Virus record (IMG/VR): IMGVR_UViG_3300002498_000057 | DNA from: a virus | Lineage: Duplodnaviria; Heunggongvirae; Uroviricota; Caudoviricetes | Direction: 5' to 3' (one strand) | Length of the DNA: 64,000 bases | Shown here: one piece after another, positions 1-64,000 of the stretch | Position numbering within the stretch: position 1 is the stretch's first letter | Layout: every line of letters starts with the position of its first letter | Program-made: the position numbers and the translations under genes | Notes under the pieces: model-generated | Databases searched by the model: none | What the model was told of the DNA's origin: nothing | What the model saw: the letters and a program-made list of their open reading frames with translations, nothing else

Positions 1-260
1 ACAGAATATATATAGTTTTGTAAAGGTATAGATCCTAAATATACATTTACTATTCAAAAATAGTAGTTGATTTATGGTTATAATAATGTATGGAACAAGT
101 TTAAAACTAGTCTTGAACCACCAACCGAAATTCTAGATAGAGACCGTTGGAGCCTGTAATGGAAGATACTTTTAGTAAATATGGTAAAATTTTTCAAATA
201 AAGGTAATATCTGCTATTTTACTAGATAAACACTTCTTTTTACAGATATATGAAATATTA

Positions 261-1550
261 AAATGACAATATTTTTAGTTATAGTCATTACAATGATTAT
301 ATAAATAGATAAAATAGTATTATCTATAGTATAATAATCTGCCTACACTATAGGTATTAGCAATAAAGCTTAAGACCATATAGAGTCAAGTTACTAAAAT
401 AGCTAATGTAGATGTATTTAGATAGGTTATAAAAAATACAAAATCTGAAGATTTACAATATATTAAAGATTAGACTACAGAATTTTGTAAAAATCAAAAC
501 TTATGATAGTCATTACAGATAATTGCATAGTTAGCAAAGACAGCAAAGCGGGAAAAATACGATCAAATAAGATTAATTATGCAAAATGCTTTACAAGCTG
601 GAACAGATACTAATATAGGTCATGATTGAAATAACTAGCTTTAGGAAAGATATAATGTGTCAGTTCGGTATTGTACTGATTTGCCCTGACCAATTTTAAC
701 TGATATTACTAATGGTGGGTTGGCTAAGGGTCAATTAGGCGTCATCGTCGGATGTGCTGCCGGCGGAAAATCATGAATGTTAGCAGCTATCGGTGCATGA
801 GCTATTAAACATGGTAAAAATGTAATACACTATACTATATAGTTAAGTAAGTATTAGGTTGGGATGAGATATGATTCGTTACTTACCAATGTTCCAAGTC
901 AAAAATTATTAATTAAAAAATAGGACAACAGATAGACACTTGAGTCTAAATAGCTTGGTAAATTACTAATACAATATTATCCACCAAGACGAGCTTCAGT
1001 TAATACGTTGGCGGCCCATATAAAGGTTTGTTAGCTTACTTGAGGCGTACCAGATTTAATTATAATGGATTATGGTGATAAATTAACTGCAACCGTAGTA
1101 AAAGGACAATAGGGTAGTTATTGGCAGGGAGCTGATATATATGATGCGTTAAAAGCGTTAGCAGGTGAAATAAATGTTCCAGTATGAACAGCATCACAAT
1201 CTAATAAATCAGGAAATTAGACATAGATTATATAGGGTCATCAAATAGCAGAATCATATGCAAAAGTAATGATAGCCGATTTTGTCATGAGTATATCAAG
1301 AAGAGCCTAGGACAGATAGTCTGGTATAGCTAGAATACATATTATAAAAAACAGAATGGGTCCTGACGGATTAACATATCAAGCAAAAACAAATATGGCG
1401 ACTGGGCATATGTAGATATTTGAAAATAATACAATATAGAGTTTAAATGTTAAAAAGGGGTCAGCAGTATCACAGAACCAAAGTATTCAAAGACAAATAA
1501 TTAAGAAAATGCAATAGCAAAAATTACAATAGCAGTATAGCTAGTAGTAA
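261..1550 (+). CDS. dnaB: DnaB-family replicative helicase (recoded; start unresolved, first in-frame ATG at 579)
   Basis: Frame open from TAA at 258 to TAA at 1548. Walker A GGKSWMLAAIG (W=TGA). TIELS aligns to DnaB SLEM with E=TAG. C-terminal ADFVMSISRR...IHIIKNRMGP matches the DnaB RecA fold. Many in-frame TAG and 7 TGA. Confidence 0.7.
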
Positions 1551-1619
1551 CAATTTTATTGAATAAAACTTAAATTCATATATTTATTATTATAAGATAT
1601 AAATATTAGGAGAACGATA

Positions 1620-2555
1620 ATGAAAAATAATAGTAAAACAATACGACAATATATATAGAAATTAAATTAGGCTAGAGATACAACCCGTGTTTGAGATAAA
1701 CGATAGGGATGACGCGGCGATAAGCTTGGAACACCATACGAAAGAAAACATAATAAATATTTTAATGATTCAACTTTCCAAGATAATATGAAAACAATAT
1801 AGTGGTAGGATTTTATGGACTATTGTAAAAAAGATCCAATTTGAAATACGATTATATCTGGCGGAGAAAAATCTAATATATCTGGTAAGCTTCTTAAATT
1901 TTGTTTAAAAAAGCAAAAATAGTGAATGAAGGACAACACAACAATGTCACCAGACGGAGATGCCGTTTATCCAATTCAACCAGTACCAGAATCAGCGTAG
2001 TTGTAGTTTAAGTAGTTTATTTCTGATTATATACAATAGCATCAATCAATCAACACTCCATTATAGCAAGGATTAGATTATTGATTATCAGATCCAATAT
2101 TAAATAAACTTCATTATAAATACTGGGATAAAAATTTATAGTGAAGTACTAAGCAACAATAGTTTTAGAATCTAAAAGAATAGTATAATAATTTAACTAT
2201 TAAATACAAATAGTAGAAAAATAGTTATATACAAAATGAAATAAACGCATAGATTATTAGAAGTAAATATAGATTAAATGAGTTACTTAATATCTAGACT
2301 AAATTGACATCAATAAAGGATGAATTATATTTACAATTATAGAGTTTAGTATAGATATATAACGCTTCTCATAGTCAGACTATAGATAAACATGAAAGAG
2401 ATTTTATTTATAATTAGTTATTATTAGAAAAACCTAAACACTTTTCAGCTAAATATTATAAGACTCTACCATGAGACCCAGATTTAATTGATGATGTTGA
2501 CTAGTTTGATCCTAATAAAGACTATGATGGATTTGACGATTAGTAGGAAGAATAA
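1620..2555 (+). CDS. hypothetical protein with poly-acidic C-terminus (recoded)
   Basis: SD AGGAG + ATG; single frame to TAA with ~25 in-frame TAG and several TGA; no domain recognised. Confidence 0.4.
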
Positions 2556-2572
2556 ACAATAAAGAAGATTAA

Positions 2573-3193
2573 ATGTTAAGTGTATATAAAGGTATTTATG
2601 TCGTATGTAAACGTGGTAAAAATTTTAAAAATTATTTTGTCCATGTAATTAAAAAACTTATATTTGGATTTTATATATGTAAAATTTATAAAAAAAATAC
2701 CCAATATTATAATATACATGCATTAAAATATTTATAGAAATTTGTTAACATATAGATTAGAAAAACTACACAGTTGTCTGAATAGACTTCATTCTTAATA
2801 TCAACTATTGATAGATTAAAGCATAGTAAAATTACAAATTTAGTTAGATGTTTATCAAAACAAGATAATTCTTATATAGGTTGTCCATAGTATGTATTGA
2901 ACTTTATAAATATTGGAATAGATAAATTTTATTATTTATAGCAGTAGTTAAATATTTCGCAAATAGGATATAATTCATTACAAAAAAAATGATTTTTTAT
3001 TCAAAATAATAAAGTGTATTAGTTAGTGCATTGACATAATTTTCCACTACAACTAATACGATAGAAATTGTTATAGTTATATAAACCAGTATAGATTCCA
3101 AATATAAAATAGATTCTATTAAATACAGAAAAACAAAAATTACAAAAAGTACGATAGATTTTAAAAAATAAAAAGGATAATAAGGTAAAATAA
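2573..3193 (+). CDS. GIY-YIG-like endonuclease candidate (recoded), immediately upstream of nrdJ
   Basis: N-terminal KGIYVVCKRGKNFKNYFVHV resembles a GIY-(10)-YIG motif; frame open to TAA at 3191 using TAG/TGA as sense. Confidence 0.35.
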
Positions 3194-3196
3194 TAT

Positions 3197-5752
3197 ATGA
3201 TAAAAATGTAGTAGTTTTCAAAATATATATGATAGACAAATTATAAAGGACCAAACGATAATACAATATAGGACACTTGAAGAAGAATTGCAAAAACAGC
3301 AGCGTCGTTATAGAAAAATAAATAGTATTGATAGGAATAGTTTTATAATATATTATATAATTTTTAGGTTGTTCCCGGCGGTAGGATAAATGCAAACATT
3401 GGTATATAGTAGCGAAAAAATGCTAGTTTGTTTAATTGTTATGTTTATAACCCTCAAGATTTTGGAATAAAAGATATTGATAGTATATAGACAATTTTTA
3501 ATACTTTAAAGCAATCAGCAAAGATATTGGCTAGTTAGGGCGGGTTGGGTATAAATTTAAGTTGAATACGGCCCAACGGTTCATTTATACATGGTACGGG
3601 GGTAAGAACACCCGGCGTATTAAAATTTATGTAGTTGTGAGATAAGACGAGCTAGATAATAACATTAGGTAGTAATAAAAAAATTAGTGATAAATATAAG
3701 CATATATAGAAAAAAAAGATACGTAAAGGCGCGCTTATGGGTATCTTAGATATATGTCATGCAGACATTAAATAGTTTATAGTTGTAAAACAGAATGCAA
3801 ATGTTCTAACGAAATTTAATTTATCCATTATGATTTCTGATAAATTTATGCATGCCGTATAGAGTAATTAGGATTGATAGTTAAAATTTCCAGATACATA
3901 GTTTTAGAAATATAAAGAGTAGTGAGACGGTAACTTTCAAAAGTGATAGGATAATGGATATCCATTTATAGTTTTTTAGGTAGTAAAAGCAAAATAGTTA
4001 TGAGATATGATAATGATGTCAACATATAATAGAAATTAGCCAGGTGTATTATTTCTTGATACAATAAATAGATTAAACCCGGTAAGTTATTGCGAATACA
4101 TATGTTGTACAAATCCCTGTTCATAGATTCCGCAACCAAGTAATATTTGTAATTTATCAAATGTTAATTTAGTTAAATTTTTTAGTAAATAGACCGGATA
4201 GTTTTAGTTTGAAAAATTTGGAAAATACGTCGCAGTAATTGTTAGATTTTTAGATAATATATTAGACATCTCAACTATTCCAATACAATAGTATAGATAG
4301 CTTATTGAGGATAAGCGACGAATTGGAATTGGTGTCTTAGGTTAGGGCTCTCTATTATATATGATGAAAATGAGATTTGGGTCAAAATAGGCAATATAGT
4401 TTATAGATAAGTTGTTTAAATATAAATCATAGATATAGCATTTGACCTCAGCAAACCTTGGAAAATAGAAGGGGTCATTTAAGGCATTTGATAAATAGAA
4501 ATATTTTAACACATAGTATTGAAAAAGTTTGTAGATTTCCTAGAATATTAAACGTGAGATATAGAATATCGGTTATATGAGAAATTCAGTACATTCAACT
4601 TCAGCTCCAACAGGTAATACTGGAATATATGCCGGTGTAGTTTCTGGAGGAATATAGCCAGTAATAGAAAAAAGCGGTATAAGATGAGTTGTTGTTAATC
4701 AATAGTAGAAATTTAACCTATAGAAATATATCTTTCCAGATCCTCATAGGGGATAGTGATTTGAAACAAATTAGTTAAAATTTATCAAATGCGGGAATGA
4801 ATAGATATTATAGGGATATGTTGAAGATATAAAATATCGTATTGATAAAAACCGAGGAATGACAAAATAGGTTGATGTATAGGATTATGGCTGGGCGTAT
4901 GTTAAAAAGCATTATGATGATGCTTATAATAATAATTATATTGTATAGGCAAAATAGCTATCTGTATAGTAGCATATAAATATGTTAAAAGCTTCTGCTA
5001 AATATATAAATCAAAATCAATCAAAAACTGTAAATTTACCGTCGAGTTATACATTCGAAGATTTTAAAAATGTTTTCTACGATGCTTGAAAGAGTAATAT
5101 AAAGGGTATTACTACTTACCGTGATGGAACGATGGCAGCTGTTATATAGAAAAAGAAGTAGCAATAGTAGTATAAAACATAGTTATAGAGATTATTTGTA
5201 TAGTCTAACGGTAATGTTATTAAAGACTATGTTAAATTACCAAAATAGTTTGATTCAAAAACATATGTAGTTAAAGATGTAAATAATAAGAAATGGTACA
5301 TTACTTTAGGGTTTGCAGACAAAGCTTGTAAAAAACCATTTGCTATGTTTATAAGAACTAATGCACACATCGCAACAGATATAGCTAATACTACAATATA
5401 GGCAATATAGGATTTACTTAGACGCAAAGGAATTTCATAGCATTTAATTATATAGCAGCAATAGAAATATTTAAAACAAAATAATCTTGATAAAATTGCG
5501 AGAGCCATTGGAATGGCAATGAGACATAATGTTAAGATGATGGATATTGTAAGTGTATTAGAATAGTATAATGATGGATTATCTACAATACTATTTCATA
5601 TACGTAAACTATTAACTAAATTTATACCAGATGGAACTGTTGTTAATATTAATAATAATAAAGTAAAATGCATAGAGTGTGGACAATAGACAATAGTATA
5701 TTAGTCCGGGTGTAAAAATTGTAAAAGTTGTGGATGAACTGCATGTGGATAA
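3197..5752 (+). CDS. nrdJ: class II (adenosylcobalamin-type) ribonucleotide reductase NrdJ (recoded)
   Basis: Single 852-codon frame. Motifs PGGRINANIG, GGLGINLS.IRPNG...GTGVRTPGVLKFM and active-site NPCSEIP. C-terminal KGITTYRDGT and a Cys4 ribbon CIECG...CKNCKSCGWTAC with W=TGA. More than 60 in-frame TAG. Confidence 0.8.
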
Positions 5753-5774
5753 AATAATAGGAGAATAAAATAAA

Positions 5775-6044
5775 ATGAAAATAACCAAACAAGATTTAAA
5801 ACAAATGATTAAATAGTAGTTAAATAATCAACAGACTACAAAAATTTATGTATAGAATTATCCATGATATATACGTAAAATAGATTCAACTCATATTGCT
5901 ATGTCAAATAAATAGAATAGTGATAATCCAGCAATATACCATGTAGGTCAATTAAAAGATAGATAGTACTATAATGATTTAGTATAGTGGCTTCATGGAG
6001 AAAAATCAATATAGAATAATAAATATTAGTAGGATATAAAATAA
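5775..6044 (+). CDS. hypothetical small protein (recoded)
   Basis: SD + ATG, TAA stop, several in-frame TAG. Confidence 0.3.
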
Positions 6045-6045
6045 A

Positions 6046-6660
6046 ATGGCAAAGAAAAAAAATGATTTAAAATAGATAAAGCAAGTAATATTATAGCAAT
6101 AGTAGTAGAGTACTTAGTAGCAAAAAGTATAGTAGTAGAAAGATAAATAGAATAATCCAGATAAAGGGTGCTTACTATTATAGCTATAGATTAAACATTG
6201 GGATAAATTATTAAAGGTATTTGTTCCAACTAAAGAAGATATATATAATGATAATACAGATGATTTTGGATATTCATAGACTCCACATATTACAATATTA
6301 TATGGATTCTTAGATAGATAGAATATTGATAAATAGAAATTACAATAGTATTTAATACCAACTGATAATATTAAACCTAAAATCACTGGTATGTCTTTAT
6401 TTGAATTATAGAAATATGATGTATTAAAATTTGATGTAGAATGTAAATAGTTAGTCAATATGAATAAGCAAATAGCTAAAAATTTCAAATATTCTAATGA
6501 CTATAGTAAATATATACCCCATATTACAATAGCATATTTATTACCTGGAACTGGAAAGAAATATGTTAAAAATATTAAATTATTTTATCCAAAAGTAAAA
6601 TAGTATATTTATAATTATAAAAATGTTGATACATAGTTAATTCCATTAAAACTAAAATAA
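6046..6660 (+). CDS. 2H phosphoesterase, LigT-like (2',3'-cyclic phosphodiesterase / 2'-5' RNA ligase family) with acidic N-terminal tail
   Basis: Two H-x-T-x motifs (TPHITILYG and IPHITIAYL) in one frame; N-terminal run of TAG (Glu) codons; TAA stop. Confidence 0.65.
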
Positions 6661-6936
6661 TTGTGATAACTTTAAATACAGTGTATATAATTAAATATAA
6701 AAATGACTAAAAAAGAGTATCAATTAAAAAAAAATGAAGCTATTATATTAAAAGATAAAACTATGTAGGTATTAATATCTTAGATGTACATTGATACCCT
6801 CGAATAGCGTATTAAATAGCTTGAGAATGATGGGTTAAGATTAGTTCATTTGCATTATCCAACAGTATTAGAGGGAACAATAACCACATCAGCATCAATT
6901 TGAGAATATGACGAATAAAATAAATTAATATAAATA

Positions 6937-7008
6937 GCCAATCTAGCTCAACGGTAGAGCACAAGTTTTGTAAACTTGAGGTTATGGGTTCGAAACCCTT
7001 GATTGGCT
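6937..7008 (+). tRNA. tRNA-Thr(UGU)
   Basis: Cloverleaf with acceptor GCCAATC/GATTGGC, anticodon stem CAAGT/ACTTG, loop TTTGTAA, T-loop TTCGAAA; CCA encoded. Confidence 0.85.
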
Positions 7009-7071
7009 CCAATAAATCTAATCTGAATGATAGATTTAAATAAAATACTAATCTAAGGAGAGTTAAAGATT

Positions 7072-8979
<1,908 letters not shown>

Positions 8980-9051
8980 CTAATGTAAGTGTTAAAATAT
9001 TTTATAGGAGGTGGTGCATAACTGTATCATTATTAATACTTATAGAAATAT

Positions 9052-9078
9052 GGCATCGAAAGGTGCCTATTTTTATTT
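9052..9078 (+). terminator. rho-independent terminator after dnaK
   Basis: GGCATC-GAAA-GGTGCC hairpin followed by TATTTTTATTT. Confidence 0.5.
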
Positions 9079-9116
9079 AAAATAATTGTGATAATGTTAG
9101 ACTAAATTGATATAAT
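9079..9116 (+). promoter_or_regulatory. conserved phage promoter motif copy 1 (AAAATAATTGTGATAA-N15-TATAAT)
   Basis: TTGTGA 9086-9091, 19-nt spacer, TATAAT 9111-9116 with TGn extended -10; SD GGGAG and ATG follow. Confidence 0.6.
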
Positions 9117-9137
9117 AATATTACAAGGGAGTAAAAA

Positions 9138-9422
9138 ATGGTTAGAATTACAGTAGAGTTATTACCGCATGGTAGTGAAAGTGCTAAAAGAAAAATTGCT
9201 AGTATGGATATTATCAATGATGGAACAGGTAATATTGATAATGGAAATTATAAATATAAAATATACAGTGTAGAGGCTTTAGGAATGTCAAAAGAACTTA
9301 GAAATCTTGATGTAATTAAATATAATGATGACTATAAAAATCACTTACGTAAAAAAGGTATTTGGAGCTTAATACATAATATATTTAAATCAATACCAGA
9401 TAATAGTTTAGATAGACCATAA
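9138..9422 (+). CDS. hypothetical protein
   Basis: ORF with own promoter and SD, no internal TAG/TGA, TAA stop. Confidence 0.5.
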   Translation: MVRITVELLPHGSESAKRKIASMDIINDGTGNIDNGNYKYKIYSVEALGMSKELRNLDVIKYNDDYKNHLRKKGIWSLIHNIFKSIPDNSLDRP

Positions 9423-9458
9423 AATAATTGTGATAAATCGCAAAATCATAATTATAAT
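9421..9458 (+). promoter_or_regulatory. conserved promoter motif copy 2
   Basis: TTGTGA 9428-9433, 19-nt spacer, TATAAT 9453-9458. Confidence 0.6.
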
Positions 9459-9491
9459 TAAACTATATTAAGAAAATATGAGGTTACTAAG

Positions 9492-10313
9492 ATGATTATT
9501 AAAACAGACAATTCGAATGTTATTGAAACTTTAAAGCCTTTTAGGGTTGCAGAGAAAGATATTTTTACTGATAAGTCTAAAGTAGACGGGTATAAAGCAA
9601 TTTGTTATGAACAGGATAATCGTCCAATTTGTATTGTATCAAATACCTATGGATTATTACAACACGATGAAGTAATACAGACCACTTTTGATGATTTAAA
9701 TAATATCGGGGTAAACTATGATGTTAAACAAGTTACATTAAATACTGGTTTAAAACGTAACACTATGGCAACTACTATAACACTGCCAGATCTTAAGATA
9801 AATGTTGATGGTAGTGATATTATCGGTACTATTTATATTCATAATGGAACAGACGGTATGACATCATTTACCCGTGAACTTGGATTTTATCGTAGCATTT
9901 GCCAAAATGGAATGAGAGTTCCACAACAATTACTTATATCTGAAAAGCTTAAGCATCGTAAGAATATTATAATGATGAACCTTGAAGAAGGAATTGAATC
10001 GATTACTAAGTATTTACCCAAGTTTGGAGAAATACTTGAAAAGGCACAACAAGTTAAATTAGACCAATTAAATTTAGATATTATGGCTAAAATGTTGCAT
10101 ATTGCTCCACGGGTATTTAATACTATTATATCTGGTGAATATGTTAATAAGTATAAAGATTTAATTGATGAACAAGCAGATATGAATACACTATGGGGAT
10201 TTTATCAAGTCATGACTAATTACCTTACACACTATGTCGCCAATAAATCTATTAGAACTGCTCAAGTTATGAATAGCCAGCTATATAGCTATATGCTTCA
10301 ACAAGTGGCATAA
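9492..10313 (+). CDS. hypothetical protein
   Basis: 273-aa ORF with SD GAGGT, stop-codon-free, TAA stop. Confidence 0.55.
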   Translation: MIIKTDNSNVIETLKPFRVAEKDIFTDKSKVDGYKAICYEQDNRPICIVSNTYGLLQHDEVIQTTFDDLNNIGVNYDVKQVTLNTGLKRNTMATTITLPDLKINVDGSDIIGTIYIHNGTDGMTSFTRELGFYRSICQNGMRVPQQLLISEKLKHRKNIIMMNLEEGIESITKYLPKFGEILEKAQQVKLDQLNLDIMAKMLHIAPRVFNTIISGEYVNKYKDLIDEQADMNTLWGFYQVMTNYLTHYVANKSIRTAQVMNSQLYSYMLQQVA

Positions 10314-10397
10314 GAATTTAATATTAAATAAATATCTAGACTATAGTAAAATATAACTTACTATAGTCTAGACTTATAATAACAATAAAGGGAAATA

Positions 10398-11468
10398 ATG
10401 GAAAGGTCATATTATTAGATACTGGGTGTTGATAAAACAGCTAATGTAGATTAGGTTAAAAAAGCTTATCGTAAACTAGCAATGTAGCACCATCCTGATA
10501 AGAACAATAATAATAAATAGTCATAGGATAAATTTAAATAGTTAAGTGAAGCATATGAAGTATTATCAGATCAACAAAAACGGCAACAATATGATATGTT
10601 TGGAAAAGGTGGAGTTAATACATCAAATATAAATGACATGTTTGGTCATGGATTTGGTTTTGAGTCTATATTTGATTCTATATTTAACCATAGAAATCCA
10701 TTTAATAGGCAACAACATCAACAACAACGAGTTGAAAAAAGTTAGGATCTTGTAATAGAAGTGTAGATAAATTTAACTGATACAGTATAGAATATTTAGA
10801 TTATTAAATAGATATAGTATAAAGTTAAGTGTAAAAAATGCAATGGAACAAAGTCATAGGATGGTAAAACTCATAATTGTACTACCTGTAATGGAACTGG
10901 TATAATTACAAGAGTTACTAATATGGGTTCAATGGTAATGCAACAGCAAATGACTTGTAATAGTTGCAATGGAGTTGGAAATGTTATATAGACCTTGTGC
11001 AGTAGTTGTAATGGAACTGGATTTTAGTTATAGAAAAAAAATATTAATATAACTATTCCAAGGGGTATAGAGTCTAATGTAAAACTTCAACTTAAAGACA
11101 TTGGAAATATTAATAAAGATAGGCCTGGTGATATAATTGTTATAATAAATGTAATTAATAACACAATATTTACTAGAGATAATAATAATTTAATATATAT
11201 TTACCCTATACAATATTATGATTTAATTCTTGGAACTAAGTTTATTTTAAAAACTATATATGATAAATAGCTTTAGATAACTATACCATCAGGGATTAAA
11301 GAGTCAATAAGTATACCTAATTAGGGCATATATAGTATATTTGTAAACAATAGTAATACTAGGGGTATATTACAAATAAATTTATAGTGTAAAATACCAT
11401 CAAAATAGTAGATTGAACAAAATTAGATTACATTATTATAGAACATAAAGGAGATCCGAAATGGATAA
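10398..11468 (+). CDS. dnaJ: co-chaperone DnaJ (J domain + Gly/Phe region + CxxCxGxG zinc-finger repeats), recoded
   Basis: SYY.ILGV..., [14 protein letters not shown] and [20 protein letters not shown]; four CxxCxG repeats ([31 protein letters not shown]); TAG at conserved Glu of DYYEILGV. Confidence 0.8.
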
Positions 11469-11937
11469 AAAGGTAATAGTATGTTCACAATGTCATAAAA
11501 CACAGAGAATGGTATAGACTACTATAAAATAGTTTAAATGTTGTAAATGTTTAGATTAGAAAGATCCATTTATACAATAGTATTTTAATAAAATTGCTTA
11601 GAACAAGGATAAGCCTATAGGTACTTTAGTTAAAAAGCCGAGAGGCTGGAAGTTTATGAAAATATTTGTTGATAGTTAGGGCAATGTATATTTTCGCGGA
11701 GTATTACAGCCATAGTTAAAAAACACTTTACCAATAACAATAATAGAAAAAAAATAGAAAAAACAAAAAATATCAAACAGACAAAAATCAGAAAATTAGA
11801 TTTAGATGTTTGCAAAAATAAATAGCTTAAAGAATTAGATTATAGCATGTTATCAAGACAAAGATAAAAAGAAAGCTCATAGATTATAGAAAGAATTAAA
11901 TTAGTATAAACATAGGTTTAAAAAAGTTTTAAAGTAA
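11461..11937 (+). CDS. hypothetical protein with N-terminal zinc ribbon (recoded)
   Basis: AAGGAG SD, ATG overlapping dnaJ stop; CSQCHK...CCKC; many TAG; TAA stop. Confidence 0.35.
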
Positions 11938-11947
11938 AGGTATTAAA

Positions 11948-12457
11948 ATGAGTAAATAGATAATATACAGCGGTAACTGGTTAAAGCTAATAAATATAGA
12001 TTTTAATAATAAACAGTATTAGTATGTATAGAGAATAGATAATACAAAAGCTGTAGTTATTATAGCAATAAAATAGTCTCATATATATGGAAGAAAATAT
12101 CAATTAATACTACAAGATAGACCAACCTTCGATACCTATATATTATAGTTTCCAGCTGGACTAATTGATAAAATGTAGACAATAGAATGTGCAGCATTAA
12201 GATAGCTTAAATAGGAAACTGGATACAGTGGAGTTGTAAAAAAAGTTAGTAATGCTTCTCCAAGCTCAGCTGGATTATCTACAGAATTATTATACTTTGT
12301 AACAATATAGATTACTGAACAAGATAAAGTATAGTTAAATGATTAGAATAATAATATAGTTATCTTACCGCTAATGACAAAATCTGAAATAATAGATTAT
12401 ATTGGTAATACAAATTATTTAATATCAAGTAGAGTATATTGTTATTTTATGAATTAA
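11948..12457 (+). CDS. Nudix hydrolase (recoded; catalytic Glu codons are TAG)
   Basis: FPAGLIDKM[TAG]TIECAALR[TAG]LK[TAG]ETGY fits the Nudix box G-x5-E-x7-REUxEExGU only if TAG=Glu. Confidence 0.7.
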
Positions 12458-12514
12458 ACAAAATTTTTAAATAAAATATTTATACTGATATTTATATATA
12501 AGGAGAGTTTTACT

Positions 12515-12880
12515 ATGAGAACTGTAATATATAAAGATTGAATTACTAGAGACTACATAAAATAGAATCTAGATAAGATATTTCTGTTTGGTGATAATTT
12601 ATGACATCTTGGTTTTGGTGGTCAAGCTGCATAGTATAGGGGGTAGATAAATGCAATTGGAATACCAACTAAAATATCTCCGTATATGTTATAGAAATCA
12701 TTCTTTTCAGATTAGCAATTTGAATATAATAAGATTGACATAGACACTGCATTTAATTTAATACCAGATAATGTAACTGTTATAATACCGAGTGACGGAT
12801 TGGGAACAGGATTAGCTCAATTACCAACTAGAGCTCCTAAAACATATTAGTATATACTTAAAAAAATAAAGGAATTATAA
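12515..12880 (+). CDS. hypothetical protein (recoded)
   Basis: SD AAGGAGAG + ATG; TAG and TGA in frame; TAA stop. Confidence 0.35.
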
Positions 12881-12884
12881 TCGT

Positions 12885-13160
12885 ATGTTAGACCATGAAG
12901 CTTTTCAAACATTAAGATAGTTACATGGATATTGTATTGCAAATACTAAAACTAATTTTAAAATAATAAATGAATTATTTAATGACTGTCAAAAGGTTAA
13001 TTAGGTATTGGAATTAGAATATACTTGTATTAAATGTGAAAAAAAGAGTAAACAATTTTGTAATAGTATATCATTCTTATATGGCTTCTTACCAATATGT
13101 AAAAAGTGCTTAAAAAAGAAAGGTACTAAAGCTAAAAATAATTGTGATAAAATTGAGTAA
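12885..13160 (+). CDS. hypothetical Cys-rich small protein (recoded)
   Basis: ATG after short spacer; two TAG codons; stop lies inside the next promoter motif. Confidence 0.3.
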
Positions 13161-13172
13161 GCTGAGTATAAT
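13133..13172 (+). promoter_or_regulatory. conserved promoter motif copy 3
   Basis: TTGTGA 13142-13147, 19-nt spacer, TATAAT 13167-13172. Confidence 0.6.
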
Positions 13173-13180
13173 ATAAATAT

Positions 13181-14046
13181 ATGGATAATTTAAACGGTAT
13201 AAGTATATATTAGTGCAAATATTGTGGAAAGTAGTGAAATACTTCAACTCAAAGAAATGGTCATCAAACTATGTGTAAAGCTAATCCAAAGTATGAATAG
13301 ATACACAATAAAATAAATGAAAAAAATAGTAATAGGATATGGCCAAATCAACAAATAACAAAAACATTCTTATGTAAAAAATGTAATAAATAGTATAGTG
13401 TAACAGCTACATAGTATGTATTTAATAAAGGTACTTATAAAAAACATTGTTCTATGGCTTGTTCAAATGCACATGTATGAACATAGTCGGGAAAATATAA
13501 ACTTAGTATTATTTGTAAAAATAGTGAAAAAGTATTAGCATTTAATAAGTCTAGACCTATAAAACCATATGTTCTTATTTGTGCTGTATGTAATAAATAG
13601 TACAGAGCTAGTACAGAGCTAGTAATGATAAGAATCCATATTGTTCAGTAAAATGTAAAAATATAGTAATACCTAGAAAAGTTGGGTCAGGTGGAAATAG
13701 ACCCGGGGCTGGTAGAGGTAAAGCGGGTTGATATAATGGAATTCAATGTGATAGTAGTTGATAGTTAGCGTATGTAATATATTGTTTATAGCATGATATA
13801 AAAGTATCACGGTGTAAATAGACCAGATATTATTAGTTTGAAGGTAAAGAATATAAATATTTTCCAGATTTTGTAGTAAATAATATAGTGATATAGATTA
13901 AAGGTTGATTAACTAAAAAAGATCAAGCTAAAATATAGAATAATAAAGATGTAGTTGTATTGCAAGAATGTGATTTAAAATAGCAATTTGACTACGTGAT
14001 ATCAAAGTACGGAATAGATTTTATAAAATTATATTAGAAAAAATAA
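13181..14046 (+). pseudogene. zinc-finger + PD-(D/E)xK endonuclease, split by a -1 frameshift caused by an 11-bp tandem duplication
   Basis: N-terminal CxxC fingers end at TAA 13647. The C-terminal part (CDSSWELAY...YFPDFVV..IEIKGW) is in a different frame from 13597. Direct repeat TAGTACAGAGC x2 at 13602-13623. Intact paralog at 35495-36310. Confidence 0.55.
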
Positions 14047-14059
14047 TAAATCTTTATAT

Positions 14060-14131
14060 GGGTGACTCATCCAATGGTTAGGATCCTGGATTTCAACCCC
14101 AGTCATATGCGTTCGAGTCGTATGTCACCTG
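14060..14131 (+). tRNA. tRNA-Trp(UCA), opal-decoding
   Basis: Acceptor GGGTGAC/GTCACCT, anticodon loop TTTCAAC (UCA), T-loop TTCGAGT, discriminator G, CCA encoded. Confidence 0.85.
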
Positions 14132-14618
14132 CCATATTTTTTTAAATTAAAATAATAGAGGGTATTTAATGGAGCACAGATAGCATATTGTATTTGATGA
14201 TATGTATAATAATTATAAAATAATTCAATATGCATATTATTAGCCAACGAATATTAATAGATATGGTTTACATTACTTAGATATATAGAAAACAATAATT
14301 ATTAATAATTATACTAAGTTTGTATTTAAGATCCATTTAAATAATATATCTTTTACAAAATACAATAAAGATAAATTTATGTTATCTATAGTAAAAGTTG
14401 TTGATATTTTTGCAAATCATACTATAGAATTTCCAAGTATACTTATAAAAATATAGAATCCAAAAGAAGTTTAGAAGTATGTTGAATTTGATTGTAAAAA
14501 TCTTAAAATTGATAAATTAAAAGGTTTATTTGATAATATAGATATAGTGATTAATAAGTTTTTATAGCTATATAAATAGCCGTATATACTAAGTTAAAAA
14601 TGATAAAGAGGGGGTGTT

Positions 14619-14849
14619 ATGGTAGTATTATCAACTATAATTAATAAAAATTCTTTATATGAAAGTAATTTAATTAATCCAAATAAAGAAGACGGTATAT
14701 GTAAACAGTGTAGTAGTACACAATCTAAGCATAAAGTATATATATTATATGTTACAATACGTAAAAGACACGGATCTGAATCGCATACAGTTTCAAGTAA
14801 TTTAGTAAATGTTTATAGTTCTTTAAAAAAGGCTCAAACTGCAAAATAG
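14619..14849 (+). CDS. hypothetical protein
   Basis: ORF with GGGGG SD. Confidence 0.35.
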   Translation: MVVLSTIINKNSLYESNLINPNKEDGICKQCSSTQSKHKVYILYVTIRKRHGSESHTVSSNLVNVYSSLKKAQTAK

Positions 14850-14943
14850 TCTCTTCAAGTACAGGAAAAAGATTCTAGTATGAAGGGATATATATGTGCG
14901 TATTCTATTAAAGAATATTGGGTAAATTAAATGGAGTATTAAG

Positions 14944-15270
14944 ATGAAAGTTTATATGGTAACTTATGGAGACTATTCAGATTATAGGGTATCTGGTATA
15001 TTCTCTACAAAAGAAAAAGCAAAAGAATATATTAAATTTATGTCAAACGATAATAAATATGCTGAGTATAATGATGTAGAAGTATTAGAAATAGACGAGT
15101 ACTATACAAATATCAATGATGGATTAACCGTATATCAGGGTAATATGGATGAATACGGTAATATTCAAGATGGTGTTAGAGTTGATGAAGGAAATATTTT
15201 ATCTACATATTATATGATATTTACAAATTGTAATAAGATTGTAATGCATTTTGGTATTATCTTCATTTAA
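14944..15270 (+). CDS. hypothetical protein
   Basis: ORF with GGAG SD, TAA stop. Confidence 0.45.
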   Translation: MKVYMVTYGDYSDYRVSGIFSTKEKAKEYIKFMSNDNKYAEYNDVEVLEIDEYYTNINDGLTVYQGNMDEYGNIQDGVRVDEGNILSTYYMIFTNCNKIVMHFGIIFI

Positions 15271-15627
15271 TATATTATAATTAAAAACAATATAATCTTC
15301 TTTAACTATTTATATTATATTACTACTTACTAAATTTATTACCAGTACTTGAAAATATTTTTGCTTTTTCATTTTTACTCCATATATATTATTATAAACA
15401 TATTAAAAGGAATAAATCATTATGAAATATTACAAAATTTCTTAGGTCATGCAATTAACTAATTTATCTTATTATCATCTTAAAAAATGAGCTGACTAGG
15501 GACTAATATAGTAGAGTCGGCTACCCTCGGGGTATAGAGTCTATTCTTAGTAGCAGATTCAAAAAATATTTTAGTTTATAGGTGACAATAATAAAAACAT
15601 TAAGCATTGGACATTAACTAAGTAATT

Positions 15628-16986
15628 TTGAATACTATAAAACTTCCTTATATTATTGATACAAAAGAAGATATAGATTATATCATATGTCTTAGAAAGC
15701 AACAATCTAATGTCATTAGATTTTCTTATAATAGATTTAAAGATAAATTATCTTAGAAATAGATAAGATTGTTAATTAAAGATTTAAATAATATAAATAA
15801 CTTAGATAGTTGGTTTATACAATCTGCTATTAAGAAAGCATAGTATCTATATAAATCTAATCCAGATAAGAAAGTAATCTTCGGTGGTAAATCTAATTAT
15901 CTCAAGAGATTACAAAGTAAAATTACAAAAGAATAGTATAAGTAGAAAAGAATTTAGCCATTGTATGTTGTGGGATAGTCTCCAAAGAATGGTAATAGAA
16001 AGTTTAACTTAGATATTGACAATAACTGTCTAGTATTTAAACCGTATGTAAGAAGAAAAATTAAATTACAATTACCAAAATTACATAAAAATATTAAAAA
16101 ACAATTATTGTTTTTACAACAACAAGCAAAAGATAAACTTCTTGCTTATCAAATAGCTATTGATGCTGAGTTTATTTACATTTCTTTTGAATATGAAAAA
16201 CATACTATTGAATTAAATAAGAGTATTTACATGGGAATCGATTTGAATCCCCAATTTATTGGGTATTCAATAATCAAGGGTAGTAAAGTAATATATTCTA
16301 AAACTTATGATATTGGATAGATAATTACTAGAGTAAAATAGACTAAAGAATAGTCTTCATCCAAAACTAATAAATATTTAAATAATAAATTTAACCATGA
16401 AACTATTTAGATTTCTAAAGACATAATAAACAATTGTTTAAAATACAAAGTATCTAATATATTTATGTAGTCCTTAGATTTTACTAAATCATTTAAGTTT
16501 AAATACAAAGGTTTAAATAGATTGTGTCAAAACCTTTGAAAAAGAAATAAGTTTACAAGCAATATTCAAAAAAGATGCAATTCCTATGGCGTCAAGTTAT
16601 CATTTATCAATGGTGCATATAGCTCTACTATAGGAAATATAAAGTATAATTTATTCGATCCATGCAATTCAGCTATTTAGATAGCAAGACGTGGATACGA
16701 GTGTTATACTAAAAGACAAAAGAAATTTTATCCAAATTTAGTAGTTAAAAAAGAATTTAAAGATCAATGGAAGAAATATTTAAATTCTAAGACTATTGAG
16801 TTAGATAGCGTTTCAAATGAAGATTTATTTAAAAATACCTGGAAAGATCTTCATAATTACCTAAAAAATTCTAAAGTGAAATATAGAGTTTCTTTAAGTG
16901 AGTGTGACTTATTTAAAGTTTTTAGATTAAAGAATAAAAGAAGTATGGTAAAATTATATAGTTTTACTTAGTCTTTTATACTTTAA
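15628..16986 (+). CDS. tnpB: IS200/IS605-family TnpB (RuvC-like, zinc finger), recoded; probable TTG start
   Basis: RuvC-I MGIDLN, RuvC-II IFMESLD and RuvC-III FDPCNSAIEIARRGY; TGA inside NLWKRNK; many TAG; left-end hairpin at 15500-15540. Confidence 0.7.
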
Positions 16987-17099
16987 GTATTTTAGAACAA
17001 CTTCTGAAGAAAAAGCTATTAAAATAGCAAATGATAAACGAGTCCAAATAATATCAAATAATAATTGGGTAAATGGATACGAAGAAAATATCCAGTCTT

Positions 17100-17136
17100 A
17101 AAAATAATTGTGATAAATCTAGAGACTTAGATATAA
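17100..17136 (+). promoter_or_regulatory. conserved promoter motif copy 4 (inside TnpB right-end/omega-RNA region)
   Basis: TTGTGA 17107-17112, 18-nt spacer, TATAAT 17131-17136. Confidence 0.5.
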
Positions 17137-17277
17137 TAAAAAATATAAGTAAGAGCCAATAAGGTTATAGATGTGAATTTAAAAAGAGTTATTTTTATAG
17201 TAAAAAGCCCAAAACTTTGTATTGATATGCTAATCCAAGTAGACTTGGTTAATATGTAATATTTCTAACTCTTTTTA

Positions 17278-17314
17278 AAAATAATTGTGATAAATCTAGA
17301 AAGCTAGATATAAT
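17278..17314 (+). promoter_or_regulatory. conserved promoter motif copy 5, driving tRNA(CUA)
   Basis: TTGTGA 17285-17290, 18-nt spacer, TATAAT 17309-17314; tRNA 5' end 12 nt downstream. Confidence 0.6.
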
Positions 17315-17325
17315 AAAAAATATAT

Positions 17326-17397
17326 GGAGTTATCGTTTAATGGCTAGGACCGCAGATTCTAAACCTGCAGATCGGGGTTCGATCCCCCGTAACTCTA
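17326..17397 (+). tRNA. amber-decoding tRNA(CUA) with Glu/Gln-type body (probable tRNA-Glu(CUA))
   Basis: Acceptor GGAGTTA/TAACTCT, D-stem GTTT/GGAC (U11-A24, U13-G22), anticodon loop TTCTAAA (CUA), 4-nt variable loop AGAT with A46, T-loop TTCGATC, CCA encoded. Confidence 0.85.
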
Positions 17398-17605
17398 CCA
17401 GATTCATAACCTATTTTTATGTGGGTTGGGTAGCTAAGGAGTATTAAAGAGGTAATATTACTTTAATAAAAACCACTTAAGGGATAATTAATATTTTTAG
17501 TGTAGCAGGTCAATTTCTAAAAATATTGAGTTATTCAAAATCTCCTAAATGAATCTTTTATTTACCTCAGGTATCACAATGGTTAGTGAGTCTGAGCTTA
17601 TTTAT

Positions 17606-17677
17606 GGGCAGGTCATATAGTGGTTAGTATGCGACTCTTATACGGTTGTCACGGTGGTTCAATTCCACCTCTGCCTA
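17606..17677 (+). tRNA. tRNA-Ile(UAU)
   Basis: Acceptor GGGCAGG/TCTGCCT, anticodon stem CGACT/GGTTG with GU pairs, loop CTTATAC, T-loop TTCAATT, CCA encoded. Confidence 0.7.
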
Positions 17678-17867
17678 CCAATTTTAAAAATATTTTCATA
17701 AACATGAACCTTTAATTTATTTATATATAATAAGGAGTTCAAATTTATGGAAGAATTAATATGCAAATACTGTAATAAGTTGTTAAAAACAAAAGATTAT
17801 ATGCACAACATGAAATAAGATGTACATGCAATTCAAATAAAATTGATTGTATGAATCATTATATTAA

Positions 17868-17941
17868 GCCCAAGTAACTCAGTTGGTAGTAGTGATTGTG
17901 TTACATGCAATAAGTCATAGGTTCGAATCCTATTTTGGGCA
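17868..17941 (+). tRNA. tRNA-Val(UAC)-like with poorly paired D-stem
   Basis: Acceptor GCCCAAG/TTTGGGC, anticodon stem ATTGT/GCAAT, loop GTTACAT, T-arm ATAGG-TTCGAAT-CCTAT, CCA encoded; D-stem ACTC/GTAG does not pair. Confidence 0.5.
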
Positions 17942-17949
17942 CCAGTATT

Positions 17950-18112
17950 TAAAAATAATAGTTACTACGTATTAGGGACAACTAATCCTAATCAAATTAG
18001 ATCCCTATATCAAGAGTATTTAGCTAATATTTACTTGATACTACTGTCGTCAGAGACGTTAAGACTGATTAATCGGGTGTAGTAACTATTATTTTTTAAT
18101 AAGTGTATAGAG
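17950..18112 (+). ncRNA. long perfect hairpin RNA candidate sharing the AATAATAG motif of the Y-RNA-like units
   Basis: AAAAATAATAGTTACTAC ... GTAGTAACTATTATTTTTT 18-bp inverted repeat enclosing ~110 nt with three internal hairpins. Confidence 0.3.
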
Positions 18113-18127
18113 TGATAAACATGTTGA

Positions 18128-18484
18128 GGGGATGAAATGGATTCGACATAGTGAATAGGATAGAGAAACGAGTAGAGAATGATTGTGATACTCTCAAAAC
18201 TCAATTAAAGTTAAAATAGTTAACGACAACTTACTACAAGCTGCTTAATTGCAGACTATCATAACTGAGGTTCTCTGATTTGTAGATTATGATAGTAAGA
18301 CCATAATCAGACTTATCCAATAAGATAGTCTTAGTAATTGGATATAGTATACAAGGCATTACATAATTTAGGTTTGCACAATTGTCCTTCTTATGTGATT
18401 ATTAAACAATTATGCTATACTCGTAAGTGATTTCTTGAAAGTAAGCATTATGGACCCGAGTATCGAAACTCGGCATCTCCACCA
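18128..18484 (+). ncRNA. ssrA: tmRNA (SsrA)
   Basis: 5' GGGGATGAAATGGATTCGAC and tRNA-like 3' end GGACCCGAG-TATCGAAA-CTCGG-CATCTCC-A-CCA; internal tag frame (V)NDNLLQAA-TAA. Confidence 0.8.
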
Positions 18485-18519
18485 TTTTCAATAAATTGAA
18501 TTATAGGTTTCTTTATTTA

Positions 18520-18610
18520 CCTGTTTTAAATGAAGTGGTGAATAACTGTGCTTAATTGCACTAATTACCCAAGTTTTTGCTATTTTCACTTTGAGTAAAG
18601 TAGTACTTTT
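18520..18610 (+). repeat. ~95-nt repeat family R1, copy a (candidate small RNA preceding tRNAs)
   Basis: About 80% identical to 18906-19000; contains GTGCTTAATTGCAC and CTTTGAGTAAAG hairpins. Confidence 0.35.
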
Positions 18611-18611
18611 A

Positions 18612-18689
18612 GGGCTATATCTTGGGATACTATTTAGTAAACCTACAACTGGAACTAAATGGCTTAGAGTTCGATTCTCTAATAGTCCT
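18612..18689 (+). tRNA. tRNA-like element with canonical acceptor and T-arm, anticodon unresolved
   Basis: GGGCTAT/ATAGTCC acceptor, TAGAG-TTCGATT-CTCTA T-arm, CCA encoded; no clean D or anticodon stem found. Confidence 0.3.
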
Positions 18690-18708
18690 CCAGAATTTAA
18701 TAGTTAAT

Positions 18709-18779
18709 AGACTTTTAGTGAAATGGTATCACGAAGGAATTTGGATCCTTAGTTATAGGTTCGAATCCTATATGGTCTG
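18709..18779 (+). tRNA. tRNA-Gln(UUG)
   Basis: D-stem GTGA/TCAC, anticodon stem AAGGA/TCCTT, loop ATTTGGA, 4-nt variable loop, discriminator G, CCA encoded. Confidence 0.8.
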
Positions 18780-18822
18780 CCAATATATAAAACCAATAAG
18801 TATATAGGGTGTAAATTTTTAT

Positions 18823-18894
18823 AGAGCATTCGTTTATCGGAAAAGATACTCGGCTGTCGCCCGAGAGAGAGGGGTTCAACTCCCCTATGTTCTG
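18823..18894 (+). tRNA. tRNA-Asp(GUC)
   Basis: Acceptor AGAGCAT/ATGTTCT, anticodon stem CTCGG/CCGAG, loop CTGTCGC, T-arm AGGGG-TTCAACT-CCCCT, discriminator G, no CCA. Confidence 0.75.
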
Positions 18895-18905
18895 AAGTTA
18901 AAAAC

Positions 18906-19000
18906 AGTTCTTATTTACTGTCTTAAATAAGTGGTGGATAACTGGGCTTAATTGCACCAATTTCTCAGGTCTTTGGTATTTTCGCTTTGAGTAAAGTACC
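18906..19000 (+). repeat. repeat family R1, copy b
   Basis: Paralog of 18520-18610. Confidence 0.35.
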
Positions 19001-19008
19001 ATTTTAAT

Positions 19009-19081
19009 GTCACAGTAACTCGGGTCGGAAGAGTGTTCGTTTGAAGGGCGAAAGGCAGGATATCGAAATTCCTCAGTGGCA
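19009..19081 (+). tRNA. tRNA-Phe(GAA)
   Basis: D-stem ACTC/GAGT, anticodon stem TTCGT/GCGAA, loop TTGAAGG, discriminator A, CCA encoded; T-loop ATCGAAA atypical. Confidence 0.7.
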
Positions 19082-19104
19082 CCATACTTTGTATGTTTTA
19101 AACA

Positions 19105-19197
19105 CTATAATTAATCTTTGGTGGAGAGTTGATCACTCTTAGATATTTCGTTAATATCATGGAAATGTAGTAGTTCGAATCTACATTATAGTATTTA
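19105..19197 (+). repeat. ~93-nt repeat family R2, copy a (tRNA-like/structured RNA candidate)
   Basis: About 93% identical to 23628-23722; hairpins AGAGT-TGATC-ACTCT and ATGTAG-TAGTTCGAAT-CTACAT (T-arm-like). Confidence 0.35.
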
Positions 19198-19205
19198 AGT
19201 TTTAT

Positions 19206-19279
19206 ATTCCTATAGCTCAGTTGAATAGAGCAAATGCCTTCTAAGCATTAGGTCGTTGGTTTGAGTCCAACTAGGAATG
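19206..19279 (+). tRNA. tRNA-Arg(UCU)
   Basis: Acceptor ATTCCTA/TAGGAAT, D-arm GCTC-AGTTGAATA-GAGC, anticodon loop CTTCTAA, CCA encoded. Confidence 0.85.
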
Positions 19280-19313
19280 CCAAAATTGAATAAATAGTGT
19301 GTAAAATTTTTTA

Positions 19314-19387
19314 GTACACTTAGCCAAGTGGTCAACGGCGGATGGCTGCAACCCATCTATTCACAGGTTCAAATCCTGTAGTGTACT
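19314..19387 (+). tRNA. tRNA-Cys(GCA), class I
   Basis: Acceptor GTACACT/AGTGTAC, anticodon stem GATGG/CCATC, loop CTGCAAC, discriminator U, CCA encoded. Confidence 0.8.
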
Positions 19388-19408
19388 CCAATTATTTTCA
19401 TATTTTTA

Positions 19409-19446
19409 AAAATAATTGTGATAATTTCTAAAGTTGTGGATATAAT
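19409..19446 (+). promoter_or_regulatory. conserved promoter motif copy 6
   Basis: TTGTGA 19416-19421, 19-nt spacer, TATAAT 19441-19446. Confidence 0.6.
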
Positions 19447-19481
19447 AATATTAGATTAAGAAAATATAAGAGGTTGCAAAA

Positions 19482-19751
19482 ATGGGAAGATACGAATGTT
19501 GTAATTCATATGGCTGTTCTGCAGGATATTGTCAAGGTGTGGCTAGAATTAAAACTAAATATACCTTATCACAAGCATTAGAATGTATGCGAGATAATAT
19601 TACAATGATTAATAGCGCATACGATAATGAATATATTATTACAAAGATTTTGGATAAAGATGTTCTTGTCGACGTTACAGATTCTGATAATTATATTTAT
19701 GAAACTGAACTAGATTTACTTGAGCTTGAAGCTGTTTGGTATGTTAAATAA
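19482..19751 (+). CDS. hypothetical Cys-rich protein
   Basis: ORF with SD AGAGGT, TAA stop. Confidence 0.5.
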   Translation: MGRYECCNSYGCSAGYCQGVARIKTKYTLSQALECMRDNITMINSAYDNEYIITKILDKDVLVDVTDSDNYIYETELDLLELEAVWYVK

Positions 19752-19762
19752 AAATATTTTAA

Positions 19763-19897
19763 CGTGGTGTAGATAATAGTTACTTCGTTCGTTAAACGAC
19801 TGGTTGGTGGTTCAAGTCCATCCATGATGACATTAACATCATGTAGCTCAATTGGCAGAGCAGTACAGAACTATTGTTGCTTGTTCCCGTTATTTTT
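19763..19897 (+). ncRNA. Y-RNA-like unit A (YrlA-like: terminal stem + permuted tRNA-like module)
   Basis: 5' GATAATAGTTAC pairs with 3' GAACTATTGTTGC. Internal T-arm GGTGG-TTCAAGT-CCATCC, closed acceptor-like hairpin CATGATG-ACATTAA-CATCATG and D-arm GCTC-AATTGGCA-GAGC. U-rich 3' tail. Confidence 0.55.
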
Positions 19898-19906
19898 AAA
19901 TTTTTT

Positions 19907-20006
19907 AGTGTAGCGCAGATAATAGATACTTCGGATTAATAGGTTCAACTCCTATATTAGCTTCGGCTATGATATAAATCTATTGTCGTTTATTCTCACT
20001 AATTTT
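19907..20006 (+). ncRNA. Y-RNA-like unit B (YrlB-like, shorter)
   Basis: 5' GATAATAGAT pairs with 3' ATCTATTGTC; internal T-arm ATAGG-TTCAACT-CCTAT and TAGC-UUCG-GCTA hairpin; 3' tail GTTTATTCTCACTAATTTT. Confidence 0.5.
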
Positions 20007-20030
20007 AAAAGTATAATATAAATAATAATT

Positions 20031-20174
20031 TAGTGTAGTGTAAATAATAGCTACTTCGATAATAACCCGTTGGTCAGTGGTTCGAATCCATTCGTGAGGT
20101 AATTCTCTCGTAGCTCAGCTGGTAGAGCAATGGGCACAGATAAAACTATTATTAATTGTTCTCACTAATTTTAA
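20031..20174 (+). ncRNA. Y-RNA-like unit C (YrlA-like)
   Basis: 5' AAATAATAGCTAC pairs with 3' ACTATTATT; internal T-arm CAGTGG-TTCGAAT-CCATTCG and D-arm GCTC-AGCTGGTA-GAGC; same 3' tail motif as unit B. Confidence 0.55.
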
Positions 20175-20180
20175 ATTTTA

Positions 20181-20260
20181 ATGTATGGTGTAAATTAAAG
20201 ATACTTCGTTTAATTGAAACAAACATCATGAATCTTTAGTTGATTGTCCCTACATTTTTT
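20181..20260 (+). ncRNA. Y-RNA-like unit D (short)
   Basis: Shares the 5' motif ATGGTGTAAATTAAAGATACTTCG and the 3' motif GATTGTCCCTACATTTTTT. Confidence 0.4.
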
Positions 20261-20262
20261 AA

Positions 20263-20336
20263 TACATGGTGAAGATTAGAGCTACTTCGTGGTAGACAAA
20301 AGACTCTTATCGTTTATTCCTGTATTATTTTGTTTT
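20263..20336 (+). ncRNA. Y-RNA-like unit E (short)
   Basis: 5' ACATGGTGAAGATTAGAGCTACTTCG; 3' TATCGTTTATTCCTGTATTATTTT. Confidence 0.4.
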
Positions 20337-20342
20337 AGTTAT

Positions 20343-20411
20343 ATGCATGGTGAAAAATAAAGTTACTTCGCTGAATAGAAATACAACTTTATTTGCTTAT
20401 TCCTGCATTTT
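20343..20411 (+). ncRNA. Y-RNA-like unit F (short)
   Basis: 5' ATGCATGGTGAAAAATAAAGTTACTTCG; 3' TTTGCTTATTCCTGCATTTTTT. Confidence 0.4.
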
Positions 20412-20434
20412 TTAATAATACTGTTGGAGAAATA

Positions 20435-20929
20435 ATGGACATTGATAAAATAGTTGAAAGTATTAATTAGGTTAACAAACTTAAATGTAATAGACTTATA
20501 CCAATTTTTAAAAAGGTATTATAGTTATAGGGTGATATTTAGTTAAGTGTCCAAATTGCAAGTTCTAATGTAGATAATTACAATCGATACAAATTAACTG
20601 ATGTACCATATTATAATACATATATAATTTTTTATATTACATCAATTAATAGTTTATATAAATTAAAAATAAATAGTATAGTTAATATTTATAAATTATT
20701 ATTTAAGCCTTGGTTAATATATTTTAATGCTGATGGTATATAGTATTCACCGATTGGTAAAAATAATTTTTATTCTATTAGTAGTCTAAATTTAAAATAG
20801 CTGAAACTAAATGATGTATTAGAATAGTTAAATAAATCTGGTGAAGATATTGTTAAAATATTTATTGAAGATAATAAGCGAATATTTGCTCCAAATTTAT
20901 TAAAACGGTTAAAACTTGATAATAAATAA
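20435..20929 (+). CDS. hypothetical protein (recoded)
   Basis: SD GGAGAAATAATG; 10 in-frame TAG; TAA stop. Confidence 0.35.
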
Positions 20930-20962
20930 AAAAATTACTACTAATCTTAAAAGGAGATTGCT

Positions 20963-22330
20963 ATGTCGAAAGTTAATGTAAAGGTTGCTTATCCAAATCC
21001 TAAAACACATGGAGATGGTATTGCGTCAAAACTTACTAAGTTAGAAGAACTTCGTAGAAGTGTATTATCTAATATGCTTTGGGAAAATGAATTTTATGAA
21101 GACGGCGAAAGTATTGCAACTAGAATAACCAATTTAGCGAATACTGTTGATCCTAACAAGGTAGCTGATTTGGCTATTGAAGCAAGAGAACAAATGAAGT
21201 TAAGACATGTACCATTATTGTTATGTCGTATTCTTGCAAAAAGAGGTTATAAGGTAGCAAATACTTTAGCTAGAGTTATTCAAAGACCAGATGAACTTAC
21301 TGAATTTTTAGCTATTTATTGGAAAAATGGCAAAGAACCTTTATCAGCTCAAGTTAAGAAAGGACTAGCGTTAGCATTTACAAAATTTGATGAATATCAA
21401 TTAGCTAAATATAATAGAGATGAAAATATTAAATTAAAAGATGTATTATTTTTATCCCATGCAAAACCCCTTACTGATGACCAAGCAAATGTCTGGAAAA
21501 GATTAATTGATGGTACCATAGAAACTCCAGACACCTGGGAAGTAGCATTATCAACTGGTAAGGATAAGAAAGAAACTTTTGAAAGACTTATTACTTCAAA
21601 AAAATTAGGCGCATTAGCGTTAATACGTAACTTAAGAAAGATGGAAGAATCAAAAGTTGACAATAATATTATAAAACAAGCATTACTAGATATGAAAGTT
21701 GATAGAGTATTACCATTTAGATTCATTGCGGCAGCAAAACATGCTCCAAGATTTGAGCAGGATCTTGAACAAGCAATGTTTAAGTGTCTTAGTAATGGTA
21801 CTAAGTTACCTGGTAAAACTATTTTAATAATAGATATTTCTGGTAGTATGCATGGTCAATTATCATCTAAATCTGAAATGAGTAGATATGATGCTGCTAA
21901 TTCATTAGCTATTCTAGTAAGGGAAATGTGTGAAAATCCCGTAATATATGCTACAGCTGGAAATGACGGTAGAAGAATTCATGCAACAGCTTTAGTTCCA
22001 AACAGACGTGGATTTGCATTGCCAGACGCTATTATGAACATGAATAGTACTCTTGGTGGTGGTGGAATATTCTTAAAGCAAGTAATGGATTATGTATATG
22101 ATAAAGAGCATGATGCAGATAGAATTATAATTATTACAGATGAACAAGATTGTGATAATAGTAACGTAAATGCACCTGCAAATGCTAATGCCTTTGGGAA
22201 ACAAAATTATATTATAAATATTGCTTCATATAATAGAGGTATAGCATATAATAAAAAATGGATCCATATTAGTGGATGGTCAGAAGCGGTATTAAATTAT
22301 ATAGCACAATATGAGTTAATGGGTAATTAA
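20963..22330 (+). CDS. rsr: Ro60 ortholog (TROVE domain + C-terminal vWA/MIDAS), Rsr-like
   Basis: N-terminal LTKLEELRRSVLSNMLWENEFYEDG (TROVE); C-terminal ILIIDISGSMHG MIDAS motif; SD AAGGAG; no TAG/TGA. Confidence 0.8.
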   Translation: MSKVNVKVAYPNPKTHGDGIASKLTKLEELRRSVLSNMLWENEFYEDGESIATRITNLANTVDPNKVADLAIEAREQMKLRHVPLLLCRILAKRGYKVANTLARVIQRPDELTEFLAIYWKNGKEPLSAQVKKGLALAFTKFDEYQLAKYNRDENIKLKDVLFLSHAKPLTDDQANVWKRLIDGTIETPDTWEVALSTGKDKKETFERLITSKKLGALALIRNLRKMEESKVDNNIIKQALLDMKVDRVLPFRFIAAAKHAPRFEQDLEQAMFKCLSNGTKLPGKTILIIDISGSMHGQLSSKSEMSRYDAANSLAILVREMCENPVIYATAGNDGRRIHATALVPNRRGFALPDAIMNMNSTLGGGGIFLKQVMDYVYDKEHDADRIIIITDEQDCDNSNVNAPANANAFGKQNYIINIASYNRGIAYNKKWIHISGWSEAVLNYIAQYELMGN

Positions 22331-22331
22331 A

Positions 22332-22550
22332 ATGGGTGAGTATAACTTCCTTGATGATTATGATTCATGGGCAGACTATGTATATGCAATGATAGATAAT
22401 GAAGGTTTTGATTATTGCTTTGTAAATTATTCTAATTTTGATAATGTTGAAGATGAAAAATTTCATAAACTTAGAAAGAAATATTTAAAAGTTCAAAAAG
22501 AACTTAATGATTATATTGAACAAAATTTAAGTGAACTGGATAGTATTTAA
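22332..22550 (+). CDS. hypothetical acidic small protein
   Basis: ORF directly after rsr (stop/start TAAAATG overlap region). Confidence 0.4.
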   Translation: MGEYNFLDDYDSWADYVYAMIDNEGFDYCFVNYSNFDNVEDEKFHKLRKKYLKVQKELNDYIEQNLSELDSI

Positions 22551-22596
22551 GTAAAAAGTGTTTTTGTCGTTCACACTATAAATAAAGCGACTATAT

Positions 22597-22667
22597 TGCG
22601 GGGTAGAGGAGTGGTTTTTCGACGGCCTCATAAGCCATAGACGCAAATTCGAATTTTGCCCCCGCAA
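22597..22667 (+). tRNA. tRNA-Met(CAU), initiator-like
   Basis: Acceptor TGCGGGG/CCCCGCA, A11-U24, anticodon stem ACGGC/GCCAT with three consecutive G-C pairs, loop CTCATAA, T-arm GCAAA-TTCGAAT-TTTGC, discriminator A, no CCA. Confidence 0.7.
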
Positions 22668-22836
22668 CAAAATATTTTTAATTTTTTTAAATATAATGAT
22701 ATTTATATATAATATACATAAAGGAATATAACATGAGAAAACATCAAATTAGTCCATTATATTATTCACTCAATGCTAAAGGAGAATTTAGCTAAGGGTA
22801 CTTTTATGTGTATATAACATAGTATAGATTTTAAAG

Positions 22837-22867
22837 GTACCAATAAAATGGTACCTTATTTTTTTGA
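22837..22867 (+). terminator. rho-independent terminator
   Basis: GGTACC-AATAAAAT-GGTACC hairpin followed by TTATTTTTTT. Confidence 0.6.
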
Positions 22868-22874
22868 AGTTTAA

Positions 22875-22912
22875 AAACTAATTGTGATAATTCTAACAAC
22901 ATTGGTTATAAT
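22875..22912 (+). promoter_or_regulatory. conserved promoter motif copy 7
   Basis: TTGTGA 22882-22887, 19-nt spacer, TATAAT 22907-22912. Confidence 0.6.
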
Positions 22913-22949
22913 AACAATATATTAATTACAGACAATATGAGGTTATATC

Positions 22950-23231
22950 ATGAAATATTCAAAAGTAGTTAAAAAGATGATTGAAAAGTTTGAAAAAGAG
23001 TGTCAAGAAATATTAGAAGACAAGAGTTTTACCTTAATGTATCGTATTGAAACTGATGGTGATAATGATATTCTTTATGTAGATGCTGATCTTTATGATG
23101 TTTTTACTTATGGATACGCAGATTTTAAATTTGGAAGTAAGCTATACACTGAAATTAATGAAGCTCTTGATAAATTAAATGTTGTGCTTGAAGATCAAGG
23201 TGGTGGAGTTTTTAAGTTTTTTAAAGTATAA
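22950..23231 (+). CDS. hypothetical protein
   Basis: ORF with SD GAGGT, TAA stop. Confidence 0.5.
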   Translation: MKYSKVVKKMIEKFEKECQEILEDKSFTLMYRIETDGDNDILYVDADLYDVFTYGYADFKFGSKLYTEINEALDKLNVVLEDQGGGVFKFFKV

Positions 23232-23435
23232 AAAAGAGGTTATAAAAAATGAAATGTGTATATGATCCAACATCAGGAAATATTTATCGTATGACTAACC
23301 GACAAGCAAAATATATTATTTTAAAATATGGTAAAGATGGTGTTAAGTATATTTCTAAGTCTATATGGAAAGAGACTGGAAGAAAAACTGAAGCTAATCG
23401 TATTAATGGAATGTATAGATAAAATAAGCTTTAAT

Positions 23436-23511
23436 GCCCAGATATGCAAGCAGGAAAAGCAGATACACTTAGGATGTATTGATTTTGCAGGTTCGACTCC
23501 TGTTCTGGGTA
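23436..23511 (+). tRNA. class-I tRNA with Leu-type anticodon UAG
   Basis: Acceptor GCCCAGA/TCTGGGT, anticodon stem ATACA/TGTAT, loop CTTAGGA, short variable region, T-arm GCAGG-TTCGACT-CCTGT, discriminator A, CCA encoded. Confidence 0.7.
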
Positions 23512-23543
23512 CCATTATTTAAGATACGGATAATAGTTATAAT

Positions 23544-23616
23544 GGCCATGTAGCCCAACGGAAGAGGCAATCGGTTTAAGCCCGATATAGTGTTGGTTCG
23601 AATCCATCCATGGCTA
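23544..23616 (+). tRNA. class-I tRNA with Leu-type anticodon UAA (copy 1)
   Basis: Acceptor GGCCATG/CATGGCT, anticodon stem ATCGG/CCGAT, loop TTTAAGC, short variable loop, discriminator A, no CCA. Confidence 0.65.
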
Positions 23617-23627
23617 ATGTTTTTAAA

Positions 23628-23722
23628 ATATTATAGTTGATCTTTGGTGGAGAGTTGATCACTCTTAGATATTTCGTTAATATCGTGGAAATGTAGTAGT
23701 TTGAATCTATACTATAGTATTT
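23628..23722 (+). repeat. repeat family R2, copy b
   Basis: Paralog of 19105-19197. Confidence 0.35.
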
Positions 23723-23739
23723 TAAATTTTATAATAAGT

Positions 23740-23905
23740 ATATAAAAGTGTTTTGCAGTTTTGAGCATACGGTAAAGAAAGAGATAGGGAATAGTTCGTG
23801 GAATAGTATTGAGGGTTATCAATACTATGAACACCACGATCTCCACGTGGATTCAGTATATGAGATAGACCTATTCGCTTCATAATAAAACTGCAAATAC
23901 TTTTA
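23740..23905 (+). ncRNA. structured RNA candidate closed by a long-range stem
   Basis: 5' GTGTTTTGCAGTTTTGAG pairs with 3' AAAACTGCAAATAC; internal hairpins ATAGTATTG-AGGGTTAT-CAATACTAT and CCACG-ATCTC-CACGTGG. Confidence 0.3.
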
Positions 23906-24170
23906 TAAATAATCATAAGTATATAGTTGTGTTTTAAAATAATAAAGATGTTGTCTCATTCCACTTTAGTGTGGAATCTTGCTACCAAGACAGCGTATTA
24001 AGGGATGCATCTTATATGTATATGTCGAATGCTTTGGCACCATCACTACATATTGGTACGCTTGAGGAATGTATCGTTACTAGGTTGGAGTAGCTCTCCA
24101 GGAAACCGAAATTCGACCTTAGCTTAGGCTAGTAGTAAAACAATATCTTTATTATTATTTATTTGTAAAT

Positions 24171-24245
24171 GCCACAGTAGTTCTAATTGCGTAGAACATT
24201 GGTGTGAAGTACCAAGTGTTACTGGTTCGAGTCCAGTCTGTGGCA
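24171..24245 (+). tRNA. tRNA-Phe(GAA), second copy
   Basis: Acceptor GCCACAG/CTGTGGC, D-stem GTTC/GAAC, anticodon stem TTGGT/ACCAA, loop GTGAAGT, T-loop TTCGAGT. Confidence 0.8.
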
Positions 24246-24268
24246 CAATATTTTATACAAATATTTAT

Positions 24269-24342
24269 ATTCACATAGCTCAGTTGAATAGAGCAAATGT
24301 CTTCTAAACATTAAGTCGTTGGTTTGAGTCCAACTGGGAATA
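24269..24342 (+). tRNA. tRNA-Arg(UCU), second copy
   Basis: About 90% identical to the 19206 copy; anticodon loop CTTCTAA, CCA encoded. Confidence 0.8.
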
Positions 24343-24358
24343 CCAATTTATGTTATAT

Positions 24359-24441
24359 GGGCAGATGGCTGAGTGGTTAAAGGCGCTGGGCTGTAAACCC
24401 AGTCTCGCAAGAGTCCGGAGGTTCGAACCCTTCTCTGCCCA
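24359..24441 (+). tRNA. tRNA-Tyr(GUA), class II
   Basis: Acceptor GGGCAGA/TCTGCCC, anticodon stem CTGGG/CCCAG, loop CTGTAAA, long variable arm TCTCGCAAGAGTCC, CCA encoded. Confidence 0.85.
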
Positions 24442-24467
24442 CCAATATTCTATAAGGAGTTATAGCA

Positions 24468-24674
24468 ATGAAGAAACAGCTTTGTGAATTAGACATCGAT
24501 AATCATTCAATTATGCCAGATGAAGCTGCATATAATTTTTTCTATGTAAGTGGACCAGTATGTGATAAATGTAAAAAAGTATTATCCATGGAGACCACTG
24601 GTTATATAGATGATTGGAGTCATTTAATTTGTTTAACACATGGAACAAGATTTAGTTTTAAGTTGAAGAAATAA
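24468..24674 (+). CDS. hypothetical small Cys-containing protein
   Basis: ORF with SD TAAGGAG. Confidence 0.4.
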   Translation: MKKQLCELDIDNHSIMPDEAAYNFFYVSGPVCDKCKKVLSMETTGYIDDWSHLICLTHGTRFSFKLKK

Positions 24675-24680
24675 GGAGTT

Positions 24681-24890
24681 ATGATAATGAAAAAAATTGC
24701 ACTTGTGGTACTAGGATGGTTGTCGAGTGTAGGAGTGATAGTGGTTTTATATTGGGTTGGATTAATGCTAGGTATAGTTGACTACGCGGCGACAAATGGT
24801 AGTTATAGTATTATTGTGAAGGTGGTAATTATACTTACTGCCCTTGGATATCACAGCATATACAGGAATACCATTACTAAAAAAATTTAA
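24681..24890 (+). CDS. hypothetical small membrane protein
   Basis: ORF with SD AAGGAG; hydrophobic. Confidence 0.4.
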   Translation: MIMKKIALVVLGWLSSVGVIVVLYWVGLMLGIVDYAATNGSYSIIVKVVIILTALGYHSIYRNTITKKI

Positions 24891-24918
24891 TTGAGATAGA
24901 GATAGTTAATGAATATAG

Positions 24919-25011
24919 CTTATAGTGGTGTAACAACAGGTAAACACGACTAGTAGTAATTACTAGTTGATAGCAATAGTTATTGTGCAAGTTCGAATCT
25001 TGTCTATAAGT
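24919..25011 (+). tRNA. class-II-like tRNA-like element with non-canonical anticodon loop
   Basis: Perfect acceptor CTTATAG/CTATAAG and T-arm GCAAG-TTCGAAT-CTTGT; extra arm CAAT-AGTT-ATTG; anticodon region ACTAGTA-GTAAT-TACTAGT lacks U33. Confidence 0.35.
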
Positions 25012-25191
25012 TATATATTATATCCATAAGGACATTACCAAAGATCTAGTAGTGTAGCCTATATGAATGCGTAGGATAGGTGGGAGTTGATGATACTGGT
25101 TAGCCGAAACGGTGGGCTAAGAAATTCGCCAGAGCCAGAGTAGACGTTGTTGAAATACCACCCTTTCGTATAATGGATATAATTTTTTCAA

Positions 25192-25277
25192 GTACCTGTG
25201 ACAGAATGGTTAATGTGGCAGTCTGCAAAACTGTTGAGGTGAAAGCTTCATTGTAGGTTCAAATCCTATCAGGTACT
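25192..25277 (+). tRNA. class-II (long variable arm) tRNA carrying Cys anticodon GCA
   Basis: Acceptor GTACCTG/CAGGTAC, anticodon stem GCAGT/ACTGT, loop CTGCAAA, variable arm TGAGG-TGAAAG-CTTCA, T-arm GTAGG-TTCAAAT-CCTAT, discriminator U, CCA encoded. Confidence 0.6.
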
Positions 25278-25283
25278 CCAAAT

Positions 25284-25498
25284 TGACTCATTGGTGGAAT
25301 GTAAAGACACTAAGAGATTGAGTACAGGAATTGTAAATCCCAAGGCTCATGTTAAAGTTAACTACATACTAAGTGAATTATCTGGAAAGCTGCAATTTTA
25401 CAACGGAGATAATTTACGAAAGTTTAACAGAGCAGTTACTGTTGTTAAACTGAATGTCGGAATGTTAACTATACAGGTTCAAATCCTGTATGAGTCAA
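25284..25498 (+). ncRNA. 215-nt tRNA-like RNA: canonical acceptor stem and T-arm enclosing a ~150-nt insertion
   Basis: TGACTCA/TGAGTCA acceptor, D-arm GGTG-GAATGTAAAGA-CACT, T-arm TACAGG-TTCAAAT-CCTGTA; structured interior. Confidence 0.4.
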
Positions 25499-25529
25499 AT
25501 TTATTGAGACTTTTTTAAAATTATTATGT

Positions 25530-25656
25530 ATAACCATAGCTCAATGGAGAGCCCTAGACGGATAATCTAGGTGACACTTAATGGGTGAGTTTGGAGATAT
25601 CACGTGTAATGCTCCAGTAAATCTCATTTGTGTTGGTTCAAGTCCAACTGGTTATA
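25530..25656 (+). tRNA. tRNA-Ile(GAU)-like with G33 and a ~64-nt structured insertion in the variable region
   Basis: Acceptor ATAACCA/TGGTTAT, D-arm GCTC-AATGGA-GAGC, anticodon stem CTAGA/TCTAG, loop CGGATAA, T-arm GTTGG-TTCAAGT-CCAAC. Confidence 0.45.
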
Positions 25657-25669
25657 CTTATCGCTTTAT

Positions 25670-25753
25670 GCTGCTGTGGCGAAATTGGCATCCGCGCTAG
25701 ACTTAGGATCTAGTGTCCGAAAGGACTTGATGGTTCGACTCCATTCAGCAGTA
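25670..25753 (+). tRNA. tRNA-Leu(UAG), canonical class II
   Basis: Acceptor GCTGCTG/CAGCAGT, anticodon stem CTAGA/TCTAG, loop CTTAGGA, variable arm GTCC-GAAA-GGAC, discriminator A, CCA encoded. Confidence 0.85.
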
Positions 25754-25919
25754 CCAACTTATCACTTTAATAGAGTGATACCAGATCAAATATGGTTTAA
25801 AAAGTTAATATAGAATGACTCTCTATAGATTGCTTAGTTTTCCAGCAAGTTATTCTTTTAGGAGAATCTTATTCATTTCTAGTCAAGGTGAATAATACGA
25901 CAGTGCAAAAAACTTTTAT

Positions 25920-25993
25920 AAGGGTGTCGGTTAATGGTTGACCAACAGTCTCCAAAACTGTATTTAATGCAGGTTCGACTCCTGTTCTGGGTA
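25920..25993 (+). tRNA. tRNA-Trp(CCA)-like, probable pseudogene/chimera (acceptor stem cannot pair)
   Basis: D-arm GGTT-AATGGTT-GACC, anticodon stem ACAGT/ACTGT, loop CTCCAAA. 3' 30 nt GCAGGTTCGACTCCTGTTCTGGGTACCA identical to the 3' end of the 23436 tRNA, but the 5' strand AAGGGTG is not complementary. Confidence 0.45.
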
Positions 25994-26035
25994 CCATTAT
26001 TTAAAATATGCAAAATTGTGCATAATAGCTATAGA

Positions 26036-26110
26036 GGACGTGTATCCCAATTGGAAGAGGAAACAAGTTTAAGCCTTGTACAGGTGTGGGTTCAACTCCC
26101 ACCACGTCTA
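26036..26110 (+). tRNA. class-I tRNA with Leu-type anticodon UAA (copy 2)
   Basis: Acceptor GGACGTG/CACGTCT, anticodon stem ACAAG/CTTGT, loop TTTAAGC, T-arm GTGGG-TTCAACT-CCCAC, CCA encoded. Confidence 0.65.
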
Positions 26111-26156
26111 CCAAAATTCAAAGTAAACAAATAAATACACCAACGAGGTAAACAAA

Positions 26157-26447
26157 ATGGCAAATAAGCAAATATTCAAAATTGCCACAATAGATAAAAA
26201 GTGGTTTGCTATTCTGCACTTAAATTGGGCTAACGCAGATCATTGCCCAATATGTGGAACTAAATGGGTATATGGAGATTGTTCACAGGTTTATTCTGAA
26301 TTACCAATAGATAGGGGTAAAGTTAGACTAGACGGCTTTGAATGGATAGTTATACCTTTATCATGTGAGCATGGATTTAATTTATGTAAATCTGGTATTG
26401 GTATGAAAAATGTTGGTGGATTTATTTTAAAGAGAAACACGGTGTAA
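26157..26447 (+). CDS. hypothetical Cys/His-rich protein
   Basis: ORF with SD GAGGT. Confidence 0.4.
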   Translation: MANKQIFKIATIDKKWFAILHLNWANADHCPICGTKWVYGDCSQVYSELPIDRGKVRLDGFEWIVIPLSCEHGFNLCKSGIGMKNVGGFILKRNTV

Positions 26448-26599
26448 AATGAACTAGGTTATTAATAAACCTTGGGGAAATTATTAGACTTTATGTTAGT
26501 GTGATAAATATAAAATTAAAAAGATAGTAGTTACACCAAATCAACAATTATCTTATCAGTCGCATAAATATCGCAATTAGCATTGAATCGTAATATAGG

Positions 26600-26791
26600 G
26601 TGAGGGAACTCTTAGACTTGAAGATATATATAACCTTAGATGAGAATAGTACTCAGTATATACCAGTAACCACTAAACATTCTATTAAGAATATATTGAA
26701 CTCAGATTTAGTATTTATTGAAATTCAAACTGGTACATCATTTGATGAAGATGATATTATTAGATTTGAAGATGCTTATGGAAGAATATAA
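26600..26791 (+). CDS. hypothetical small acidic protein
   Basis: ORF, TAA stop. Confidence 0.3.
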   Translation: MRELLDLKIYITLDENSTQYIPVTTKHSIKNILNSDLVFIEIQTGTSFDEDDIIRFEDAYGRI

Positions 26792-26802
26792 AGGAAAATA
26801 TA

Positions 26803-27195
26803 ATGAAAGATGCATATAAAAATGAATGCCACTATATTTATAATCTAAATGACAAAACACCACCTAATTGTGAGACAAATCCATTCAAAGTTGGTGACAT
26901 AGTAAGACTTGTAAATACAGGGCAATGGGGCGAACATAATTTATATAGTTATAGGTTTGAAGATGTATTCCTTATGGATCAATTATATAGAGTGGATAAT
27001 ACAATACATGCAGTTAAAGCAGTTGGACCGCTCTCTATACGACTTGAAACAGGTTATTGGTATTTCTGGAGAACATTTGAGCTTTTTAATGAAACGGTAT
27101 CACATTGTTGGAGCTGTGATAGATACTTTTATAGTGATGTAAATATGTGTAGATGTGGAAGACCTACTGTAAAAAGAAAGAATAATGAAGGATAA
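26803..27195 (+). CDS. hypothetical Cys-rich protein
   Basis: ORF with SD AAGGAA. Confidence 0.4.
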   Translation: MKDAYKNECHYIYNLNDKTPPNCETNPFKVGDIVRLVNTGQWGEHNLYSYRFEDVFLMDQLYRVDNTIHAVKAVGPLSIRLETGYWYFWRTFELFNETVSHCWSCDRYFYSDVNMCRCGRPTVKRKNNEG

Positions 27196-27232
27196 AATAG
27201 ATAAGTTTTTAGAATATATCTAGGATGTAGTG

Positions 27233-27287
27233 TAACAGTAACACGGGCGGTTTGGGGCCGCTCATAGCCGTGCAAATCGGACATCCT
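27233..27287 (+). tRNA. tRNA-Pro(UGG)-like with reduced D and T arms
   Basis: GGATGT/ACATCC acceptor, anticodon stem GGCGG/CCGCT, loop TTTGGGG; T-loop TGCAAAT lacks TTC. Confidence 0.35.
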
Positions 27288-27321
27288 AGACCATTTATTA
27301 ACAAGCGCTTACAGAATTTAT

Positions 27322-27395
27322 ACTGTTGTAGCATAATGGTTAATGCACTCGGCTGATATCCGAGAGATTTAGTGATTCGAGCTCACTCAACAGTA
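27322..27395 (+). tRNA. tRNA-Ile(GAU)
   Basis: Acceptor ACTGTTG/CAACAGT, D-arm GCAT-AATGGTTA-ATGC, anticodon loop CTGATAT, T-arm AGTGA-TTCGAGC-TCACT, CCA encoded. Confidence 0.85.
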
Positions 27396-27407
27396 CCATA
27401 GTTTTAA

Positions 27408-27478
27408 GAGGAATTGGTATATAGGTTGTGCCCAAGCCTTCCAAGTTTGAGAAATCAGTTCGAATCTGATATTCCTCT
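27408..27478 (+). tRNA. tRNA-Gly(UCC)
   Basis: Acceptor GAGGAAT/ATTCCTC, anticodon stem CAAGC/GTTTG, loop CTTCCAA, discriminator U, CCA encoded. Confidence 0.8.
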
Positions 27479-27490
27479 CCAATATTTTAA

Positions 27491-27562
27491 TCTGGTGTAG
27501 CTAAATGGTCTAGCGCCAAGCTGTTAACTTGGATTATAAGAGTTCAAATCTCTTCACCAGAG
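27491..27562 (+). tRNA. tRNA-Asn(GUU)
   Basis: Acceptor TCTGGTG/CACCAGA, anticodon stem CCAAG/CTTGG, loop CTGTTAA, discriminator G, CCA encoded. Confidence 0.85.
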
Positions 27563-27586
27563 CCATTATTTTTAATATACTAATGT

Positions 27587-27670
27587 ACCGTAGCACCAGA
27601 GATGGGGATCTGGGCGAGATTGTAGCTCTCGTGCTCTAGGGCTTAGTAGGTTCGAATCCTATCTGCGGTA
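27587..27670 (+). tRNA. tRNA-Tyr(GUA), second copy (class II)
   Basis: Acceptor ACCGTAG/CTGCGGT, D-stem CCAG/CTGG, anticodon stem CGAGA/TCTCG, loop TTGTAGC, 14-nt variable arm, CCA encoded. Confidence 0.75.
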
Positions 27671-27802
27671 CCAATACTTGTTGATGTTAGTCAGTTAACT
27701 AGATATGATATTATTTAAATAATATATAATTAAAAAACATAAAAATATTTTAATAAAAATTATTTTTCTCCATATATATTAATATATAATCAAGGAGAAA
27801 AA

Positions 27803-28405
27803 ATGAAAGCAAAAGAAGTATTACAAATATTAAGAATTACAAGACCGACATTAACAAAATATGTTAGATAGGGTTGAATTAAAGTTTAGTAGTTGCCAAG
27901 TAAAAGATACATATATAATGATGAATCTGTTTATAAATTAATGAATAACAATATAGATAGAAAAACTGTAATATACGGAAGAGTTTCAACTAAATCACAG
28001 AAAAAAGATTTATAGAATCAAATGTAGTTATTAAAGCAATATTGCTTTAATAATGGATACCAGATAAATGCGGTATATTCTGATATTGCATCTGGTATTG
28101 ACTTTTCAAATAGAGTATAGTTTTTTAATTTATTAGATTAGATTATTAGTGGTAAGATAAAAAAAGTTATAATTACATATAAAGATAGGTTAAGTAGAAT
28201 TGGATTTTCATTTTTTGAAAAATTTTTTAAAAAATATGATTGTAAGATATAGGTAATTTCTTAGTTAAATAATCATAAATTATAGAGTTAGTAGATATTT
28301 GAATAGATAATAAGTTTAATTCATTGTTTTTCAATGAAAATATATAGTAAAAGAAAATCTAATAATACTATTATAATAAGTACTAATAGTTAGGATATAA
28401 AATAA
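27803..28405 (+). CDS. tnpA: IS607-type serine recombinase TnpA (recoded)
   Basis: N-terminal MerR-like HTH MKAKEVLQILRITRPTLTKYVR; catalytic YGRVSTKSQKKDL; VIITYKDRLSRIGFSFFEKF; SD AAGGAG. Confidence 0.75.
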
Positions 28406-28459
28406 CTCTTGATTAAAACATAGATTATTCAATGTAAATTTAATTTTTAGATAGATAAT

Positions 28460-29623
28460 ATGTTATTTATATCTAAGAATTTATACAATTATGCTAATTA
28501 TATAATTAGGCAGTAGTTTATAAATAATAGAAAATGAATAAGATATAATTAGTTATACCGTCTAGTTAAATAGAACTAGAATTATAAAATATTACCAGCT
28601 CAGACTAGCCAACAAGTTTTAAAGTTATTAGATAAAAATTGAAAATCATTTTTTACTGCTATTAAATTATGAAGTAAAAATAAATCAAGCTTTACTGGTA
28701 AACCAAGTCTACCAAAATATAAGAAAAAAGATGGAAAAAATATTTTAATATATCCTTTTCAAAATATTTCTATAGACAAAGAAACAAATTAGATTAAAAT
28801 ACCAAAAACAAAGTATAAAATTAAAATATCTAATAGGTTGTTATCTTAGACTATTAAATTTAAATAGTTAAGAATAATACCAACAAATGTTGGATTTAAA
28901 TGTTAGATAATATATAATGATAATCAAGATTTTCAAAAACAAGAAGATAATAATAGATATTGTAGTATAGATTTAGGATTAAGTAACTTTTCTACATTAG
29001 TAAATAATTTCGGAACATTACCACCAATAATTATAAATGGAAAAACAATTAAATCCTTTAATCGATATTATAATAAAAAGTTATCTAAATTACAGTCTAA
29101 ACTTTCATAGGAAAATAAATTTGTGTCAAAAAGAACACAGAGGTTAACTCAAAAAAGAGGTAATAAAATTAAAGATTCACTTCATAAAATTTCAAAATAC
29201 ATTCAAAATTATTGTGTAGATTTAGATGTATCAAGAGTAATAATGGGATACAATAAACAATGAAAAACAGATATTAATCTTGGTAAAAAGATAAATCAAA
29301 AATTTGTACAAGTTCCATATAATACTTTTTTAAATATGTTAAAGTATAAATTATATGATATTGGAATAATTTTAGAAATTACAGAAGAATCTTATACAAG
29401 TAAATGTTCTTTCTTAGATAAAGAAAAAATATGTAAACATACGTAGTATCAAGGAAGTAGAATTAAACGCGGTATATTTAAAACAAAATAGAACAAATAT
29501 ATAAATGCTGATGTTAATGGTAGTTATAACATCATAAGAAAAGTAATCGGTGATGATATTTATAATAATATCCAATCGATATAGGGATTGGTGTTAAACC
29601 CAGTTAGACTAAATATAGTTTAA
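28460..29623 (+). CDS. tnpB: IS607-type TnpB (recoded)
   Basis: LPAQTSQQVLKLLDKNWKSFF (W=TGA), SIDLGLSNFSTL (RuvC-I), IMGYNKQWKTDINLGKKINQKFVQVPY (W=TGA), EESYTSKCSF, INADVNGSYNIIRK. Confidence 0.75.
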
Positions 29624-29704
29624 TAAAGATTTTTAATAATGTTTAATAATATTAATAAAAATCATAACATTATAGAAAATTAAAAAGAATAAAATAAAAA
29701 TCAT

Positions 29705-29779
29705 GCCCGTGTAACTCAGTCTGGCTAGAGTATCTGCCCTTTAAGCAGAGAGTCATTGGTTCAAGTCCAATTACGGGTA
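29705..29779 (+). tRNA. tRNA-Lys(UUU) with C33
   Basis: Acceptor GCCCGTG/TACGGGT, D-arm ACTC-AGTCTGGCTA-GAGT, anticodon stem TCTGC/GCAGA, loop CCTTTAA, CCA encoded. Confidence 0.7.
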
Positions 29780-29793
29780 CCAGTTATATAATA

Positions 29794-29867
29794 GGGGTCT
29801 TAGTTTAATTGGTAAAACGTCTGTTTTGCAGGCAGAAGACGCATCGGTTCGATCCCGATAGGCTCCA
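29794..29867 (+). tRNA. tRNA-Ala(UGC)
   Basis: G3-U70 present, anticodon stem TCTGT/GCAGA, loop TTTGCAG, T-arm ATCGG-TTCGATC-CCGAT, discriminator A, CCA encoded. Confidence 0.9.
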
Positions 29868-29875
29868 CCATAGTT

Positions 29876-29914
29876 AAAAATAATTGTGATAATTTGTTTA
29901 AGATGTAGTATAAT
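29876..29914 (+). promoter_or_regulatory. conserved promoter motif copy 8
   Basis: TTGTGA 29884-29889, 19-nt spacer, TATAAT 29909-29914. Confidence 0.6.
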
Positions 29915-29942
29915 TTAATTAAATAAAATTGAGGTTATTAAA

Positions 29943-30152
29943 ATGAAAGATAGGTTTGAGCTTAAAGAACGCAGAACTGGTACTGAGTATGTCAATGACA
30001 CAAAAACTGGTAATAGTATTGATGTGCAAAAATCTAACAGCTCTGATGATGAATATACTGTTAAGATTGTCTGTCTATACGATTTGCTTAATATCTTGAA
30101 TGAAATGGAAAACAGGATTGCTAAATTGGAAAGTGATTCGAGTAACAAGTAA
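29943..30152 (+). CDS. hypothetical small protein
   Basis: ORF with SD GAGGT. Confidence 0.45.
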   Translation: MKDRFELKERRTGTEYVNDTKTGNSIDVQKSNSSDDEYTVKIVCLYDLLNILNEMENRIAKLESDSSNK

Positions 30153-30242
30153 TACGTGGTGTAATTGGTGTAATGGAAGCACACAAATCTGTGGAATTTG
30201 AGGCACCAGATCGTTACTGGTATTTCACCCCATTTATAGTGT

Positions 30243-30332
30243 GGAAGGGTCGCATAGTCTGGTTGAGTGCACTGAGCCTGAACCTCAGAGAGCGTGATGA
30301 GCGTTCCGTGGGTTCGAATCCCACCCCTTCTT
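30243..30332 (+). tRNA. tRNA-Ser(UGA), class II, with C33 and discriminator U
   Basis: Acceptor GGAAGGG/CCCTTCT, anticodon stem CTGAG/CTCAG, loop CCTGAAC, long variable arm AGAGCGTGATGAGCGTTCC, T-arm GTGGG-TTCGAAT-CCCAC. Confidence 0.75.
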
Positions 30333-30428
30333 CAGAATTAAATAATAAGGATATAAATAAAATTATAAAGACTAATAAACGTAAATAAGAAAGTATGAAC
30401 GAGTTAATGAATACTGGAAGAGGTTATA

Positions 30429-30632
30429 ATGACAACGAAACAATGTCAAAAAGTTAATGCAATAAAAACTACTACTGATTGGGTGTGTGAGTTAAAGAAA
30501 ACGCATGTATGTAGATTTATAGTAACTAAAGATAAATATGATAATAAAGAATTACATGAAGATGCTGATGCACTTAATAAATTATGTAAAAATTGCACAT
30601 TGGTTTTTGACCCTAATTGGAACTTATCTTAA
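30429..30632 (+). CDS. hypothetical small Cys-rich protein (paralog of 30853)
   Basis: MTTKQCQ...C...C..C; shared N-terminal MTT(K/E)(Q/K)CQ. Confidence 0.4.
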   Translation: MTTKQCQKVNAIKTTTDWVCELKKTHVCRFIVTKDKYDNKELHEDADALNKLCKNCTLVFDPNWNLS

Positions 30633-30852
30633 TTAAAGAATAGGAGTAAGTTATGTCAAAAAAGACAACAATAGTTACATTTACACAAGAGTAGTTAGTG
30701 GCTATAGTTAAGAAACATTTATTATCGATAGGATATAGTGAATATGACACTTTAATATTTGATTTAGCCACTATATGCGGACAAGGTTATATGGATCAAT
30801 CATATCAAGTGGTGAATGGGTTTAAAGTTATAAGTCATAGTGGAGTGAAATA

Positions 30853-31059
30853 ATGACAACAGAAAAATGTCAAGAAATCCATATTGTCGGTGTCGAATAC
30901 CCAGAAAAGTATGATGGTGTTTATGATTGGTATTGTACAGTAACTAAACAAAAAGTTTGTAGATGGAAACTTACTGAAGCTGGTAGAAGAACTAATGATG
31001 AAGATGATACAGCATTTGATAAACTTTGTGATGATTGTGAAGTACCGAATCAGGATTAA
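30853..31059 (+). CDS. hypothetical small Cys-rich protein (paralog of 30429)
   Basis: MTTEKCQ...; ORF. Confidence 0.4.
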   Translation: MTTEKCQEIHIVGVEYPEKYDGVYDWYCTVTKQKVCRWKLTEAGRRTNDEDDTAFDKLCDDCEVPNQD

Positions 31060-31616
31060 ATCATGAAAATAAAAAGCTTATATTCATAGTAGCAATTAAT
31101 TAAAATGTTAACTATAGCAATTTTTGATTTAACAGAACTGCTACGAGGAAACATACCAGAAAAATATCACCAGGGTGTATTAACTTCTGCATATTAGTGA
31201 AATTTTACTGCAAATAAATATTTAGATTTTAAAAATGAACAAAAAGATAAAGATTTTGATTCTATGAAAATTGTAGATCCTATAATAAACAAATTTAACA
31301 ATCAACATAATACAACTACGGGGTAGTAAAATGAAACAAAAATTTAAAATATACGAATTTGTGCATATTACTAAAGATATGCCACTTTGGATGCAGCATT
31401 TTCCATCAGATGTTGATGCTATTATTCGTGGTAGTTATGCAGATTTATATGGTGGTAATAGTTTTAAATAGTATTCAGTATATCTTATCAAAAATGGAAA
31501 AATATTTAATAGTAGTGCTTGGTATGATGAATATCAACTAAGCTCTTTAGATGAGCAAGATATAAATAAAGCAGCAATGATGATAGAAGCCTATCACAGC
31601 CGACATAATAGAGATA

Positions 31617-31976
31617 ATGATGAATCATAAACAATACACTTTATCAAATTTAACTTTTGAAGATAATATTAAATTATTGACTGAAGCTTATTCTATTTGT
31701 GATAAATGGTGGGTTGATATTTTAAACTCTAACTCTTGTTTTCGTACTAAAATAGAAATGACATTTGAAGAAGCAATATTAAAATGTAATGATAAAGATT
31801 ATTTTACTTTGTTTTATAGAGTGGGTATGGAATGTATATCAGAACCAGATTATTATGAATTTGGGTTTACTACTTCTGCATGTAAATTACCCACATATTA
31901 TTTATGGATATTTACTACAGTTGAAAATGGAAATAAATTAATAGATAAATATAATATTAATGAATTAACGTTATAA
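31617..31976 (+). CDS. hypothetical protein
   Basis: ORF, TAA stop. Confidence 0.4.
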   Translation: MMNHKQYTLSNLTFEDNIKLLTEAYSICDKWWVDILNSNSCFRTKIEMTFEEAILKCNDKDYFTLFYRVGMECISEPDYYEFGFTTSACKLPTYYLWIFTTVENGNKLIDKYNINELTL

Positions 31977-32569
31977 CTAATAAAAATAATGGAAGTTATT
32001 ATGACAGATTGGAGTTAGATAAAAAGAAAGTTAGTGTCTTACGATGTTATTGATGGTAAGATATGTAATTAGATTACTTATTGTAATAGTATAGCACTAC
32101 CAACGAAGTGTATTAATTGTAATAGTTAGTTAACAAAACCATATATTGGTACTTCTAAAAAAGGTACAAAGTATTAGAGTTCTCATTGCTAGAGTTGTAA
32201 AAAGTTTTATACATTGCACTACAATAAAGTATACCCAAGAAGATACCATGAAAGTAGTGATGTTCATGGAGTTGATGTAGAAACATTTTATGAGTATTAT
32301 GGTAGTGATCCCCATTTAGGGTTTTTTGATTTATGGTAATTAAATGGAGATAAGATGATAGAAAAAGAAATTAAAGTTAAGATAAAATACACATAGAAAT
32401 TATGTGGTGAAGTCTATTATAATAAATATATGGGATGGTAGTAGTTTGAATATTGCCCTATGGTGGATAATGATTGTGATGATTATTGCCATGCATATCA
32501 AACTTGTTTAAATTTAGATAAAGATAATCATCCATATAGATGCAAACAATGTATTAAGGAAAATAAGTA

Positions 32570-32950
32570 ATGGAACAATCTACTATGTTAATAGGTATAT
32601 TTATAGTAATAATGTGTGCTGGGTTAAGTATATTATTTGCCATTATTGGTATTTCAGAAATTAAACATAAGAAAGAACAGAAAGAATTATTTAAACTTGA
32701 AATAGGAATAATGGAAGATAAACTTGCAATGTGGAAAAGAATGATTGATGGTATAATTCCAATGGAAGATTTAATGAATATTAAGATGGGAATAAATATG
32801 TGGACTGATACTATTAATATTCTTTCTTCAAGATATTCTATTTCTGGACTTCATTCATGGGACTATTTAAATAAATATTATAAGTATAATGATGCAAAAA
32901 AGGATATTGAATCTGCAAAAAGAATTATGGGATATAAGAATAATAAATAA
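32570..32950 (+). CDS. hypothetical membrane-anchored protein
   Basis: N-terminal TM helix; ORF. Confidence 0.4.
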   Translation: MEQSTMLIGIFIVIMCAGLSILFAIIGISEIKHKKEQKELFKLEIGIMEDKLAMWKRMIDGIIPMEDLMNIKMGINMWTDTINILSSRYSISGLHSWDYLNKYYKYNDAKKDIESAKRIMGYKNNK

Positions 32951-32959
32951 GGTTGTAAG

Positions 32960-33154
32960 ATGAAAATTTTTTTAATTATGGGGATATTATCTACAATATT
33001 GGGAACAATAGTTGGTAGTATTCAACGAAAGTTGTCAAGATTTACACCCAAAGAACAAAATATTTATGGTCAGTATCTTACTGTAACAGTATTATCAATA
33101 ACGATAGGTATCTCATCTTTGATAATATATTTATATTGGTATTATTTATTATAA
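32960..33154 (+). CDS. hypothetical small membrane protein
   Basis: Two hydrophobic segments. Confidence 0.35.
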   Translation: MKIFLIMGILSTILGTIVGSIQRKLSRFTPKEQNIYGQYLTVTVLSITIGISSLIIYLYWYYLL

Positions 33155-33169
33155 ATTGAGGATTAGTAC

Positions 33170-33427
33170 ATGAAAGTAAATTTAGTAAAATACATTCCAA
33201 ATGAACTAGAGAAGGACATTATCTATCTTTCACTCGAATATGAAACAGCTATTCATTTATGTCCCTGTGGGTGTGGTGAAAAGGTTGTAACACCATTAGA
33301 TGTTAATTACGGTTGGAAATATGAATACGATGAAGATAGTAATCTTTTAACATTATCACCATCATTATTAAATAAATGGTGTAATACTCATTATTACATT
33401 GTAAACTCTGAGGTTAACTATTGTTAA
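33170..33427 (+). CDS. hypothetical small Cys-containing protein
   Basis: ORF with SD GAGGAT. Confidence 0.4.
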   Translation: MKVNLVKYIPNELEKDIIYLSLEYETAIHLCPCGCGEKVVTPLDVNYGWKYEYDEDSNLLTLSPSLLNKWCNTHYYIVNSEVNYC

Positions 33428-34490
33428 TTATGAGATAGCTAAGACGTAAACCAATAAAAAATATTATAAAGACTAACAAAATTGGTAAGTTTATATTTCC
33501 AGAATAGCTAATAATTTATATATACAGAGATGGTAACAGTTTTTTACTCACTACCTAGATATTTGGTTCTCTTGAATGGTCAAATTTTAATTATTTACAT
33601 GAATGGGAAGAATATCTTGAAGATAATATACAGTTTTTATATTAGCACTATACCCTTACTGAATTCGTTATGCCAACTAATAGACTAATTGAATATATTA
33701 GTAAGTGGAAAACTGTTAAGATTGAGATGGCAATATCAGATGCATTAGAATTAGCTTAGAAAATTTTAATTGATCAATAGAATGAAAGAGTAAAATTAGT
33801 ATAGACTGAGGCTAAAGAAGGAATACAATATGAAGACTAAATTTAAATTTACTCATAAACAACAACAAGATATCATGCTACATATGTACAGAAATGAACT
33901 GCAAGGATATAATGGTGGAGTAGCTAGGGATTTTGCTGAATTATTTGGTTGTAAGAAACAAGATATAATCGATTATTATAATTAGAATAAAGTGAAAAGT
34001 AAAGATGAATAATTCGTATGTAAAAATGATGATAGAAAAGTATGGACGATTAGATATTTTATCACAACAGTTAGAATTACGACAAATATTGCTTAATAAG
34101 ATAAGTTTAAATAAAAGTACTAGTGCTAAATTGAGTGATTGCTTGCAATAGTCTTTATATAATGATATTAAAGTATATAAAAAAGATGCCTTTAAACATG
34201 AGTTAGAACAGTTATAGTCAGCAAATACTAGAAAAAAGAAATTTTAATAAGGAGTTATAAATGAAAGAAGACCGATCAGATTATAAAGAATGTTGGCAAT
34301 AGGATGATTCACATTCTTATGCTTGGTAGTTAAGAGAAGAAATTAATGACATTACTGGCTATCTTATGGACAATAATAAGCTTGGGATGTTTGTTCGTGG
34401 AGGGTATGTTGATGATGCATACGATTACGCTAGAACAAATAATGTACCAGAATTACTTATATTGAAGGAAAGGGTTAGTAAAATAAAATA

Positions 34491-35198
34491 ATGAAATATA
34501 TATTTGTTGCAGATATTGATGGTGATATAGATGATATAATAGCTATCGAATATTTGCATAGAAATGATCTATTAGATTGTGTAGTATTAGACGGGCAAAG
34601 TAGAAATGACTCACTTGAAAACTATGTAAGCAATCTTCCAGCAAGATTTAGTTATGAAATACCGTTAGACACAAAGATATTGTTTTGTGGTGGTGCATTA
34701 ACTAAAATATCAAAGTTCATAGATGATGGTGGTGAATTAGATTGGCTTATTATGAATGGTGGGTTTGCTGGTGATAACATTGTTCCGGCAGATAAACAGC
34801 TTACTAAATTCAAGGGTAAGACACATGTAAGAACTTATAACTTTAACTTAGACGTTGTTGCAGCTAGAAATGTATTATCAACAAATAAAATTAAAAACAT
34901 TGTGCTTGTTTCAAAGAATGTGTGTCATGCATAGCAAAATACTACTCAAGATATTCACGTCCATGATAAAGATTGGATAGAAGAAAAATATAAGTTAAGT
35001 GATACTAAAAGATTACACGATTTGCTAATGGTTAAAGAAGGAATAGCAATACTTGATAATAAACCCGTTTTATTAAATTATGCATTTGTATCACTACAAG
35101 AAGTAGAACCAAACATTGGCCAAGATTTATCTTATACTAAATGGGGTTCAATACTTAATTCAACATCAAATATAAGAATTTCAGTATGGTATAAATAA
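34491..35198 (+). CDS. nucleoside hydrolase (inosine-uridine-preferring family), one in-frame TAG at 34935
   Basis: N-terminal DIDGDIDDIIAIEYL matches the IU-nucleoside hydrolase DxDxxxDD motif; frame continues through TAG to TAA at 35196. Confidence 0.6.
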
Positions 35199-35494
35199 TG
35201 CTTAGAATAACAGTATAGTTAGTACCAAGGGGAATATTTAAACCAATTAAGATTGGTGAATTATACATAAGAAATAATTTAACAGGAACATTAAAATCTG
35301 GAAATTATAGTTATGTCCTGCGTGGTAAAAAGAACAGTAGTAATGTATGGAAGTTGATATATTTAATTCTTAAAGATAAATATTGTAAGTAAAATATAAA
35401 TAGAGGATTTGCCTAGTAGGTTAAGGCGCTCGTTTAAATATTTTTATAACTTTTTATAATTTCTTGATATTTATACATATAAGGAAATATTAAT

Positions 35495-36310
35495 ATGTAT
35501 AAATGTAAAAAATGTAATTAGTAGTTTAATTCTATACCCGGCCTATCAAATCATGTAAGATGGCATCATAAAGAGATTATAATATATTAGTGCTAGTTGT
35601 GTAATAGAAAGTTTATAGGTAGTGCTGCATTTATTATTCATAAGAGAGTCTGCGAGAGTCGGACTGTAAAAAATAAATATCCGTAGTTTTGTGATTTATG
35701 TGGTCATAAAATTTCACAAGCTGTATATGCGAGACACCATAAATATTGTAATGGCCTTGGTCCAAGAAGATTAAGATAGAAAAAAAATTTATATGCACCC
35801 CATGGAAAAACATACATATAGATTTTTGGAGCATAGAAAGCTAAATAGATAATTAATAAAATATCTAAAACAGCAAAAAGTCATTATATAGCTGGAGTGT
35901 CGGGACATGCAAAAACTGAATAGAAATAGGCTATTAGATGTAAAAAAATAAGCGATTATATTCTTAATAGGTATTAGACGGGATGAATGCCCAAGGCCGG
36001 TAGATGTAAAAAAATAGATTATGAAAGTAATATTGCTGGTAATGTTAAGCTTGATGGAAGCTGGTAGTTAGCAGTTGCTAAATATTTTGATAAAAATAAT
36101 ATAAATTGGAGAAGAAATACAAAAAGGTTTAAGTATTATCATAATAATAAAACTAAACATTATACTCCAGATTTTTATCTGGTCGATACAGACTAGTATA
36201 TAGAAGTAAAGGGATATATTACTTAGTTGGATAAAATAAAATGATAGCAATTTATGTAGAAACTTTTAATTTGGGATAAATTAGTTTTAAAAAATTTAAA
36301 AATTATTTAA
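35495..36310 (+). CDS. C2H2 zinc-finger + PD-(D/E)xK endonuclease (recoded), intact paralog of the 13181 pseudogene
   Basis: CKKCN..H..WHH and CELCNRKF...HKRVC fingers; C-terminal LDGSWELAVAKYF...YTPDFYLVDTD.YIEVKGY. Confidence 0.6.
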
Positions 36311-36311
36311 T

Positions 36312-36398
36312 GGAAATGTGCCAGAGTCTGGTTTATTGGGAAGACCTGCTAAGTCTTTGGGTGTAACAGCTTCGTAAGTTCGAATCTTACCATTTCCG
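36312..36398 (+). tRNA. tRNA-Ser(GCU), class II
   Basis: Acceptor GGAAATG/CATTTCC, anticodon stem AAGAC/GTCTT, loop CTGCTAA, long variable arm, T-arm GTAAG-TTCGAAT-CTTAC, discriminator G. Confidence 0.85.
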
Positions 36399-36425
36399 CA
36401 AACATTTAAAGTATAAGAGGTATAA

Positions 36426-37040
36426 ATGGCAGACACATATCTAATTCAAAAACTAAGAAAGTAGACTGGTTATCCACTTGGGCAGTGTAAATAGGCATTA
36501 GAATATACTAATTATGTTTATGATACCGCTATAGAGTATTTAAAGTCTTTAACCTTAAATAAGAAATATGGACAACCAATACCAATAACTGAAACTTCTA
36601 CTGCTAATGGTATAATTTATTCATATATACACCACAATGAGAAAATTGGTGTTATGTTATAGATGAGATGTGACTCTGATTTTACCGCTAAAACAGAATA
36701 GTTTAAACAGTTATGTGAAGACATTGCATTACATATTGTCGTGACTAATCCAAAATATTTTAAACCAAGTTAGTATATAACTATACATGGTGAATAGCTA
36801 GATAAAGAACATGAGATTCTTTATCAAAAATTAAAGTTACAAAATAAACCAGAAAATATAATTCATACAATTATCAATAACATGCAATAGAAAAAAGTAA
36901 ATGATTTATGTTTAATGACACAAAAGTTCTTTAAAGATTAGAAAGTAACAATATCTGATATTTGTAGAGATTTGTCAAATAAGACAAATGAAAACATTTA
37001 TGTAGAAAAGTTTATAAGGTTTTAGTTGGGTAAATAGTAA
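36426..37040 (+). CDS. tsf: elongation factor Ts-like protein (recoded)
   Basis: N-terminal LIQKLRK.TGYPLGQCK.ALE (EF-Ts UBA-like motif [20 protein letters not shown]); IGVML.MRCDSDFTAK aligns to ILEVNCQTDFVAK; LHIVVTNPKYFKP aligns to MHVAASKPEFI. Confidence 0.5.
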
Positions 37041-38607
37041 TGAATGTTTATATTTTAACAATTGATGACGGATGGAATAGTAATGAGATGGTCGGTGTAT
37101 TTTAGTCGTAGAATTCAGCTGAACAATATATTATTTAGAATTATTTTGTATAGGATGATGATAGTGATATGCCTAATGACAATGGTAAAATTTCAATTTA
37201 GTCATATAGTATAATTGAATATGAGGTTATAAAGTAATGAGTAAATGACATAAAGTAAAAGACAATGATTTACCAGTATAGAAAGATTATAATAAGACAT
37301 TCTTTTGTTATATTAGAGGTTCGTGTAATGATGTACGCAGAACGGAAAACCATTATGGCATAGTAAAGTATGGGAAATGGAGAAAGTACCATGACTATAA
37401 AGATAGATTAGGTTTCTATGATACACATTATGACAGAAGCATGGGTAATTTTGCACAGCCTGTAGATGTAATTGCTTGATATGAATATCCATAGGACTAT
37501 CCAAATGATGAACAAGAAAGTCCAAAATATTTTGCATAGTACGATAAAGAATAGAAAGAATAGTTTGAGAACTGGAAAAAAGATAATCCAGAAGAATATT
37601 AGAAATATATGGAGTAGGATGATGAATATTAAGTAGCTAATGAATTTAATTTGTAAATAGTGTGATATAGAGATAATATAGTTATTTCATTCTGATTAGG
37701 TTGGTCGTATGTGTGTAATAGATTAGAATTATTATATTTTAAGTAGAATGTTAATAACTATTACATAGAAATTTTACATATGCAGAATTGTCGATGTAAC
37801 CGGCGGAGTATATGAAGAGTTTAAAATTGCAATATATGTTGATCCATAGATATTTATAAATAGAGTTAGGGAAAGATTTAATGAAAAACAAAACTATAAC
37901 AAAAGATACTATAACACTTAGTAGTAAACCAATTACATTAACATTAATAGGAACATTTAGACCTTGTAGTATTGACGGGTATGTTGGATTTATATTTAAT
38001 AATAGTAAACAATAGACTATTATTAGATTTTAGGATATAGATAGTATTGTTGAATGTGATGATAAAATATTAACTAAATAATATATTTTATGAATTGTAA
38101 AAAATGTATTCGGCGCAAAATAAAATGAAATAAACGATACTGAAATAAGATAACTCGTAAAATATCAATACAAAGTGGGTCTGCATATAAAAAGATATTT
38201 GCTAAATATTGATAGTAGACTTGTATAGAATGACATAGTAAAAAGAAAAAACGTATAAATTTTAATTAGGAAATATAATGTAGATTAATGACATATAGAA
38301 ATACTTAGAATTACCATACTTACATAGAAATAGAGATTCTAATGAATTTCCAGATTTGACATTTATTGATACACAATATCAATCTTGAGATAGTTCAGAT
38401 TGTTCTAAATTGTCTCTATTAAAGATTCTTTTGATTCAATAGATACTTAAAGAAAGACAATAGAGAAACAATAAACAAGGTTGGTATTTTGGTGAATATG
38501 AAGAAGCTTTAAAAGTTTTAATTGATCTTAATATTGACGGCAGGTATAAAAACCTTTAGCAATATGATAATTATGATGGATATGAATTAATATAAGGAAG
38601 AGGCAAA

Positions 38608-39087
38608 ATGCAAATAATTACACCATAGCATAAAAGAATTTCAATATAGCAAATGATAAATGAATTAAAACTATATATGTCTACTAGACCTAATACTAAA
38701 ATTATAGTTGGTGCTGATTCGCAAAAAGTTAAAAGTAGATTTTGTATAGCTGTTGCAGTTGCTGCTGTGGACCCAGGGAACGGTGGAATATTTTATATTA
38801 AAAAAGACTATATGACTCCTGAAAGATAGTTAAAAAATATAAAAAGTGTAATTAGTTGAAAGGTTTGAACATAGGCAATGTAGATTTGTAATATGATGAA
38901 AACTTTAATATAGAATGGTATTGAAATGGATGAAAAAATTACACACCACGATATATCTAAAGCTGGATTATCGAGAGACCATATTGATTCTATTACTGGA
39001 TTTATGAAGTCACAGGGATTTTGTCCATAGATTAAACCTAATGCGGTAATAGCTTCTTGTATTGCAAATTCATTTAGTAAAAAATAA
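38608..39087 (+). CDS. YkuK/DUF458-like RNase H-fold protein (recoded)
   Basis: KIIVGADSQKVKSRFCIAVAVAAVDPGNGG resembles the DUF458 IGTDSQ...T.F core; several TAG; stop inside the promoter motif. Confidence 0.4.
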
Positions 39088-39118
39088 TTGTGATAATTCA
39101 AACTAATTAAGATATAAT
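39081..39118 (+). promoter_or_regulatory. conserved promoter motif copy 9
   Basis: TTGTGA 39088-39093, 19-nt spacer, TATAAT 39113-39118. Confidence 0.6.
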
Positions 39119-39149
39119 AAATTTAATTAAGTTTTAAAGAGGTTACAAA

Positions 39150-39413
39150 ATGACTAGTAAACAAAAAGAAAAAAAGTTAATTCTACTTAAAGAAGTTTTA
39201 GCTGCTAATGGTTTTGAAGAAGATAATTATGGTAATTTTAAAAAAACAGTTAAAGATAATTTATACAGATATAAATTTAATAAAACTTCTTTAAGGTATG
39301 AAAGTCAAGTAATACATTCTGACGGTAGTAAATGTTGGGTAAGACTTAGATCTGGATATTATAAAGATCTTACTGTCAATGAATTAGGAAAAATAGTGGG
39401 GCTAACAGTATAA
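39150..39413 (+). CDS. hypothetical protein
   Basis: ORF with SD AGAGGT. Confidence 0.45.
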   Translation: MTSKQKEKKLILLKEVLAANGFEEDNYGNFKKTVKDNLYRYKFNKTSLRYESQVIHSDGSKCWVRLRSGYYKDLTVNELGKIVGLTV

Positions 39414-39652
39414 TGAAAGATAAAATTATAGTTATATTAGTTTTAATATATCGAATAGTATCCGAATTAGTAATTCTTATAGGATCTATTTTATTGGGTA
39501 TTGATGTTATACAATCAATCCTATCAATATATTTACCAACTACATGGTACCTATATATGTTTGTATTTATGATACTGTATTATACCTTACATAGTGTTAA
39601 TTATAGTATAGTATATAGGTTGTGGTTGAATTCAGATTTAAAGGAAGATTAA
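39413..39652 (+). CDS. hypothetical small membrane protein
   Basis: Overlapping ATG/TAA junction; hydrophobic. Confidence 0.35.
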   Translation: MKDKIIVILVLIYRIVSELVILIGSILLGIDVIQSILSIYLPTTWYLYMFVFMILYYTLHSVNYSIVYRLWLNSDLKED

Positions 39653-39837
39653 CATGCCAAAAAATAAAAGTGATATTAAAAAGAGTTTAGATGATTTACA
39701 AACAATTATTAAACTTGAAAAAGATATAGATAGAAAAAATTTAATAATCAATAAAATAATTACATTTTGTGATACTAATATTGATAATGATATTTGTGTT
39801 AAAATTTTAAATATTATCAAATCCTAAGATATATATA

Positions 39838-40125
39838 CTAAAAGACAAAAGAAATTTTATCCAAATTTAGTAGTTAAAAAAGAATTTAAAGATCAATGGA
39901 AGAAATATTTAAATTCTAAGACTACTAAGTTAGATAATGTTTCAAATGAAGACACTTTCAAAAATACTTGAAGAGATCTTCATAATTACCTAAAAAATTC
40001 TAAAGTGAAATATAGAGTTTCTTTAAGTGAATGTAATTTATTTAAAGTTTTTAGATTAAAGAATAAAAGAAGTATGGTAAATTTATATTGCTTTACCTAG
40101 TCTTTTATACTTTAAGTATTTTATA
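39838..40125 (+). mobile_element. orphan copy of the 3' end of the IS605-family tnpB (omega-RNA/right-end scaffold region)
   Basis: About 93% identical to 16705-16990 (last ~95 codons of tnpB plus right-end sequence); no upstream tnpB body. Confidence 0.6.
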
Positions 40126-40142
40126 AAGAGGTATTAAAAGAT

Positions 40143-40391
40143 ATGGGTAGACCCAAGGGTGCTCCAAACAAGCAAAAACAAAGTAAACAGACAAAATTAA
40201 CCTATAATACAATATCAGTATAGTTATTATTATAGTCTGTTAACTTAACTAAATAGATATTAGTAGTAGTTAGATAGATATTATAGTATTTATAGAGAAC
40301 TAATATTACTTAGTATAATAGATTAGTATAGAAATTACAACCTAGCTTAACTAAATTAAAAGAATTTAATAAGGTGATAACCAATGTATAA
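40143..40391 (+). CDS. hypothetical small basic protein (recoded)
   Basis: MGRPKGAPNKQKQSKQ; TAG-containing frame to TAA at 40389. Confidence 0.3.
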
Positions 40392-41691
40392 TAATTATAT
40401 TTATCAATTATAGAATGAAACGAATCAATAGTACAAATTTAGATTATTGAATGGAAAATAGATTGGATAGTATTAGATAACTTGACCATAGATTAAATAG
40501 TTATTAAAAGATCCAAGAGATGTTAGAGCAATAAAACGTGATTGAGATGGATATAAATTTGTAGTATAGTATTAGTTATAGAATAATAATAATGATAGTA
40601 TAAATAAATAGTTAGTAACTTTATCAAGACAAAAACAGAGATTTGCTGATGTAAATAGAATTTAGCGCCAAAAAGTTAGATAGATGAGTAGAGTTATAAA
40701 TACTATATAGTAGTATAGTAATTCTTTAAAATAGGTATTTGCACACTATGATATGACTTAGTTTATTGGTAATAATGATAGTCATATATTTACATAGAAT
40801 AATGTTGGAATTATACACTTAACTGACTTACATTTTAATGAAATAGTTACATAGGTTTTAGATAACTAGTATAATTTTAAAATTGCCGCAAAAAGATTAT
40901 CTAAATTTATTAGTAAGAGTAAATAGTATTTTAAATTAAATAATGTTGATACAGTATTGATTGCAATGACTGGTGATTTAATAAACTCAGATCGACGATT
41001 AGAATAGTTATTATCTCAATCTACAAATAGAAGTAAGGCTACTTTCTTAGCTGTAAATATCATAAATAATATTATAATTTAGTTATCTTATTAGTTTAAT
41101 AGTATTTATATCTCATGTGTATCTGGTAATTAGAGTAGATTAAGTAAGGAAGTTGGATGGACATAGATGATGGCTTCTGATAATTATGACTTTACTATAT
41201 TTAATATTTTAAAATATTTATATAGAAATAGTAAAAATATAATATTTACTGCTGGTGATTATTATTAGCATATTGTCACTATTGGTTCTAATAGAGATGA
41301 TATTAATATTTTATTATTACATGGAAACGTAAATAAATTAGCTGGTAATGTATAGTATGGTGTTCAGCAAATAATGGGTAAATATAGTTCTAGAAATATT
41401 CATATACACTTTATGTTATTTGGTCATTATCATTCATGTAGAATAGGAGATAATTTTGCAAGAGGTGGATCACTATCAGGAGCAAATGGGTATAGTGATA
41501 AGTGTTTGCAAATGACAACTAGAGCTAGTCAAAATATTCATATTATAAATAGATAGAATGGGTAGGTTGATTCAATTAAGATTGATTTGCAAAATACTGA
41601 TGGATATTAGGGATATTTAATTGATTAGACATTATATAATGAATTACTGCACACTAGTGAATGGAATAAATAGCATAAGATAATAATTTAA
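40384..41691 (+). CDS. calcineurin-like metallophosphoesterase (recoded)
   Basis: Motifs IIHLTDLHFN, MTGDLINSD, LLLHGNVN and FGHYHSCRIGDNFARGG in one frame with many TAG; contains the ORF-track fragment 41374-41556. Confidence 0.6.
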
Positions 41692-41707
41692 AATACTCGG
41701 AGATAAG

Positions 41708-41746
41708 ATAGATAGCAGGTAGCCTACTATTTTTTGGTGGGCTACA
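41708..41746 (+). terminator. rho-independent terminator
   Basis: GTAGCC...GGCTAC hairpin followed by ATTTTTTTTT. Confidence 0.45.
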
Positions 41747-41774
41747 TTTTTTTTTGTGATAAAGTTGGAAGCTG
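41740..41774 (+). promoter_or_regulatory. conserved promoter motif copy 10 (degenerate upstream half)
   Basis: TTGTGA 41744-41749, 19-nt spacer, TATAAT 41769-41774. Confidence 0.5.
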
Positions 41775-41814
41775 TAGATATAATAAAATTATATTTAAAA
41801 AAGAGGTTATAAAA

Positions 41815-42024
41815 ATGAAAAAACGGTATATTGATCATTGTAGTAGAATAATGATAGGTATATGTATTATCTGTTTTTGTCTAATTATAGTATATATAGA
41901 CAAACTTAGTAATACTGTCGTATTTATTGGGTTATTTAATTCAATTATATGGGCGTTTAACTTTCTTATTGATACTATTAAAACAGAAATTAGTGAAAAT
42001 AATAAAAATAGTAAGAGTGTTTAA
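41815..42024 (+). CDS. hypothetical small membrane protein
   Basis: SD AAGAGGT + ATG; two TM segments. Confidence 0.4.
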   Translation: MKKRYIDHCSRIMIGICIICFCLIIVYIDKLSNTVVFIGLFNSIIWAFNFLIDTIKTEISENNKNSKSV

Positions 42025-42026
42025 TT

Positions 42027-42530
42027 ATGGGTAATGGAAAAAAGATTAAGCCCCGCGATATTAAGTTAAGAATAATAGGGTCTTCTGATGTTGGAGTTTG
42101 TAGTAAGTGTCATAAGTCTTTTAATATTAATGAGCTAACAGTTCATCATATAATTCCAACTAGGTATGCTAAAATTATTCGTCAAGATTGTAATAATGAG
42201 CATATACTTACTGGAATTCAAGAATATGGTATATTGTGTAGAGCTTGTCATAATGAAGTTGAAGAAGTTTATACGCAATATGAAGACTGTATTTTAAAAT
42301 TAAATAGTACAAGTTATAAAGGTTATTCTAAATTAGTTAATTATCAAACACTTAATGACATATTTAATAATAAATATAGTAATGCTTGGGTTGTAACAGC
42401 TAAACATGGTATTAATAAAAAAATAAAAAAATATTTACTGTCACCGTTTATGGAAGCGGTACTACAATATAAGTCTATATATGCAGATTTTATACAAACC
42501 AGTAATAACTTAAGCCGCCGTATAATGTGA
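42027..42530 (+). CDS. HNH endonuclease
   Basis: CSKCH...ELTVHHIIP...ILCRACHNEVE (HNH motif with zinc-binding Cys pairs). Confidence 0.65.
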   Translation: MGNGKKIKPRDIKLRIIGSSDVGVCSKCHKSFNINELTVHHIIPTRYAKIIRQDCNNEHILTGIQEYGILCRACHNEVEEVYTQYEDCILKLNSTSYKGYSKLVNYQTLNDIFNNKYSNAWVVTAKHGINKKIKKYLLSPFMEAVLQYKSIYADFIQTSNNLSRRIM

Positions 42531-42597
42531 AAATTCTATATAAGATTAAAGCAGTCTTTCTTAAAAGACAAAATAAGAACAATATAGGAGATCTAAT

Positions 42598-42852
42598 ATG
42601 TTATATAAATATACTTGCCCAACATGTAATACAATATTAAAAAATAATCGCGTTGATTTACTTATTATAAAAACAATGAATCATAGTTGTAATTTAAAAA
42701 ACAAATTAAAACTATATGAAAATTACATAGCAGATGTATTTAAGTACACCCCTGAGGAAATAGGAAATTATACGTGTAAGCTTTGTAATTATTGCACAGA
42801 TGAAGTAGAGCTGGCTATTAGACATGCAAAGGAAAATCACGTAGAGGAATAA
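42598..42852 (+). CDS. hypothetical zinc-finger protein
   Basis: CPTCN...CNL...CKLCNYC; SD GGAGAT. Confidence 0.45.
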   Translation: MLYKYTCPTCNTILKNNRVDLLIIKTMNHSCNLKNKLKLYENYIADVFKYTPEEIGNYTCKLCNYCTDEVELAIRHAKENHVEE

Positions 42853-42855
42853 ATA

Positions 42856-43881
42856 ATGAAAATATTATACAAGATTAAAGCTGGTTCATATTTATATGGA
42901 CTAACCACACCTACCTCAGATATAGATTATGTTGGGGTATACTTAGAAGATACATTTAGTGAACATATGGATATTTTTAATTCTAAAGATGAAATTGATC
43001 TTTCAGTAATATCTAAATTAAATAATGGTAAAAATAGTGAAGATGCAATAGATGAAAAATACTATAGTCTTAAAAAATTTTTAAAGTTGTGTAGTGATTG
43101 TAACCCAAATATTATAGAGCTCTTATATGCGCCGGCCGATTGTATTGAATATGTAGATACTATATTTAAATCTCAAATTCTTGACCATCCAGAATTATTT
43201 ATAAATATAAAATTAGTTGATAGATTTATTGGATATGCAAAAAGTCAAGAGCAAAAAAGTTATACTAAGTCTGAAAACTATATAATACTAGATAAATTAA
43301 AACAGGGTATATTAAAAGTATTAAAGCATTCTAGTTATTGGGTTTTAAATGAATTGTCCCCCGCTAGAGATTTATTTAGCCGACAATCATTTATGGCACC
43401 GTTTCCAGAATTTGATAACATTACTATTACTCCAATTACAATTAATCATACTGCTACTAATATTGAGACAATATATGAAATAGGTGATATGAAATTTTCA
43501 TCTGGATTACATCTTAAAAATGTTATTTTACAAATTGAAGATAGGTTTAAACGAGCTTCACATAGAGTAGATGGAATATTAATTAATAAATACGAACCAA
43601 AGTTTTTATCACATACAGTACGGTTGTTAGATGAAGGCTGTCAATTATTAACTAAAAAACGTATAGATTTTCCATTTACTGAACAATCACTAGCAGACAT
43701 TATGAATATTAAATTGGGGTTAACGGCAGTTCAAGATATTCCAAATATTGTCAATAAATATAAAGATACTTTAACAGAATTAGAGAAACTTGATAACAAT
43801 ATTCCAGACAAACCAGATTATATTTGTATAAATAAAGCATATTTAACTTTAATAAGAGGTATTTACAATGAAAATATTTAA
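42856..43881 (+). CDS. Pol-beta superfamily nucleotidyltransferase
   Basis: GSYLYGLTTPTSDIDYVGVY matches G[SG]-x9-13-DxD of minimal NTases and CD-NTases; 341 aa. Confidence 0.55.
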   Translation: MKILYKIKAGSYLYGLTTPTSDIDYVGVYLEDTFSEHMDIFNSKDEIDLSVISKLNNGKNSEDAIDEKYYSLKKFLKLCSDCNPNIIELLYAPADCIEYVDTIFKSQILDHPELFINIKLVDRFIGYAKSQEQKSYTKSENYIILDKLKQGILKVLKHSSYWVLNELSPARDLFSRQSFMAPFPEFDNITITPITINHTATNIETIYEIGDMKFSSGLHLKNVILQIEDRFKRASHRVDGILINKYEPKFLSHTVRLLDEGCQLLTKKRIDFPFTEQSLADIMNIKLGLTAVQDIPNIVNKYKDTLTELEKLDNNIPDKPDYICINKAYLTLIRGIYNENI

Positions 43882-44129
43882 GATGGTTGGTAAAATAATA
43901 TTGATTGTATGGCTAATTATAACAGCAATTTGTCTTATACCGGGTGCAATTTGTTTTGGTATTTTGATTTTACTTGAATCTATATTTAAGGTAAATACGA
44001 AAATAATGAAACATCGTAACGTCAGTTAAATAATTGTAATAAACCATAAATAGACAAGTATAATTTAAGTAAAGGAGATATAAAATGAAGTTTATTAAAT
44101 ACAATGAAATTGAAAACTCTACAAACAAA

Positions 44130-45134
44130 ATGATTTATGAATTTAAACAATCAACATTGTATAATCCAACTGATATTTGAGTTGTAACCATCAAAATTCA
44201 TGGAAGCAATTTCCAAATTATAAGAGCCGACGATGGACAATTGGTGCCAGCTAAAAGAACTAATACTCTGGAAATGACATCTTCTTTCTTTAACTTTCAA
44301 TCAATATTTGATAGATATGATTATAACAAATTAATGAATAATATCTTAGAATTTGCAAAAATACACTATCCAGATTTTTTGGGTGGAATAAGTATTCATG
44401 GAGAGCTTTGTGGTGGTCATTATCCTGGAGCAGAAGTAGTACCAAATGCAAAAAAGGTTCAAAAAGAAGTAGCATACTCAAATAATACAGAATTAATAGT
44501 ATTTGATATACGACTAACCTCGACTGATAATGATGATTACTATATATTTATTCCGCATTATCAAATAATTAAGCTTTGCAACGATTGTAATATCCCAGTA
44601 GTTCCTATTATATTTGAAGGTACTTTAGATGAATGTTTAAAGTGGTCTAGCGAACATAATGCTGACCCCTGTGAAATATGGAAAATATTTGGTATGGATC
44701 ATGAAGTAGAAAATAACATTCGTGAGGGTCATGTTATTAAACCGGCTATTAAGACAATATTTAAGGGCCAACATCGTATGATATTTAAAGATAAGAATGA
44801 TAAATTTAAAGAAAATAAAGGTAGCAAAGAAAAAAATGCAGTACCAAAAATTACTTACAGCGATAATATGATTTATATCTTAGACAATATTGATACTATG
44901 ATTTGCATTAATAGGTTTAATTCTGTTACTTCAAAATTTGGTGAATATAGTATTAAAGATTTTAGACTATTAATGTTATTTATGATTGAAGATATTTATG
45001 ATGAACTTAATAGATCTATAGATTTAAAAGAATTATTTGATACTTTAACTAATGTTGAAAAGAAAGAATTGAATGATATTTTGAATAAAAAGATTGCTAG
45101 TTTTATGGGCGCAAATAAAAAAGAATTATTTTAA
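44130..45134 (+). CDS. Rnl2-family RNA ligase (start uncertain; one in-frame TGA=Trp at 44178)
   Basis: DIWVVTIKIHGSNFQ aligns to T4 Rnl2 GEWVAREKIHGTNFS (motif I KxHG, W from TGA); motif IV EGHVIKP; motif V KIFKDKNDKF. Confidence 0.7.
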
Positions 45135-45152
45135 ACAATAGGAGATTAAAAA

Positions 45153-45353
45153 ATGGAAGTATTATTTATTATAATATTCATCATAGTTTTTAATATTATA
45201 ATTGCTTGTGGTGCAATTGGAATATTAGCAGAAAGTTGTCATTTTAATTATAACTTAAAAAAATGGTTTTACATTTTATTAATTACTGGAATATTTGGAG
45301 CGTTATATCTTTGGATTAAAGAAGTGTTTGGATTAATAAATGAATTAGATTAA
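45153..45353 (+). CDS. hypothetical small membrane protein
   Basis: SD GGAGAT; hydrophobic. Confidence 0.35.
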   Translation: MEVLFIIIFIIVFNIIIACGAIGILAESCHFNYNLKKWFYILLITGIFGALYLWIKEVFGLINELD

Positions 45354-45606
45354 AATTACTATACAAGAGTGTTAGTATAATAAGATTGATAATATTTTAT
45401 ATATACCATTAAGTTATTTCTAGCATGCATATGGTAAATCGTTTCCAAAGAAAATAGTTGTAAATAATTTAAAAAATACATGTAGAAATATTTATACCTT
45501 TAAAAGCTTTGGGTATAATAATAAAAAGGAATTAGAATATGTAATTTATTATAATAATATTATGGATAATAAATTGTGTATTTATCAAGATAAGGAAATA
45601 TAAAAG

Positions 45607-45885
45607 ATGGAATTTAGTATTAATCAGTTTGTCGTAAGTGAACAAGATGGTATTTATCAAGATTTATCCAAATTAGATAATAATAAATCTCAAATTGTAT
45701 CATTTTATTTAATAGACTTTGCAACTAAAGATTATAAAATATTATTTATATGCCATAAAATAAATGAAAACAACGGGTGTATTCAAAATATTGAATATTT
45801 TGGCAATAAAGTAATTGATCTTAAGACTAATGAATGTGTAGAACAATTACCAATGACCCTAAAAATAATTATATACAATAAATAA
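45607..45885 (+). CDS. hypothetical protein
   Basis: ORF with SD AAGGAAAT. Confidence 0.4.
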   Translation: MEFSINQFVVSEQDGIYQDLSKLDNNKSQIVSFYLIDFATKDYKILFICHKINENNGCIQNIEYFGNKVIDLKTNECVEQLPMTLKIIIYNK

Positions 45886-45896
45886 GGAGATATACA

Positions 45897-46091
45897 ATGA
45901 GTGATAACCAACAAATATCTGGTAGTGGAATAGGGTGTGCAACACTGCTATTTTTTATATTTTTAGTATTAAAGTTGACTAATGTAATTACTTGGTCTTG
46001 GTGGTGGATATTTGCACCATTATGGGGGACGGCACTACTAGTTATTATTTGTTTAATAGTAATATATCTATTTTTGAAAAAGTATCAATAA
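45897..46091 (+). CDS. hypothetical small membrane protein
   Basis: SD AAGGAGAT; two TM segments. Confidence 0.35.
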   Translation: MSDNQQISGSGIGCATLLFFIFLVLKLTNVITWSWWWIFAPLWGTALLVIICLIVIYLFLKKYQ

Positions 46092-46819
46092 TGTTAGATA
46101 CATCTATTAAAATTGTAGTATTGACTGGCTCTGGAATAAGTGTAGAGTCTGGTTTATCTACATTTAGAGGCCTGGGTGGTATTTGGGATAAATATGATCC
46201 AAATAAAGTTTGTTCTTTATCTGGATTTATCCATGATCCAATAACGGCATGGAAATTTAATTCAGAACTATATCTACAATATGCAATTGCAAAATCAAAC
46301 ATTGGTCATAAATCATTAGTTAAATTACAATATTATTTATATAACGGCAAACTTACTATCATTACTCAGAATATAGATGGATTGCACCAAGCCGCTGGTA
46401 GTGAAAATTGTATTGAAATGCATGGTAATATTCATAGAACCAGATGTAATGGCTGTAACTATATCACAAACACAAATAGTATTGTATGTAAATTTATGAG
46501 TAATAGTACTACACCAATATGTCCAATTTGTGGAGATTTACTAAGGCCTGATGTTGTAATGTTTGAAGAAATTCCAAAATATAAACAAGCTATAGATATG
46601 GATATTTTAAATTGTGATTATTTTATTCAGATTGGAACTAGTGGTAAAGTTAGACCAGCTAGTACTCTTATTTATATAGCAGAAAGTATTGGAGCTAAAT
46701 CAATAATATTAAATAAAGAAAAACCTGATAACATTACAGAAAATAGTCAATTTTATCAATGTAATAGTGGTAATGATATTGATAAATATATCCAATTACT
46801 TATCAATGGAGAGATATAA
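46092..46819 (+). CDS. Sir2-family NAD-dependent deacylase (sirtuin)
   Basis: VVLTGSGISVESGLSTFRG, TQNIDGLHQAAGS, HGNIHRTRCNGCNY...CPICG, LRPDVVMFEE. Confidence 0.75.
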
Positions 46820-47022
46820 ATGAAAAAATATATAACGAAATCAATAGTAATAAAGAAGAAATAGTTAATTGATTTACTTAAATAGAAGTATATTTTACCT
46901 AATAAAATAAATATTGAATATGATATTGATTCAGATGGATCATATGACTAGGGCACATATACTGAATGGGTAAAGTCTATTACTATTTCTTGGAATGAAA
47001 CTTTAATTTAAAAACATGGAGT

Positions 47023-47232
47023 ATGTTAATGTATTACTGTAAATATTATGAGGGTCTATGCTGGCATATTGATAATCCAACTTGTATGTGTATGCAGTGG
47101 TATCGCGGGTATAGTGAAATATATGATTATAGTACATGTAAGAATTTATATAAAATACCAACTAGTCAAATAGAAGATGTTAAATATTTATTAAATAACT
47201 CTTATGTTACATTTACTAAAGTGTTATTATAG
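47023..47232 (+). CDS. hypothetical small Cys-rich protein
   Basis: ORF. Confidence 0.3.
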   Translation: MLMYYCKYYEGLCWHIDNPTCMCMQWYRGYSEIYDYSTCKNLYKIPTSQIEDVKYLLNNSYVTFTKVLL

Positions 47233-47377
47233 TATTTACTTAAACATCCAACTAAGAACTTATCACAAAAACAAAAAGATAAATTAATTTAGTCAATACA
47301 AACTGCTAAATTAGAGGCAGAGTTTAAAAGAAAATGTTTTGGTGATCAAGGCAATCCAGAATATTTTGGACACAATT

Positions 47378-47414
47378 AAATAATTGTGATAATTTTAGAG
47401 CTACAGTATATAAT
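47378..47414 (+). promoter_or_regulatory. conserved promoter motif copy 11
   Basis: TTGTGA 47384-47389, 19-nt spacer, TATAAT 47409-47414. Confidence 0.6.
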
Positions 47415-47446
47415 AATCTTAATTAAACTTTTAAAGAGGTGGTTAT

Positions 47447-47680
47447 ATGAATAAGCAATATAGATGCTATGAATGTGAAACTATTTTTGAAAATCCAGAT
47501 TGTAATTATTATGAAGGTGAACGATCTGAAGGGGTTGCAGAACCAGATGACTATGAAGACATTTGTCCAAATTGTGGAAGTACAGACTTTGAAGAAATAA
47601 ATACTTGTCTATACTGTGGAGTTGAAATTCCTATTGATGAAGAATATTGCATAAATTGTCAAGAAGATGATGATGTATAA
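47447..47680 (+). CDS. hypothetical acidic zinc-ribbon protein
   Basis: CYECE...CPNCG...CLYCG...CINC; SD AGAGGTGG. Confidence 0.45.
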   Translation: MNKQYRCYECETIFENPDCNYYEGERSEGVAEPDDYEDICPNCGSTDFEEINTCLYCGVEIPIDEEYCINCQEDDDV

Positions 47681-47987
47681 TGTGAAGCAATTATCTATAG
47701 ATTTACTGGACAAGCCAATATTATTAAATGATGTTGTAGCAGTTATTAAAGATAATAGTTTAAATTTATATAAAATTATTGGTGAAACTGGAAAAAATAA
47801 GTCGATGCTTCAATGTTATCCTATTATTAAAATAGATAACGATTATTATACAAAAATTAGAATGAAAAGTATTAAAAAGGATGATGATATTATAAAAATT
47901 ATAATAAATAATGTAGATCCTCCAATTAAATTTGATCAGTTTAATGACTGCTGCATAGACTCAGAAAATATGCCAAGAGCAAAATAA
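47667..47987 (+). CDS. hypothetical protein
   Basis: ORF overlapping the previous stop. Confidence 0.4.
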   Translation: MMMYNVKQLSIDLLDKPILLNDVVAVIKDNSLNLYKIIGETGKNKSMLQCYPIIKIDNDYYTKIRMKSIKKDDDIIKIIINNVDPPIKFDQFNDCCIDSENMPRAK

Positions 47988-48004
47988 ATAAAAGGAAAAA
48001 CAAA

Positions 48005-48796
48005 ATGTTAAAAAAACTAATAGCTATATCTATTGGAGTACTAGTATTATTACTGTTTTTAAGTGGTAGCTGTTCTATAGTTAAACCTGGTTATCGTGGA
48101 GTTAGAATTACAATGGGTGCTGTATCACCACAGGCTTTAGATGAAGGTATACACTTGAAATTTCCACTAACTCAAAGAATTGTAAGTGTAGAAGTTAGAG
48201 TTAGTCAAGCAGAATTTAAGGGACTGGCTGCTGCAAGTGCATCAATGCAAGATGTATTTAGTGATGTAAACGTAAGCTTTCATATAATGCCAGAGAAGGT
48301 ACCAAACTATTATAAGAGATATGGAAAAGATCCTACTACAGTAATCAATTTAATGTTATCAGCTAAATTGCAAGAAATTGTAAAGTCAACTACTAATATG
48401 TATTCAACTGAAGAGTTATTGAGACAGCGATTAGCTATACGCGATACTATTTATAATAGACTAAATAAAGTTGCAATTAAACAAGATATTATTATTGATG
48501 AGTTTAGTATGACGAACTTCAGATTTTCAACGTCGTATCAACTGGCTATTGAAGAAAAGCAAGTTATGGAACAAAGAGCTGAGACCGCAAGACGTGCTAA
48601 AGAAGTTGCGACTCAAGAAGGTGAAGCTAAAATTATTAGTGCAAGAGCTGAAGCAGAATCTAATAAATTAAGACAAGTATCTATAACTCCACAATTAATT
48701 AGATATGAAGAAATCATGGTACTTAAATCTAAATGGGACGGTAAATTACCACAAGTTACAGGTGGAGCTATACCATTACTAAATTTAGGACAATAA
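48005..48796 (+). CDS. SPFH/band-7 (prohibitin/HflC-like) protein with N-terminal signal/lipobox-like LSGSC
   Basis: VKPGYRGVRITMGAV...GIHLKFPLTQRIVSVEVR; C-terminal coiled-coil region typical of SPFH. Confidence 0.7.
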   Translation: MLKKLIAISIGVLVLLLFLSGSCSIVKPGYRGVRITMGAVSPQALDEGIHLKFPLTQRIVSVEVRVSQAEFKGLAAASASMQDVFSDVNVSFHIMPEKVPNYYKRYGKDPTTVINLMLSAKLQEIVKSTTNMYSTEELLRQRLAIRDTIYNRLNKVAIKQDIIIDEFSMTNFRFSTSYQLAIEEKQVMEQRAETARRAKEVATQEGEAKIISARAEAESNKLRQVSITPQLIRYEEIMVLKSKWDGKLPQVTGGAIPLLNLGQ

Positions 48797-48891
48797 AAAA
48801 TATAACTATTTTAAATATGGTATAGTATGAAAATATTATACCATGTTTTTTCTGTTTAACAATATTGTTTATTAGTAGTTATAATAATTTG

Positions 48892-48930
48892 AAAACTAAT
48901 TGTGATAATTTAAACTTATGTAATTATAAT
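48892..48930 (+). promoter_or_regulatory. conserved promoter motif copy 12
   Basis: TTGTGA 48900-48905, 19-nt spacer, TATAAT 48925-48930. Confidence 0.6.
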
Positions 48931-49305
48931 TACAATATATTAAGAAATACGAGGTTACACTATGATAAATAGCTTTATGGATGCATATAAATACGAGAAA
49001 GATGGATGGGAATTGTATTACGATGGTATGCATAATGATATTGTTGTAAGAGTAATTAATGATGATTATAGATTATCACATGATCAACTTAAACAACTTG
49101 AAGATTTCGTAAAAAAGATATAAGGAAAACTAAAAATGGTTATCACAACATTAATTACAATACTATCACTAGTCTATGCCATTCACTATACACGAAAGTC
49201 TTATATTGCGATTAAGATGAAGGACTATGGTTTATATATTAGTTGTACGTTTATGAGTATTGTTATGATTATGTGTTTTATTAAAGGAACTATGGCTGTT
49301 ATATA

Positions 49306-49512
49306 ATGATTGTTTATAGATTATTTAAAGTATTCTCGCCAGTTGTGACAACAACGAAAAGAGAGAAAATTGTATTTATTCATGAGTATAAAGATGAAGA
49401 CAGTGCAAATGATGGCTTAAAGAGACAAACTGATAAGCTTGGAAAGAATAACTTTGTGTGGTATGAAGTGCATAAGCTTGATACAGAAACAAAGAAGTAT
49501 GTTGAGGATTAA
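49306..49512 (+). CDS. hypothetical small protein
   Basis: ORF. Confidence 0.35.
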   Translation: MIVYRLFKVFSPVVTTTKREKIVFIHEYKDEDSANDGLKRQTDKLGKNNFVWYEVHKLDTETKKYVED

Positions 49513-49794
49513 ATATCATGAAGGTGAAGGAATTGATTGACCAATTGTCACGAATGGATCCAAATAAAGAGTTTGATATATGTGTGGTTAGTGCGGGATG
49601 GGATTGCGGGTAATATTGTAAATTGAAGCATCAGATTAATAAGATAAGGAAACGAGATTTTATAGATTTGAAAGTACTTGAGATAGTGATACTAGATAAA
49701 GATAGAGAAACCTATTGAGCAACATAAAAATATAATTTGCTTTATTGGGAAAGTGGATTATTATATAGTGTAGAGCAAACAAAAGACATAGAGG

Positions 49795-51018
49795 ATGAGT
49801 AAAATGATAGAAATTACCGGTAAACATGGCTCTGCCAAAATCTTTACCAACAACATTGAGGAACAAGCCATTTCTCAGCTTTACAAAATTTTAAATAGCG
49901 AAGTTGCTATTGGTGCTAATTTGAGAATCATGCCAGATTGTCACGCTGGTGCAGGTTGTGTTATTGGTACCACTATGAAAATAACTGACAAAGTTATACC
50001 CAATTTTGTAGGAGTAGATATTTCATGTGGTGTTTTAGTTCAACAAATCAAAGATACTCATATTGAATTGGAAAAATTAGATAAAGTTATTCATCGAAAC
50101 GTTCCAAGTGGATTTGCTATCAATAACAAACCTCATCGTTGGGCTAATGATTGCCGAATTGGTGAATTAAAATGTAAAGACTTTGTAAATCTTAAACGTG
50201 CATATCTTTCTATCTCATCTCTTGGTGGAGGTAATCATTTTATATCCATAGAAAAAGATGATAACAATTGTCATTATTTAATAATTCATACTGGCTCAAG
50301 AAACATGGGCAAGCAAATAGCTGAATGCTATCAACAGGCTGCATATGATTTAATGACTAGCAAGAGAGAAATCTCTGATGAATTAATTAAGAAGCTTAAA
50401 AAAGAAGGTCGTGAAAAAGATATTAAAACTGAGTTGTCTAAAATTCAAATCATTCAAGTTGAGAAGTCTATGGCATATTGCTCTGGACAGTTAATGGATG
50501 ATTATTTGCATGATATGGCTATTGCCCAAGAATATGCTTCTCTTAATCGCAAGGCTATTGCAGATACTATTCAATGTGGTATGAGATGGAAGGTTGAAGA
50601 TGAATTTGAAACACTTCATAATTATATTGAAATGGATACTATGATATTACGTAAGGGAGCCGTATCTGCTAAGAAGGGTGAGAGATTAATAATACCTATT
50701 AATATGCAAGCGGGTAGTATTATTGCCACTGGGAAGGGCAATGAAGACTATAATTATTCTGCACCACATGGCGCCGGTAGACTTATGTCTCGTAAAGGAG
50801 CTAAGGAATCGTTATCAATGGACGACTTCAGAGAATCAATGAAAGGTATCTATACTACTTGTGTAATGAAAGATACTTTAGATGAATCCCCTATGGCGTA
50901 TAAGCCTATGCAAGAGATTATAGATAACATAGGTGATACTGTAGATATTGTTAAGATCGTTAAACCAGTATATAATTTTAAGGCTTCGGAAGAAGATGAT
51001 AGAAAGAAGAGGAAGTAA
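49795..51018 (+). CDS. rtcB: RtcB-family RNA 3'-phosphate/2',3'-cyclic-phosphate ligase
   Basis: MPDCHAGAGCVIGT, GVDISCGV, GGGNHF, APHGAGR; 407 aa; SD GAGGAT. Confidence 0.85.
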   Translation: MSKMIEITGKHGSAKIFTNNIEEQAISQLYKILNSEVAIGANLRIMPDCHAGAGCVIGTTMKITDKVIPNFVGVDISCGVLVQQIKDTHIELEKLDKVIHRNVPSGFAINNKPHRWANDCRIGELKCKDFVNLKRAYLSISSLGGGNHFISIEKDDNNCHYLIIHTGSRNMGKQIAECYQQAAYDLMTSKREISDELIKKLKKEGREKDIKTELSKIQIIQVEKSMAYCSGQLMDDYLHDMAIAQEYASLNRKAIADTIQCGMRWKVEDEFETLHNYIEMDTMILRKGAVSAKKGERLIIPINMQAGSIIATGKGNEDYNYSAPHGAGRLMSRKGAKESLSMDDFRESMKGIYTTCVMKDTLDESPMAYKPMQEIIDNIGDTVDIVKIVKPVYNFKASEEDDRKKRK

Positions 51019-51020
51019 AC

Positions 51021-51548
51021 ATGGAAAGAAGATTAAAGATTATTTCTAGGGAATTAAATGAAGTGGATGGATATAAAACTATACAAAGTAAATATAAAAA
51101 TATTTCAAATAAAACTATAAAGCGCATTATATGTAGTTATGAAATCTATAATGTTATAGAAGAAAAAATAAAAGATATTAAATTAGAATCAATTGGCTTC
51201 ATTGCACCCAATTGTTCTGTAGAAGTGTGTAACTTTGTAGATTATTATGGTGGTGTAGTGAAACTTTCAACTGTTGAAATTCAATATATAGATGAAGATA
51301 TTTTTACCTTAAATAATTATGAATATATTTTTACAAATTCTATATATGTTCAGAGTGCTAATGGAATATCAGTTAGAATAGCTGAGCCATTCGGCCCAAC
51401 CATATATCAGCAAATGATAACTAAATTTAATAATGATATAGAAGAATGTGGTAAAGATTTTAAAACAAAATTTAGAGATATACAATGGCAAGCAATTTTT
51501 TGGTATTTTATTTGGGGTATTTTTATAATTGTGGTCTTTGCAAATTAA
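51021..51548 (+). CDS. hypothetical protein with C-terminal TM helix
   Basis: ORF immediately after rtcB. Confidence 0.45.
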   Translation: MERRLKIISRELNEVDGYKTIQSKYKNISNKTIKRIICSYEIYNVIEEKIKDIKLESIGFIAPNCSVEVCNFVDYYGGVVKLSTVEIQYIDEDIFTLNNYEYIFTNSIYVQSANGISVRIAEPFGPTIYQQMITKFNNDIEECGKDFKTKFRDIQWQAIFWYFIWGIFIIVVFAN

Positions 51549-51640
51549 CTAACAATGATAAAGAGTTCTTTTAGCAACAGTTATATTTTAATTGTTATTT
51601 AATGGTTATAACATAAAGGAAGGTTACAAGGAAGTAAATA

Positions 51641-51826
51641 ATGAAACTAATAGACTACGATAAATTTATACTTGATGATGGCAAAATAAGGAATTGCCAA
51701 AACAATATTAATAAAATGACGTATATAGAGTTTTTAATATTTAATCTACCAAAAATAAATAAACAATGGTTTATTGACTATTTTTATGAACCAGTAAAAG
51801 AATCTATGAGGATTGGTGTAATATGA
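51641..51826 (+). CDS. hypothetical small protein (module copy 1, gene a)
   Basis: Paralog of 52737 (MKLIDYDKFILDDGKIRNCQNNINKMTY). Confidence 0.4.
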   Translation: MKLIDYDKFILDDGKIRNCQNNINKMTYIEFLIFNLPKINKQWFIDYFYEPVKESMRIGVI

Positions 51827-52155
51827 AAGATTTTCTTACTATTAAATCAGAATACTTGTACCCTAGTACTAGTAAGAGATTTGGGGTTATGATATTTAAT
51901 CATATTCCTGGTGATGATTGGACGTACAAATTTACTTCTTTAGAAGCCGTGTGTTTAATTGACACCTTTAAAGAATTAAGAGAACCTGAAACTATTGTGA
52001 TAAATGGGCAAACATATGGCCCTAGTAAATATCGTATTCTTAGAGGTGAAGGGGTATATGATGGACCTACACGTAGATATTGGGTAGAAAGACTTAATGA
52101 TCTTGCATATGAAATGAATGCACAATTTAATTTTCAATACTACCTTAATAACTAA
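51823..52155 (+). CDS. hypothetical protein
   Basis: ORF. Confidence 0.4.
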   Translation: MKDFLTIKSEYLYPSTSKRFGVMIFNHIPGDDWTYKFTSLEAVCLIDTFKELREPETIVINGQTYGPSKYRILRGEGVYDGPTRRYWVERLNDLAYEMNAQFNFQYYLNN

Positions 52156-52185
52156 CAATAAAAGAAAATAAATCTGGAGAATAAA

Positions 52186-52368
52186 ATGATACTATTAGTT
52201 ATATTAAGCATACTAGCTTTTGGATACGGACTTTGGTACTCCAATAAAGTCTATAAAGGTATCCAATTAAAGGATTGGGCATATATTATTTCACCCATGT
52301 TCATGTCTATTCTCATGTTTAGTGCTGCTGGTAGATTTTTATTAACAGTTATTGAGATGATTAAATGA
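52186..52368 (+). CDS. hypothetical small membrane protein (module copy 1, gene b)
   Basis: MILLVILSILAFGYGLWYSNK; paralog start at 53021. Confidence 0.35.
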   Translation: MILLVILSILAFGYGLWYSNKVYKGIQLKDWAYIISPMFMSILMFSAAGRFLLTVIEMIK

Positions 52369-52703
52369 TAAACTACAAAGTTAATCTAGCAATAGTTTAC
52401 AGTCATTGTGGTTCAGCTATTGTCCTAACAAGATTAATAGACCTACCATTTGTTCCTTACTTTGGGCTTACAATAATTTCGTATAAAGATGGCGATTTAG
52501 AGTTTACTATGGATGAAAATAATACTAGTATTTCATATAATCTTGAAGAAGGATTCTATGTAGAAAAGCACGAAAATCTATCGAGATATGAATGGAAAAC
52601 TCTATCTGAAGAAATACATTGTCATTTATCTGCTGGATGGATAATGGATAGTGCATATAGCCGAATTAAGGAAGTTATTAGATACATGAAAAATCAAGAT
52701 TAA
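52365..52703 (+). CDS. hypothetical protein
   Basis: ORF. Confidence 0.4.
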   Translation: MINYKVNLAIVYSHCGSAIVLTRLIDLPFVPYFGLTIISYKDGDLEFTMDENNTSISYNLEEGFYVEKHENLSRYEWKTLSEEIHCHLSAGWIMDSAYSRIKEVIRYMKNQD

Positions 52704-52736
52704 ATAAACAATCAACAAGAAGATGGGATTTATAAA

Positions 52737-53012
52737 ATGAAAAAACTAATAGACTACGATAAATTTATACTAGATGATGGTAAAATAAGAAATTGTCAAA
52801 ACAATATTAATAAAATGACATATGTAGAATTTTTAGTATTTAATCTGCCCAAAATAGATAAACAATGGTTTGTTGAATATTTTTATGAACCAGTAAAAGA
52901 ATCTATAAGATATACTTGTTTATTTTGGAGTGGAGTAATATTATTTCTATTATTTCCCATTTCCTATCCCATAATTACACTTTTATATTACTTAAGAAGA
53001 AAGAGGAAGTAA
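52737..53012 (+). CDS. hypothetical small protein (module copy 2, gene a, with C-terminal TM extension)
   Basis: About 85% identical over the first 55 aa to 51641. Confidence 0.4.
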   Translation: MKKLIDYDKFILDDGKIRNCQNNINKMTYVEFLVFNLPKIDKQWFVEYFYEPVKESIRYTCLFWSGVILFLLFPISYPIITLLYYLRRKRK

Positions 53013-53252
53013 ATTATATGATATTATTATTTATACTAGGAATACTTGCTTTCGGATATGGAATTTGGTATTCTAATAAAACTTATAATGGAATACTTTC
53101 AATTACCATCAATAGATTATTATACTGCAGAAAAAAATATCTGGTATTGCCCATATACTGTTATAGGTTGGTTCGATTTTCGTACTTTATCAACTGAGGG
53201 TATAAAATTCGATAAAGATGGTTATGTTTTTGAAAATAAGAAGGAACATTAA

Positions 53253-53456
53253 ATGAATACAGAAATATATAATCTCGGTATAAAAGCTACTGGTTTTAGA
53301 AAGGTAAGATTAAGAAATCTTTTGTCTATGCTCTTATGGCAAGAGCCAACTAATATTAGTTATACTGAATCTAAAAACAATTTTTATAGTAGTTTTTTTG
53401 CAATAAAATGTAATAAAACAATATATGATATTATTAAAGAAGAAGAAGGAATCTAA
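53253..53456 (+). CDS. hypothetical small protein
   Basis: ORF. Confidence 0.3.
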   Translation: MNTEIYNLGIKATGFRKVRLRNLLSMLLWQEPTNISYTESKNNFYSSFFAIKCNKTIYDIIKEEEGI

Positions 53457-53773
53457 TGAAAACAGAAACATTATATGTATGTGAACATTGTGGTCGTGCA
53501 AAAAATTCAGATATGAATTTAATGAAGATACATGAATTATATTGTCCACATAACTTAAGAGCATTGCCTCCAGAAACTGAATTAGAGGATTTTAACACCA
53601 CCAATGACGACGATTATATAAAATATCGAGAAACTGTTTCGATAGATGAATGGATTGAAGGAGGTTATTGTATTGACCCATATGATAATGAACTAGAAAT
53701 ATATTTATTAAATGGTAAACAAATAATAAATTGCTGTTTAACCGTAGAGATAAAATATATCCATTCAGTATAA
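53456..53773 (+). CDS. hypothetical zinc-ribbon protein
   Basis: CEHCGR...HELYCPHN. Confidence 0.4.
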   Translation: MKTETLYVCEHCGRAKNSDMNLMKIHELYCPHNLRALPPETELEDFNTTNDDDYIKYRETVSIDEWIEGGYCIDPYDNELEIYLLNGKQIINCCLTVEIKYIHSV

Positions 53774-53917
53774 GTGATATTGCATATTCAGTATCACAAT
53801 TGAAATCATTTGGCGAAGTAACAGTTGCAGTATATACAGATTTAAGTGATTAATAATTGTAATAATTTGTGTATAATAGAATACAACATAAAATACGTCT
53901 AATAGAGGATATGTAAA

Positions 53918-54331
53918 ATGGAATATGATTTAGGATCACTTATAGTACTCATTGCTATTGTTGTTACAATATGTATAGCCGGGTGTTATAGTTTAATGAC
54001 TATAAACAAGGGTAATGTTGATATTGAGCAGTATGAACTTGCAACATTTGTAAATGACACAAAAACTGAATCACACTATTATCTTTTTTATTGTTCTGTG
54101 CAAGAGAAAGGTTTTTATAAGTGCATGATTAAGCATGATGGTGGATATAAAATGGTAGAATTGGATCCAACCTACACAATTATATATGAAATAATAGATG
54201 GAACTGAGCCAAGAATAGTTGGGAAATATATTGAAAACGAATCTCGTTTTTCAACTAGACTTGCCAATACACGAGTGTATATTCCAACCAATGCAATATT
54301 AAACAAGTTTGAAATAGATGTTTCTAAATAA
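53918..54331 (+). CDS. hypothetical membrane-anchored protein (paralog of 54933)
   Basis: N-terminal TM; shared C-terminal YIPTNAILNKFEIDVSK. Confidence 0.45.
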   Translation: MEYDLGSLIVLIAIVVTICIAGCYSLMTINKGNVDIEQYELATFVNDTKTESHYYLFYCSVQEKGFYKCMIKHDGGYKMVELDPTYTIIYEIIDGTEPRIVGKYIENESRFSTRLANTRVYIPTNAILNKFEIDVSK

Positions 54332-54340
54332 GGAGTCAAA

Positions 54341-54698
54341 AATGAAAAAAATCATGTTAATTACAGTGTTTATATTGATAGTTATATCTATCTATTCACA
54401 AGTTATTATTAATCCAGGAGTTTACGAAGGAACTGGAAATTGGCAAGCAAGAACAAGAGAAATTCATAAGTGGGTAGTAAATTCTGATGGAGCAATATTA
54501 ATATATATTAACAATCAAAGAATAGGTGATGTATTGTTTTATAGAACAGAAATTTATAACGGTAATGTATTATTAACAACTTGTTTAAAAACTGGTGATT
54601 CCGTTGATTACTATTATTTAATAAGAACAGGATCTGGCATTGAATTACAATTTTATCATAATCCAAATTACAGATTGATATTAAGGAAAATACAGTAA
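54341..54698 (+). CDS. hypothetical secreted protein (signal peptide)
   Basis: MKKIMLITVFILIVISIYSQ; SD AAGGAG. Confidence 0.45.
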
Positions 54699-54931
54699 TG
54701 AAACAGACATTTGTAGTTGATACTGAAGAAAATGTATTAGAGTTTGATCGTCTATTGAGATCTATTATTTCGTTGATTTTTCCAGACTGGAAAGAATACA
54801 TAATGGAACTGGCATACGAAATATCGGCAGATGAATATATACGATGCCTAGAATGTGAAGAACGAATTTACTATTTAGACAAGTTTTGTAGGCATTGTGG
54901 GCATGAAGTAAATAAAAATAAGGAAGTATAA
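54698..54931 (+). CDS. hypothetical zinc-ribbon protein
   Basis: CLECEERIYYLDKFCRHCGHE. Confidence 0.4.
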   Translation: MKQTFVVDTEENVLEFDRLLRSIISLIFPDWKEYIMELAYEISADEYIRCLECEERIYYLDKFCRHCGHEVNKNKEV

Positions 54932-54932
54932 A

Positions 54933-55337
54933 ATGGGAATTCAACAAATTCTTTTAATCGTACTGAGCATTATCATCGTCGGCGTAGCAATCACTGTCGG
55001 TATCAGCATGTATAACAATCAAAACCTCTCAACTGAAACATATGAATTAATAGCTTTAAGTAATAATTCTGAAATATCTGGAAAGTTCTTTATATTGAGT
55101 GGCACACTAGGAACTGAAAACATATATAAGTGTATGATAAAGTATAATGGTGGTTATAAAATGGTTACATTAAATCCAGATTATGCGACGATATATGAAA
55201 TTAATGATGGTTCAGTGCCCAGAATTGAAGGTAGATATAGTGAATATGATAAACAGTTTTCTATAATTAAAGAGATAAAAGTATATATTCCTACTAATTC
55301 AATATTAAATAAATTTGAAATTGATGTTTCAAAGTAA
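54933..55337 (+). CDS. hypothetical membrane-anchored protein (paralog of 53918)
   Basis: N-terminal TM; C-terminal YIPTNSILNKFEIDVSK. Confidence 0.45.
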   Translation: MGIQQILLIVLSIIIVGVAITVGISMYNNQNLSTETYELIALSNNSEISGKFFILSGTLGTENIYKCMIKYNGGYKMVTLNPDYATIYEINDGSVPRIEGRYSEYDKQFSIIKEIKVYIPTNSILNKFEIDVSK

Positions 55338-55350
55338 TGGGTGATATAAA

Positions 55351-56181
55351 ATGAAACTAATAGTTTTAGGCGCAGGTTCAGCATTTTCAATGAAGCAGTA
55401 TCAATCTAACTTTTTATTAGATTTTGATGGATATAAAATGCTTTTTGATTGTGGTGGAGATATACGATGGGCATTAAAAGAACAAGGATTAAATGTTAAT
55501 GATATAGATGGAATAGCGATATCGCACTACCATAGCGACCATATCGGTGGACTTTAGTGGGTAGCTTTAAATAGGTTCTTTAATAAATCATTACCAAAAC
55601 CTGATTTATACATTTCTGAAAACTTAGTTGATGATTTATGGTCAGATTGTTTAAAGGGTGGTTTATCCACATATCAGGGTTGTGTATTACGATTGCATGA
55701 CTATTTTAATATTATAGCAATTCCAGAAAATGAAACAATATCGATAGTTAATAATGATGATGAATTTGTAGGTTGGGCTATGACTCCTGTTCAAACAGTT
55801 CATATTATGTCTGGATATAAAATCATGCCTTCGTATGGTATTATACTTGAGAGAAATCCACAAATACTGGGTTCAAAAATATATAAAATAAATAAATTAT
55901 ATATAACTTCAGATACACAATATTGTCCATATCAAATCAGAGATTTCTACGCAAGTGCGGATTTGATATTAGAAGATTGTGAAACTGCTGAATTTAAATC
56001 ACATGTTCATGCTCACTATGAAGATTTAAAAACATTAGAACCAGGATTCAAAAATAAGATGTGGTTATATCATTATAATGATCAACCTTGGGGCTGTGCA
56101 TCATTCGAAGCAATGCAACAAATGGCACAGCATGATGGATTTTTAGGGTTTTTAAGGCAAGGTCAAGTGCTAGAGATATAA
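55351..56181 (+). CDS. MBL-fold metallo-hydrolase, RNase Z-like, with a single in-frame TAG at 55555
   Basis: VLGAGSAFS...LFDCGGDI and SHYHSDHIGGL[TAG]WVAL; the frame joins track ORFs 55351 and 55693 into one 276-codon CDS. Confidence 0.65.
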
Positions 56182-56648
56182 ATGAAAATAACAGATAAGG
56201 CTTCAATATTTTATTATTGTGAATAGTAGATATTATTATCAGTTCTTAATAATTATATTCATAAAAAGCATATAATGGATTAGACTTTAACAGTTTAGTT
56301 GATAAGAACATATTAGAAATCAGTTTTAATGAACGAGTATATTGTTAACGGTATACAAATTTGGTATGTATTATTCAACTTGGGAGCAAATGATAATGTC
56401 ATTTAAAATAGAATATTGAGTTTGGTTTTTGGCGGCTGGTTATTATCATACTGGCTATGATAGGCGCACGTCTTACCACTAATATCTATAGTGTGCTCTT
56501 TGGCGGCCATGATCTAAGACAATAATAGATACAACTAACTTTGTAATAATTATTGAATACGTACCTATCAATAGAACAACATTTTTTAAAATATACCAAG
56601 ATGACAAAAAGTATATGAATTTCATATGAAGCTTGAGGAGTAATAGTT

Positions 56649-57104
56649 ATGTGTCTATATATTAAAAGAAGGTTTTGGACAAAGGTTAAGAATACATTTG
56701 GTGTTTATGATACAACAAAAGATAGTTTATCAGTATATGTTGTTAGGCATGTAGACGAGGATAATGCAATTTCATCTCCATTTCACGGTGATTATATATG
56801 GGAAATTGGAAAAACCTTTGCAATAAAAAAAATTAAACATAAAATTTATAAATTGTGTGGAGTTGAATATATTACATTTGGATGGTTTCACAGTGTTAAA
56901 TTGTTTAAAGATGCAAATGATTTAAAGCTAATGTTATATGAGAACTCAAATTATCATTTGACAAAGGGTGCAAGATTGAAAATTTATAAAGCAGAAATTC
57001 CAGCAAGCACAATATTCTATAATGGATCATTTGATACAGAACGGGGATGTATGCCATCAATAGCATCAAAAAAATTAAAGCTTATTGGGGAAGTTAAATG
57101 TTAA
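56649..57104 (+). CDS. hypothetical protein
   Basis: ORF with SD GGAG. Confidence 0.4.
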   Translation: MCLYIKRRFWTKVKNTFGVYDTTKDSLSVYVVRHVDEDNAISSPFHGDYIWEIGKTFAIKKIKHKIYKLCGVEYITFGWFHSVKLFKDANDLKLMLYENSNYHLTKGARLKIYKAEIPASTIFYNGSFDTERGCMPSIASKKLKLIGEVKC

Positions 57105-57304
57105 GAGAATGTACATATTGTAATAAGACTTTTGATAGGGGTAAAGCTCGTGTTGAGGATGATTGCTATAGTGAAATTTGTGATAGTTGCTTTGAGTTAT
57201 TGACAGAGTATAACAATACACATCCAGTAACAGATAAAGAAAAAATTGAATATATGATAAATAAATTAGAGCTGGATAAAACTAAAAACTTAACATATTT
57301 ATAG
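57098..57304 (+). CDS. hypothetical small Cys-rich protein
   Basis: ORF overlapping the previous stop. Confidence 0.35.
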   Translation: MLRECTYCNKTFDRGKARVEDDCYSEICDSCFELLTEYNNTHPVTDKEKIEYMINKLELDKTKNLTYL

Positions 57305-57539
57305 AATGTCAATTATCAAATACAAAATAATTGTAAGTTCTATAATATAGCTGGATTATACTATTTTGTCCATAATCATGCAACAGCAAGATTTAATGAA
57401 ATGTCACCAATGAGAAAAATGATGCAATCATCTATTGTCTATGCTCCATTAACATTTGAATTTAAGAAGAATAGATGGCAATTGGATAATAGTGTTAAAT
57501 ATATATACAATATTAGTAATAATAAGTTTGAGGTTATGG

Positions 57540-58310
57540 ATGAACATAGGAATATATCCAACTAAAAGATGCAATTTAAAGTGTGCACATTGTATGCACG
57601 ATTGCTCACCAGAAAACAATGAAGAAATGACTATAGCCCAATTACATTATATGTATAAATTTATTCATTGGTGCCACACATAGGTTATTAAAGTAGATCA
57701 GATATGTATTAGTGGTGGTGAACCATTTCTATATACACATATTACTAGATTATTAACACGTATTAAAGATATTTCAACACAATTAAATATACCATTTTCA
57801 ATTTGTACTAATGGAACTATACCATATAGATATACAACTGGATTTTTGGAGTTAGACTTAGATTTTGTATGCAAAGTAGTTAGAATATCATCATCAATTT
57901 TTCACGATGCTCAACTTAAATAGAGAAAGTTAAGACAATATTTTTCAGAATTTACAAATATGTGTCAATAGCCAGTGATTCATAGGGTTGTAAGAATAAG
58001 TGATAAAGGTAGAGCAAAGGATTTAATTACTAATGATCCTAATAAATACTATGATGGTGGATTAATATGTTTCAATAAAAACCATATTGGTATTAATTTT
58101 AAGCCAAAGTTTATTTCATTTTGCTCTGAAGATGATAGTGAAATAGATTCATACAAATATTTATACTATTAGGATTTAAGTTCATTGCATATGGATGAAA
58201 TAACTTCATTTAGAACAATTATAACTAAAGCATATGAATTTCATGGAAGAAAGATAGCAGGATTGTGTGGTAATAAATGTAAACATTATACAATAAAAAA
58301 TTCAAAATAA
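57540..58310 (+). CDS. radical SAM protein (recoded, 4 in-frame TAG)
   Basis: CNLKCAHCMHD (CxxxCxxC), ISGGEPF; SD GAGGTTATGG. Confidence 0.65.
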
Positions 58311-58326
58311 GAAACATTGGAAACAA

Positions 58327-59103
58327 ATGATTAAAAAACAAAACGCTGGAATATATGATCAATTCTACACCAAGCCATAGGTAGCTAAAGCTTTAATTAA
58401 AAATATAGATATATCAAAGTATGAGTTAATAATATAGCCATCTGCTGGTAATGGTAGCTTTAGTAAGCAAATAAAGAATTGTATGGCTTATGATATAGAC
58501 CCAAAAGATTAGTCAATAATTAAGGGTGATTATCTATAGATGCAGATCATAACTAATCCATAGAAAACTTTAGTTATTGGTAACCCCCCCTTTGGTAGGC
58601 AATCCTCTCTAGCATTTAAGTTTATAAAAAAGTCCATGCTAATTGCCGATACGGTGGCATTTATATTACCAAAATCCTTCAGAAAGGTATCATATATAGA
58701 TAGAGTACCATTAACTCACTAGTGTGTCTTATAGATTGATCTGGATGATAATTCATTCATTGTAGATAGTAACTAGTACTCTGTTCCATGTGTCTTTCAA
58801 ATATGGGAAAGATGTACTATAAACAGAATAAAACATAGTAACTATCATACAAATGATTTTTAGTTCTGTAGTAAGAAATAGGCGCAATTATCAATTAGAC
58901 GTGTTGGGTGGTATGCTGGAATTGTGTATAGTGATATAGATAAATCATAGAGCTCATTTTATTTTGTGAAGTAGAAGAATAAAGATATTAATTATATCAA
59001 ATAGAAGTTATAGAGCATTGATTATAATGATGTGAAGGATAATTCAGCAGGAATACGCACCATATCAAAAAGATAGATAATAATGAAATACGTGGGAGAA
59101 TAA
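58327..59103 (+). CDS. N6-adenine DNA methyltransferase (recoded)
   Basis: FYTKP.VAKALI (motif I region) and VIGNPPFGRQSS (motif IV NPPF); about 14 in-frame TAG. Confidence 0.65.
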
Positions 59104-59341
59104 TATGAGAAAAAACACATTGTGTTCATTCGTACATCCAGATATCGTAAACTAGGATAAATATCCATATCCCTTTAAGCATGGTGATCAGTTTATTTAT
59201 CTTGGTGATATACGCGGAATGAGGGGGCATGGAATATTTGTTCATAGAAAAACTAATCTAGTTTATTCTGGATATTACACTTAGAACTTTATAAAGGCTT
59301 TGAAATAGATGTTTCAAACTAAAGATATCTGAGAAATTATT

Positions 59342-59806
59342 ATGAATAAAATATTAAAGCTTATATCAAATTTGCTTTTTGAAATAAAGTGGGTTTTTCT
59401 CAGACCTTTTTGTTTAATATATGATATACCAAAAATAATCAAATTCAACAAAAAAATTGATTTACTCCCAGATCAAGAATCTTGGCATATAACTGAATCG
59501 CACTATGGATTTAAATGTAAAGTTGGTGACATTGTTGAATATGATTATCAAATAGGTTATTATGATCATAAAAGATATAAGCCCGGATATTGTATTGTAT
59601 TGGATGTCACTAAAAAGATGATGAAGAAAGGCATTGATTGTGCTTTGCCGGGTTTACATGGATTTTATGGTAAATGGTATGGAGAAGACATTATGAATGA
59701 AAAGTCTTATGGCAAAATACATATGCTATGCGATACATTTTATCAACTTAAAGTTATTGGTAATGTTAATGATAACCCAGAACTTATTAAATATATTGCA
59801 GACTAA
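59342..59806 (+). CDS. hypothetical protein
   Basis: ORF. Confidence 0.4.
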   Translation: MNKILKLISNLLFEIKWVFLRPFCLIYDIPKIIKFNKKIDLLPDQESWHITESHYGFKCKVGDIVEYDYQIGYYDHKRYKPGYCIVLDVTKKMMKKGIDCALPGLHGFYGKWYGEDIMNEKSYGKIHMLCDTFYQLKVIGNVNDNPELIKYIAD

Positions 59807-59910
59807 GGAGTAAAATAATGAATTTATTCAATGAAATAATGAAAAATGATATGCTACCATGCATTTATACAGTGTGCATAGCTATTGATCCAGAAGCAAA
59901 TAAGATTTTA

Positions 59911-59948
59911 AAATAATTGTGATAAATAACTATAATCTAGATATAATT
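59911..59948 (+). promoter_or_regulatory. conserved promoter motif copy 13
   Basis: TTGTGA 59918-59923, 19-nt spacer, TATAAT 59943-59948. Confidence 0.6.
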
Positions 59949-59967
59949 AAATAAAGGAGGTACACTT

Positions 59968-60153
59968 ATGAAAAAATTATCAATAGGTAATTGGTTCGTA
60001 ATTATAGTTGCAGTAATTATTGCATTTATTTGTGTTTATGGCATATTCTTTAATTCAAATGTCATTGATTTCAAAAAGCATAATACAGTAGATACAATTC
60101 AGGTCATAACTGATTATGCCGAACCTGTAATTGATACAACCGTGGTTAAGTAA
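59968..60153 (+). CDS. hypothetical small membrane protein
   Basis: SD AAGGAGGT. Confidence 0.4.
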   Translation: MKKLSIGNWFVIIVAVIIAFICVYGIFFNSNVIDFKKHNTVDTIQVITDYAEPVIDTTVVK

Positions 60154-60211
60154 TACTAAAGTGGTCTGTAGGTAAATTATAACTATATCTATAGACCACC
60201 TATTTTTGCTC

Positions 60212-60249
60212 AAAATAATTGTGATAAATACCAAAAATCTAATTATAAT
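60212..60249 (+). promoter_or_regulatory. conserved promoter motif copy 14
   Basis: TTGTGA 60219-60224, 19-nt spacer, TATAAT 60244-60249. Confidence 0.6.
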
Positions 60250-60280
60250 ATAATTATATTTAAGAAAAAGAGGTTATACC

Positions 60281-60763
60281 ATGAAACAATTAAAAGATCA
60301 ATTTGTTACCGTAACATATGCAAGGGCTGTAAGTCAACCATCTGGTAGTGTTAGGGGTAAAAAACAAACATATAAAGCATTGGTGTTAAATGTAACTGAT
60401 ACTACAATATCGGTACGTATGATAAAGTCTCAATGTTATGTTGATATATTATATAAAAAATGCGGTTATAGTGTAACCCACCCAGATTTTATTAAATTTA
60501 TGAAAGATTGTCGTAATGCATTAAATATTGGATATACTATACAAGAAACTGGTGTAGTATCGATTCCATTAAATATTACCTTTTCAATAGAATCGTTTAA
60601 AAAAATGAATCCTATTATCATTAATAAAAATACATTATCTAAAGATGAATTATTAATACTTGAAGATCAAATTCAAATAATGCACAAAGATTTAGCACAT
60701 TCTTGTTGGTTTGATAATGATAACGATTGTATGAGATGGTACAGAAAATATATTCCAAAATAA
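60281..60763 (+). CDS. hypothetical protein
   Basis: SD AGAGGT; stop lies inside the next promoter motif. Confidence 0.45.
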   Translation: MKQLKDQFVTVTYARAVSQPSGSVRGKKQTYKALVLNVTDTTISVRMIKSQCYVDILYKKCGYSVTHPDFIKFMKDCRNALNIGYTIQETGVVSIPLNITFSIESFKKMNPIIINKNTLSKDELLILEDQIQIMHKDLAHSCWFDNDNDCMRWYRKYIPK

Positions 60764-60794
60764 TTGTGATAGTTTGAAGTCGTATAAATATAAT
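60757..60794 (+). promoter_or_regulatory. conserved promoter motif copy 15
   Basis: TTGTGA 60764-60769, 19-nt spacer, TATAAT 60789-60794. Confidence 0.6.
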
Positions 60795-60820
60795 TAATTT
60801 ATATTTAAAAGGAGACGACA

Positions 60821-61891
60821 ATGAAATTATCAGAATCTAATATAACTATACTTAATGATCATATTACTAATGGTAATATAAGAGTTGCAAAGCATCCAGA
60901 TTATGAATTATACTTATATAAATATACTCAGCAATGTGTATTTAATGGTATATGGGATGATGTTACATTAATGTGTAGAGGTTTAGTATTAGATAATGAA
61001 TATAATATCATTGCAAATTGTATTCCAAAGTTTTTTAATTATGAAGAATTAAATCAAGTAAGAGTTCCAAATATTAATTTAAATCAGGCTTTTACAATTA
61101 CACGAAAAGACGATGGAAGTTTAATTCAAATATTCATGTATAAAAATAATTTAATAACAACTTCATCTGGTGGATTTTGTAATGACTATACAAAAAAAGC
61201 TGAAGAATTACTTAGTACAAAATACAAACATATTATTCCAATAATTACAGATTCACCAGATTTAAATTTTATATTTGAAATGATTTCTCCATTAACTAAA
61301 GTGGTTATAAACTATGAGGATACTGAAGAATTAAGACTAATAACTATTAGAGATATGGATGGACTTGAATTTTCTAGGTTTATTGAATGGTGTAAAACTC
61401 AAGGATTTGATTATGTCCAGGAAGAGAAATTTTACTCTATAGTCCAGTTATTAGTAGAAAAAGTATCAGAGTTTAAAAATATCGAAGGTTATGTTATAAA
61501 GTTTGAAGATGGGCAACGTGTAAAGTTTAAGTATGATGAATATTTTACATTACATAAAACAATAGCTCATGTAAGTAAAAAGTTTGTATGGGAAGCATTA
61601 GCTAATAATATAGATTTAAACTTAGAAAATATTCCAGATGAAACATTTAAACAGATTAAACAATGGAAAAAAGAACTTGAAGATGAATTTAATTTTATTG
61701 AAGATGCAGTTGTAAAGGCTAATAGGCGGGTGTCTATTGCATCAATAAATGGAGTCTTCAATAGAAAGCAACAAGCAGAATTTATCTTAAAAAATTATAA
61801 AGAATACTCTCAAATGCTATTTGCTATGTTAGACGATAGAGATATTGAGCCTATGATATGGAAAAAAATTAAACCAAGTAATGAGGACTAA
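60821..61891 (+). CDS. Rnl1-family ATP-dependent RNA ligase (T4 RnlA-like)
   Basis: Motif I ITRKDDGSLIQIF (compare T4 KEDGSL), motif IV EGYVIKFEDG, motif V RVKFKYDEY; 356 aa; SD AAGGAGA. Confidence 0.7.
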   Translation: MKLSESNITILNDHITNGNIRVAKHPDYELYLYKYTQQCVFNGIWDDVTLMCRGLVLDNEYNIIANCIPKFFNYEELNQVRVPNINLNQAFTITRKDDGSLIQIFMYKNNLITTSSGGFCNDYTKKAEELLSTKYKHIIPIITDSPDLNFIFEMISPLTKVVINYEDTEELRLITIRDMDGLEFSRFIEWCKTQGFDYVQEEKFYSIVQLLVEKVSEFKNIEGYVIKFEDGQRVKFKYDEYFTLHKTIAHVSKKFVWEALANNIDLNLENIPDETFKQIKQWKKELEDEFNFIEDAVVKANRRVSIASINGVFNRKQQAEFILKNYKEYSQMLFAMLDDRDIEPMIWKKIKPSNED

Positions 61892-62281
61892 TGGTAAATA
61901 TACAATCTGAATTAGTATATTAGGTTAGATAGACGTCTGATTTAATAATGATAAAAGTATAGAATTGTCATGTAAATTGTTTTAAAAATAAAAACATTTT
62001 AACATTTTAGTGGTACCGTGATGGTGTGTAGAATGTGTATAAATATATTTATATTGCATATGATATATAGTTAAAATTAACAAAAACAAATATAGAAAAT
62101 TTAATTGTTAGTTATCAGGATTCATACAATAAATTAAATTTAAATAAATTATATATGAATAATGTTATTATTAATTTTTATAATTACAAATTAAAGGATA
62201 GTGGAGTATTATCATTTTCAATTCAATTTGATAATGATATTAGTAAAGTTATAACTATCAAACTAAAATAAGGAAGATAAA

Positions 62282-62557
62282 ATGAATATTAAATTTAGGT
62301 ATTTTGGTGATACCAGCATATCAAAAGGCACTGGTAAAATTGTTGTAGCGTATGATGATTTTAAGCGATGTGGAATTGCATTTTGCAATCCTAACGATGT
62401 ATATAGTAAGAAGACAGGTAGAAGTATTGCAGCGTATAGATTACTTAGTAATCCAATTAAAGTATTAAAAGATGATATGTCATATGGAGATTGGATTGAT
62501 TTGTTTCTAGATGCAACTCATGCACCAAATTGGTTATATCGGGATCAAACAATTTAA
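62282..62557 (+). CDS. hypothetical protein
   Basis: SD AAGGAAGAT. Confidence 0.4.
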   Translation: MNIKFRYFGDTSISKGTGKIVVAYDDFKRCGIAFCNPNDVYSKKTGRSIAAYRLLSNPIKVLKDDMSYGDWIDLFLDATHAPNWLYRDQTI

Positions 62558-62756
62558 CATGCATACTGATAAAAATAGAATATATGTTGGTGTTGGAAAT
62601 TGAACTTTAACAGCATAGTATAATAAAGTGTTATAGGATATTATTAATTATATTCATACCAATATATGTTATGATGATGAGGATTGAAGTAACTTATAGA
62701 AGTTAGAATAGTTTATTAAATCTAAGAAAAAACAATAATATCAGGTGTAAATGGAT

Positions 62757-62794
62757 ATAAAAATTGTGATAATTTGCACAACACAACATATAAT
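62757..62794 (+). promoter_or_regulatory. conserved promoter motif copy 16
   Basis: TTGTGA 62764-62769, 19-nt spacer, TATAAT 62789-62794. Confidence 0.55.
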
Positions 62795-62821
62795 AAAATT
62801 AATAAACAAAAAGAGGTTATT

Positions 62822-63118
62822 ATGAAATTCAATTATTTATGGTTCGCTATTCCAAAAACTGGAAAACAGGTTAGAGTAACTATTGCGTATGCTAATAATC
62901 AATATGCATTTGCCGTTCAAAGCCCAAATGACATGTTTGTTAAATATCTTGGACGTGAATTAGCTATTAGAAAGTATAATACTGGTAAAGTATATTATAC
63001 TCAAGAATCTACATGGAAAAGAATTAAAGAATCGTTTTTACAATTACTTATTTCCGATAAGTGTCTTCATAATGATATTCCAGACTTCTTAAAAGCCGCG
63101 TTTCTACTAACCAGGTAA
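62822..63118 (+). CDS. hypothetical protein
   Basis: SD AAGAGGT + ATG at 62822 (the track ORF starts upstream at 62774). Confidence 0.45.
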   Translation: MKFNYLWFAIPKTGKQVRVTIAYANNQYAFAVQSPNDMFVKYLGRELAIRKYNTGKVYYTQESTWKRIKESFLQLLISDKCLHNDIPDFLKAAFLLTR

Positions 63119-63124
63119 ATAATT

Positions 63125-63517
63125 ATGCTATATCAACAAAATATTAAAGACCAATTAAGACAGAAAAAAATTACTATAGCTATAATTAAGCAGTATATTC
63201 AATCTAAATTAAATACTAACGATAGGTGGATGTACACAGCTTTAATAAGATTATATAGTAAACAAACTCTTGAAGAACAAACTTTTGATGAATCATTAGA
63301 AATAAATAATCAAGGGTTTAGTAGTGCTGATGCAGAATTATTATCTAGTTATGCAAAACAATATGAAAGTAAAAAGTTTTTAACACCAAAGCAAAAACAT
63401 TGGTGTAGAACTAAAATACTTAAGTATTGGGAGCAGATTTGGAATATATCAGATCAAGAAAGAATGATAGATTTAATTGAAAAGGAGAATAATGATGATC
63501 AAATGCTCTGTGTGTAA
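63125..63517 (+). CDS. hypothetical protein
   Basis: ORF. Confidence 0.4.
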   Translation: MLYQQNIKDQLRQKKITIAIIKQYIQSKLNTNDRWMYTALIRLYSKQTLEEQTFDESLEINNQGFSSADAELLSSYAKQYESKKFLTPKQKHWCRTKILKYWEQIWNISDQERMIDLIEKENNDDQMLCV

Positions 63518-63680
63518 TCAACCTATTGAAAGGCTACCATATGATTAGATTAAAAACAAATCTAATTATTGTGATAACTGTGCAACTCTTGAACATATTG
63601 CAAATAAATTTAAGTGTATAGATAATATAGATAATAACATTATTGGCAAATTTTCAATATTTAAATCAAATGAAGACAAT

Positions 63681-63917
63681 ATGTTACTTATATGTGGATG
63701 GAATTTAAAAAACGAATTCTATTGGGATTATATACCAGTTCAAGAATATTTACTATCATATCAATTGCATGGAGAAAAAATGAAAGTTCAAGATAAAAAA
63801 AGAAAAATTAAACGAATAGTATATATTACAAAGTGTCCAGATTGTAATAAAGAAAACTGTAAGCTTAGACAATTATGTGGTAGTATTCCAGATGAATGCC
63901 CACTAGACACTATTTAG
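63681..63917 (+). CDS. hypothetical small Cys-rich protein
   Basis: ORF. Confidence 0.3.
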   Translation: MLLICGWNLKNEFYWDYIPVQEYLLSYQLHGEKMKVQDKKRKIKRIVYITKCPDCNKENCKLRQLCGSIPDECPLDTI

Positions 63918-64000
63918 GAATAATTTGTGAAATATTTAAATTCAATAGAGATACCACTACTATAGTTTATAAAATTATATGGTATATAGTTATATGAAAA

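What the first reader, a model, noticed from the sequence alone, without database searches (positions are those of the whole stretch)
1..64000. Only TAA terminates: TGA is read as Trp and TAG most probably as Glu, in a prokaryotic virus
Every ORF I could delimit ends in TAA. TGA sits inside conserved proteins exactly where Trp is expected. Examples are the Rnl2 motif DIWVVTIKIHGSNF versus T4 GEWVAREKIHGTNF, the IS607 TnpB motif GYNKQWKTD, and the NrdJ C-terminal ribbon SCGWTAC. TAG is an abundant sense codon in DnaB, NrdJ, DnaK, DnaJ, EF-Ts, Nudix, LigT, both TnpB, TnpA, radical SAM and the MTase. In alignments it falls on conserved Glu far more often than on any other residue: DnaK FEV, KIELS, IET and QGER (10 of 13 sites acidic), DnaJ DYYEILGV, DnaB SLEM, EF-Ts ILEVNCQTDF. 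TAG=Gln is the usual phage amber reassignment, and a joint TGA=Trp plus TAG=Glu code is otherwise known to me only from a trypanosomatid nuclear code. So this would be an unusual code for a phage or bacterium.
Basis: partly seen in the sequence, partly recalled or inferred. Interest (0 to 1): 0.95.

Follow-up and report, generated by a model that had tools for sequence, protein, structure and literature searches.

The report
Phage code: TAG=Glu, TGA=Trp, TAA stop
This 64-kb piece of a 257-kb phage genome reads the stop codon TAG as glutamate and TGA as tryptophan, leaving TAA as its only stop, a code I found no report of in any virus or bacterium.

Summary
A Codetta-style test on NrdJ, DnaK and DnaB covered 126 TAG and 23 TGA columns against homologues of ordinary composition. 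It gives TAG=Glu (+105 nats; Asp -86, Lys -108, Gln lower still) and TGA=Trp (+60). All 42 control codons decode as standard. Per gene, TAG use falls as GAA/GAG use rises (rho -0.66).

The window encodes tRNA(CUA) and tRNA(UCA) but no intact tRNA-Glu or tRNA-Trp. Genes fall into two classes with the same codon usage otherwise (r=0.98). Recoded genes (replication, chaperones) use TAG for 70% of Glu codons. Twenty-eight genes have no TAG or TGA (RNA repair, anti-defence) and all end in TAA.

A sigma70-like promoter motif occurs 17 times (0.5 expected). It precedes mostly TAG-free genes and sits 12 nt upstream of tRNA(CUA). A TAG/TGA-free bacterial-type GluRS lies 238 bp beyond the window end.

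At least 21 relatives use TAG at invariant Glu positions but are translated in databases as TAG=Gln. In the relative checked, TGA is still a stop.

The code assignment is near certain. The GluRS pairing and the early/late switch are inferred.

The parts
17326..17400 (+). tRNA with anticodon CUA, which reads TAG. It is the inferred Glu-inserting amber suppressor.
   Evidence: Found by ARAGORN and by Rfam tRNA at 51.5 bits against a gathering score of 29. It has U11-A24, U13.G22, a 4-nt variable loop, G1.U72 and A73. Those features are shared with tRNA-Ile(UAU) in this phage, so they are not diagnostic. Its best full-length matches in annotated phage genomes are all labelled tRNA-Glu, at weak E-values of 0.2-0.6. 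It has an A31.C39 mismatch.
14060..14134 (+). tRNA with anticodon UCA, which reads TGA. It is the inferred Trp-inserting opal suppressor.
   Evidence: Found by ARAGORN and by Rfam tRNA at 43 bits. Its discriminator is G73, as in bacterial tRNA-Trp (established knowledge). It has an A31.C39 mismatch.
17285..17314 (+). Sigma70-like promoter motif TTGTGATAA-N13-TATAAT ending 12 nt before tRNA(CUA). A second copy lies at 17108-17137.
   Evidence: There are 17 matches in the window, all on the + strand, against 0.52 expected; none of 100 shuffles reached 17.
17108..17137 (+). Tandem second copy of the promoter motif upstream of tRNA(CUA).
17326..30333 (+). tRNA array. With three outliers at 6937, 14060 and 36312 it makes 28 intact tRNAs covering 18 amino acids plus CUA and UCA. 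No intact tRNA-Glu(UUC) or tRNA-Trp(CCA) is present.
25929..25985 (+). Defective tRNA-like element with a CCA (Trp) anticodon loop and no acceptor stem.
   Evidence: Rfam 33 bits, model positions 10-63 only.
18128..18484 (+). Phage tmRNA. Its tag frame ...VNDNLLQAA ends in TAA.
   Evidence: Rfam 94.7 bits. I read the tag frame by eye from the sequence.
159..1550 (+). DnaB-like helicase, recoded (31 TAG, 9 TGA, 1 TGG).
   Evidence: Pfam DnaB_C, phrog_19. Its columns give TAG=E +14.8 and TGA=W +9.5.
3197..5752 (+). Class II ribonucleotide reductase (NrdJ), recoded (74 TAG, 14 TGA, 2 TGG).
   Evidence: 120 homologues at 40-53% identity. TAG=E +79.4 and TGA=W +51.0.
6046..6660 (+). 2',5' RNA ligase / Acb1-like protein, recoded (21 TAG, many in an acidic N-terminal run).
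7072..8979 (+). DnaK, recoded (23 TAG, 0 TGA).
10398..11468 (+). DnaJ, recoded (24 TAG).
27803..29623 (+). IS607-type TnpA (serine recombinase) and TnpB, both with in-frame TAG and TGA.
36426..37040 (+). EF-Ts, recoded (10 TAG).
40384..41691 (+). Phage phosphoesterase/exonuclease (phrog_284), recoded (33 TAG).
58327..59103 (+). Putative N6 DNA methyltransferase, recoded (15 TAG).
20963..22330 (+). TROVE/Ro60-like RNA-binding protein. 0 TAG, 0 TGA, TAA stop.
42856..43881 (+). RlaP RNA-repair nucleotidyltransferase. 0 TAG, 0 TGA.
44085..45134 (+). T4 Rnl2-type RNA ligase. 0 TAG, and one TGA at the conserved Trp. The promoter motif lies 21 nt upstream.
46022..46819 (+). SIR2-family protein. 0 TAG, 0 TGA.
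49795..51018 (+). RtcB RNA ligase. 0 TAG, 0 TGA.
55324..56181 (+). Apyc1-like (anti-Pycsar) metallo-beta-lactamase-fold protein. 1 TAG, 1 TGA.
60821..61891 (+). T4 Rnl1-type RNA ligase. 0 TAG, 0 TGA.
62764..62794 (+). Last promoter motif in the window. It is the nearest one upstream of the GluRS gene, which starts 238 bp past the window end (window-equivalent 64238-65584, L004 11114-12460).

Best explanation
The window is part of a 256.6-kb phage genome with about 28% GC. Its late-acting translation code has a single stop codon, TAA. TAG is read as glutamate by a phage tRNA with anticodon CUA. TGA is read as tryptophan by a phage tRNA with anticodon UCA.

The genome is written in two dialects that share all other codon preferences. 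About a third of the genes contain no TAG or TGA and can be translated by an unmodified standard-code host. These include RNA repair genes (Ro60-like, RlaP, Rnl2, RtcB, Rnl1), anti-defence genes (Apyc1-like, SIR2), and a GluRS just beyond the window. They lie preferentially just downstream of a sigma70-like promoter, TTGTGATAA-N13/14-TATAAT, and the same promoter directly precedes tRNA(CUA). The remaining genes cannot be translated without the suppressors. They include DnaB, NrdJ, DnaK, DnaJ, EF-Ts, a phosphoesterase, a methyltransferase and even the resident IS607 element. They use TAG for 70% of Glu codons and TGA for 66% of Trp codons.

Proposed sequence of events:
1. Host RNA polymerase fires the early promoters.
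2. Standard-code proteins, including the phage GluRS, are made together with the suppressor tRNAs.
3. tRNA(CUA) is charged with Glu, most probably by the phage GluRS, whose C-terminal anticodon-binding part is too divergent to match known models. tRNA(UCA) is charged by the host TrpRS.
4. The recoded genes become translatable.
5. Every gene ends in TAA, which both release factors recognise.

Shown here: the codon meanings, the tRNAs, the two gene classes, the promoter association, and the presence and TAG-free state of the GluRS. Inferred: who charges the tRNAs, the timing, and how RF1 and RF2 are outcompeted.
For: Codon meaning.
- TAG=E +104.8 nats over 126 columns and TGA=W +60.5 over 23 columns. 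All 42 control codons decode correctly.
- a fourth protein agrees.
- the Rnl2 TGA aligns with the Trp of T4 Rnl2.

Composition.
- TAG% against GAA/GAG% per gene gives rho -0.66 (p 4e-9). There is no correlation with Gln, Asp or Tyr.
- Glu including TAG is 8.8% in recoded genes and 6.2% in TAG-free genes. RSCU of the other 56 codons correlates at r=0.98 between the classes.

tRNAs.
- CUA and UCA tRNAs are present, and intact Glu(UUC) and Trp(CCA) tRNAs are absent.
- the nearest annotated tRNAs to tRNA(CUA) are tRNA-Glu (weak).

Promoter.
- 17 matches against 0.52 expected. The first downstream CDS is TAG-free in 10 of 13 cases, against 37 of 91 for other genes (Fisher p 0.018). One copy ends 12 nt before tRNA(CUA).

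GluRS.
- NCBIfam gltX_bact 348 bits, above the cut-off of 290. HIGH and KMSKS motifs are present. The gene has 0 TAG, 0 TGA and a TAA stop. No Pfam anticodon-domain match appears even at E=10.

Not an artefact.
- a JGI contig is 100% identical over 9.6 kb that spans both gene classes.
- relatives from NCBI, Logan, ENA and JGI show the same TAG=Glu signal.
Against: - No protein-level data exist, so the amino acid is inferred from alignments.
- A minority of TAG sites fall on conserved non-Glu columns: Lys at 4, Asp at 3, Leu at 1 and DnaK Ser488. These are compatible with substitutions but also with some ambiguity.
- The tRNA(CUA) body is not diagnostic for Glu. Its D-arm and variable-loop features are shared with tRNA-Ile(UAU) in the same phage. 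It lacks the G1-C72 and U2-A71 pairs of E. coli tRNA-Glu.
- The GluRS-tRNA(CUA) pairing is guilt by association. Many jumbo phages carry aminoacyl-tRNA synthetases. I could not find the GluRS in relatives (searches found nothing).
- GluRS has no promoter motif within 150 nt, and two ORFs that contain TAG lie between it and the nearest motif.
- Three of 13 promoter-proximal genes do contain TAG.
- No release-factor gene or anti-RF function was seen. How 74 TAGs in one gene are read at near-100% efficiency is therefore unexplained.
- Only 94 of the 257 kb were visible to me.
Confidence: 0.8

Rival explanations
1. This is ordinary 'code 15' amber recoding (TAG=Gln) combined with TGA=Trp. The database pipelines that translated this contig and its relatives assumed TAG=Gln.
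For: TAG=Gln is the only amber reassignment reported in phages. A few TAG sites fall on Gln-rich columns, for example NrdJ 836 and DnaK 610 and 618. The window also carries a separate tRNA-Gln(UUG), so a Gln route exists.
Against: Gln scores -51.9 nats in NrdJ and -34.4 in DnaK, against +79.4 and +10.5 for Glu. CAA and CAG decode as Gln in the same alignments. TAG use anticorrelates with Glu and not with Gln. Invariant catalytic or structural Glu columns (108/108 in DnaK) carry TAG.
Confidence: 0.02
2. TAG and TGA are ambiguous or conditional. They stop translation, or are misread, early or when suppressor levels are low, and they read as Glu and Trp later. Some TAG sites may also receive more than one amino acid.
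For: In a standard-code host RF1 and RF2 are present and must compete. About 20% of conserved TAG columns are not Glu. A phage tmRNA could rescue ribosomes stalled or terminated at TAG or TGA. Several genes end in ...TAG TAG TAA or ...TAG TAA.
Against: TAG positions are uniform along genes. The non-Glu fraction equals that of GAA itself. Genes with 31-74 TAGs need near-complete read-through to give any product. Conserved C-terminal motifs lie beyond the last TAG or TGA, for example Dna[10 protein letters not shown] and the NrdJ zinc ribbon.
Confidence: 0.12
3. The codon meanings are as stated, but the host charges tRNA(CUA) with Glu. A non-discriminating GluRS tolerates changes at position 36, and the tRNA, lacking U1-A72, would escape the GatCAB amidotransferase. 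On this view the neighbouring phage GluRS only boosts general Glu-tRNA supply.
For: Borges et al. found few phage synthetases matched to suppressors and proposed host charging. The relatives I could inspect showed no GluRS within 10 kb of NrdJ. The tRNA has G1.U72, not U1-A72. The rest rests on established knowledge of ND-GluRS and GatCAB.
Against: The only synthetase seen in the 94 kb available is a GluRS. It is written entirely without TAG or TGA, and its anticodon-binding region has diverged beyond recognition. The phage carries no tRNA-Glu(UUC) that such an enzyme would otherwise serve.
Confidence: 0.3
4. The sequence is not a phage. It is a reduced bacterial symbiont or another extrachromosomal element with its own alternative code, or it is a chimeric assembly of two organisms with different codes.
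For: It carries cellular-type genes (DnaK, DnaJ, EF-Ts, tmRNA, 28 tRNAs, GluRS, and an FtsH fragment upstream). It has two gene classes. No capsid or terminase gene lies in the window.
Against: There are no rRNA, ribosomal-protein or RNA polymerase genes in 94 kb. It has T4-type RNA ligases, HNH endonucleases, Apyc1 and Acb1-like genes and PHROG families, and its homologues are found in cultured phages. A relative carries phage thymidine-hypermodification genes. The two classes interleave gene by gene with identical codon usage (r=0.98). Independent JGI and ENA assemblies agree base for base.
Confidence: 0.04

Closest known systems
TAG-recoded phages using NCBI table 15 (Lak megaphages, crAss-like phages; Borges et al., Peters et al.)
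   Same: In-frame TAG occurs in conserved genes. The phage encodes a tRNA(CUA). Coding density collapses under the standard code. Genes with and without the recoded codon are mixed in one genome. The idea of a code switch during infection applies.
   Different: The amino acid here is Glu, not Gln. TGA is recoded as well. TAG is used far more heavily (70% of Glu codons, up to 10% of all codons) and appears in replication and chaperone genes, not only in late genes. No RF2 gene was seen. A GluRS sits next to the region.
TGA=Trp phages (table 4 type, e.g. some crAss-like and 'Agate' phages)
   Same: TGA lies at conserved Trp positions, and the phage encodes a tRNA(UCA).
   Different: In those phages TAG remains a stop. 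Here both TAG and TGA are sense codons. The relative checked in detail (L001) still uses TGA as a stop, and a closer one (L046) encodes Trp almost only as TGG.
Blastocrithidia nuclear code (NCBI table 31) and the peritrich ciliate code (table 30)
   Same: The amino acid assignments match: TAG=Glu, and in Blastocrithidia also TGA=Trp (abstracts).
   Different: Those are eukaryotic nuclear codes. TAA is also Glu there (with a dual stop role in Blastocrithidia). UGA is read by a near-cognate tRNA-Trp(CCA) that has lost the top pair of its anticodon stem, together with a mutant eRF1. Here TAA is never in-frame, both suppressors are fully cognate, and the mismatch is at the bottom pair, 31-39.
Engineered E. 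coli with a single stop codon (PMC11903333, seen)
   Same: The end state is the same: one stop codon (TAA), with the other two freed to encode amino acids through dedicated tRNAs.
   Different: That organism is synthetic, with deleted or engineered release factors and non-canonical amino acids. This case is natural, viral, uses canonical amino acids, and must coexist with a standard-code host.

Membership tests
Stop-codon-recoded phages (as defined by Borges et al.) | In-frame stop codons in conserved genes, and higher coding density under the alternative code | tested here: met
Stop-codon-recoded phages (as defined by Borges et al.) | A cognate suppressor tRNA encoded by the phage | tested here: met
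   tRNA(CUA) and tRNA(UCA).
Stop-codon-recoded phages (as defined by Borges et al.) | Recoded codon enriched in late (structural, lysis) genes and avoided in early genes | tested here: inconclusive
   Avoidance in promoter-proximal genes and in RNA-repair and anti-defence genes is shown. No structural or lysis genes lie in the window, and replication genes are heavily recoded.
NCBI translation table 15 (TAG=Gln) | TAG encodes glutamine | tested here: not met
   Gln scores -52 nats (NrdJ) and -34 (DnaK), while Glu scores +79 and +10.5.
NCBI translation table 4 (TGA=Trp; TAA and TAG stop) | TGA encodes Trp | tested here: met
   +60.5 nats, and 13 of 14 conserved columns are Trp. The Rnl2 TGA aligns with the Trp of T4 Rnl2.
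NCBI translation table 4 (TGA=Trp; TAA and TAG stop) | TAG is a stop codon | tested here: not met
   There are 466 in-frame TAG codons in 76 ORFs, and conserved sequence continues beyond them.
NCBI translation table 31 (Blastocrithidia) | TGA=Trp and TAG=Glu | tested here: met
NCBI translation table 31 (Blastocrithidia) | TAA also encodes Glu (dual sense and stop); eukaryotic nuclear genome | tested here: not met
   ORFs bounded by TAA tile the strand with a median gap of 17 nt, and 28 standard-readable genes all end in TAA. The gene content is that of a phage.
tRNA (Rfam RF00005) | Cloverleaf scoring above the gathering threshold | tested here: met
   CUA tRNA 51.5 bits and UCA tRNA 43 bits, against a gathering score of 29.
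Bacterial tRNA-Glu (E. coli identity set: G1-C72, U2-A71, U11-A24, U13-G22..A46, no residue 47, U34 U35 C36 A37) | Augmented D-helix (U11-A24, U13.G22, 4-nt variable loop) | tested here: inconclusive
   The feature is present in tRNA(CUA) but also in tRNA-Ile(UAU) of the same phage. The identity set is recalled from the literature, not from a tool.
Bacterial tRNA-Glu (E. coli identity set) | Acceptor pairs G1-C72 and U2-A71, and anticodon UUC | tested here: not met
   tRNA(CUA) has G1.U72, G2-C71 and anticodon CUA.
Bacterial glutamate-tRNA ligase (NCBIfam TIGR00464 gltX_bact), for the gene 238 bp past the window end | Whole-protein score above the curated cut-off; HIGH and KMSKS motifs | tested here: met
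   348.3 bits against a cut-off of 289.95. The motifs MHIGN and KLSKR are present.
Bacterial glutamate-tRNA ligase (NCBIfam TIGR00464 gltX_bact) | Recognisable C-terminal anticodon-binding domain | tested here: not met
   The profile match stops at position 372 of 470. PDB alignments stop at residues 311-323. No Pfam hit to the last 139 aa appears even at E=10.

The most novel reading that the evidence does not exclude
A clade of AT-rich jumbo phages has evolved a natural, self-encoded orthogonal pair: a GluRS with a remodelled anticodon-binding domain plus tRNA(CUA). The pair installs TAG=Glu on top of a standard-code host. One lineage has gone further and also captured TGA for Trp, giving a natural one-stop-codon genetic code. 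That code acts as a translational lock: early genes driven by host-type promoters are written in the host code, and all other genes can be read only after the phage has reprogrammed decoding. Public databases currently mis-translate the whole clade as TAG=Gln.
Probability: 0.45. Interest if true: 0.93.

Novelty: new variant of a known kind. Interest (0 to 1): 0.88.

Why it matters
Stop-codon recoding in phages is known, but only as TAG=Gln, TGA=Trp or TGA=Gly, and one codon at a time.

- **A new route to reassignment.** A TAG=Glu assignment shows that amber reassignment in viruses is not limited to the easy GlnRS route.
- **A natural one-stop-codon code.** Combined with TGA=Trp it gives a natural genome with a single stop codon, a state so far reached only by genome engineering.
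- **A possible tool.** The adjacent TAG-free GluRS and the promoter-driven tRNA(CUA) offer a testable, compact natural orthogonal pair of interest for genetic code expansion.
- **Annotation errors.** Gene callers that offer only tables 11, 4 and 15 fragment this genome. NrdJ is split at each TGA. They also put Gln at hundreds of Glu positions in at least 21 related phages, corrupting protein databases and structure predictions.
- **A model for the code switch.** The clean split between genes written in the host code and genes written in the phage code, tied to a promoter motif, makes the code-switch hypothesis directly testable.

Tried and rejected
1. **tRNA(CUA) typed by structure.** U11-A24, U13.G22 and the 4-nt variable loop looked Glu-like. 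But tRNA-Ile(UAU) of the same phage has them too, and 4-nt variable loops are common in this array. I downgraded this to weak evidence.
2. **tRNA typed by similarity.** tRNA(CUA) gives tRNA-Glu as its best full-length hits, but at E 0.2-0.6. tRNA(UCA) gave nothing useful.
3. **Search for relatives of tRNA(CUA).** Two scans of IMG/VR found nothing. A degenerate scan of metagenome contigs returned 40 loci. About 30 were one conserved eukaryote-type tRNA, plus a few unrelated phage arrays. None was a relative.
4. **Search for the GluRS in relatives.** Scans of IMG/VR and JGI metagenomes found nothing, so co-occurrence of GluRS with TAG=Glu across the clade is untested.
6. **EF-Ts error, corrected.** I discarded my reading of them and recomputed the true TAG positions from DNA. 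They map to E at 3, D at 1, and A, R, L, K at 1 each against T. thermophilus EF-Ts alone.
7. **A rejected promoter candidate.** The motif CTCCATATATATTA looked like a late promoter. It occurs only twice, both times at the ends of IS607/TnpB-type elements, so I rejected it.
8. **No match among deposited phages.** Megablast of 22 kb against 50,697 deposited phage genomes found nothing.
9. **Cluster look-up.** It gave no names or habitats for the relatives.

Full report
**What is in the window.** The 64-kb window has 27.6% GC and a purine-rich + strand that carries essentially all genes. Under the standard code only 22 kb fall in ORFs of 100 codons or more. With TAA as the only stop, + strand ORFs tile the window: 78% lies in ORFs of 60 aa or more, and the median gap is 17 nt. 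The window is part of ENA contig ERZ27315036:k141_100919 (256,585 bp). The public gene calls for that contig use TAG=Gln and break at every TGA, so NrdJ is split into fragments. A JGI contig (3300001567, Draft_10006676) is 100.000% identical to window 54390-63996. No deposited phage genome matches at the DNA level.

**Codon meanings.** I translated NrdJ (3197-5752), DnaK (7072-8979) and DnaB (159-1550) with TAG and TGA masked. I aligned each to about 100 homologues of ordinary Glu/Gln composition. For every codon I summed the log-odds of each amino acid over the aligned columns, in the manner of Codetta.
- Over 126 TAG columns, Glu scores +104.8 nats, Asp -85.8 and Lys -108.4. Gln is lower still.
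- Over 23 TGA columns, Trp scores +60.5 and Tyr -29.1.
- All 42 other codons with at least 8 columns came out with their standard meaning.
- Each protein alone gives Glu (+79.4, +10.5, +14.8).
- Among columns at least 70% conserved, TAG sits on Glu in 31, Lys in 4, Asp in 3 and Leu in 1. For GAA the figures are Glu 21, Asp 2, Gly 1 and Gln 1.
- In DnaK, three TAGs lie on columns that are Glu in 108 of 108 homologues.
- A fourth, phage-specific protein (phosphoesterase 40384-41691) was compared with five cultured-phage homologues. It has TAG on four invariant Glu columns, one invariant Asp and one invariant Gly, and Glu is the commonest partner overall.
- The single TGA of the Rnl2-type ligase aligns with the Trp of T4 Rnl2.

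**Independent compositional evidence.** Across 62 ORFs of 100 aa or more, the fraction of TAG codons falls as the fraction of GAA/GAG rises (Spearman -0.66, p 4e-9). It shows no relation to Gln, Asp or Tyr. Adding TAG to Glu lowers the between-gene coefficient of variation from 0.56 to 0.35, while adding it to any other residue raises it. TAG clusters in acidic runs, for example the N-terminus of the LigT-like protein and the ...DDeeEE tail of ORF 1620-2555.

**tRNAs.** The window encodes 28 intact tRNAs and a tmRNA.
- They cover 18 amino acids plus anticodons CUA (17326-17400) and UCA (14060-14134).
- The two specificities missing are exactly Glu(UUC) and Trp(CCA). Only a defective CCA element without an acceptor stem remains (25929-25985).
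- The body of tRNA(CUA) has U11-A24, U13.G22 and a 4-nt variable loop, as E. coli tRNA-Glu does. These features are shared by another tRNA of the phage, so I treat them as weak evidence.
- Its best full-length matches among annotated phage tRNAs are all tRNA-Glu, but at E 0.2-0.6.
- Unexpectedly, the two suppressors are the only 2 of the 28 tRNAs with a mismatch at the loop-proximal anticodon-stem pair, and both have A31.C39. This is not the pair lost in the known read-through tRNAs, which lack the top pair, 27-43. It remains unexplained.

**Two gene classes.** Thirty-one genes use TAG for 70% of Glu codons (440 TAG, 162 GAA, 28 GAG) and TGA for 66% of Trp codons. Thirty-three have no TAG at all and use TGA for 15% of Trp codons. 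Relative synonymous codon usage for the other 56 codons correlates at r=0.98 between the classes. The TAG-free genes are therefore native, not recent imports.
- Recoded genes: DnaB, NrdJ, a LigT/Acb1-like protein, DnaK, DnaJ, Nudix, EF-Ts, an RNase H-like protein, the phosphoesterase, a methyltransferase, and an IS607 TnpA/TnpB pair.
- TAG-free genes: a TROVE/Ro60-like protein, RlaP, Rnl2, SIR2, a Band-7 protein, RtcB, Rnl1 and DUF932. An Apyc1-like gene has one TAG.
- Twenty-eight ORFs of 80 codons or more have neither TAG nor TGA, and all end in TAA.

**A promoter class tied to the standard-code genes and to the suppressor.** The motif TTGTRATAA-N13/14-TATAAT resembles sigma70 -35 and -10 elements. 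It occurs 17 times, all on the + strand, against 0.52 expected; none of 100 shuffles reached 17. The first CDS within 100 nt downstream is TAG-free in 10 of 13 cases, against 37 of 91 for other genes (Fisher p 0.018). TAG-rich genes often follow further down the same run. Two tandem copies precede tRNA(CUA), and the nearer one ends 12 nt before the mature 5' end.

**A GluRS next door.** Walking off the window end revealed a 448-aa gene 238 bp beyond it (window-equivalent 64238-65584).
- It passes the NCBIfam equivalog model for bacterial glutamate-tRNA ligase (348 bits, cut-off 290) and has HIGH and KMSKS motifs.
- It contains no TAG and no TGA (23 GAA/GAG, 6 TGG) and ends in TAA.
- Its last ~125 residues, where bacterial GluRS reads the anticodon, align to no solved GluRS and hit no Pfam model even at E=10.
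- This makes it the prime candidate for charging tRNA(CUA). The link is inferred, not shown.

**Relatives.** The 21 closest NrdJ homologues in the protein collection have 6-10% Gln and 2-6% Glu, and carry 'Gln' at columns that are otherwise at least 80% Glu. For one of them (NCBI GCA_036681025.1, a 159-kb contig, 25% GC), 53 of 70 'Gln' residues are TAG codons. The column test gives TAG=Glu +51 against Gln -32, while CAA decodes as Gln. There TGA is a genuine stop, and Trp is encoded by TGG. A closer, syntenic relative (Logan SRR27710297, 72% nucleotide identity) has 71 TAGs in NrdJ but 8 TGG and a single TGA. TAG=Glu is therefore a clade property that is mis-translated in databases. TGA=Trp is an additional step taken, or far advanced, in the window's lineage.

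**Host.** The closest cellular DnaKs (62-64% identity) are from Cloacimonadota, which is a weak hint at the host. The early-type genes avoid both TAG and TGA, and TGA is still a stop in the relative checked. Both facts argue that the host uses the standard code.

**Literature.** Eight full-text searches and four papers read gave no report of TAG=Glu in a phage or prokaryote, and none of joint TAG+TGA recoding. Borges et al. say they observed only TAG to Gln and TGA to Trp. Al-Shayeb et al. left 'TAG to X' unresolved for one huge phage. The same amino acid assignments are known from the Blastocrithidia nuclear code. I cannot exclude a report in journals outside the held library.

**Verdict.** The code assignment rests on four independent lines: alignment columns, composition, tRNA complement and relatives. 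The mechanism proposed, early host-code genes plus a promoter-driven suppressor plus a phage GluRS, fits all the anatomy but needs biochemistry and expression data. How RF1 and RF2 are beaten at hundreds of TAG and TGA codons is open.

Noticed in passing
window 14060-14134 and 17326-17400: Both suppressor tRNAs, and none of the other 26 tRNAs, have an A31.C39 mismatch at the loop-proximal pair of the anticodon stem (2/2 against 0/26, about 1 in 378 by chance). Known read-through tRNAs with 4-bp anticodon stems lose the opposite pair (27-43).
   Followed up: partly
window 19799-19864 and 20044-20158, next to 20963-22330: There are weak Y RNA-like (Rfam YrlA) matches of 33 and 37 bits (gathering score 69; E 7e-4 and 6e-5). 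They lie just upstream of the TROVE/Ro60-like gene and downstream of a promoter motif at 19416. This may be a phage Rsr/Y-RNA module beside the tmRNA and tRNA array.
   Followed up: no
window 25060-25172: A fragment resembles bacterial 23S rRNA positions 2127-2214 (36.5 bits, below the gathering score). It lies inside the tRNA array.
   Followed up: no
window 25530-25656: A 127-nt tRNA (Rfam 46 bits, anticodon GAU) carries a 58-nt insertion in the variable region. ARAGORN missed it.
   Followed up: no
window 25929-25985: A tRNA-like remnant has a Trp (CCA) anticodon loop, and its ends cannot pair. Its 3' half is the same as that of tRNA-Leu(UAG) at 23436-23514, which suggests recombination within the array.
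   Followed up: partly
window 27803-29623; also 15422-16986 and L004 13214-14632: The IS607-type TnpA/TnpB element and further TnpB-like ORFs contain in-frame TAG and TGA, so the mobile elements are written in the phage's private code. Two of them are preceded by the same sequence, CTCCATATATATTA.
   Followed up: partly
L004 12432-12812 (window-equivalent 65556-65936): The ORF just after GluRS has 24 TAG and 10 GAA/GAG in 126 codons, so about 27% of it is Glu if TAG=Glu.
   Followed up: no
L006-L045 (metagenome contigs): About 30 contigs (23-46% GC) carry one nearly invariant eukaryote-type tRNA with a tRNA-Glu-like body and a CUA anticodon (TCCTCGGTCGTTCAATGGTTAGGACATCGGACTCTAAATCCGAGAACC...). 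They probably come from protists that read TAG as Glu and are unrelated to the phage.
   Followed up: no
L002 2612-3088 (about 0.3 kb upstream of the window start): An FtsH-type Peptidase_M41 fragment is called on the contig just before the window. It is probably another gene broken by TGA in the public annotation.
   Followed up: no
L046 2-2644 and several NrdJ homologues (P0004, P0012, P0014, P0017): NrdJ in relatives carries intein and HNH insertions (Pfam Intein_splicing). The window's copy is intein-free.
   Followed up: no

What the first reader, a model, noticed from the sequence alone, without database searches (positions are those of the whole stretch)
1..64000. Two gene populations: TAG/TGA-rich versus completely TAG/TGA-free
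TAG-rich genes cluster in islands: 0.2-20 kb, 27.8-29.7, 33.4-41.7 and 57.5-59.1 kb. They encode the replication, chaperone, nucleotide-metabolism, translation and IS functions. The remaining genes contain no internal TAG or TGA at all. These include Ro60, RtcB, Rnl1, Rnl2 (one TGA), Sir2, SPFH, HNH, the NTase and about 60 small ORFs. A few genes carry exactly one TAG: MBL at 55555 and nucleoside hydrolase at 34935. TAG-rich genes can only be made after tRNA(CUA) is available. The stop-free set would be translatable under the standard code. This looks like a built-in translational timing or host-compatibility switch. It is inverted relative to the described crAss/Lak pattern, where late structural genes are the recoded ones.
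Basis: seen in the sequence. Interest (0 to 1): 0.7.

Follow-up and report, generated by a model that had tools for sequence, protein, structure and literature searches.

The report
Phage genes written in two codes
This piece of a giant phage genome reads TAG as glutamate and TGA as tryptophan in about half of its genes, while the other half, including the enzyme and tRNA that make the new code work, avoid both codons so the host can translate them first.

Summary
With TAA as the only stop, 116 + strand ORFs cover 82% of the window. 51 ORFs hold no TAG or TGA (0 of 405 Glu codons, 0 of 78 Trp codons). In 30 ORFs TAG is 75% of Glu codons and TGA 67% of Trp codons, and 35 are intermediate. Alignments show TAG = Glu, not Gln, and TGA = Trp. 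All other codon usage matches between classes, and every clean gene ends in TAA, so these genes are selected to read the same in both codes, not imported. A sigma-70-like promoter (TTGTGATAA-N-TATAAT, 17 copies) sits before clean genes in 14 of 16 gene-proximal cases. It also sits 41 nt before tRNA(CUA). A bacterial-type GluRS with a diverged anticodon-binding domain lies 238 nt past the window end and is also clean. In 15 of 15 ortholog families from related TAG=Glu phages the class is conserved. Structural genes in relatives are recoded. The translational-switch reading is therefore supported and the "inverted" claim is not. This is a new variant of the known phage recoding scheme. No paper found describes TAG=Glu in a phage, a dedicated GluRS clade, or TGA=Trp added to leave one stop codon.

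The parts
17326..17400 (+). tRNA(CUA), the amber suppressor that reads TAG as Glu
   Evidence: ARAGORN and Rfam tRNA, 51.5 bits. It has a Glu-like D-arm (U11-A24, U13.G22), a 4-nt variable loop and an A31.C39 mismatch. A promoter lies 41 nt upstream.
14060..14134 (+). tRNA(UCA), the opal suppressor that reads TGA as Trp
   Evidence: ARAGORN and Rfam tRNA, 43 bits. Discriminator G73, same scaffold as tRNA(CUA). It lies about 900 nt downstream of the promoter at 13142.
17285..17314 (+). Promoter TTGTGATAA-N-TATAAT directly in front of tRNA(CUA); a twin copy lies at 17108-17137
   Evidence: TTGTGA, 18 nt, TATAAT; 10 of 12 matches to the sigma-70 consensus.
9086..9116 (+). Promoter of the same class before clean gene 9138-9422. 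It follows a terminator-like hairpin at 9052-9067.
9428..9458 (+). Promoter before clean gene 9492-10313 (DUF932)
6661..6691 (+). Promoter before ORF 6703-6918 (4 TAG) and tRNA-Thr 6937; one of two exceptions
13142..13172 (+). Promoter before recoded ORF 13181-13651 and, further downstream, tRNA(UCA); the second exception
19416..19446 (+). Promoter before clean gene 19482-19751
22882..22912 (+). Promoter before clean genes 22950-23422 and a run of tRNA genes
29884..29914 (+). Promoter before clean gene 29943-30152, tRNA-His/Ser and a packed operon that mixes clean and TAG-bearing small genes
39088..39118 (+). Promoter before clean genes 39150-39827
41754..41784 (+). Promoter before the clean RNA-repair block (41815 onward: HNH, RlaP NTase, Rnl2)
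47384..47414 (+). Promoter before clean genes 47447-48796 (including SPFH)
48900..48930 (+). Promoter before clean genes 48962-51548 (including RtcB)
59917..59947 (+). Promoter before clean gene 59968-60153
60219..60249 (+). Promoter before clean gene 60281-60763
60764..60794 (+). Promoter before clean Rnl1 gene 60821-61891
62764..62794 (+). Promoter before clean gene 62822-63118
159..8979 (+). Recoded block: DnaB-like helicase, two unknown ORFs, class II-like RNR (74 TAG, 14 TGA), 2H-phosphoesterase/Acb1-like protein, DnaK (23 TAG)
   Evidence: TAG=Glu and TGA=Trp.
10398..14930 (+). Recoded block: DnaJ, NUDIX, DUF7831, zinc-finger ORF and others
27803..29623 (+). Recoded IS607-like pair: serine resolvase (14 TAG, 1 TGA) and TnpB (12 TAG, 4 TGA)
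33430..39087 (+). Graded to recoded block: nucleoside-hydrolase-like protein (1 TAG), zinc-finger ORF (17 TAG), EF-Ts (10 of 22), RNase H-like protein
40143..41691 (+). Recoded genes (8 of 9 and 33 of 39 Glu codons are TAG)
57098..59806 (+). Graded to recoded block: radical SAM protein (4 of 14), methyltransferase-like protein (15 of 18)
61891..62271 (+). Isolated recoded gene (6 of 8) whose start overlaps the stop of clean Rnl1
9138..10313 (+). Clean cassette inside the recoded island (94-aa ORF and DUF932). Each gene has its own promoter, and the cassette is flanked by hairpins.
20963..23422 (+). Clean genes: Ro60/TROVE (0 of 28 Glu codons) and three small ORFs
41815..51548 (+). Mostly clean block: HNH (1 TGA and 1 TAG near its end), RlaP NTase, Rnl2 (1 TGA), Sir2, SPFH, RtcB and small ORFs. 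Exceptions are 45340-45603, 46966-47379 and 48817-48990.
52365..56181 (+). Clean small ORFs and the Apyc1-like MBL (single TAG at 55555)
59968..61891 (+). Clean genes including Rnl1 (0 of 31 Glu codons)

Best explanation
The window comes from a jumbo phage (contig of 256,585 bp) whose code has one stop, TAA. TAG is glutamate and TGA is tryptophan.

The genes fall into a pre-switch set and a post-switch set. The pre-switch set has no TAG or TGA and ends in TAA, so it reads the same in the host's presumed standard code and in the phage code. It sits behind a conserved sigma-70-like promoter that host RNA polymerase could use on entry. The same promoter class drives the tRNA(CUA) gene. The set also includes, 238 nt past the window end, a bacterial-type GluRS with a diverged anticodon-binding domain, which presumably charges tRNA(CUA) with Glu. 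Once suppressor tRNAs and GluRS have built up, the post-switch set becomes translatable. That set covers replication, nucleotide metabolism, chaperones, EF-Ts, an IS element and, in relatives, virion genes. Before the switch its mRNAs terminate after a median of about 11 codons.

Shown: the code, the gene partition, its selective maintenance, the promoter association and the clean GluRS. Inferred: the timing, recognition of the promoter by host polymerase, charging of tRNA(CUA) by the phage GluRS, and a standard-code host.
For: Code:
- At RNR TAG columns the homologs have E at 40% and Q at 4%; 18 of 24 conserved columns are E. TGA columns are W in 12 of 12 conserved columns.
- DnaK TAG positions align mostly with E.
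- Window TAG pairs with GAA or GAG 18 times, with TAG 16 times and with CAA or CAG 4 times in a relative's RNR. Window TGA pairs with TGG in 10 of 14 cases.
- The 26 ordinary tRNAs cover 18 amino acids and lack exactly Glu and Trp.

Partition and selection:
- 34 zero-TAG genes against 1.1 expected.
- Codon usage for all other amino acids is the same in both classes.
- 51 of 51 clean genes stop at TAA against a 76% neutral expectation, p about 9e-7.
- Class is conserved in 15 of 15 ortholog families at 30-77% identity. GluRS has 0 TAG in 188 Glu codons over 7 phages.

Machinery:
- The GluRS passes the gltX_bact equivalog cutoff (348 bits against 290) and has 0 TAG and 0 TGA.
- About 30 clade clusters lack the Pfam Anticodon_2 hit that bacterial GluRS carries.
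- PDB sequence alignments end near residue 311-323, yet the model (pLDDT 90.8) matches full-length GluRS.
- In relative L011 tRNA(CUA) lies 1.1 kb after GluRS.

Promoter:
- 14 of 16 gene-proximal copies precede clean genes (Fisher p = 0.0026 on the automatic 13 of 16 count; the 14th comes from re-calling gene 62822-63118 after the test).
- The two exceptions lead to tRNAs, and two more copies directly precede tRNA(CUA).
- In relative L008 the same motif precedes 5 clean genes and a tRNA (p = 0.006).
Against: - There are no expression data, so 'early' rests on promoter shape and logic.
- No copy of the promoter was found within about 300 nt upstream of this phage's GluRS.
- tRNA(UCA) has no promoter of its own.
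- Clean and recoded genes alternate inside tightly packed operons (30.4-33.4 kb; 60821/61891), so the gate would act on translation, not transcription. Many promoter-headed transcripts would carry both kinds of gene.
- Function does not split cleanly. NAD-dependent DNA ligase is clean (0 of 32), while an Acb1-like candidate anti-defence gene is recoded (21 of 24).
- The non-clean genes are themselves heterogeneous, which a simple two-state timer does not explain.
- This phage's own virion and lysis genes were not retrieved.
- The host and its code are unknown.
Confidence: 0.7

Rival explanations
1. Mosaic ancestry. The clean genes were acquired recently from standard-code hosts or phages and have not yet picked up TAG or TGA. 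The recoded genes are the old core.
For: The clean set holds accessory functions that often move horizontally (Ro60, RtcB, Rnl1/2, Sir2, SPFH, HNH). The non-clean genes show a gradient (DnaK and EF-Ts at 45%) that could reflect time since acquisition.
Against: Codon usage at all other amino acids is indistinguishable between the classes. All 51 clean genes stop at TAA. They share the phage's own promoter. Clean status is conserved across orthologs at 30-77% identity in separate phages, with GluRS at 0 of 188 Glu codons over 7 lineages. At that divergence neutral drift should have brought TAG to roughly 40-57% of Glu codons.
Confidence: 0.08
2. Expression-level effect. Suppression competes with release factors and is inefficient, so the most highly expressed genes avoid TAG and TGA whatever their timing.
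For: The TAG share is graded among non-clean genes (chi2 = 243, 53 df). The clean genes have strong consensus promoters.
Against: Avoidance in the clean set is absolute (0 of 405 Glu and 0 of 78 Trp codons), not graded. Virion structural genes, normally the most expressed, are recoded at 20-60% in relatives. In the recoded class TAG reaches 75% of Glu codons, above the 38-45% neutral expectation, so it is not a disfavoured codon there.
Confidence: 0.1
3. Artefact. The pattern comes from a chimeric assembly of two phages with different codes, or from wrong gene models.
For: The sequence is a metagenomic contig, and small ORFs are hard to call in 27% GC DNA.
Against: Classes alternate gene by gene with overlapping stop and start codons. 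Two JGI contigs of 3.5 and 9.6 kb match the window at 99.97-100%. Composition and codon usage are uniform. The same partition recurs in more than 8 related contigs from other samples.
Confidence: 0.02

Closest known systems
Stop-codon-recoded gut phages (Lak, crAss-like, Jade, Agate, Garnet and others; Borges et al., bioRxiv 10.1101/2021.08.26.457843; proteomic validation PMC9523058)
   Same: Only part of the genes carry in-frame reassigned stops (26-71% there, 56% here). The phage encodes suppressor tRNAs. The code-change machinery is encoded in standard-compatible genes (TrpRS and RF1 in Jade phages; GluRS here). The model is early standard-code translation followed by a switch.
   Different: That paper reports only TAG to Gln and TGA to Trp where the phage code differs from the host code, and one reassigned codon per phage. 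Here TAG is Glu, and TGA = Trp is added on top, leaving TAA as the only stop. A whole clade of dedicated GluRS accompanies the code. Recoding already covers replication and nucleotide-metabolism genes rather than being biased to late and lysis genes. TAG is the majority Glu codon (75%) in recoded genes.
Block-wise dual coding in crAss-like phages (Mgcod, bioRxiv 10.1101/2022.06.29.495998)
   Same: One genome holds sections that need an alternative code and sections that read under the standard code.
   Different: Here the classes are only weakly blocked (43 runs over 116 genes) and alternate inside operons. The clean genes are valid in both codes rather than using a different one, because they never stop at TAG or TGA.
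Eukaryotic nuclear codes with stop codons read as Glu (peritrich code 30; Blastocrithidia code 31 with TGA = Trp and TAG/TAA = Glu). Recalled from my own knowledge, not tested here.
   Same: The same amino-acid assignments: TAG = Glu and TGA = Trp. All three suppressor tRNAs here have a 4-bp anticodon stem (A31.C39), reminiscent of the shortened stem reported for the Blastocrithidia tRNA-Trp.
   Different: These are unrelated organisms with a different machinery (eRF1). TAA stays a dedicated stop here. This is convergence at most.
Aminoacyl-tRNA synthetases and large tRNA sets of huge phages (Al-Shayeb et al. 2020, PMC7162821)
   Same: A jumbo genome with many tRNAs, a tmRNA, EF-Ts and a GluRS. 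That paper notes that UAG is reassigned in some genomes and shows a phage GluRS tree.
   Different: It names no amino acid for UAG, makes no link between GluRS and UAG, and ruled out one-stop codes for its genomes.

Membership tests
Stop-codon-recoded phage with standard-compatible early genes (Borges model) | In-frame reassigned stop codons in a subset of genes, restoring full-length conserved proteins | tested here: met
   65 of 116 ORFs are affected. RNR, DnaB, DnaK, DnaJ, EF-Ts and TnpB become full length.
Stop-codon-recoded phage with standard-compatible early genes (Borges model) | Phage-encoded suppressor tRNA for the reassigned codon | tested here: met
   tRNA(CUA) at 17326-17400 and tRNA(UCA) at 14060-14134.
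Stop-codon-recoded phage with standard-compatible early genes (Borges model) | Code-change machinery is itself readable in the standard code | tested here: met
   GluRS has 0 TAG and 0 TGA here and 0 TAG in 6 relatives. tRNA(CUA) sits behind the promoter class of the clean genes.
Stop-codon-recoded phage with standard-compatible early genes (Borges model) | Late, structural and lysis genes are recoded | tested here: inconclusive
   Structural genes of relatives carry TAG at 20-60% of Glu codons. This phage's own structural genes could not be retrieved.
Stop-codon-recoded phage with standard-compatible early genes (Borges model) | The host uses the standard code, and clean genes are expressed first | not testable with these tools
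   There is no host assignment and there are no expression data. Both points are inferred from the avoidance pattern and the promoter shape.
Genetic code 15 (TAG = Gln) | TAG aligns with Gln in conserved proteins | tested here: not met
   Homologs have E at 40% and Q at 4% in TAG columns; 18 of 24 conserved columns are E and none is Q. Database proteins of relatives carry spurious Q at these sites.
Genetic code 4 (TGA = Trp, TAG and TAA stops) | TGA = Trp | tested here: met
   12 of 12 conserved columns are W. TGA pairs with TGG in relatives in 10 of 14 cases.
Genetic code 4 (TGA = Trp, TAG and TAA stops) | TAG remains a stop | tested here: not met
   There are 506 in-frame TAG codons in the gene set.
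Bacterial glutamate--tRNA ligase (TIGR00464 gltX_bact) | Score above the curated equivalog cutoff | tested here: met
   348.3 bits against a cutoff of 289.95. The predicted fold matches full-length bacterial GluRS with TM 0.75.
Bacterial glutamate--tRNA ligase (TIGR00464 gltX_bact) | Canonical anticodon-binding domain (Pfam PF19269) that reads the UUC/CUC anticodon | tested here: not met
   P0121-P0151 have no PF19269 hit, whereas almost all bacterial-type hits from P0152 on do. The NCBIfam match ends at residue 369 and PDB alignments end at 311-323. Specificity for CUA itself was not tested.
Block-wise multi-code phage genome (Mgcod type) | Contiguous genome blocks that each use one code | tested here: inconclusive
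   Clustering is significant but weak (43 runs against 58 expected, z = -2.9). Classes alternate within operons.

The most novel reading that the evidence does not exclude
TAG and TGA may be phage-private sense codons and not only a timer. The phage brings a tRNA set for 18 amino acids plus suppressors in place of tRNA-Glu(UUC) and tRNA-Trp(CCA), together with its own GluRS retargeted to the CUA anticodon. It writes 75-90% of the Glu codons of its core genes as TAG, above the 38-45% that mutation bias predicts. After the switch, Glu and Trp decoding for phage mRNAs would no longer depend on host tRNAs. That would allow the phage to disable host tRNA-Glu or tRNA-Trp, or to survive host anticodon nucleases, while host and competitor messages are misread through their TAG and TGA stops. 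The conserved phage tmRNA would clear the resulting stalled ribosomes. The code appears to have been built in steps: TAG = Glu across the clade, TGA falling out of use in the closest relative, then TGA = Trp here. That would make this the first natural bacterial-virus code with a single stop codon.
Probability: 0.15. Interest if true: 0.9.

Novelty: new variant of a known kind. Interest (0 to 1): 0.78.

Why it matters
Phage stop-codon recoding has so far been described as TAG to Gln or TGA to Trp, relying largely on host synthetases. This window and its relatives show a third assignment, TAG to Glu, backed by a dedicated synthetase clade. In this phage a second reassignment is stacked on it, so only TAA terminates.

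The partition is unusually sharp (0 of 405 Glu codons in clean genes against 75% in recoded genes). It is tied to a defined promoter, which makes the "translate in the host code first, then switch" model directly testable.

There are two practical consequences. Public protein databases translate these genes with Q at Glu positions, or fragment them. A natural GluRS/tRNA(CUA) pair and a one-stop code are of interest for genetic-code engineering.

Tried and rejected
- A T4-type late promoter (TATAAATA) before recoded genes. There are 65 copies against 46 expected but no positional link to gene starts. Short AT-rich motifs upstream of some recoded genes (CCATATATATTA in 3 copies; GATATTTATA in 5) are too few to call.
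- The generic sigma-70 and terminator scan is near background in this AT-rich DNA (183 hits against 161; 4 terminators against 4.3). It helped only locally, at hairpins 9052-9067 and 10334-10373.
- TAG is not enriched in the first 30 codons (odds ratio 1.36, p = 0.17).
- Close relatives in INPHARED: none. The best DnaB hit is 41% (Microcystis phage Mel-JY01), and nucleotide hits are only 64-68% in DnaK or RNR.
- GluRS relatives in IMG/VR by single-protein patterns: none.
- This phage's own structural genes were not found. I searched with a relative's baseplate protein in the protein collection and in JGI metagenomes. No hit came from the source contig or its sample, only more relatives.
- Strain polymorphism at TAG and GAA sites. 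The JGI fragments are 99.97-100% identical to the window, so they carry no information.
- A small RNA downstream of the twin promoter at 17108. There is no Rfam hit and the fold z-score is -1.8.
- Reading tRNA(CUA) as a derivative of the phage's own tRNA-Gln. It is not similar.

Full report
**What the window is.** The window is 27.6% G+C with every convincing gene on the + strand. It carries 28 tRNA genes, including tRNA(CUA) at 17326-17400 and tRNA(UCA) at 14060-14134. The other 26 tRNAs cover 18 amino acids and lack exactly Glu and Trp. ORF coverage of the + strand rises from 29% under the standard code to 58% with TAG as sense and 73% with TAA as the only stop. Identical proteins place the window on a 256,585-bp metagenomic contig (ENA ERZ27315036, k141_100919). 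Two JGI fragments from sample 3300001567 match it at 99.97-100%. INPHARED holds no close relative; the best DnaB match is 41%.

**The code.** I aligned the 851-codon ribonucleotide reductase (3197-5752; 74 TAG, 14 TGA) with 83-90 homologs.
- TGA columns are W in 12 of 12 conserved columns.
- TAG columns have E at 38-40% against Q at 4-7%, and 18 of 24 conserved columns are E.
- DnaK TAG positions align mainly with E in a solved Hsp70.
- The nearest RNR homologs in the protein database have 6-9% Q and little E. Their genes contain in-frame TAG that a pipeline translated as Q.
- Their contigs (L005, L007) are TAG-recoded with TGA as a real stop, and their TAG columns are also E.
- Codon pairs between the window and L005 RNR are TAG/TAG 16, TAG/GAA or GAG 18 (plus 3 in the reverse orientation) and TAG/CAA or CAG 4. 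TGA pairs with TGG in 10 of 14 cases.

So TAG = Glu, TGA = Trp and TAA is the sole stop. Literature searches found only TAG to Gln and TGA to Trp (and Gly in code-25 hosts) for phages, and nothing on TAG to Glu.

**The observation.** I used a TAA-delimited, non-overlapping gene set of 116 ORFs covering 82% of the window.
- 51 ORFs have no TAG or TGA at all: GAA 343, GAG 62, TAG 0; TGG 78, TGA 0.
- In 30 ORFs TAG is 75% of Glu codons and TGA 67% of Trp codons.
- 35 ORFs are intermediate.
- Heterogeneity is extreme: chi2 = 598 on 85 df, with 34 zero-TAG genes against 1.1 expected.
- TAG and TGA co-vary by gene (Spearman 0.79).
- The non-clean genes are themselves graded from 7 to 100% (chi2 = 243 on 53 df). 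The picture is a zero class plus a spectrum.
- Classes cluster only weakly (43 runs against 58 expected) and alternate inside packed operons.

- Recoded or graded: DnaB, RNR, a 2H-phosphoesterase/Acb1-like protein, DnaK, DnaJ, NUDIX, an IS607-like resolvase with TnpB, EF-Ts, an RNase H-like protein, a methyltransferase-like protein and a radical SAM protein.
- Clean or nearly clean: DUF932, Ro60/TROVE, RlaP nucleotidyltransferase, Rnl2 (one genuine TGA), Sir2, SPFH, RtcB, the Apyc1-like MBL (one genuine TAG), Rnl1 and many small ORFs.

**Selection, not import.**
- Apart from Glu and Trp, codon usage is essentially identical in clean and recoded genes.
- All 51 clean genes end in TAA, against about 76% expected from neutral base frequencies (p about 9e-7). 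They are valid in both codes.
- Orthologs tell the same story. In 15 of 15 families shared with related phages at 30-77% identity the class is the same.
  - Recoded in both: DnaB, RNR and three others.
  - Clean in both: RlaP 0/21 against 0/35 and 0/36, Rnl2 0/25 against 0/29, LigA 0/32 against 0/21, and a cREC_REC protein.
  - Nearly clean in both: the MBL at 1/14 against 2/14, with the TAG at the same codon.
- From four-fold site or intergenic base frequencies, neutral drift would put TAG at 38-45% of Glu codons and TGA at 68-87% of Trp codons. Zero is therefore maintained by selection. The 75% TAG share in the recoded class lies above neutrality. TGA (51% pooled over non-clean genes) lies below it, as expected for a younger reassignment.

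**The switch machinery.**
- Ten kilobases past the window end were recovered as locus L003. At window coordinates 64238-65584 lies a 448-aa GluRS with 0 TAG and 0 TGA.
- It passes the NCBIfam gltX_bact equivalog cutoff (348 bits against 290), but only residues 2-369 match.
- Alignments to every solved GluRS stop near residue 311-323.
- About 30 related clusters (42-58% identity, full length) lack the Pfam Anticodon_2 hit that almost all bacterial GluRS hits carry.
- An AlphaFold model (pLDDT 90.8) still matches full-length bacterial GluRS. The best match is the T. maritima non-discriminating enzyme at TM 0.75.
- The GluRS is clean in all six relatives examined: 0 of 188 Glu codons over seven phages.
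- In relative L011 a tRNA(CUA) lies 1.1 kb downstream of it.
- tRNA(CUA) has the Glu-like D-arm pairs and the 4-nt variable loop seen in E. coli tRNA-Glu. I recalled that sequence and confirmed it at 100% identity to annotated genes.

That this GluRS charges tRNA(CUA) is an inference.

**The promoter.**
- The motif AAAATAATTGTGATAA, about 16 nt, then TATAAT occurs 17 times in the window and 19 times with the extension. All these full promoter copies are on the + strand, and each lies 39-68 nt before an ATG or a tRNA.
- It scores 10 of 12 against the sigma-70 consensus.
- 14 of 16 gene-proximal copies precede a clean gene. The Fisher p of 0.0026 was computed on the automatic 13 of 16 count; the 14th comes from re-calling gene 62822-63118.
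- The two exceptions lead on to tRNA-Thr and tRNA(UCA).
- Two further copies sit before tRNA(CUA), the nearer one 41 nt upstream.
- In the closest relative, L008 (262-kb contig, another sample), the same motif occurs six times, before five clean genes and a tRNA (p = 0.006).
- Recoded genes would be cut off after a median of 11 codons without the suppressors.

**Is it inverted?** No virion gene of this phage was reachable. In related TAG=Glu phages the T4-type baseplate protein, tape-measure-like proteins of 1184-1878 aa and neighbouring structural genes carry TAG at 20-60% of Glu codons. GluRS, Rnl2-like and Ro60-like genes on the same contigs are clean. The scheme therefore matches the published one, with standard-compatible early genes and code-change machinery followed by recoded genes. 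The boundary is simply set earlier, so that replication genes are already recoded.

**Weak points.**
- Timing is inferred.
- No canonical promoter was found just upstream of this phage's GluRS.
- Clean and recoded genes share transcripts.
- Function does not split cleanly: LigA is clean and the Acb1-like gene is recoded.
- The spectrum among recoded genes is unexplained.
- The host is unknown.
- It is open how TAA termination is kept while both RF1 at UAG and RF2 at UGA are outcompeted.

**Verdict.** The switch interpretation is supported and sharpened. The "inverted" claim is not supported. The underlying code and its dedicated GluRS appear to be undescribed.

Noticed in passing
window 18128-18484 (+); L011 16810-17155; L013 16824-17180: The phage encodes a tmRNA (Rfam RF00023, 94.7 bits). 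It is conserved near the GluRS block in two relatives. The tag reading frame ends in TAA here and in L011 but in TGA in L013, where TGA is still a stop. It might rescue ribosomes that read through host TAG and TGA stops after the switch.
   Followed up: partly
window 27803-29623; window coordinates 66467-67756 (L003 13343-14632): An IS607-like element (serine resolvase plus TnpB) is itself written in the phage code (26 TAG, 5 TGA). A second recoded TnpB copy lies just past the window. This mobile element can only be expressed inside this recoded system.
   Followed up: partly
window 17326-17400 and 14060-14134; L011 12521-12595: All three suppressor tRNAs share a G1.U72 wobble, a 4-nt variable loop and an A31.C39 mismatch that leaves a 4-bp anticodon stem. 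tRNA(UCA) looks like a paralogue of the tRNA(CUA) scaffold but has G73.
   Followed up: partly
window 6937-36399 (tRNA genes): The 26 ordinary tRNAs in the window cover 18 amino acids. The two missing ones, Glu and Trp, are exactly those served by the CUA and UCA suppressors. The rest of the genome was not seen.
   Followed up: no
L008 1-21380 (JGI 3300020048, contig Ga0207193_1000017, 262,090 bp): This is the closest relative and has the same promoter motif. 21 of 24 genes end in TAA with no in-frame TGA, and two recoded genes have an internal TGA (5834, 7353). More distant relatives (L005, L007) end about half their genes in TGA. This suggests TGA fell out of use before it became Trp in the window phage.
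   Followed up: partly
window 17108-17137 and 17146-17283: A near-identical twin of the tRNA(CUA) promoter lies 177 nt upstream. The stretch it would transcribe has no tRNA or Rfam hit and no unusual fold (z = -1.8). Its product is unknown.
   Followed up: partly
window coordinates 65595-65936 (L003 12471-12812): A 113-codon ORF immediately after GluRS has 24 TAG codons (21% of all codons; 33 Glu in total). Its L008 ortholog has 14 TAG out of 28 Glu codons. It is a hyper-acidic protein that only exists in the new code.
   Followed up: no
window 9052-9067 and 10334-10373: A terminator-like hairpin follows DnaK and a 17-bp palindrome follows DUF932. Together they bracket a two-gene clean cassette in which each gene has its own promoter, inside the recoded island.
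   Followed up: no
window 13651-14060: About 400 nt between ORF 13181-13651 and tRNA(UCA) are dense in TAG and TGA and are not covered by my gene set. This may be a gene remnant or an ORF without an ATG start.
   Followed up: no
window 25929-25985: A partial tRNA-like match (Rfam tRNA, 33.2 bits, model positions 10-63) lies between tRNA-Leu genes. It may be a decayed tRNA copy.
   Followed up: no
public protein collection: P0001-P0004, P0009, P0011, P0083; gene calls on L001, L003, L004: Database proteins of this phage clade are either translated with Q at Glu(TAG) positions or broken at TAG and TGA. Their annotations and any alignments built from them are systematically wrong.
   Followed up: yes

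Follow-up and report, generated by a model that had tools for sequence, protein, structure and literature searches.

A repeated TTGTGATA-N17-TATAAT module as a probable early promoter class linked to a genetic-code switch in an uncultivated jumbo phage

Our analysis of a 64,000-nucleotide stretch (hereafter the window) of an uncultivated 256-kb jumbo phage, whose host probably belongs to the phylum Cloacimonadota, recovered 18 full copies of the module AAAATAA-TTGTGATA-N17-TATAAT, all of them on the + strand and all located at gene junctions. Judging from sequence features, this module probably constitutes a class of early promoters that is read by the host RNA polymerase and launches a switch of the genetic code. 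That transcription starts at the modules, when it does so, and which polymerase and sigma factor are responsible are points that we infer from the same features.

The motif is found in the window far more often than expected. With at most one mismatch, AATTGTGATAA has 29 matches where 8.3 are expected, with 28 falling on the + strand, and TTGTGA-N19-TATAAT has 17 as against 3.0; the exact string TTGTGATA-N17-TATAAT occurs 15 times as against 0.03 by chance. Eleven near-matches comprise the core only, with no accompanying TATAAT, and form no module; ten of these lie within coding sequence and one (53855) is intergenic. The first-pass annotation had recognized the repeated motif and its uniform + orientation, which holds for 18/18 modules, although its count of 16 copies falls short: 17 lie between 9079 and 62794 and one more at 6653..6691. 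The spacing it had reported between TTGTGA and TATAAT is likewise borne out, being 19 nt in 16 copies and 18 nt in those at 17100 and 17277. The Shine-Dalgarno (SD) sequence and ATG, which had been assigned to every copy, follow 14 of the 18, with the ATG 20-37 nt past TATAAT. The four exceptions are the copy at 17277, which is followed 11 nt on by a tRNA(CUA) gene, the copy at 17100, which has no recognizable product downstream, and those at 6653 and 13134, where an ATG occurs 11 and 8 nt past TATAAT, respectively, without an SD. On the whole, the modules lie upstream of genes and on the gene strand (18/18), at leader-length distances from the 14 SD-ATG pairs and from the one tRNA.

A closer look at the individual copies reveals a recurrent association with genes that are free of in-frame TAG. 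The modules at 9078..9116 and 9420..9458 precede the TAG-free genes 9138-9422 and 9492-10313, the latter encoding a DUF932 protein, and the module at 19408..19446 precedes the TAG-free gene 19482-19751. The copy at 22874..22912 stands before the TAG-free genes 22950-23422 and a tRNA cluster, and that at 29876..29914 before the TAG-free gene 29943-30152, which is followed by tRNA-His and tRNA-Ser. The modules at 39080..39118, 41746..41784, 47376..47414, 48892..48930, 59909..59947, and 60211..60249 are placed ahead of the TAG-free genes 39150-39413, 41815-42024, 47447-47680, 48962-49123, 59968-60153, and 60281-60763, respectively. Two variants stand before Rnl-type genes: the copy at 44026..44064, with TTGTAATAA, is followed by Rnl2 (44085-45134), a gene that lacks TAG and has a single in-frame TGA where a Trp is conserved, and the copy at 60756..60794, with TTGTGATAG, is followed by the TAG-free Rnl1 gene 60821-61891. 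The last module of the window, at 62756..62794, precedes the genes 62822-63923, beyond which, just past the window end, lies a standard-code GluRS-like gene. In statistical terms, 14 of the 16 first cistrons downstream of modules lack TAG, compared with 43 of the 97 remaining genes (Fisher p = 0.0012). The two first cistrons that carry TAG begin at 6703, downstream of the 6653..6691 module and followed by tRNA-Thr (6937-7011), and at 13181, a recoded zinc-finger ORF downstream of the 13134..13172 module.

Both predicted suppressor tRNAs, encoded on the + strand, lie downstream of modules. The tRNA(UCA) that reads TGA (14060..14134), with the discriminator base G73, lies 0.9 kb downstream of the 13134..13172 copy. 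The amber-suppressor tRNA(CUA) that reads TAG (17326..17400) begins 11 nt past the TATAAT of the 17277..17314 copy, of which the copy at 17100..17137 is a near-duplicate, and heads a tRNA/tmRNA array extending to about 19390.

Four copies are directly preceded by hairpin and T-run terminators of -15 to -21 kcal/mol, located at 9052-9067, 22834-22857, 41719-41745, and 60161-60199 (a strong hairpin); at 41746 the T-run of the terminator takes the place of the A-tract. Other modules overlap the end of the preceding gene. The earlier proposal that the motif supplies the upstream stop codon holds for the genes 38608-39087 and 60281-60763, which end at the first TAA of the modules at 39080 and 60756, and extends to the gene 6046-6660 at the 6653 copy; in the case of gene 12885-13160, for which it had also been made, the stop falls in the module spacer. 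The remark is thus only partly right, and it overlooks that this phage reads both TGA and TAG as sense. Nor are stops embedded in two frames, as had been stated, given that AAA-TAA-TTG-TGA-TAA contains both TAA triplets and the TGA in a single frame.

With TATAAT taken as positions -12 to -7, the module resolves into elements with familiar positional counterparts. The A-rich block AAAATAA, present in 27 of the 29 copies now known from three phages (see below), extends from about -45 to -38 and occupies the position of a proximal UP element, the consensus for which lies at about -40 to -60. It is followed by the invariant TTGTGATA at -37 to -30, an unconstrained spacer, and a -10 hexamer that is an exact TATAAT in 29/29 copies. 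The GTGATA portion of the TTGTGATA region falls in the canonical -35 slot with a 17-bp spacer, and in this register a generic sigma-70 scanner scores the copies 10/12. GTGATA at 17 nt and TTGTGA at 19 nt each match TTGACA at 4/6 positions, and TTGACA itself is present in none of the copies. The conserved block with its flanks amounts to 8-13 bp, which is longer and more rigid than the usual -35 hexamer contact.

Comparison with related phages lends further support to a promoter function. Three further copies lie just beyond the window and eight in two related phages that show protein identities of only 55-70%, making up the total of 29. Across these, TTGTGATA is at least 96% conserved, TATAAT is 100% conserved, and the 19-nt spacing is kept in 27/29, and only the two short blocks and the distance between them persist amidst unrelated spacers and flanks. 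The module precedes orthologous genes (58-70% amino-acid identity) in all three phages; the copy at 62756, for instance, has an orthologous position in phages L303 and L313. More distant relatives keep TATAAT, have a conserved G at position -14, and show no -35-like block; a -35 block and a G at -14 next to the -10 are the two classical routes to recruiting a primary sigma factor. Relatives at 53% identity or less that possess a GluRS of the same clade pair TATAAT with a different upstream element, suggesting that this element tracks the phage lineage. The initial suggestion that the repeat is a promoter module is therefore well supported by its position, orientation, perfect -10, upstream terminators, and conserved orthologous positions in diverged phages.

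The genes served by these modules need to be viewed in the light of the unusual genetic code of this phage. About half of its genes contain in-frame TAG and TGA, with TAG being dense in 56 of 113 genes, and TAA is the sole stop. On the evidence of alignments and codon usage, TAG is shown to stand for Glu and TGA for Trp. In DnaK, E accounts for 45% of the cells in TAG columns as against 8% background (Q, 9%) and reaches at least 86% at 9 of 23 TAG sites; in ribonucleotide reductase, most aligned residues are E at 37 of 74 TAG sites. Of 14 TGA sites, 13 align with Trp. Furthermore, genes that contain TAG are depleted in GAA and GAG, with CAA and CAG unchanged, which, together with the E-dominated TAG columns, indicates that TAG has not been reassigned to Gln. 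The phage GluRS-like gene contains neither TAG nor TGA, and its clade is distinguished by a non-canonical C-terminal part and the absence of the canonical anticodon-binding domain; in relatives this clade co-occurs with tRNA(CUA) and signatures of TAG-sense ORFs. The phage accordingly combines suppressor tRNAs and a cognate-type synthetase, none of which contains recoded stops, with other genes that are recoded. This arrangement resembles that of phage code-change modules, in which recoded genes depend on such components and an early standard code gives way to a later alternative one. It differs from them in that TAG is Glu rather than Gln, TGA is recoded too, the synthetase resembles GluRS and has a non-canonical C-terminal part, the phage sequence examined showed no release factor, and the suppressor tRNA can be linked to a defined promoter. 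To our knowledge, all described phage reassignments are of TAG to Gln or TGA to Trp, and we found no description in the literature of the TAG = Glu and TGA = Trp pair for any phage.

Under the interpretation that we favor, the host RNA polymerase with its housekeeping sigma would read the modules soon after infection, and the first cistrons thus served, being in the standard code, could be translated by a naive cell. The module promoters would also transcribe the tRNA arrays, with one copy firing straight into the amber-suppressor tRNA(CUA). Cistrons with in-frame TAG and TGA lie downstream, and because their reading frames often overlap those of TAG-free cistrons, they are likely to share the same mRNA. 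Their translation would become possible only after the suppressor tRNAs, and presumably the GluRS-like enzyme too, have accumulated.

The closest parallel is with the T4 early promoters, which are read by the host sigma-70 holoenzyme and whose extended consensus is specific to the phage and includes an A-rich tract upstream. In both cases, many near-identical copies combine a perfect -10 and an A-rich block at the UP position with a phage-specific -35-region consensus that is not the host optimum, and they serve small early genes and tRNA genes, often directly behind terminators. The module differs in that its -35 block is TTGTGATA instead of GTTTAC or a TTGACA-like sequence, its host is probably a member of Cloacimonadota and not Escherichia coli, it would also gate a genetic-code switch, and its recognition by the host enzyme is a prediction from sequence. 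The strong early promoters of the T5 and SPO1/phi29 type are similarly bipartite, with a 17-bp spacer (matched in the GTGATA register), an upstream A-tract, and many copies in the early region, but they have TTGACA/TTGCTA-type -35 elements, none of which occur in the window.

A fuller scenario, unlikely to be correct in all its parts, is that this lineage runs its temporal program with essentially one promoter class and a two-codon code switch. Here, TTGTGATA-N17-TATAAT would fire from the start, read either by an unusual Cloacimonadota sigma with a natural TTG-N21-TATAAT geometry or by a dedicated phage factor; operons would be mixed, and translation would be set by promoter-driven tRNA(CUA) and tRNA(UCA) along with a phage GluRS in which the anticodon-binding part has been replaced, giving TAG = Glu and TGA = Trp.

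The principal, though less likely, alternative to recognition by the host enzyme alone is that TTGTGATA is the site of a phage sigma factor or of an activator that replaces -35 contacts, with the host core polymerase still using TATAAT; the factor would be made from a still earlier gene or injected with the DNA. The first-pass annotation had argued for a phage-specific sigma or activator from the 19-nt spacer. This is not compelled by the geometry, since the GTGATA register at the canonical 17 nt and the UP-like A-tract account for it without a new factor. Nevertheless, part of the case stands: the element is invariant, lacks symmetry, and is longer than a -35 hexamer; three phages share it unchanged despite their divergence; and the GluRS-clade relatives pair another element with the same TATAAT. 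Moreover, near-consensus TTGACA-N17-TATAAT is wholly absent from both strands of the 64 kb, as against 3.3 expected, such that a TTGACA-preferring polymerase is not obviously the reader. Genes for an ADP-ribosyltransferase and a PARP-like protein also occur in related loci, and enzymes of the ADP-ribosyltransferase type modify RNA polymerase in T4.

Against such a factor, no sigma factor (Sigma70_r2/r4), RNA polymerase subunit, MotA, AsiA, or other recognizable transcription factor was detected by Pfam among the window proteins, where a phage-encoded sigma had been suggested as a check, and precomputed Pfam annotations of the flanks list none either, the inspected sequence amounting to ~74 kb of 256 kb (~30% of the genome). 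The T4 middle promoters, at which MotA and AsiA appropriate sigma, do offer a precedent for a conserved, lineage-specific 9-bp element that replaces the canonical -35 at a fixed distance from a sigma-70-type -10. However, the block here, TTGTGATAA, is centered near -33 and lies 16 nt from TATAAT, at variance with a MotA box, which reads (a/t)(a/t)(a/t)TGCTTtA, is centered near -30, and lies 11-13 nt from the -10; this argues against a promoter of that type. The universal TATAAT also argues against a phage-sigma promoter of the SPO1 gp28 or phiEco32 gp36 type. Finally, a module that drives suppressor tRNA and genes translatable in a naive cell should work at time zero. The module does not match a Bacteroidota-type promoter (TTTG at -33 and TAnnTTTG at -7), as TATAAT is followed by A/T-rich sequence and TTTG is absent; for Cloacimonadota, we found no promoter consensus in the literature.

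It seems improbable that the promoter consists of the A/T-rich tract and TATAAT alone, with TTGTGATA being an operator that overlaps the -35 region and through which a phage repressor silences all early units together after the code switch. The relatives do manage with TATAAT and A/T tracts but no TTGTGATA, and the block is conserved more rigidly than promoter strength alone requires. Yet the site is asymmetric and single, lacking a partner in dyad or direct-repeat arrangement, the analysis identified no candidate repressor, and the 41746 copy retains TTGTGATA despite having no A-tract, suggesting that TTGTGATA is needed for initiation itself. The notion that the copies represent termini or relics of a small mobile element, or serve in recombination or packaging and contain TATAAT by chance, draws on the IS607/TnpB-type elements and other repeats in the window, but is very improbable given the unrelated flanks and spacers, the strict tracking of gene orientation, the fixed SD-ATG distance, and the copies being neither paired nor inverted.

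The host-read early promoter that we favor would provide an uncultivated jumbo-phage lineage with a promoter consensus that is ready for testing, and would indirectly do the same for Cloacimonadota, a phylum with no described promoters. It would also mark the starts of early transcription units in genomes that are shredded by standard gene callers. With a promoter directly on the amber-suppressor tRNA and adjacent cistrons that avoid TAG, transcription appears tied to recoding, and the model of an early standard and a later alternative code becomes testable at single-promoter resolution. The recoding context outweighs the module itself, since TAG = Glu and TGA = Trp with an unusual GluRS clade would be a new natural code, and the phage would be a source of a natural, orthogonal GluRS/tRNA(CUA) pair. 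In public protein collections, the recoded genes are now translated with Gln at TAG.

The unit considered here, AAAATAA-TTGTGATA-N17-TATAAT (hereafter the module, with TTGTGATA-N17-TATAAT as its core and TTGTGA lying within that core), occurs far above chance in the window: the exact core is found 15 times against 0.03 expected, TTGTGA-N19-TATAAT with at most one mismatch 17 times against 3.0 expected, and AATTGTGATAA with at most one mismatch 29 times against 8.3 expected, 28 of these 29 matches being on the + strand. The first-pass annotation had recognized this motif and counted sixteen copies; the motif stands, and the number of full modules, delimited by allowing one core mismatch and a spacing of 18–19 nt, is revised to 18. 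In these, TTGTGA begins at positions 6661, 9086, 9428, 13142, 17108, 17285, 19416, 22882, 29884, 39088, 41754, 44034, 47384, 48900, 59917, 60219, 60764 and 62764. The proposed 19-nt spacing was confirmed in 16 of them, with 18 nt in the near-duplicate pair at 17108 and 17285, as had likewise been noted. Only AAAATAA-TTGTGATA(A) and TATAAT are conserved in the aligned modules; the spacer is free.

Each of the 18 full modules is located at a junction between genes, and strong terminators composed of a hairpin and a T-run directly precede four of them; of the 11 near-matches to the core that lack TATAAT at the right distance, 10 fall within coding regions and the other (53855) between genes. A Shine-Dalgarno sequence and start codon, previously ascribed to every copy, follow in 14 of the 18, with the ATG 20–37 nt past the -10 element, and are lacking in the other four. 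The TAA of the motif does terminate the upstream genes 38608-39087 and 60281-60763, as had been noted, and additionally 6046-6660, but the stop of 12885-13160, the third gene originally cited, lies in the spacer. The AAA-TAA-TTG-TGA-TAA string had also been thought to offer stops in two frames, but both TAAs and the TGA share a single frame. We regard the modules as very probably promoters. At the modules preceding the ORFs that start at 6703 and 13181, an ATG without a Shine-Dalgarno sequence is found 11 and 8 nt after TATAAT (6692-6703 and 13173-13181), and the corresponding mRNAs may be leaderless; both ORFs hold TAG and TGA. For the module at 17100-17137 no product is recognizable: the next ~140 nt (17138-17276) have no match in Rfam and no significant folding (z = -0.64), and their sole ORF is the mini-ORF ATG-TGA-ATT-TAA.

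The meaning of TAG and TGA matters here because it decides which genes an unmodified host cell can express. All genes of the window are on the + strand (G+C 27%), and ORFs under the standard code cover little of it; read-through of TAG doubles the + strand coverage, and with TAA as the sole stop 54 kb are covered by + strand ORFs. About half of the genes contain in-frame TAG and TGA (for example 159-1550, 3197-5752, 7072-8979 and 10398-11468), TAG being dense (as much as 8.7% of codons) and TGA sparser. This recoded class includes DnaK, DnaJ, class II ribonucleotide reductase, a DnaB-like helicase and EF-Ts, whereas the class without TAG or TGA comprises Ro60/TROVE, RtcB, Rnl1, RlaP, Sir2, SPFH, DUF932 and many small ORFs.

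When the 23 TAG columns of DnaK were compared with 110 cellular homologues, Glu occupied 45% of the cells (background 8%) and Gln 9%, and at nine of these sites, among them those of the invariant motifs NAEG, GIET and QGER, Glu reached at least 86%. Glu makes up the majority at 37 of the 74 TAG sites of ribonucleotide reductase, the catalytic NPCGE among them, and Trp does so at 13 of its 14 TGA sites. Codon usage behaves comparably: per 1000 codons, TAG-containing genes have 28 GAA, 6 GAG and 51 TAG against 53 GAA and 9 GAG in TAG-free genes, while CAA and CAG usage is the same in both; likewise, TGG (6.7) and TGA (6.3) of the recoded class together match the TGG (12.5) of the other class. 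These alignments and codon counts indicate that TAG is read as Glu and TGA as Trp, leaving TAA as the only stop. Reading TAG as Gln (code 15) is ruled out by the same homologue alignments and codon usage. The public copy of this phage's DnaK (P0121), a code 15 translation, carries Gln at all 23 TAG positions, so that database sequences of the lineage are systematically mistranslated. Phages with a code unlike that of their host have been described as showing TAG-to-Gln and TGA-to-Trp only (Borges et al.); recoded phages described so far use TAG for Gln or TGA for Trp rather than TAG for Glu together with TGA for Trp. Our literature search found no report of TAG-to-Glu in a phage, and the combined switch appears not to have been described previously.

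Suppressor tRNAs for both codons are encoded in the window, namely tRNA(CUA) reading TAG (17326-17400) and tRNA(UCA) reading TGA (14060-14134), each with a G1-U72 pair. The tRNA(UCA) has G73, as in bacterial tRNA-Trp. The D arm of tRNA(CUA) is tRNA-Glu-like, and its U11-A24, U13-G22 and 4-nt variable loop are GluRS identity elements in E. coli tRNA-Glu. In the continuation of the same phage beyond the window end (L061), a gene free of TAG and TGA at 11114-12460, which is 238-1584 nt past that end, encodes a GluRS-like protein of 448 aa. Its nearest relatives form a clade (P0002-P0031) with 42–58% identity, mostly full length apart from the fragments P0029, P0031 and P0027 (408 aa), whose Pfam domains are catalytic only, the anticodon-binding PF19269 being missing. 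Canonical GluRS, which has PF19269, aligns over the catalytic 67–70% only. A tblastn search with GluRS against GenBank phages recovered the catalytic domain alone at no more than 44% identity. Every tested locus of the clade shows the TAG-sense ORF signature, and five have a tRNA(CUA) nearby. The phage enzyme may be the one that charges tRNA(CUA) with Glu.

Of the 16 protein genes that come first behind a module, 14 lack TAG, compared with 43 of the remaining 97 genes (one-sided Fisher test, p = 0.0012); the exceptions to the TAG/TGA-free rule are the TAG-containing ORFs at 6703 and 13181 and Rnl2 with its one TGA read as Trp. This promoter-adjacent ligase gene (44085-45134) contains no TAG, and its single in-frame TGA stands for a conserved Trp directly ahead of the KIHG ligase motif, a position at which T4 Rnl2 (GEWVAREKIHG) has Trp; hence, its synthesis should need the UCA suppressor. 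The module at 17277-17314 ends 11 nt upstream of the mature 5' end of tRNA(CUA), which opens an array continuing with Ile, Val, tmRNA, Gln, Asp, Arg and Cys up to the next module, and tRNA clusters also lie downstream of the modules at 22.9 kb and 29.9 kb. TAG cistrons frequently overlap, or lie directly against, the TAG-free cistron before them (for example at 33421, 45340, 46820, 56182 and 61891) and are thus probably on the same mRNA. This organization points to translation as one determinant of timing.

As promoters, the modules would serve cistrons translatable in an unmodified cell together with the suppressor tRNA on which most other genes depend, so that whatever reads them must already be there when infection begins; host housekeeping holoenzyme is the simplest candidate. 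The 19-nt spacing had been considered too great for canonical sigma-70 contacts. With TATAAT at -12 to -7, TTGTGA falls at -37 to -32, and the canonical -35 position, 17 bp from the -10 element, is filled by GTGATA, which matches TTGACA at four of six positions, the same as TTGTGA; a generic promoter scanner chooses this 17-bp register, scoring it 10/12. AAAATAA coincides with the position of the proximal UP subsite, and taken together these relationships remove the spacing argument. Counting against plain sigma-70 are the absence of TTGACA-N17-TATAAT with at most one mismatch from both strands of the window (3.3 expected from shuffles), an invariant block exceeding the length of a -35 hexamer, and an upstream element that differs between phage lineages. 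The principal rival, in which a phage sigma factor or activator reads the module, is less likely in our estimation. The window was searched for the phage-encoded sigma factor envisaged by the first-pass annotation, as well as for an RNA polymerase subunit, MotA and AsiA, and none was found. On balance we favor the module being an early promoter read by host RNA polymerase with its housekeeping sigma. The T4-like late promoter TATAAATA is neither enriched nor positioned before recoded genes, and a CRP-like or Fur-like dyad around TGTGA / TGATAAT is rejected as the aligned copies show no second half-site.

An early promoter of this kind resembles those of T4, T5 and SPO1 in its many copies, perfect -10 element, A-tract and phage-specific consensus in the -35 region. 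With T4 middle promoters it shares a lineage-specific block replacing TTGACA and nothing else, and comparison with the MotA box fails both in sequence and in spacing. Literature searches on TTGTGATAA as a promoter element and on Cloacimonadota promoters returned nothing relevant. The value of the module lies in its being conserved, sharply defined and tied to a genetic-code switch.

Three further modules occur in the 9.5 kb past the window (L061 12819, 16447 and 20256), and two related phages carry it: L303, a 262-kb contig with a 55% identical GluRS, has six in 21 kb, and L313, with a 56% identical GluRS, has two in 3 kb. Across the 29 copies of these three phages, conservation is at least 96% for TTGTGATA and 100% for TATAAT, and the 19-nt spacing is kept in 27; the spacers are mutually unrelated. 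In all three, one module precedes orthologous genes (58–70% identity) upstream of GluRS and a second lies downstream of the GluRS gene. The three phages also share TAGATAAT(T/A)TA upstream of GluRS (L061 ~10960-10990, L303 ~9840-9870, L313 ~1640-1660), around which L313 has a strong terminator hairpin; it may be a separate GluRS control element. GluRS-clade phages with no more than 53% identity are without TTGTGATA, and in the TATAAT promoters of L306, L308, L309 and L311 it is replaced by an A-rich block and a T-tract, with G conserved at -14 (…AAGAACTTTTTTCAAAAAnTAGT-TATAAT). Exact-pattern scans of viral, metagenome and genome contigs gave no multi-copy carrier but single chance matches, traced to coding repeats rich in Asn and to a gene duplicated in the contig L196. 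An 11-kb stretch had no megablast match among GenBank phages, and Rnl1 had no relatives in IMG/VR. A GluRS-clade profile retrieved 72 IMG/VR loci, none with the module; these have no more than 43% identity, save one 73-residue fragment at 48%.

A 256,585-bp contig (ENA ERZ27315036 k141_100919) contains the window at 100% identity, and the same phage is present in JGI 3300001567. The best cellular relatives of its DnaK (7072-8979), at 62–64% identity, belong nearly without exception to Candidatus Cloacimonadota, so that the host probably belongs to that phylum; this sequence affinity points to Cloacimonadota as the host or gene donor. The phage-encoded EF-Ts (36426-37040), DnaK and DnaJ (10398-11468) are each recoded. 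A large standard-code set for RNA repair and anti-defence comprises Ro60/TROVE, RlaP, Rnl2, RtcB, Rnl1, a 2'-5' RNA ligase/Acb1-like protein, Sir2 and Apyc1 (20963-22330, 42856-45134, 49804-51018 and 60821-61891; also 6046-6660, 46022-46819 and 55351-56181). There are 28 tRNA genes in the window. The tmRNA within the tRNA array (18128-18484; Rfam RF00023, 94.7 bits) was missed by ARAGORN, which calls tmRNAs in L306 and L308 with the tags GETQLKAA and GETHKQAA. Two IS607/IS605-type elements (15422-16986 and 27803-29623), both full of TAG, encode a MerR-type HTH protein and TnpB in one case and a serine recombinase and TnpB in the other. A 290-bp repeat with 93% identity (16705-16994 / 39834-40123) covers a TnpB 3' region, with a third partial copy at 39.8 kb, and a direct repeat of 114–117 bp with 90% identity (19093-19206 / 23617-23733) is found in the two tRNA regions.

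Follow-up and report, generated by a model that had tools for sequence, protein, structure and literature searches.

Phages that recode TGA, carry a suppressor tRNA(UCA) and follow translation table 4 within hosts of the standard code have been described by Borges et al. (bioRxiv 10.1101/2021.08.26.457843), Jade and crAss-like phages being examples, and 'code 15' phages, in which TAG stands for Gln, include Lak megaphages and crAss-like phages (PMC8346664, PMC9523058, PMC11210395). Outside the viral world, the nonstop nuclear code of Blastocrithidia reads UGA as Trp and UAR as Glu (PMC12153298), and Blastocrithidia as well as some bacteria have a tRNATrp(CCA) whose reading of stop codons is favored by a shortened anticodon stem, the distal pair being open (PMC13092985). 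Moreover, an E. coli strain with a single stop codon, 'Ochre', has been engineered (PMC11903333). It is established that phages encode suppressor tRNAs, that a phage tRNA(UCA) can serve TGA = Trp and that one stop codon can be reassigned, be it TAG to Gln or TGA to Trp, and the options in surveys and annotation tools are limited to table 15 and table 4, one at a time. In a literature search that was not exhaustive, such that an earlier description is possible, we came across neither a phage that reassigns both stops nor one that reads TAG as Glu or has a recoding-linked GluRS; the only one-stop-codon organism encountered in this limited search was the engineered E. coli.

Here we analyze a 64,000-nt stretch of DNA (hereafter, the window) that is identical to positions 153075-217074, in reverse orientation, of the 256,585-bp contig k141_100919 of ENA record ERZ27315036. 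The DNA belongs to a jumbo phage whose genome measures 256.6 kb and includes T4-like replication genes. We consider it highly probable that this phage has two gene classes, that its tRNA(UCA) decodes TGA as Trp and its tRNA(CUA) decodes TAG as Glu, and that the TGA layer is recent. The tRNA(UCA) by itself is ordinary, and it is the two-stop recoding system around it that carries the interest. What appears to be new is the simultaneous reassignment of two stops in the same genes, with TAA as sole terminator, which we otherwise found described only for engineered E. coli, and the reading of TAG as glutamate with a dedicated synthetase.

ARAGORN places a 75-nt tRNA gene with anticodon TCA at 14060-14134 on the plus strand. 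The Rfam model RF00005 aligns to 14060-14131 over its full length (model positions 1-71) with 43 bits, the gathering score being 29 (E 8e-6 for the whole window), and the minimum-free-energy fold is a cloverleaf. Parsing of the arms yields an acceptor stem of 7 bp with G1.U72, a D stem of 4 bp, a variable region of 4 nt, the anticodon loop UUUCAAC, the T loop TTCGAGT and the discriminator G73. The canonical tRNA with anticodon UCA, discriminator G and TTCGAGT T-loop reported in a preliminary description of this DNA is hence borne out by ARAGORN, Rfam and the fold. That description let the gene end at 14131, which is the discriminator; a CCA end is encoded at 14132-14134 (3' end ...GTCACCT-G-CCA) and extends the gene to 14134. 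A covariance-model alignment revealed a single non-canonical pair, A31.C39, adjoining the anticodon loop.

Bacterial TrpRS uses the set G73, C35 and A36, with G73 as the major identity element, and in the tRNATrp of E. coli and B. subtilis the first pair is A1-U72 and the anticodon stem consists of 5 regular bp. The phage tRNA bears the bacterial-type tRNATrp marks U34-C35-A36 and G73, and departs from the textbook molecule by G1.U72 instead of A1-U72, by C38 and by the A31.C39 mismatch. Known identity elements, together with the statistics of codons against alignment columns given below, suggest that it has Trp identity. The tRNATrp(UCA) with which code-4 bacteria such as Mollicutes translate UGA, and also UGG, as Trp has the same UCA anticodon, G73 and type-I form, but the phage tRNA differs from it in being encoded by a virus whose relatives stop with TGA and in carrying G1.U72, C38 and A31.C39. 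The 'SeC' label that ARAGORN gives to UCA, like its 'Pyl' label for CUA, was rejected, as these labels derive from the anticodon alone. Identity as tRNA-Sec was also rejected: at 75 nt, with 7/5 stems and a variable region of 4 nt, the molecule has no long variable arm and no 8/5 or 9/4 arrangement, and it has only the UCA anticodon and G73 in common with tRNA-Sec. Likewise, tRNA-Cys was dismissed on account of G73 instead of U73. Folding as Sec or Cys, raised beforehand as the outcome opposed to a Trp tRNA, was therefore not seen, the architecture not being Sec-like and G73 not being Cys-like.

The gene starts 14 nt past a TAA at 14044-14046, the end of a zinc-finger/PD-(D/E)xK-like endonuclease that occupies two overlapping frames on the plus strand (13181-13651 and 13597-14046; 13181-14046 overall) and contains TGA and TAG codons. 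Because of these overlapping frames and of an intact 271-aa paralogue at 35495-36310, calling the endonuclease frameshifted is reasonable, and the placement of the tRNA immediately after a frameshifted endonuclease gene stands. The statement that the tRNA is encoded alone is correct locally but not for the window as a whole, which harbors 27 other tRNA genes, including tRNA(CUA), as well as a tmRNA. Altogether, ARAGORN finds 28 tRNA genes, a near-complete set, all on the plus strand between 6.9 and 36.4 kb. Around tRNA(UCA), neither a ribozyme nor another Rfam family adjoins the gene, and a promoter and terminator scan returned 21 promoter-like sites compared to 11.7 expected and no terminator, which is uninformative in AT-rich DNA.

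The main test gene for the meaning of TGA was the alpha chain of ribonucleotide reductase (RNR; 3197-5752, plus strand), whose 851 codons include 14 TGA, 74 TAG and 2 TGG in frame and which ends with TAA. The open reading frame was translated with X at TGA and TAG and compared with 89 full-length homologues that are 40-53% identical. Thirteen of its 14 TGA codons fall into columns with a Trp majority, four of them invariant W in 89/89 sequences. Pooled over all TGA columns, W accounts for 83% of residues, as compared to 82.6% for the two TGG codons of the same gene, whereas E, C, G and R each reach at most 1%, with C occurring in 2/89 sequences and in one column only. No Cys/Sec or Gly signal was seen at TGA in this comparison, which again separates the phage tRNA from tRNA-Sec. 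The T4 gp41-like replicative helicase (159-1550, plus strand; 9 TGA, 31 TAG), assigned by Pfam and aligned with PDB 8dtp and with 59 homologues, gave a signal of the same kind: four of nine TGA codons lie in W-majority columns and one in an aromatic column, W is the top residue of the pooled TGA columns (31.5%), and the conserved W columns count 51/59 and 54/59, while one TGA stands opposite a conserved Lys column. T4 gp41 itself has W opposite two of the helicase TGA codons. In the Rnl2-like RNA ligase (44085-45134, plus strand), which is free of TAG, the one TGA, codon 32, is opposite the W of the T4 Rnl2 stretch GEWVAREKIHG. A TnpB protein (28460-29623, plus strand; OrfB_IS605 and Cas12f1-like TNB domain; 4 TGA, 12 TAG) had no sequence match in the PDB and therefore provided no test. 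TGA is tryptophan in the recoded genes, as had been proposed, and it occurs in well-aligned genes, namely RNR, helicase and ligase, its absence from such genes having been named as an objection. Strong termination contexts were not clearly avoided at the base following in-frame TGA and TAG.

These column statistics also bear on the idea that tRNA(UCA) is not the Trp decoder, being charged otherwise (with Glu by the phage GluRS, or with Cys, Sec, Gly or Arg) or inactive, and that TGA is read by, for instance, a host or phage tRNATrp(CCA) variant. The gene has the lowest Rfam score among the full-length tRNAs of the window, and near-cognate UGA reading by tRNATrp(CCA) with a 4-bp stem is documented in bacteria (PMC13092985). 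Its closest sequence within the window is the Glu-type tRNA(CUA), and the two have the D loop, C9, the 4-nt variable loop and A31.C39 in common, yet they are only 68% identical and differ in the discriminator, which is A73 in the Glu-type partner. Given in addition the dominance of W at TGA and near lack of E, C, G and R, the architecture unlike that of tRNA-Sec, the fact that the only gene with a CCA anticodon in the window is a dead chimera, and a cognate UCA tRNA being the simplest decoder, we regard a non-Trp role as very unlikely.

The same alignments revealed the meaning of TAG. In RNR, E is the majority residue in 40 of the 74 TAG columns, and E makes up 38% of the residues in the pooled columns, compared to 6% for Q. 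When only the 20 columns with a conservation of at least 70% are considered, 15 of them are Glu columns and there is no Gln column. DnaK (7072-8979, plus strand), which has 23 TAG codons and no TGA, carries TAG at the conserved Glu positions of LGIET, VLQGER and AKIELS, and comparison with mortalin shows E at 10 of 15 aligned TAG sites. In the 'SMEM' motif of the helicase, the catalytic Glu is encoded by TAG, as judged from the T4 gp41 alignment. TAG is glutamate, not glutamine. TAA is a stop, because genes delimited by TAA match the lengths of their homologues, as for RNR with 851 aa compared to 845-865 for the closest full-length homologues, and it is the only stop in the recoded genes. Tables 4, 15 and 31 each fail to describe this usage in full. 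TGA = Trp of table 4 holds, but 501 in-frame TAG codons remain, at Glu positions; table 15 fails since TAG columns hold E, not Q, and TGA is sense; and in the Blastocrithidia-type table 31, UGA = Trp and UAG = Glu hold, but TAA is a plain stop here. The phage thus shares with Blastocrithidia the UGA/UAG amino-acid pair but differs from it in having TAA as pure stop, a cognate UCA instead of a near-cognate CCA tRNA and a viral genome, and in recoding only part of its genes. With Ochre it has in common that TAA is the sole terminator and that TAG and TGA are freed for sense, whereas the phage system is natural, viral, limited to canonical amino acids and would have to work against the intact RF1 and RF2 of its host. 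Like code 15 phages, it is large and AT-rich, encodes a tRNA(CUA), has many in-frame TAG codons and a low coding density under table 11; unlike in them, TAG is Glu in this phage and its relatives, and a dedicated GluRS subfamily accompanies the tRNA.

At the level of the entire window, which has a GC content of 27.6%, open reading frames of at least 100 codons cover a fraction of 0.33 under code 11. This fraction rises to 0.41 if TGA is taken as sense, to 0.645 if TAG is, and to 0.79 if both are (0.74 for the plus strand by itself). With TAA as sole stop, we called 104 open reading frames, which contain up to 74 TAG and up to 14 TGA codons each and in total 501 TAG, 76 TGA, 150 TGG and 757 GAA/GAG. 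A survey of TGA usage per gene, suggested in the preliminary description, shows the 76 TGA codons in 30 of the 104 frames, far more than the at least eight genes first claimed, and concentrated in genes that use TAG: 22 of these 30 frames are TAG-rich. TAG is present in 54 of the 104 frames, and 45 contain neither codon. Genes with three or more TAG (n=41) use 64 TGA and 43 TGG, compared to 9 TGA and 85 TGG in genes without TAG (n=50), and the gene-by-gene linkage between TGA and TAG has an odds ratio of 14 (p = 3e-14), several of the nine TGA in TAG-free genes being located in doubtful 5' extensions. TGA at the 5' ends of the TAG-free frames 51766, 52865, 56601 and 55324 was left uncounted, as it probably either precedes the actual start codon or reflects an incorrect frame; two of these four doubtful codons are accounted for by a 175-nt repeat. 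Three TGA near the 3' ends of standard-code frames could be real stops.

In TAG-rich genes, where 6.6% of codons are TAG and 0.8% are TGA, the share of Glu is 2.4% instead of 6.0% and that of Trp 0.35% instead of 1.07%. The recoded genes use TAG for Glu more often than GAA and GAG taken together (483 vs 241), and TAG is evenly spread along them. The recoded class includes helicase, RNR, DnaK, DnaJ, an elongation factor Ts homologue (36426-37040, plus strand; PF00889, 2e-27; 10 TAG), a NUDIX protein, an Acb1-like protein, two TnpB and a serine resolvase that precedes TnpB (27803-28405; 1 TGA, 14 TAG). The class free of both codons includes a TROVE/Ro60-like protein readable in the standard code (20963-22330, plus strand; 6 TGG, 0 TGA, no TAG), RtcB, RNA ligases, RlaP, a sirtuin, an SPFH protein and an Apyc1-like lactamase. 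About half of the genes are written with TAA as only stop, TAG as Glu and TGA as Trp. As in the phages of Borges et al., a phage tRNA(UCA) is present, TGA is Trp in a subset of genes, standard-code-compatible genes stand beside recoded ones, the genes for the code change are themselves written in the standard code, and reading stops as sense restores coding density (0.33 to 0.79) in line with matching tRNAs, here tRNA(UCA) and tRNA(CUA). The phage deviates from their model of a single reassigned stop, TAG to Gln or TGA to Trp, in that TGA and TAG are recoded together in the same genes, with TAG as Glu, and that replication and chaperone genes are recoded too, not mainly lysis/structural or late genes.

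The distribution of these codons speaks to a more trivial explanation, namely that in-frame TGA and TAG are artefacts of pseudogenes, of assembly or sequencing errors or of a non-phage contig, and that the tRNA is incidental. The tRNA region does come from a single metagenomic assembly. A loop-anchored pattern of tRNA(UCA) had no match in JGI metagenomes, IMG/VR or GTDB genomes (185,579 species genomes), and an exact 27-mer had none in JGI metagenomes; with no orthologue in other assemblies, the gene rests on one metagenomic contig. The sole exact match to an anticodon-arm pattern in IMG/VR (L004) lies in GC-rich coding DNA that is not a tRNA and was rejected as a chance match. However, the 577 in-frame TAG and TGA codons coincide with Glu and Trp positions in conserved proteins, and TAG usage is common to the relatives. 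Furthermore, the same phage was recovered from an independent JGI sample as fragments of 99.97% identity, which cover other parts of the window than the tRNA(UCA) region, and the T4-type gp41, Rnl1/Rnl2, Acb1-like and Apyc1-like genes and the packing of genes on one strand are marks of a phage. We therefore give an artefact hardly any credence.

To place the two reassignments relative to each other, related phages are informative. By helicase, the cultured phages that come closest are Microcystis phage Mel-JY01, with 41% identity, and Flavobacterium phage immuto, with 37%, and megablast of window positions 1-25000 against 50,697 phage records gave no close match. The contigs with the most similar RNRs share synteny over helicase, RNR, ClpP, ThyA, dUTPase, PolB, gp32 and UvsX. 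In four of them (L001, L028, L030 and L031), the RNR gene contains 30-59 in-frame TAG, no in-frame TGA and 16-19 TGG, and ends with TGA. At 10-11 of the 14 TGA sites of the window RNR, these TAG-only relatives have TGG. A closer relative of 72% nucleotide identity (L032) has 71 TAG and, in the C-terminal part of RNR, the rest of which aligns unreliably, TGG at four of five window TGA sites. The TAG codons of the relatives also occupy conserved Glu columns, where public translations put Q, and two further relatives from IMG/VR (L033, L034) use the standard code. Since the relatives are TAG-only, stop with TGA and use TGG for Trp, the change of TGA to Trp should be a recent second layer, and a standard-code host is probable. 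The comparison likely reflects a series from the standard code through TAG = Glu to TAG = Glu plus TGA = Trp, the last step being so far seen in this phage only.

The relatives also carry weight in judging whether the host itself uses code 4, with TGA = Trp and no RF2, in which case the phage would mirror its host and tRNA(UCA) would be a codon-supply tRNA like the other 26. The very AT-rich genome, as in known code-4 lineages, and the near-complete phage tRNA set would suit such a host. Yet the closest relatives stop their RNR with TGA and encode all of its Trp as TGG, TGA use tracks TAG use gene by gene, and the 50 TAG-free genes prefer TGG over TGA (85 to 9, with most of the nine in doubtful 5' extensions), although at 27.6% GC and in such a host TGA should dominate everywhere. 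A code-4 host is accordingly improbable, if somewhat less so than the alternatives above. The earlier suggestion that the host need not be a code-4 organism is supported by relatives that end the same RNR with TGA and use TGG, and by the avoidance of both TGA and TAG in about half of the phage genes. The host probably uses the standard code.

A second Trp-type gene with a CCA anticodon had been noted at 25920-25993 and suspected to be a broken chimera, which our data confirm. This Trp(CCA)-like pseudo-tRNA (25920-25996, plus strand) possesses a D arm and a CCA anticodon arm of its own in the 5' part, whereas the 3' part is copied: positions 25968-26008 are identical to 23486-23526 at 40 of 41 positions, so that the T arm, 3' acceptor strand and trailer of a donor tRNA (23436-23514, plus strand) are duplicated. 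Because the 3' part stems from this donor, the acceptor strands of the pseudo-tRNA are unable to pair, as the fold also indicates, and its Rfam match is partial (25929-25985, model positions 10-63, 33 bits). ARAGORN and Rfam found no intact tRNA-Trp(CCA) in the window, and a pattern built from the D and anticodon arms of the pseudo-tRNA had no match in GTDB genomes.

The amber-decoding partner, tRNA(CUA), is located at 17326-17400 on the plus strand and is supported by ARAGORN, Rfam and its fold. It displays U11-A24, U13-G22, A46 and a 4-nt variable loop, which we take to be the 'augmented D-helix' marks of tRNA-Glu, as in E. coli tRNAGlu identity. Among the 28 tRNAs, tRNA(UCA) and tRNA(CUA) are the only ones with a mismatch at the loop-proximal pair of the anticodon stem, A31.C39 in both. 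The tRNA(CUA) of another TAG-recoded contig (L040) differs in its stems and has the same A31.C39. Loci collected by means of the TROVE protein were rejected as belonging to diverse unrelated phages, none of which has a UCA tRNA; one GC-rich phage among them encodes a CUA tRNA, with a normal A31-U39 pair. The presence of A31.C39 on both stop-decoding tRNAs may represent a common adaptation for beating release factors, or may serve recognition by the synthetase. Compared to Blastocrithidia and the 4-bp-stem tRNATrp (PMC13092985), four paired anticodon-stem positions on stop-decoding tRNAs are a shared feature, whereas the pair that is open is the loop-proximal 31:39 here and the distal 27:43 there. 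G1.U72 was dropped as a shared suppressor mark, as at least two other tRNAs in the window also possess it.

Just past the end of the window, at 64238-65584 in window coordinates, lies a GluRS gene of 448 aa without TAG or TGA. The protein passes TIGR00464, the NCBIfam equivalog for bacterial GluRS, with 348 bits compared to a cut-off of 290, but matches model positions 2-372 of 470 only, and PF19269, the Pfam anticodon-binding domain, is absent from it. The phage sequence can be aligned over only about 70% of its length with cellular GluRS proteins, in which PF19269 is present. The same short GluRS subfamily comprises about 30 protein clusters, and members are found on TAG-recoded contigs of 184-262 kb. 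In ~74 kb that were read of the 256.6-kb contig, we saw no TrpRS, RF1/RF2 or release-factor inhibitor; this lack of a TrpRS or RF1 module in the part read is a further difference from the phages of Borges et al. The view that the phage brings its own machinery for TGA = Trp thus holds for tRNA(UCA), but nothing beyond the tRNA was found in the ~74 kb, and the much heavier recoding of TAG to Glu had gone unmentioned.

On this basis, infection could proceed in two steps. In a standard-code host, genes free of TAG and TGA, such as those for RNA repair, anti-defence and GluRS, would be translatable on arrival. tRNA(UCA) would be transcribed from the phage genome, tRNA genes requiring transcription only, and would most likely be charged by the host TrpRS via G73 and C35-A36. 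The charged tRNA would then insert Trp at UGA in competition with the host RF2, and wobble at U34 could let it read UGG as well. tRNA(CUA) would read TAG as Glu and is probably charged by the phage GluRS that lacks the standard anticodon-binding domain. The recoded genes, among them those for helicase, RNR, DnaK/DnaJ and EF-Ts but also many more, would not be translatable before the suppressor tRNAs have appeared; termination would occur at TAA, which both host release factors would recognize. Given the high density of TAG and the conversion of TGG to TGA, the recoded genes should be untranslatable without the phage tRNAs, which would fit a role in timing or as a firewall, as in the model of Borges et al. 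We consider it likely, though with less confidence than the decoding assignments themselves, that the phage is a natural one-stop-codon virus that arose in two stages. According to this scenario, TAG = Glu would be clade-wide, based on a tRNA-Glu-derived tRNA(CUA) and a GluRS subfamily with a replaced anticodon-binding domain, and would have been followed by a lineage-specific conversion of most TGG to TGA, read by tRNATrp(UCA), with decay of the phage's own tRNATrp(CCA) and A31.C39 as perhaps a shared adaptation.

These findings have practical consequences. Because current pipelines use table 15, Gln is put at up to 9% of residues, and this mislabelling compromises annotation, predicted structures and phylogenies throughout an entire clade of jumbo phages. 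The series of relatives with the standard code, with TAG only and with TAG plus TGA makes the order and cost of successive code changes testable. Moreover, the tRNA/GluRS pair and tRNA(UCA) are candidate natural orthogonal parts for genetic code expansion.

The arrangement of the TAG-decoding genes could be followed in two contigs with the short GluRS subfamily (L040 and L041), in which GluRS lies about 1.1 kb from tRNA(CUA), with a tmRNA further downstream. In the window, the tmRNA is encoded at 18128-18484 on the plus strand (RF00023, 94.7 bits), and its tag frame likely ends with ...NDNLLQAA followed by TAA.

The 501 in-frame TAG codons of the window align with glutamate, not with glutamine, and TAG is the commonest glutamate codon in the recoded genes, with the TAG-rich ones exemplified by those at 3197-5752, 7072-8979 and 40384-41691. 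The phage encodes an amber-suppressor tRNA(CUA) (17326-17400), and the usage of TAG as glutamate is common to its relatives, for which public gene callers rendered TAG as Q. Just past the window end, at what would be window positions 64238-65584, lies a gene for a phage GluRS (11114-12460 of the locus L026) that contains neither TAG nor TGA. The encoded protein passed the bacterial GluRS equivalog model over its catalytic part only, and the usual anticodon-binding domain is absent. About 30 clusters related to this GluRS are found on other TAG-recoded jumbo-phage contigs; in two such loci carrying the short GluRS subfamily, L040 and L041, the synthetase gene adjoins a tRNA(CUA) and a tmRNA. 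Among the 28 tRNAs of the window, the anticodon stem carries a mismatch, A31.C39, at its base only in the two stop-decoding ones, tRNA(UCA) (anticodon arm 14086-14102) and tRNA(CUA) (17352-17368). A31.C39 recurs in L040, a further phage with a GluRS gene, in a tRNA(CUA) (12521-12595) whose stems differ otherwise.

A direct repeat of 175 nt with 90% identity (51636-51810 and 52735-52909) accounts for the apparent TGA codons in the 5'-terminal parts of two ORFs; another direct repeat, 117 nt long and likewise 90% identical, lies within the tRNA array (19093-19206 and 23617-23733). The TGA codons at 42528, 52369 and 53195 are located 1-22 codons upstream of a TAA, in ORFs that are otherwise compatible with the standard code. 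These three could be real stops of early genes, with the nearby TAA serving as a backup once the suppressor is present.

An IS607-like pair of serine resolvase and TnpB (27803-29623) and a second TnpB-like ORF (15622-16986) are themselves recoded, with both TAG and TGA read as sense. Located at the 3' end of the latter ORF is one copy (16705-16997) of a 293-nt repeat whose other copy, 93% identical, lies 23 kb away (39834-40126), and which may represent a transposon end or omega-RNA region. TAG is absent from every gene of an RNA-repair set comprising a TROVE/Ro60-like protein, an RlaP nucleotidyltransferase, an Rnl2-like ligase, RtcB and a T4 Rnl1-like ligase (20963-22330, 42856-45134, 49795-51018 and 60821-61891), which would fit early expression protecting the tRNA pool. 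Of two candidate anti-defence proteins, a 2H phosphoesterase with weak similarity to the anti-CBASS protein Acb1 (6046-6660) is heavily recoded, with 21 TAG codons; the other, a metallo-beta-lactamase-fold protein (55324-56181), is annotated as Anti-Pycsar Apyc1 on the source contig.

The phage also encodes a tmRNA (18128-18484, plus strand; Rfam, 94.7 bits), which was missed by ARAGORN and whose likely tag frame ends in ...VNDNLLQAA, followed by TAA. A further phage-carried translation component is an elongation factor Ts homologue (36426-37040, plus strand; Pfam, 2e-27), itself recoded with 10 TAG codons. Within the tRNA complement, an 89-nt tRNA with anticodon GCA (25192-25280, plus strand) has U73 but also a long variable arm, which a tRNA-Cys would not usually have. 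In its anticodon arm, GCAGT CTGCAAA ACTGT, all but two positions agree with the corresponding arm of the dead Trp(CCA) element at 25920.
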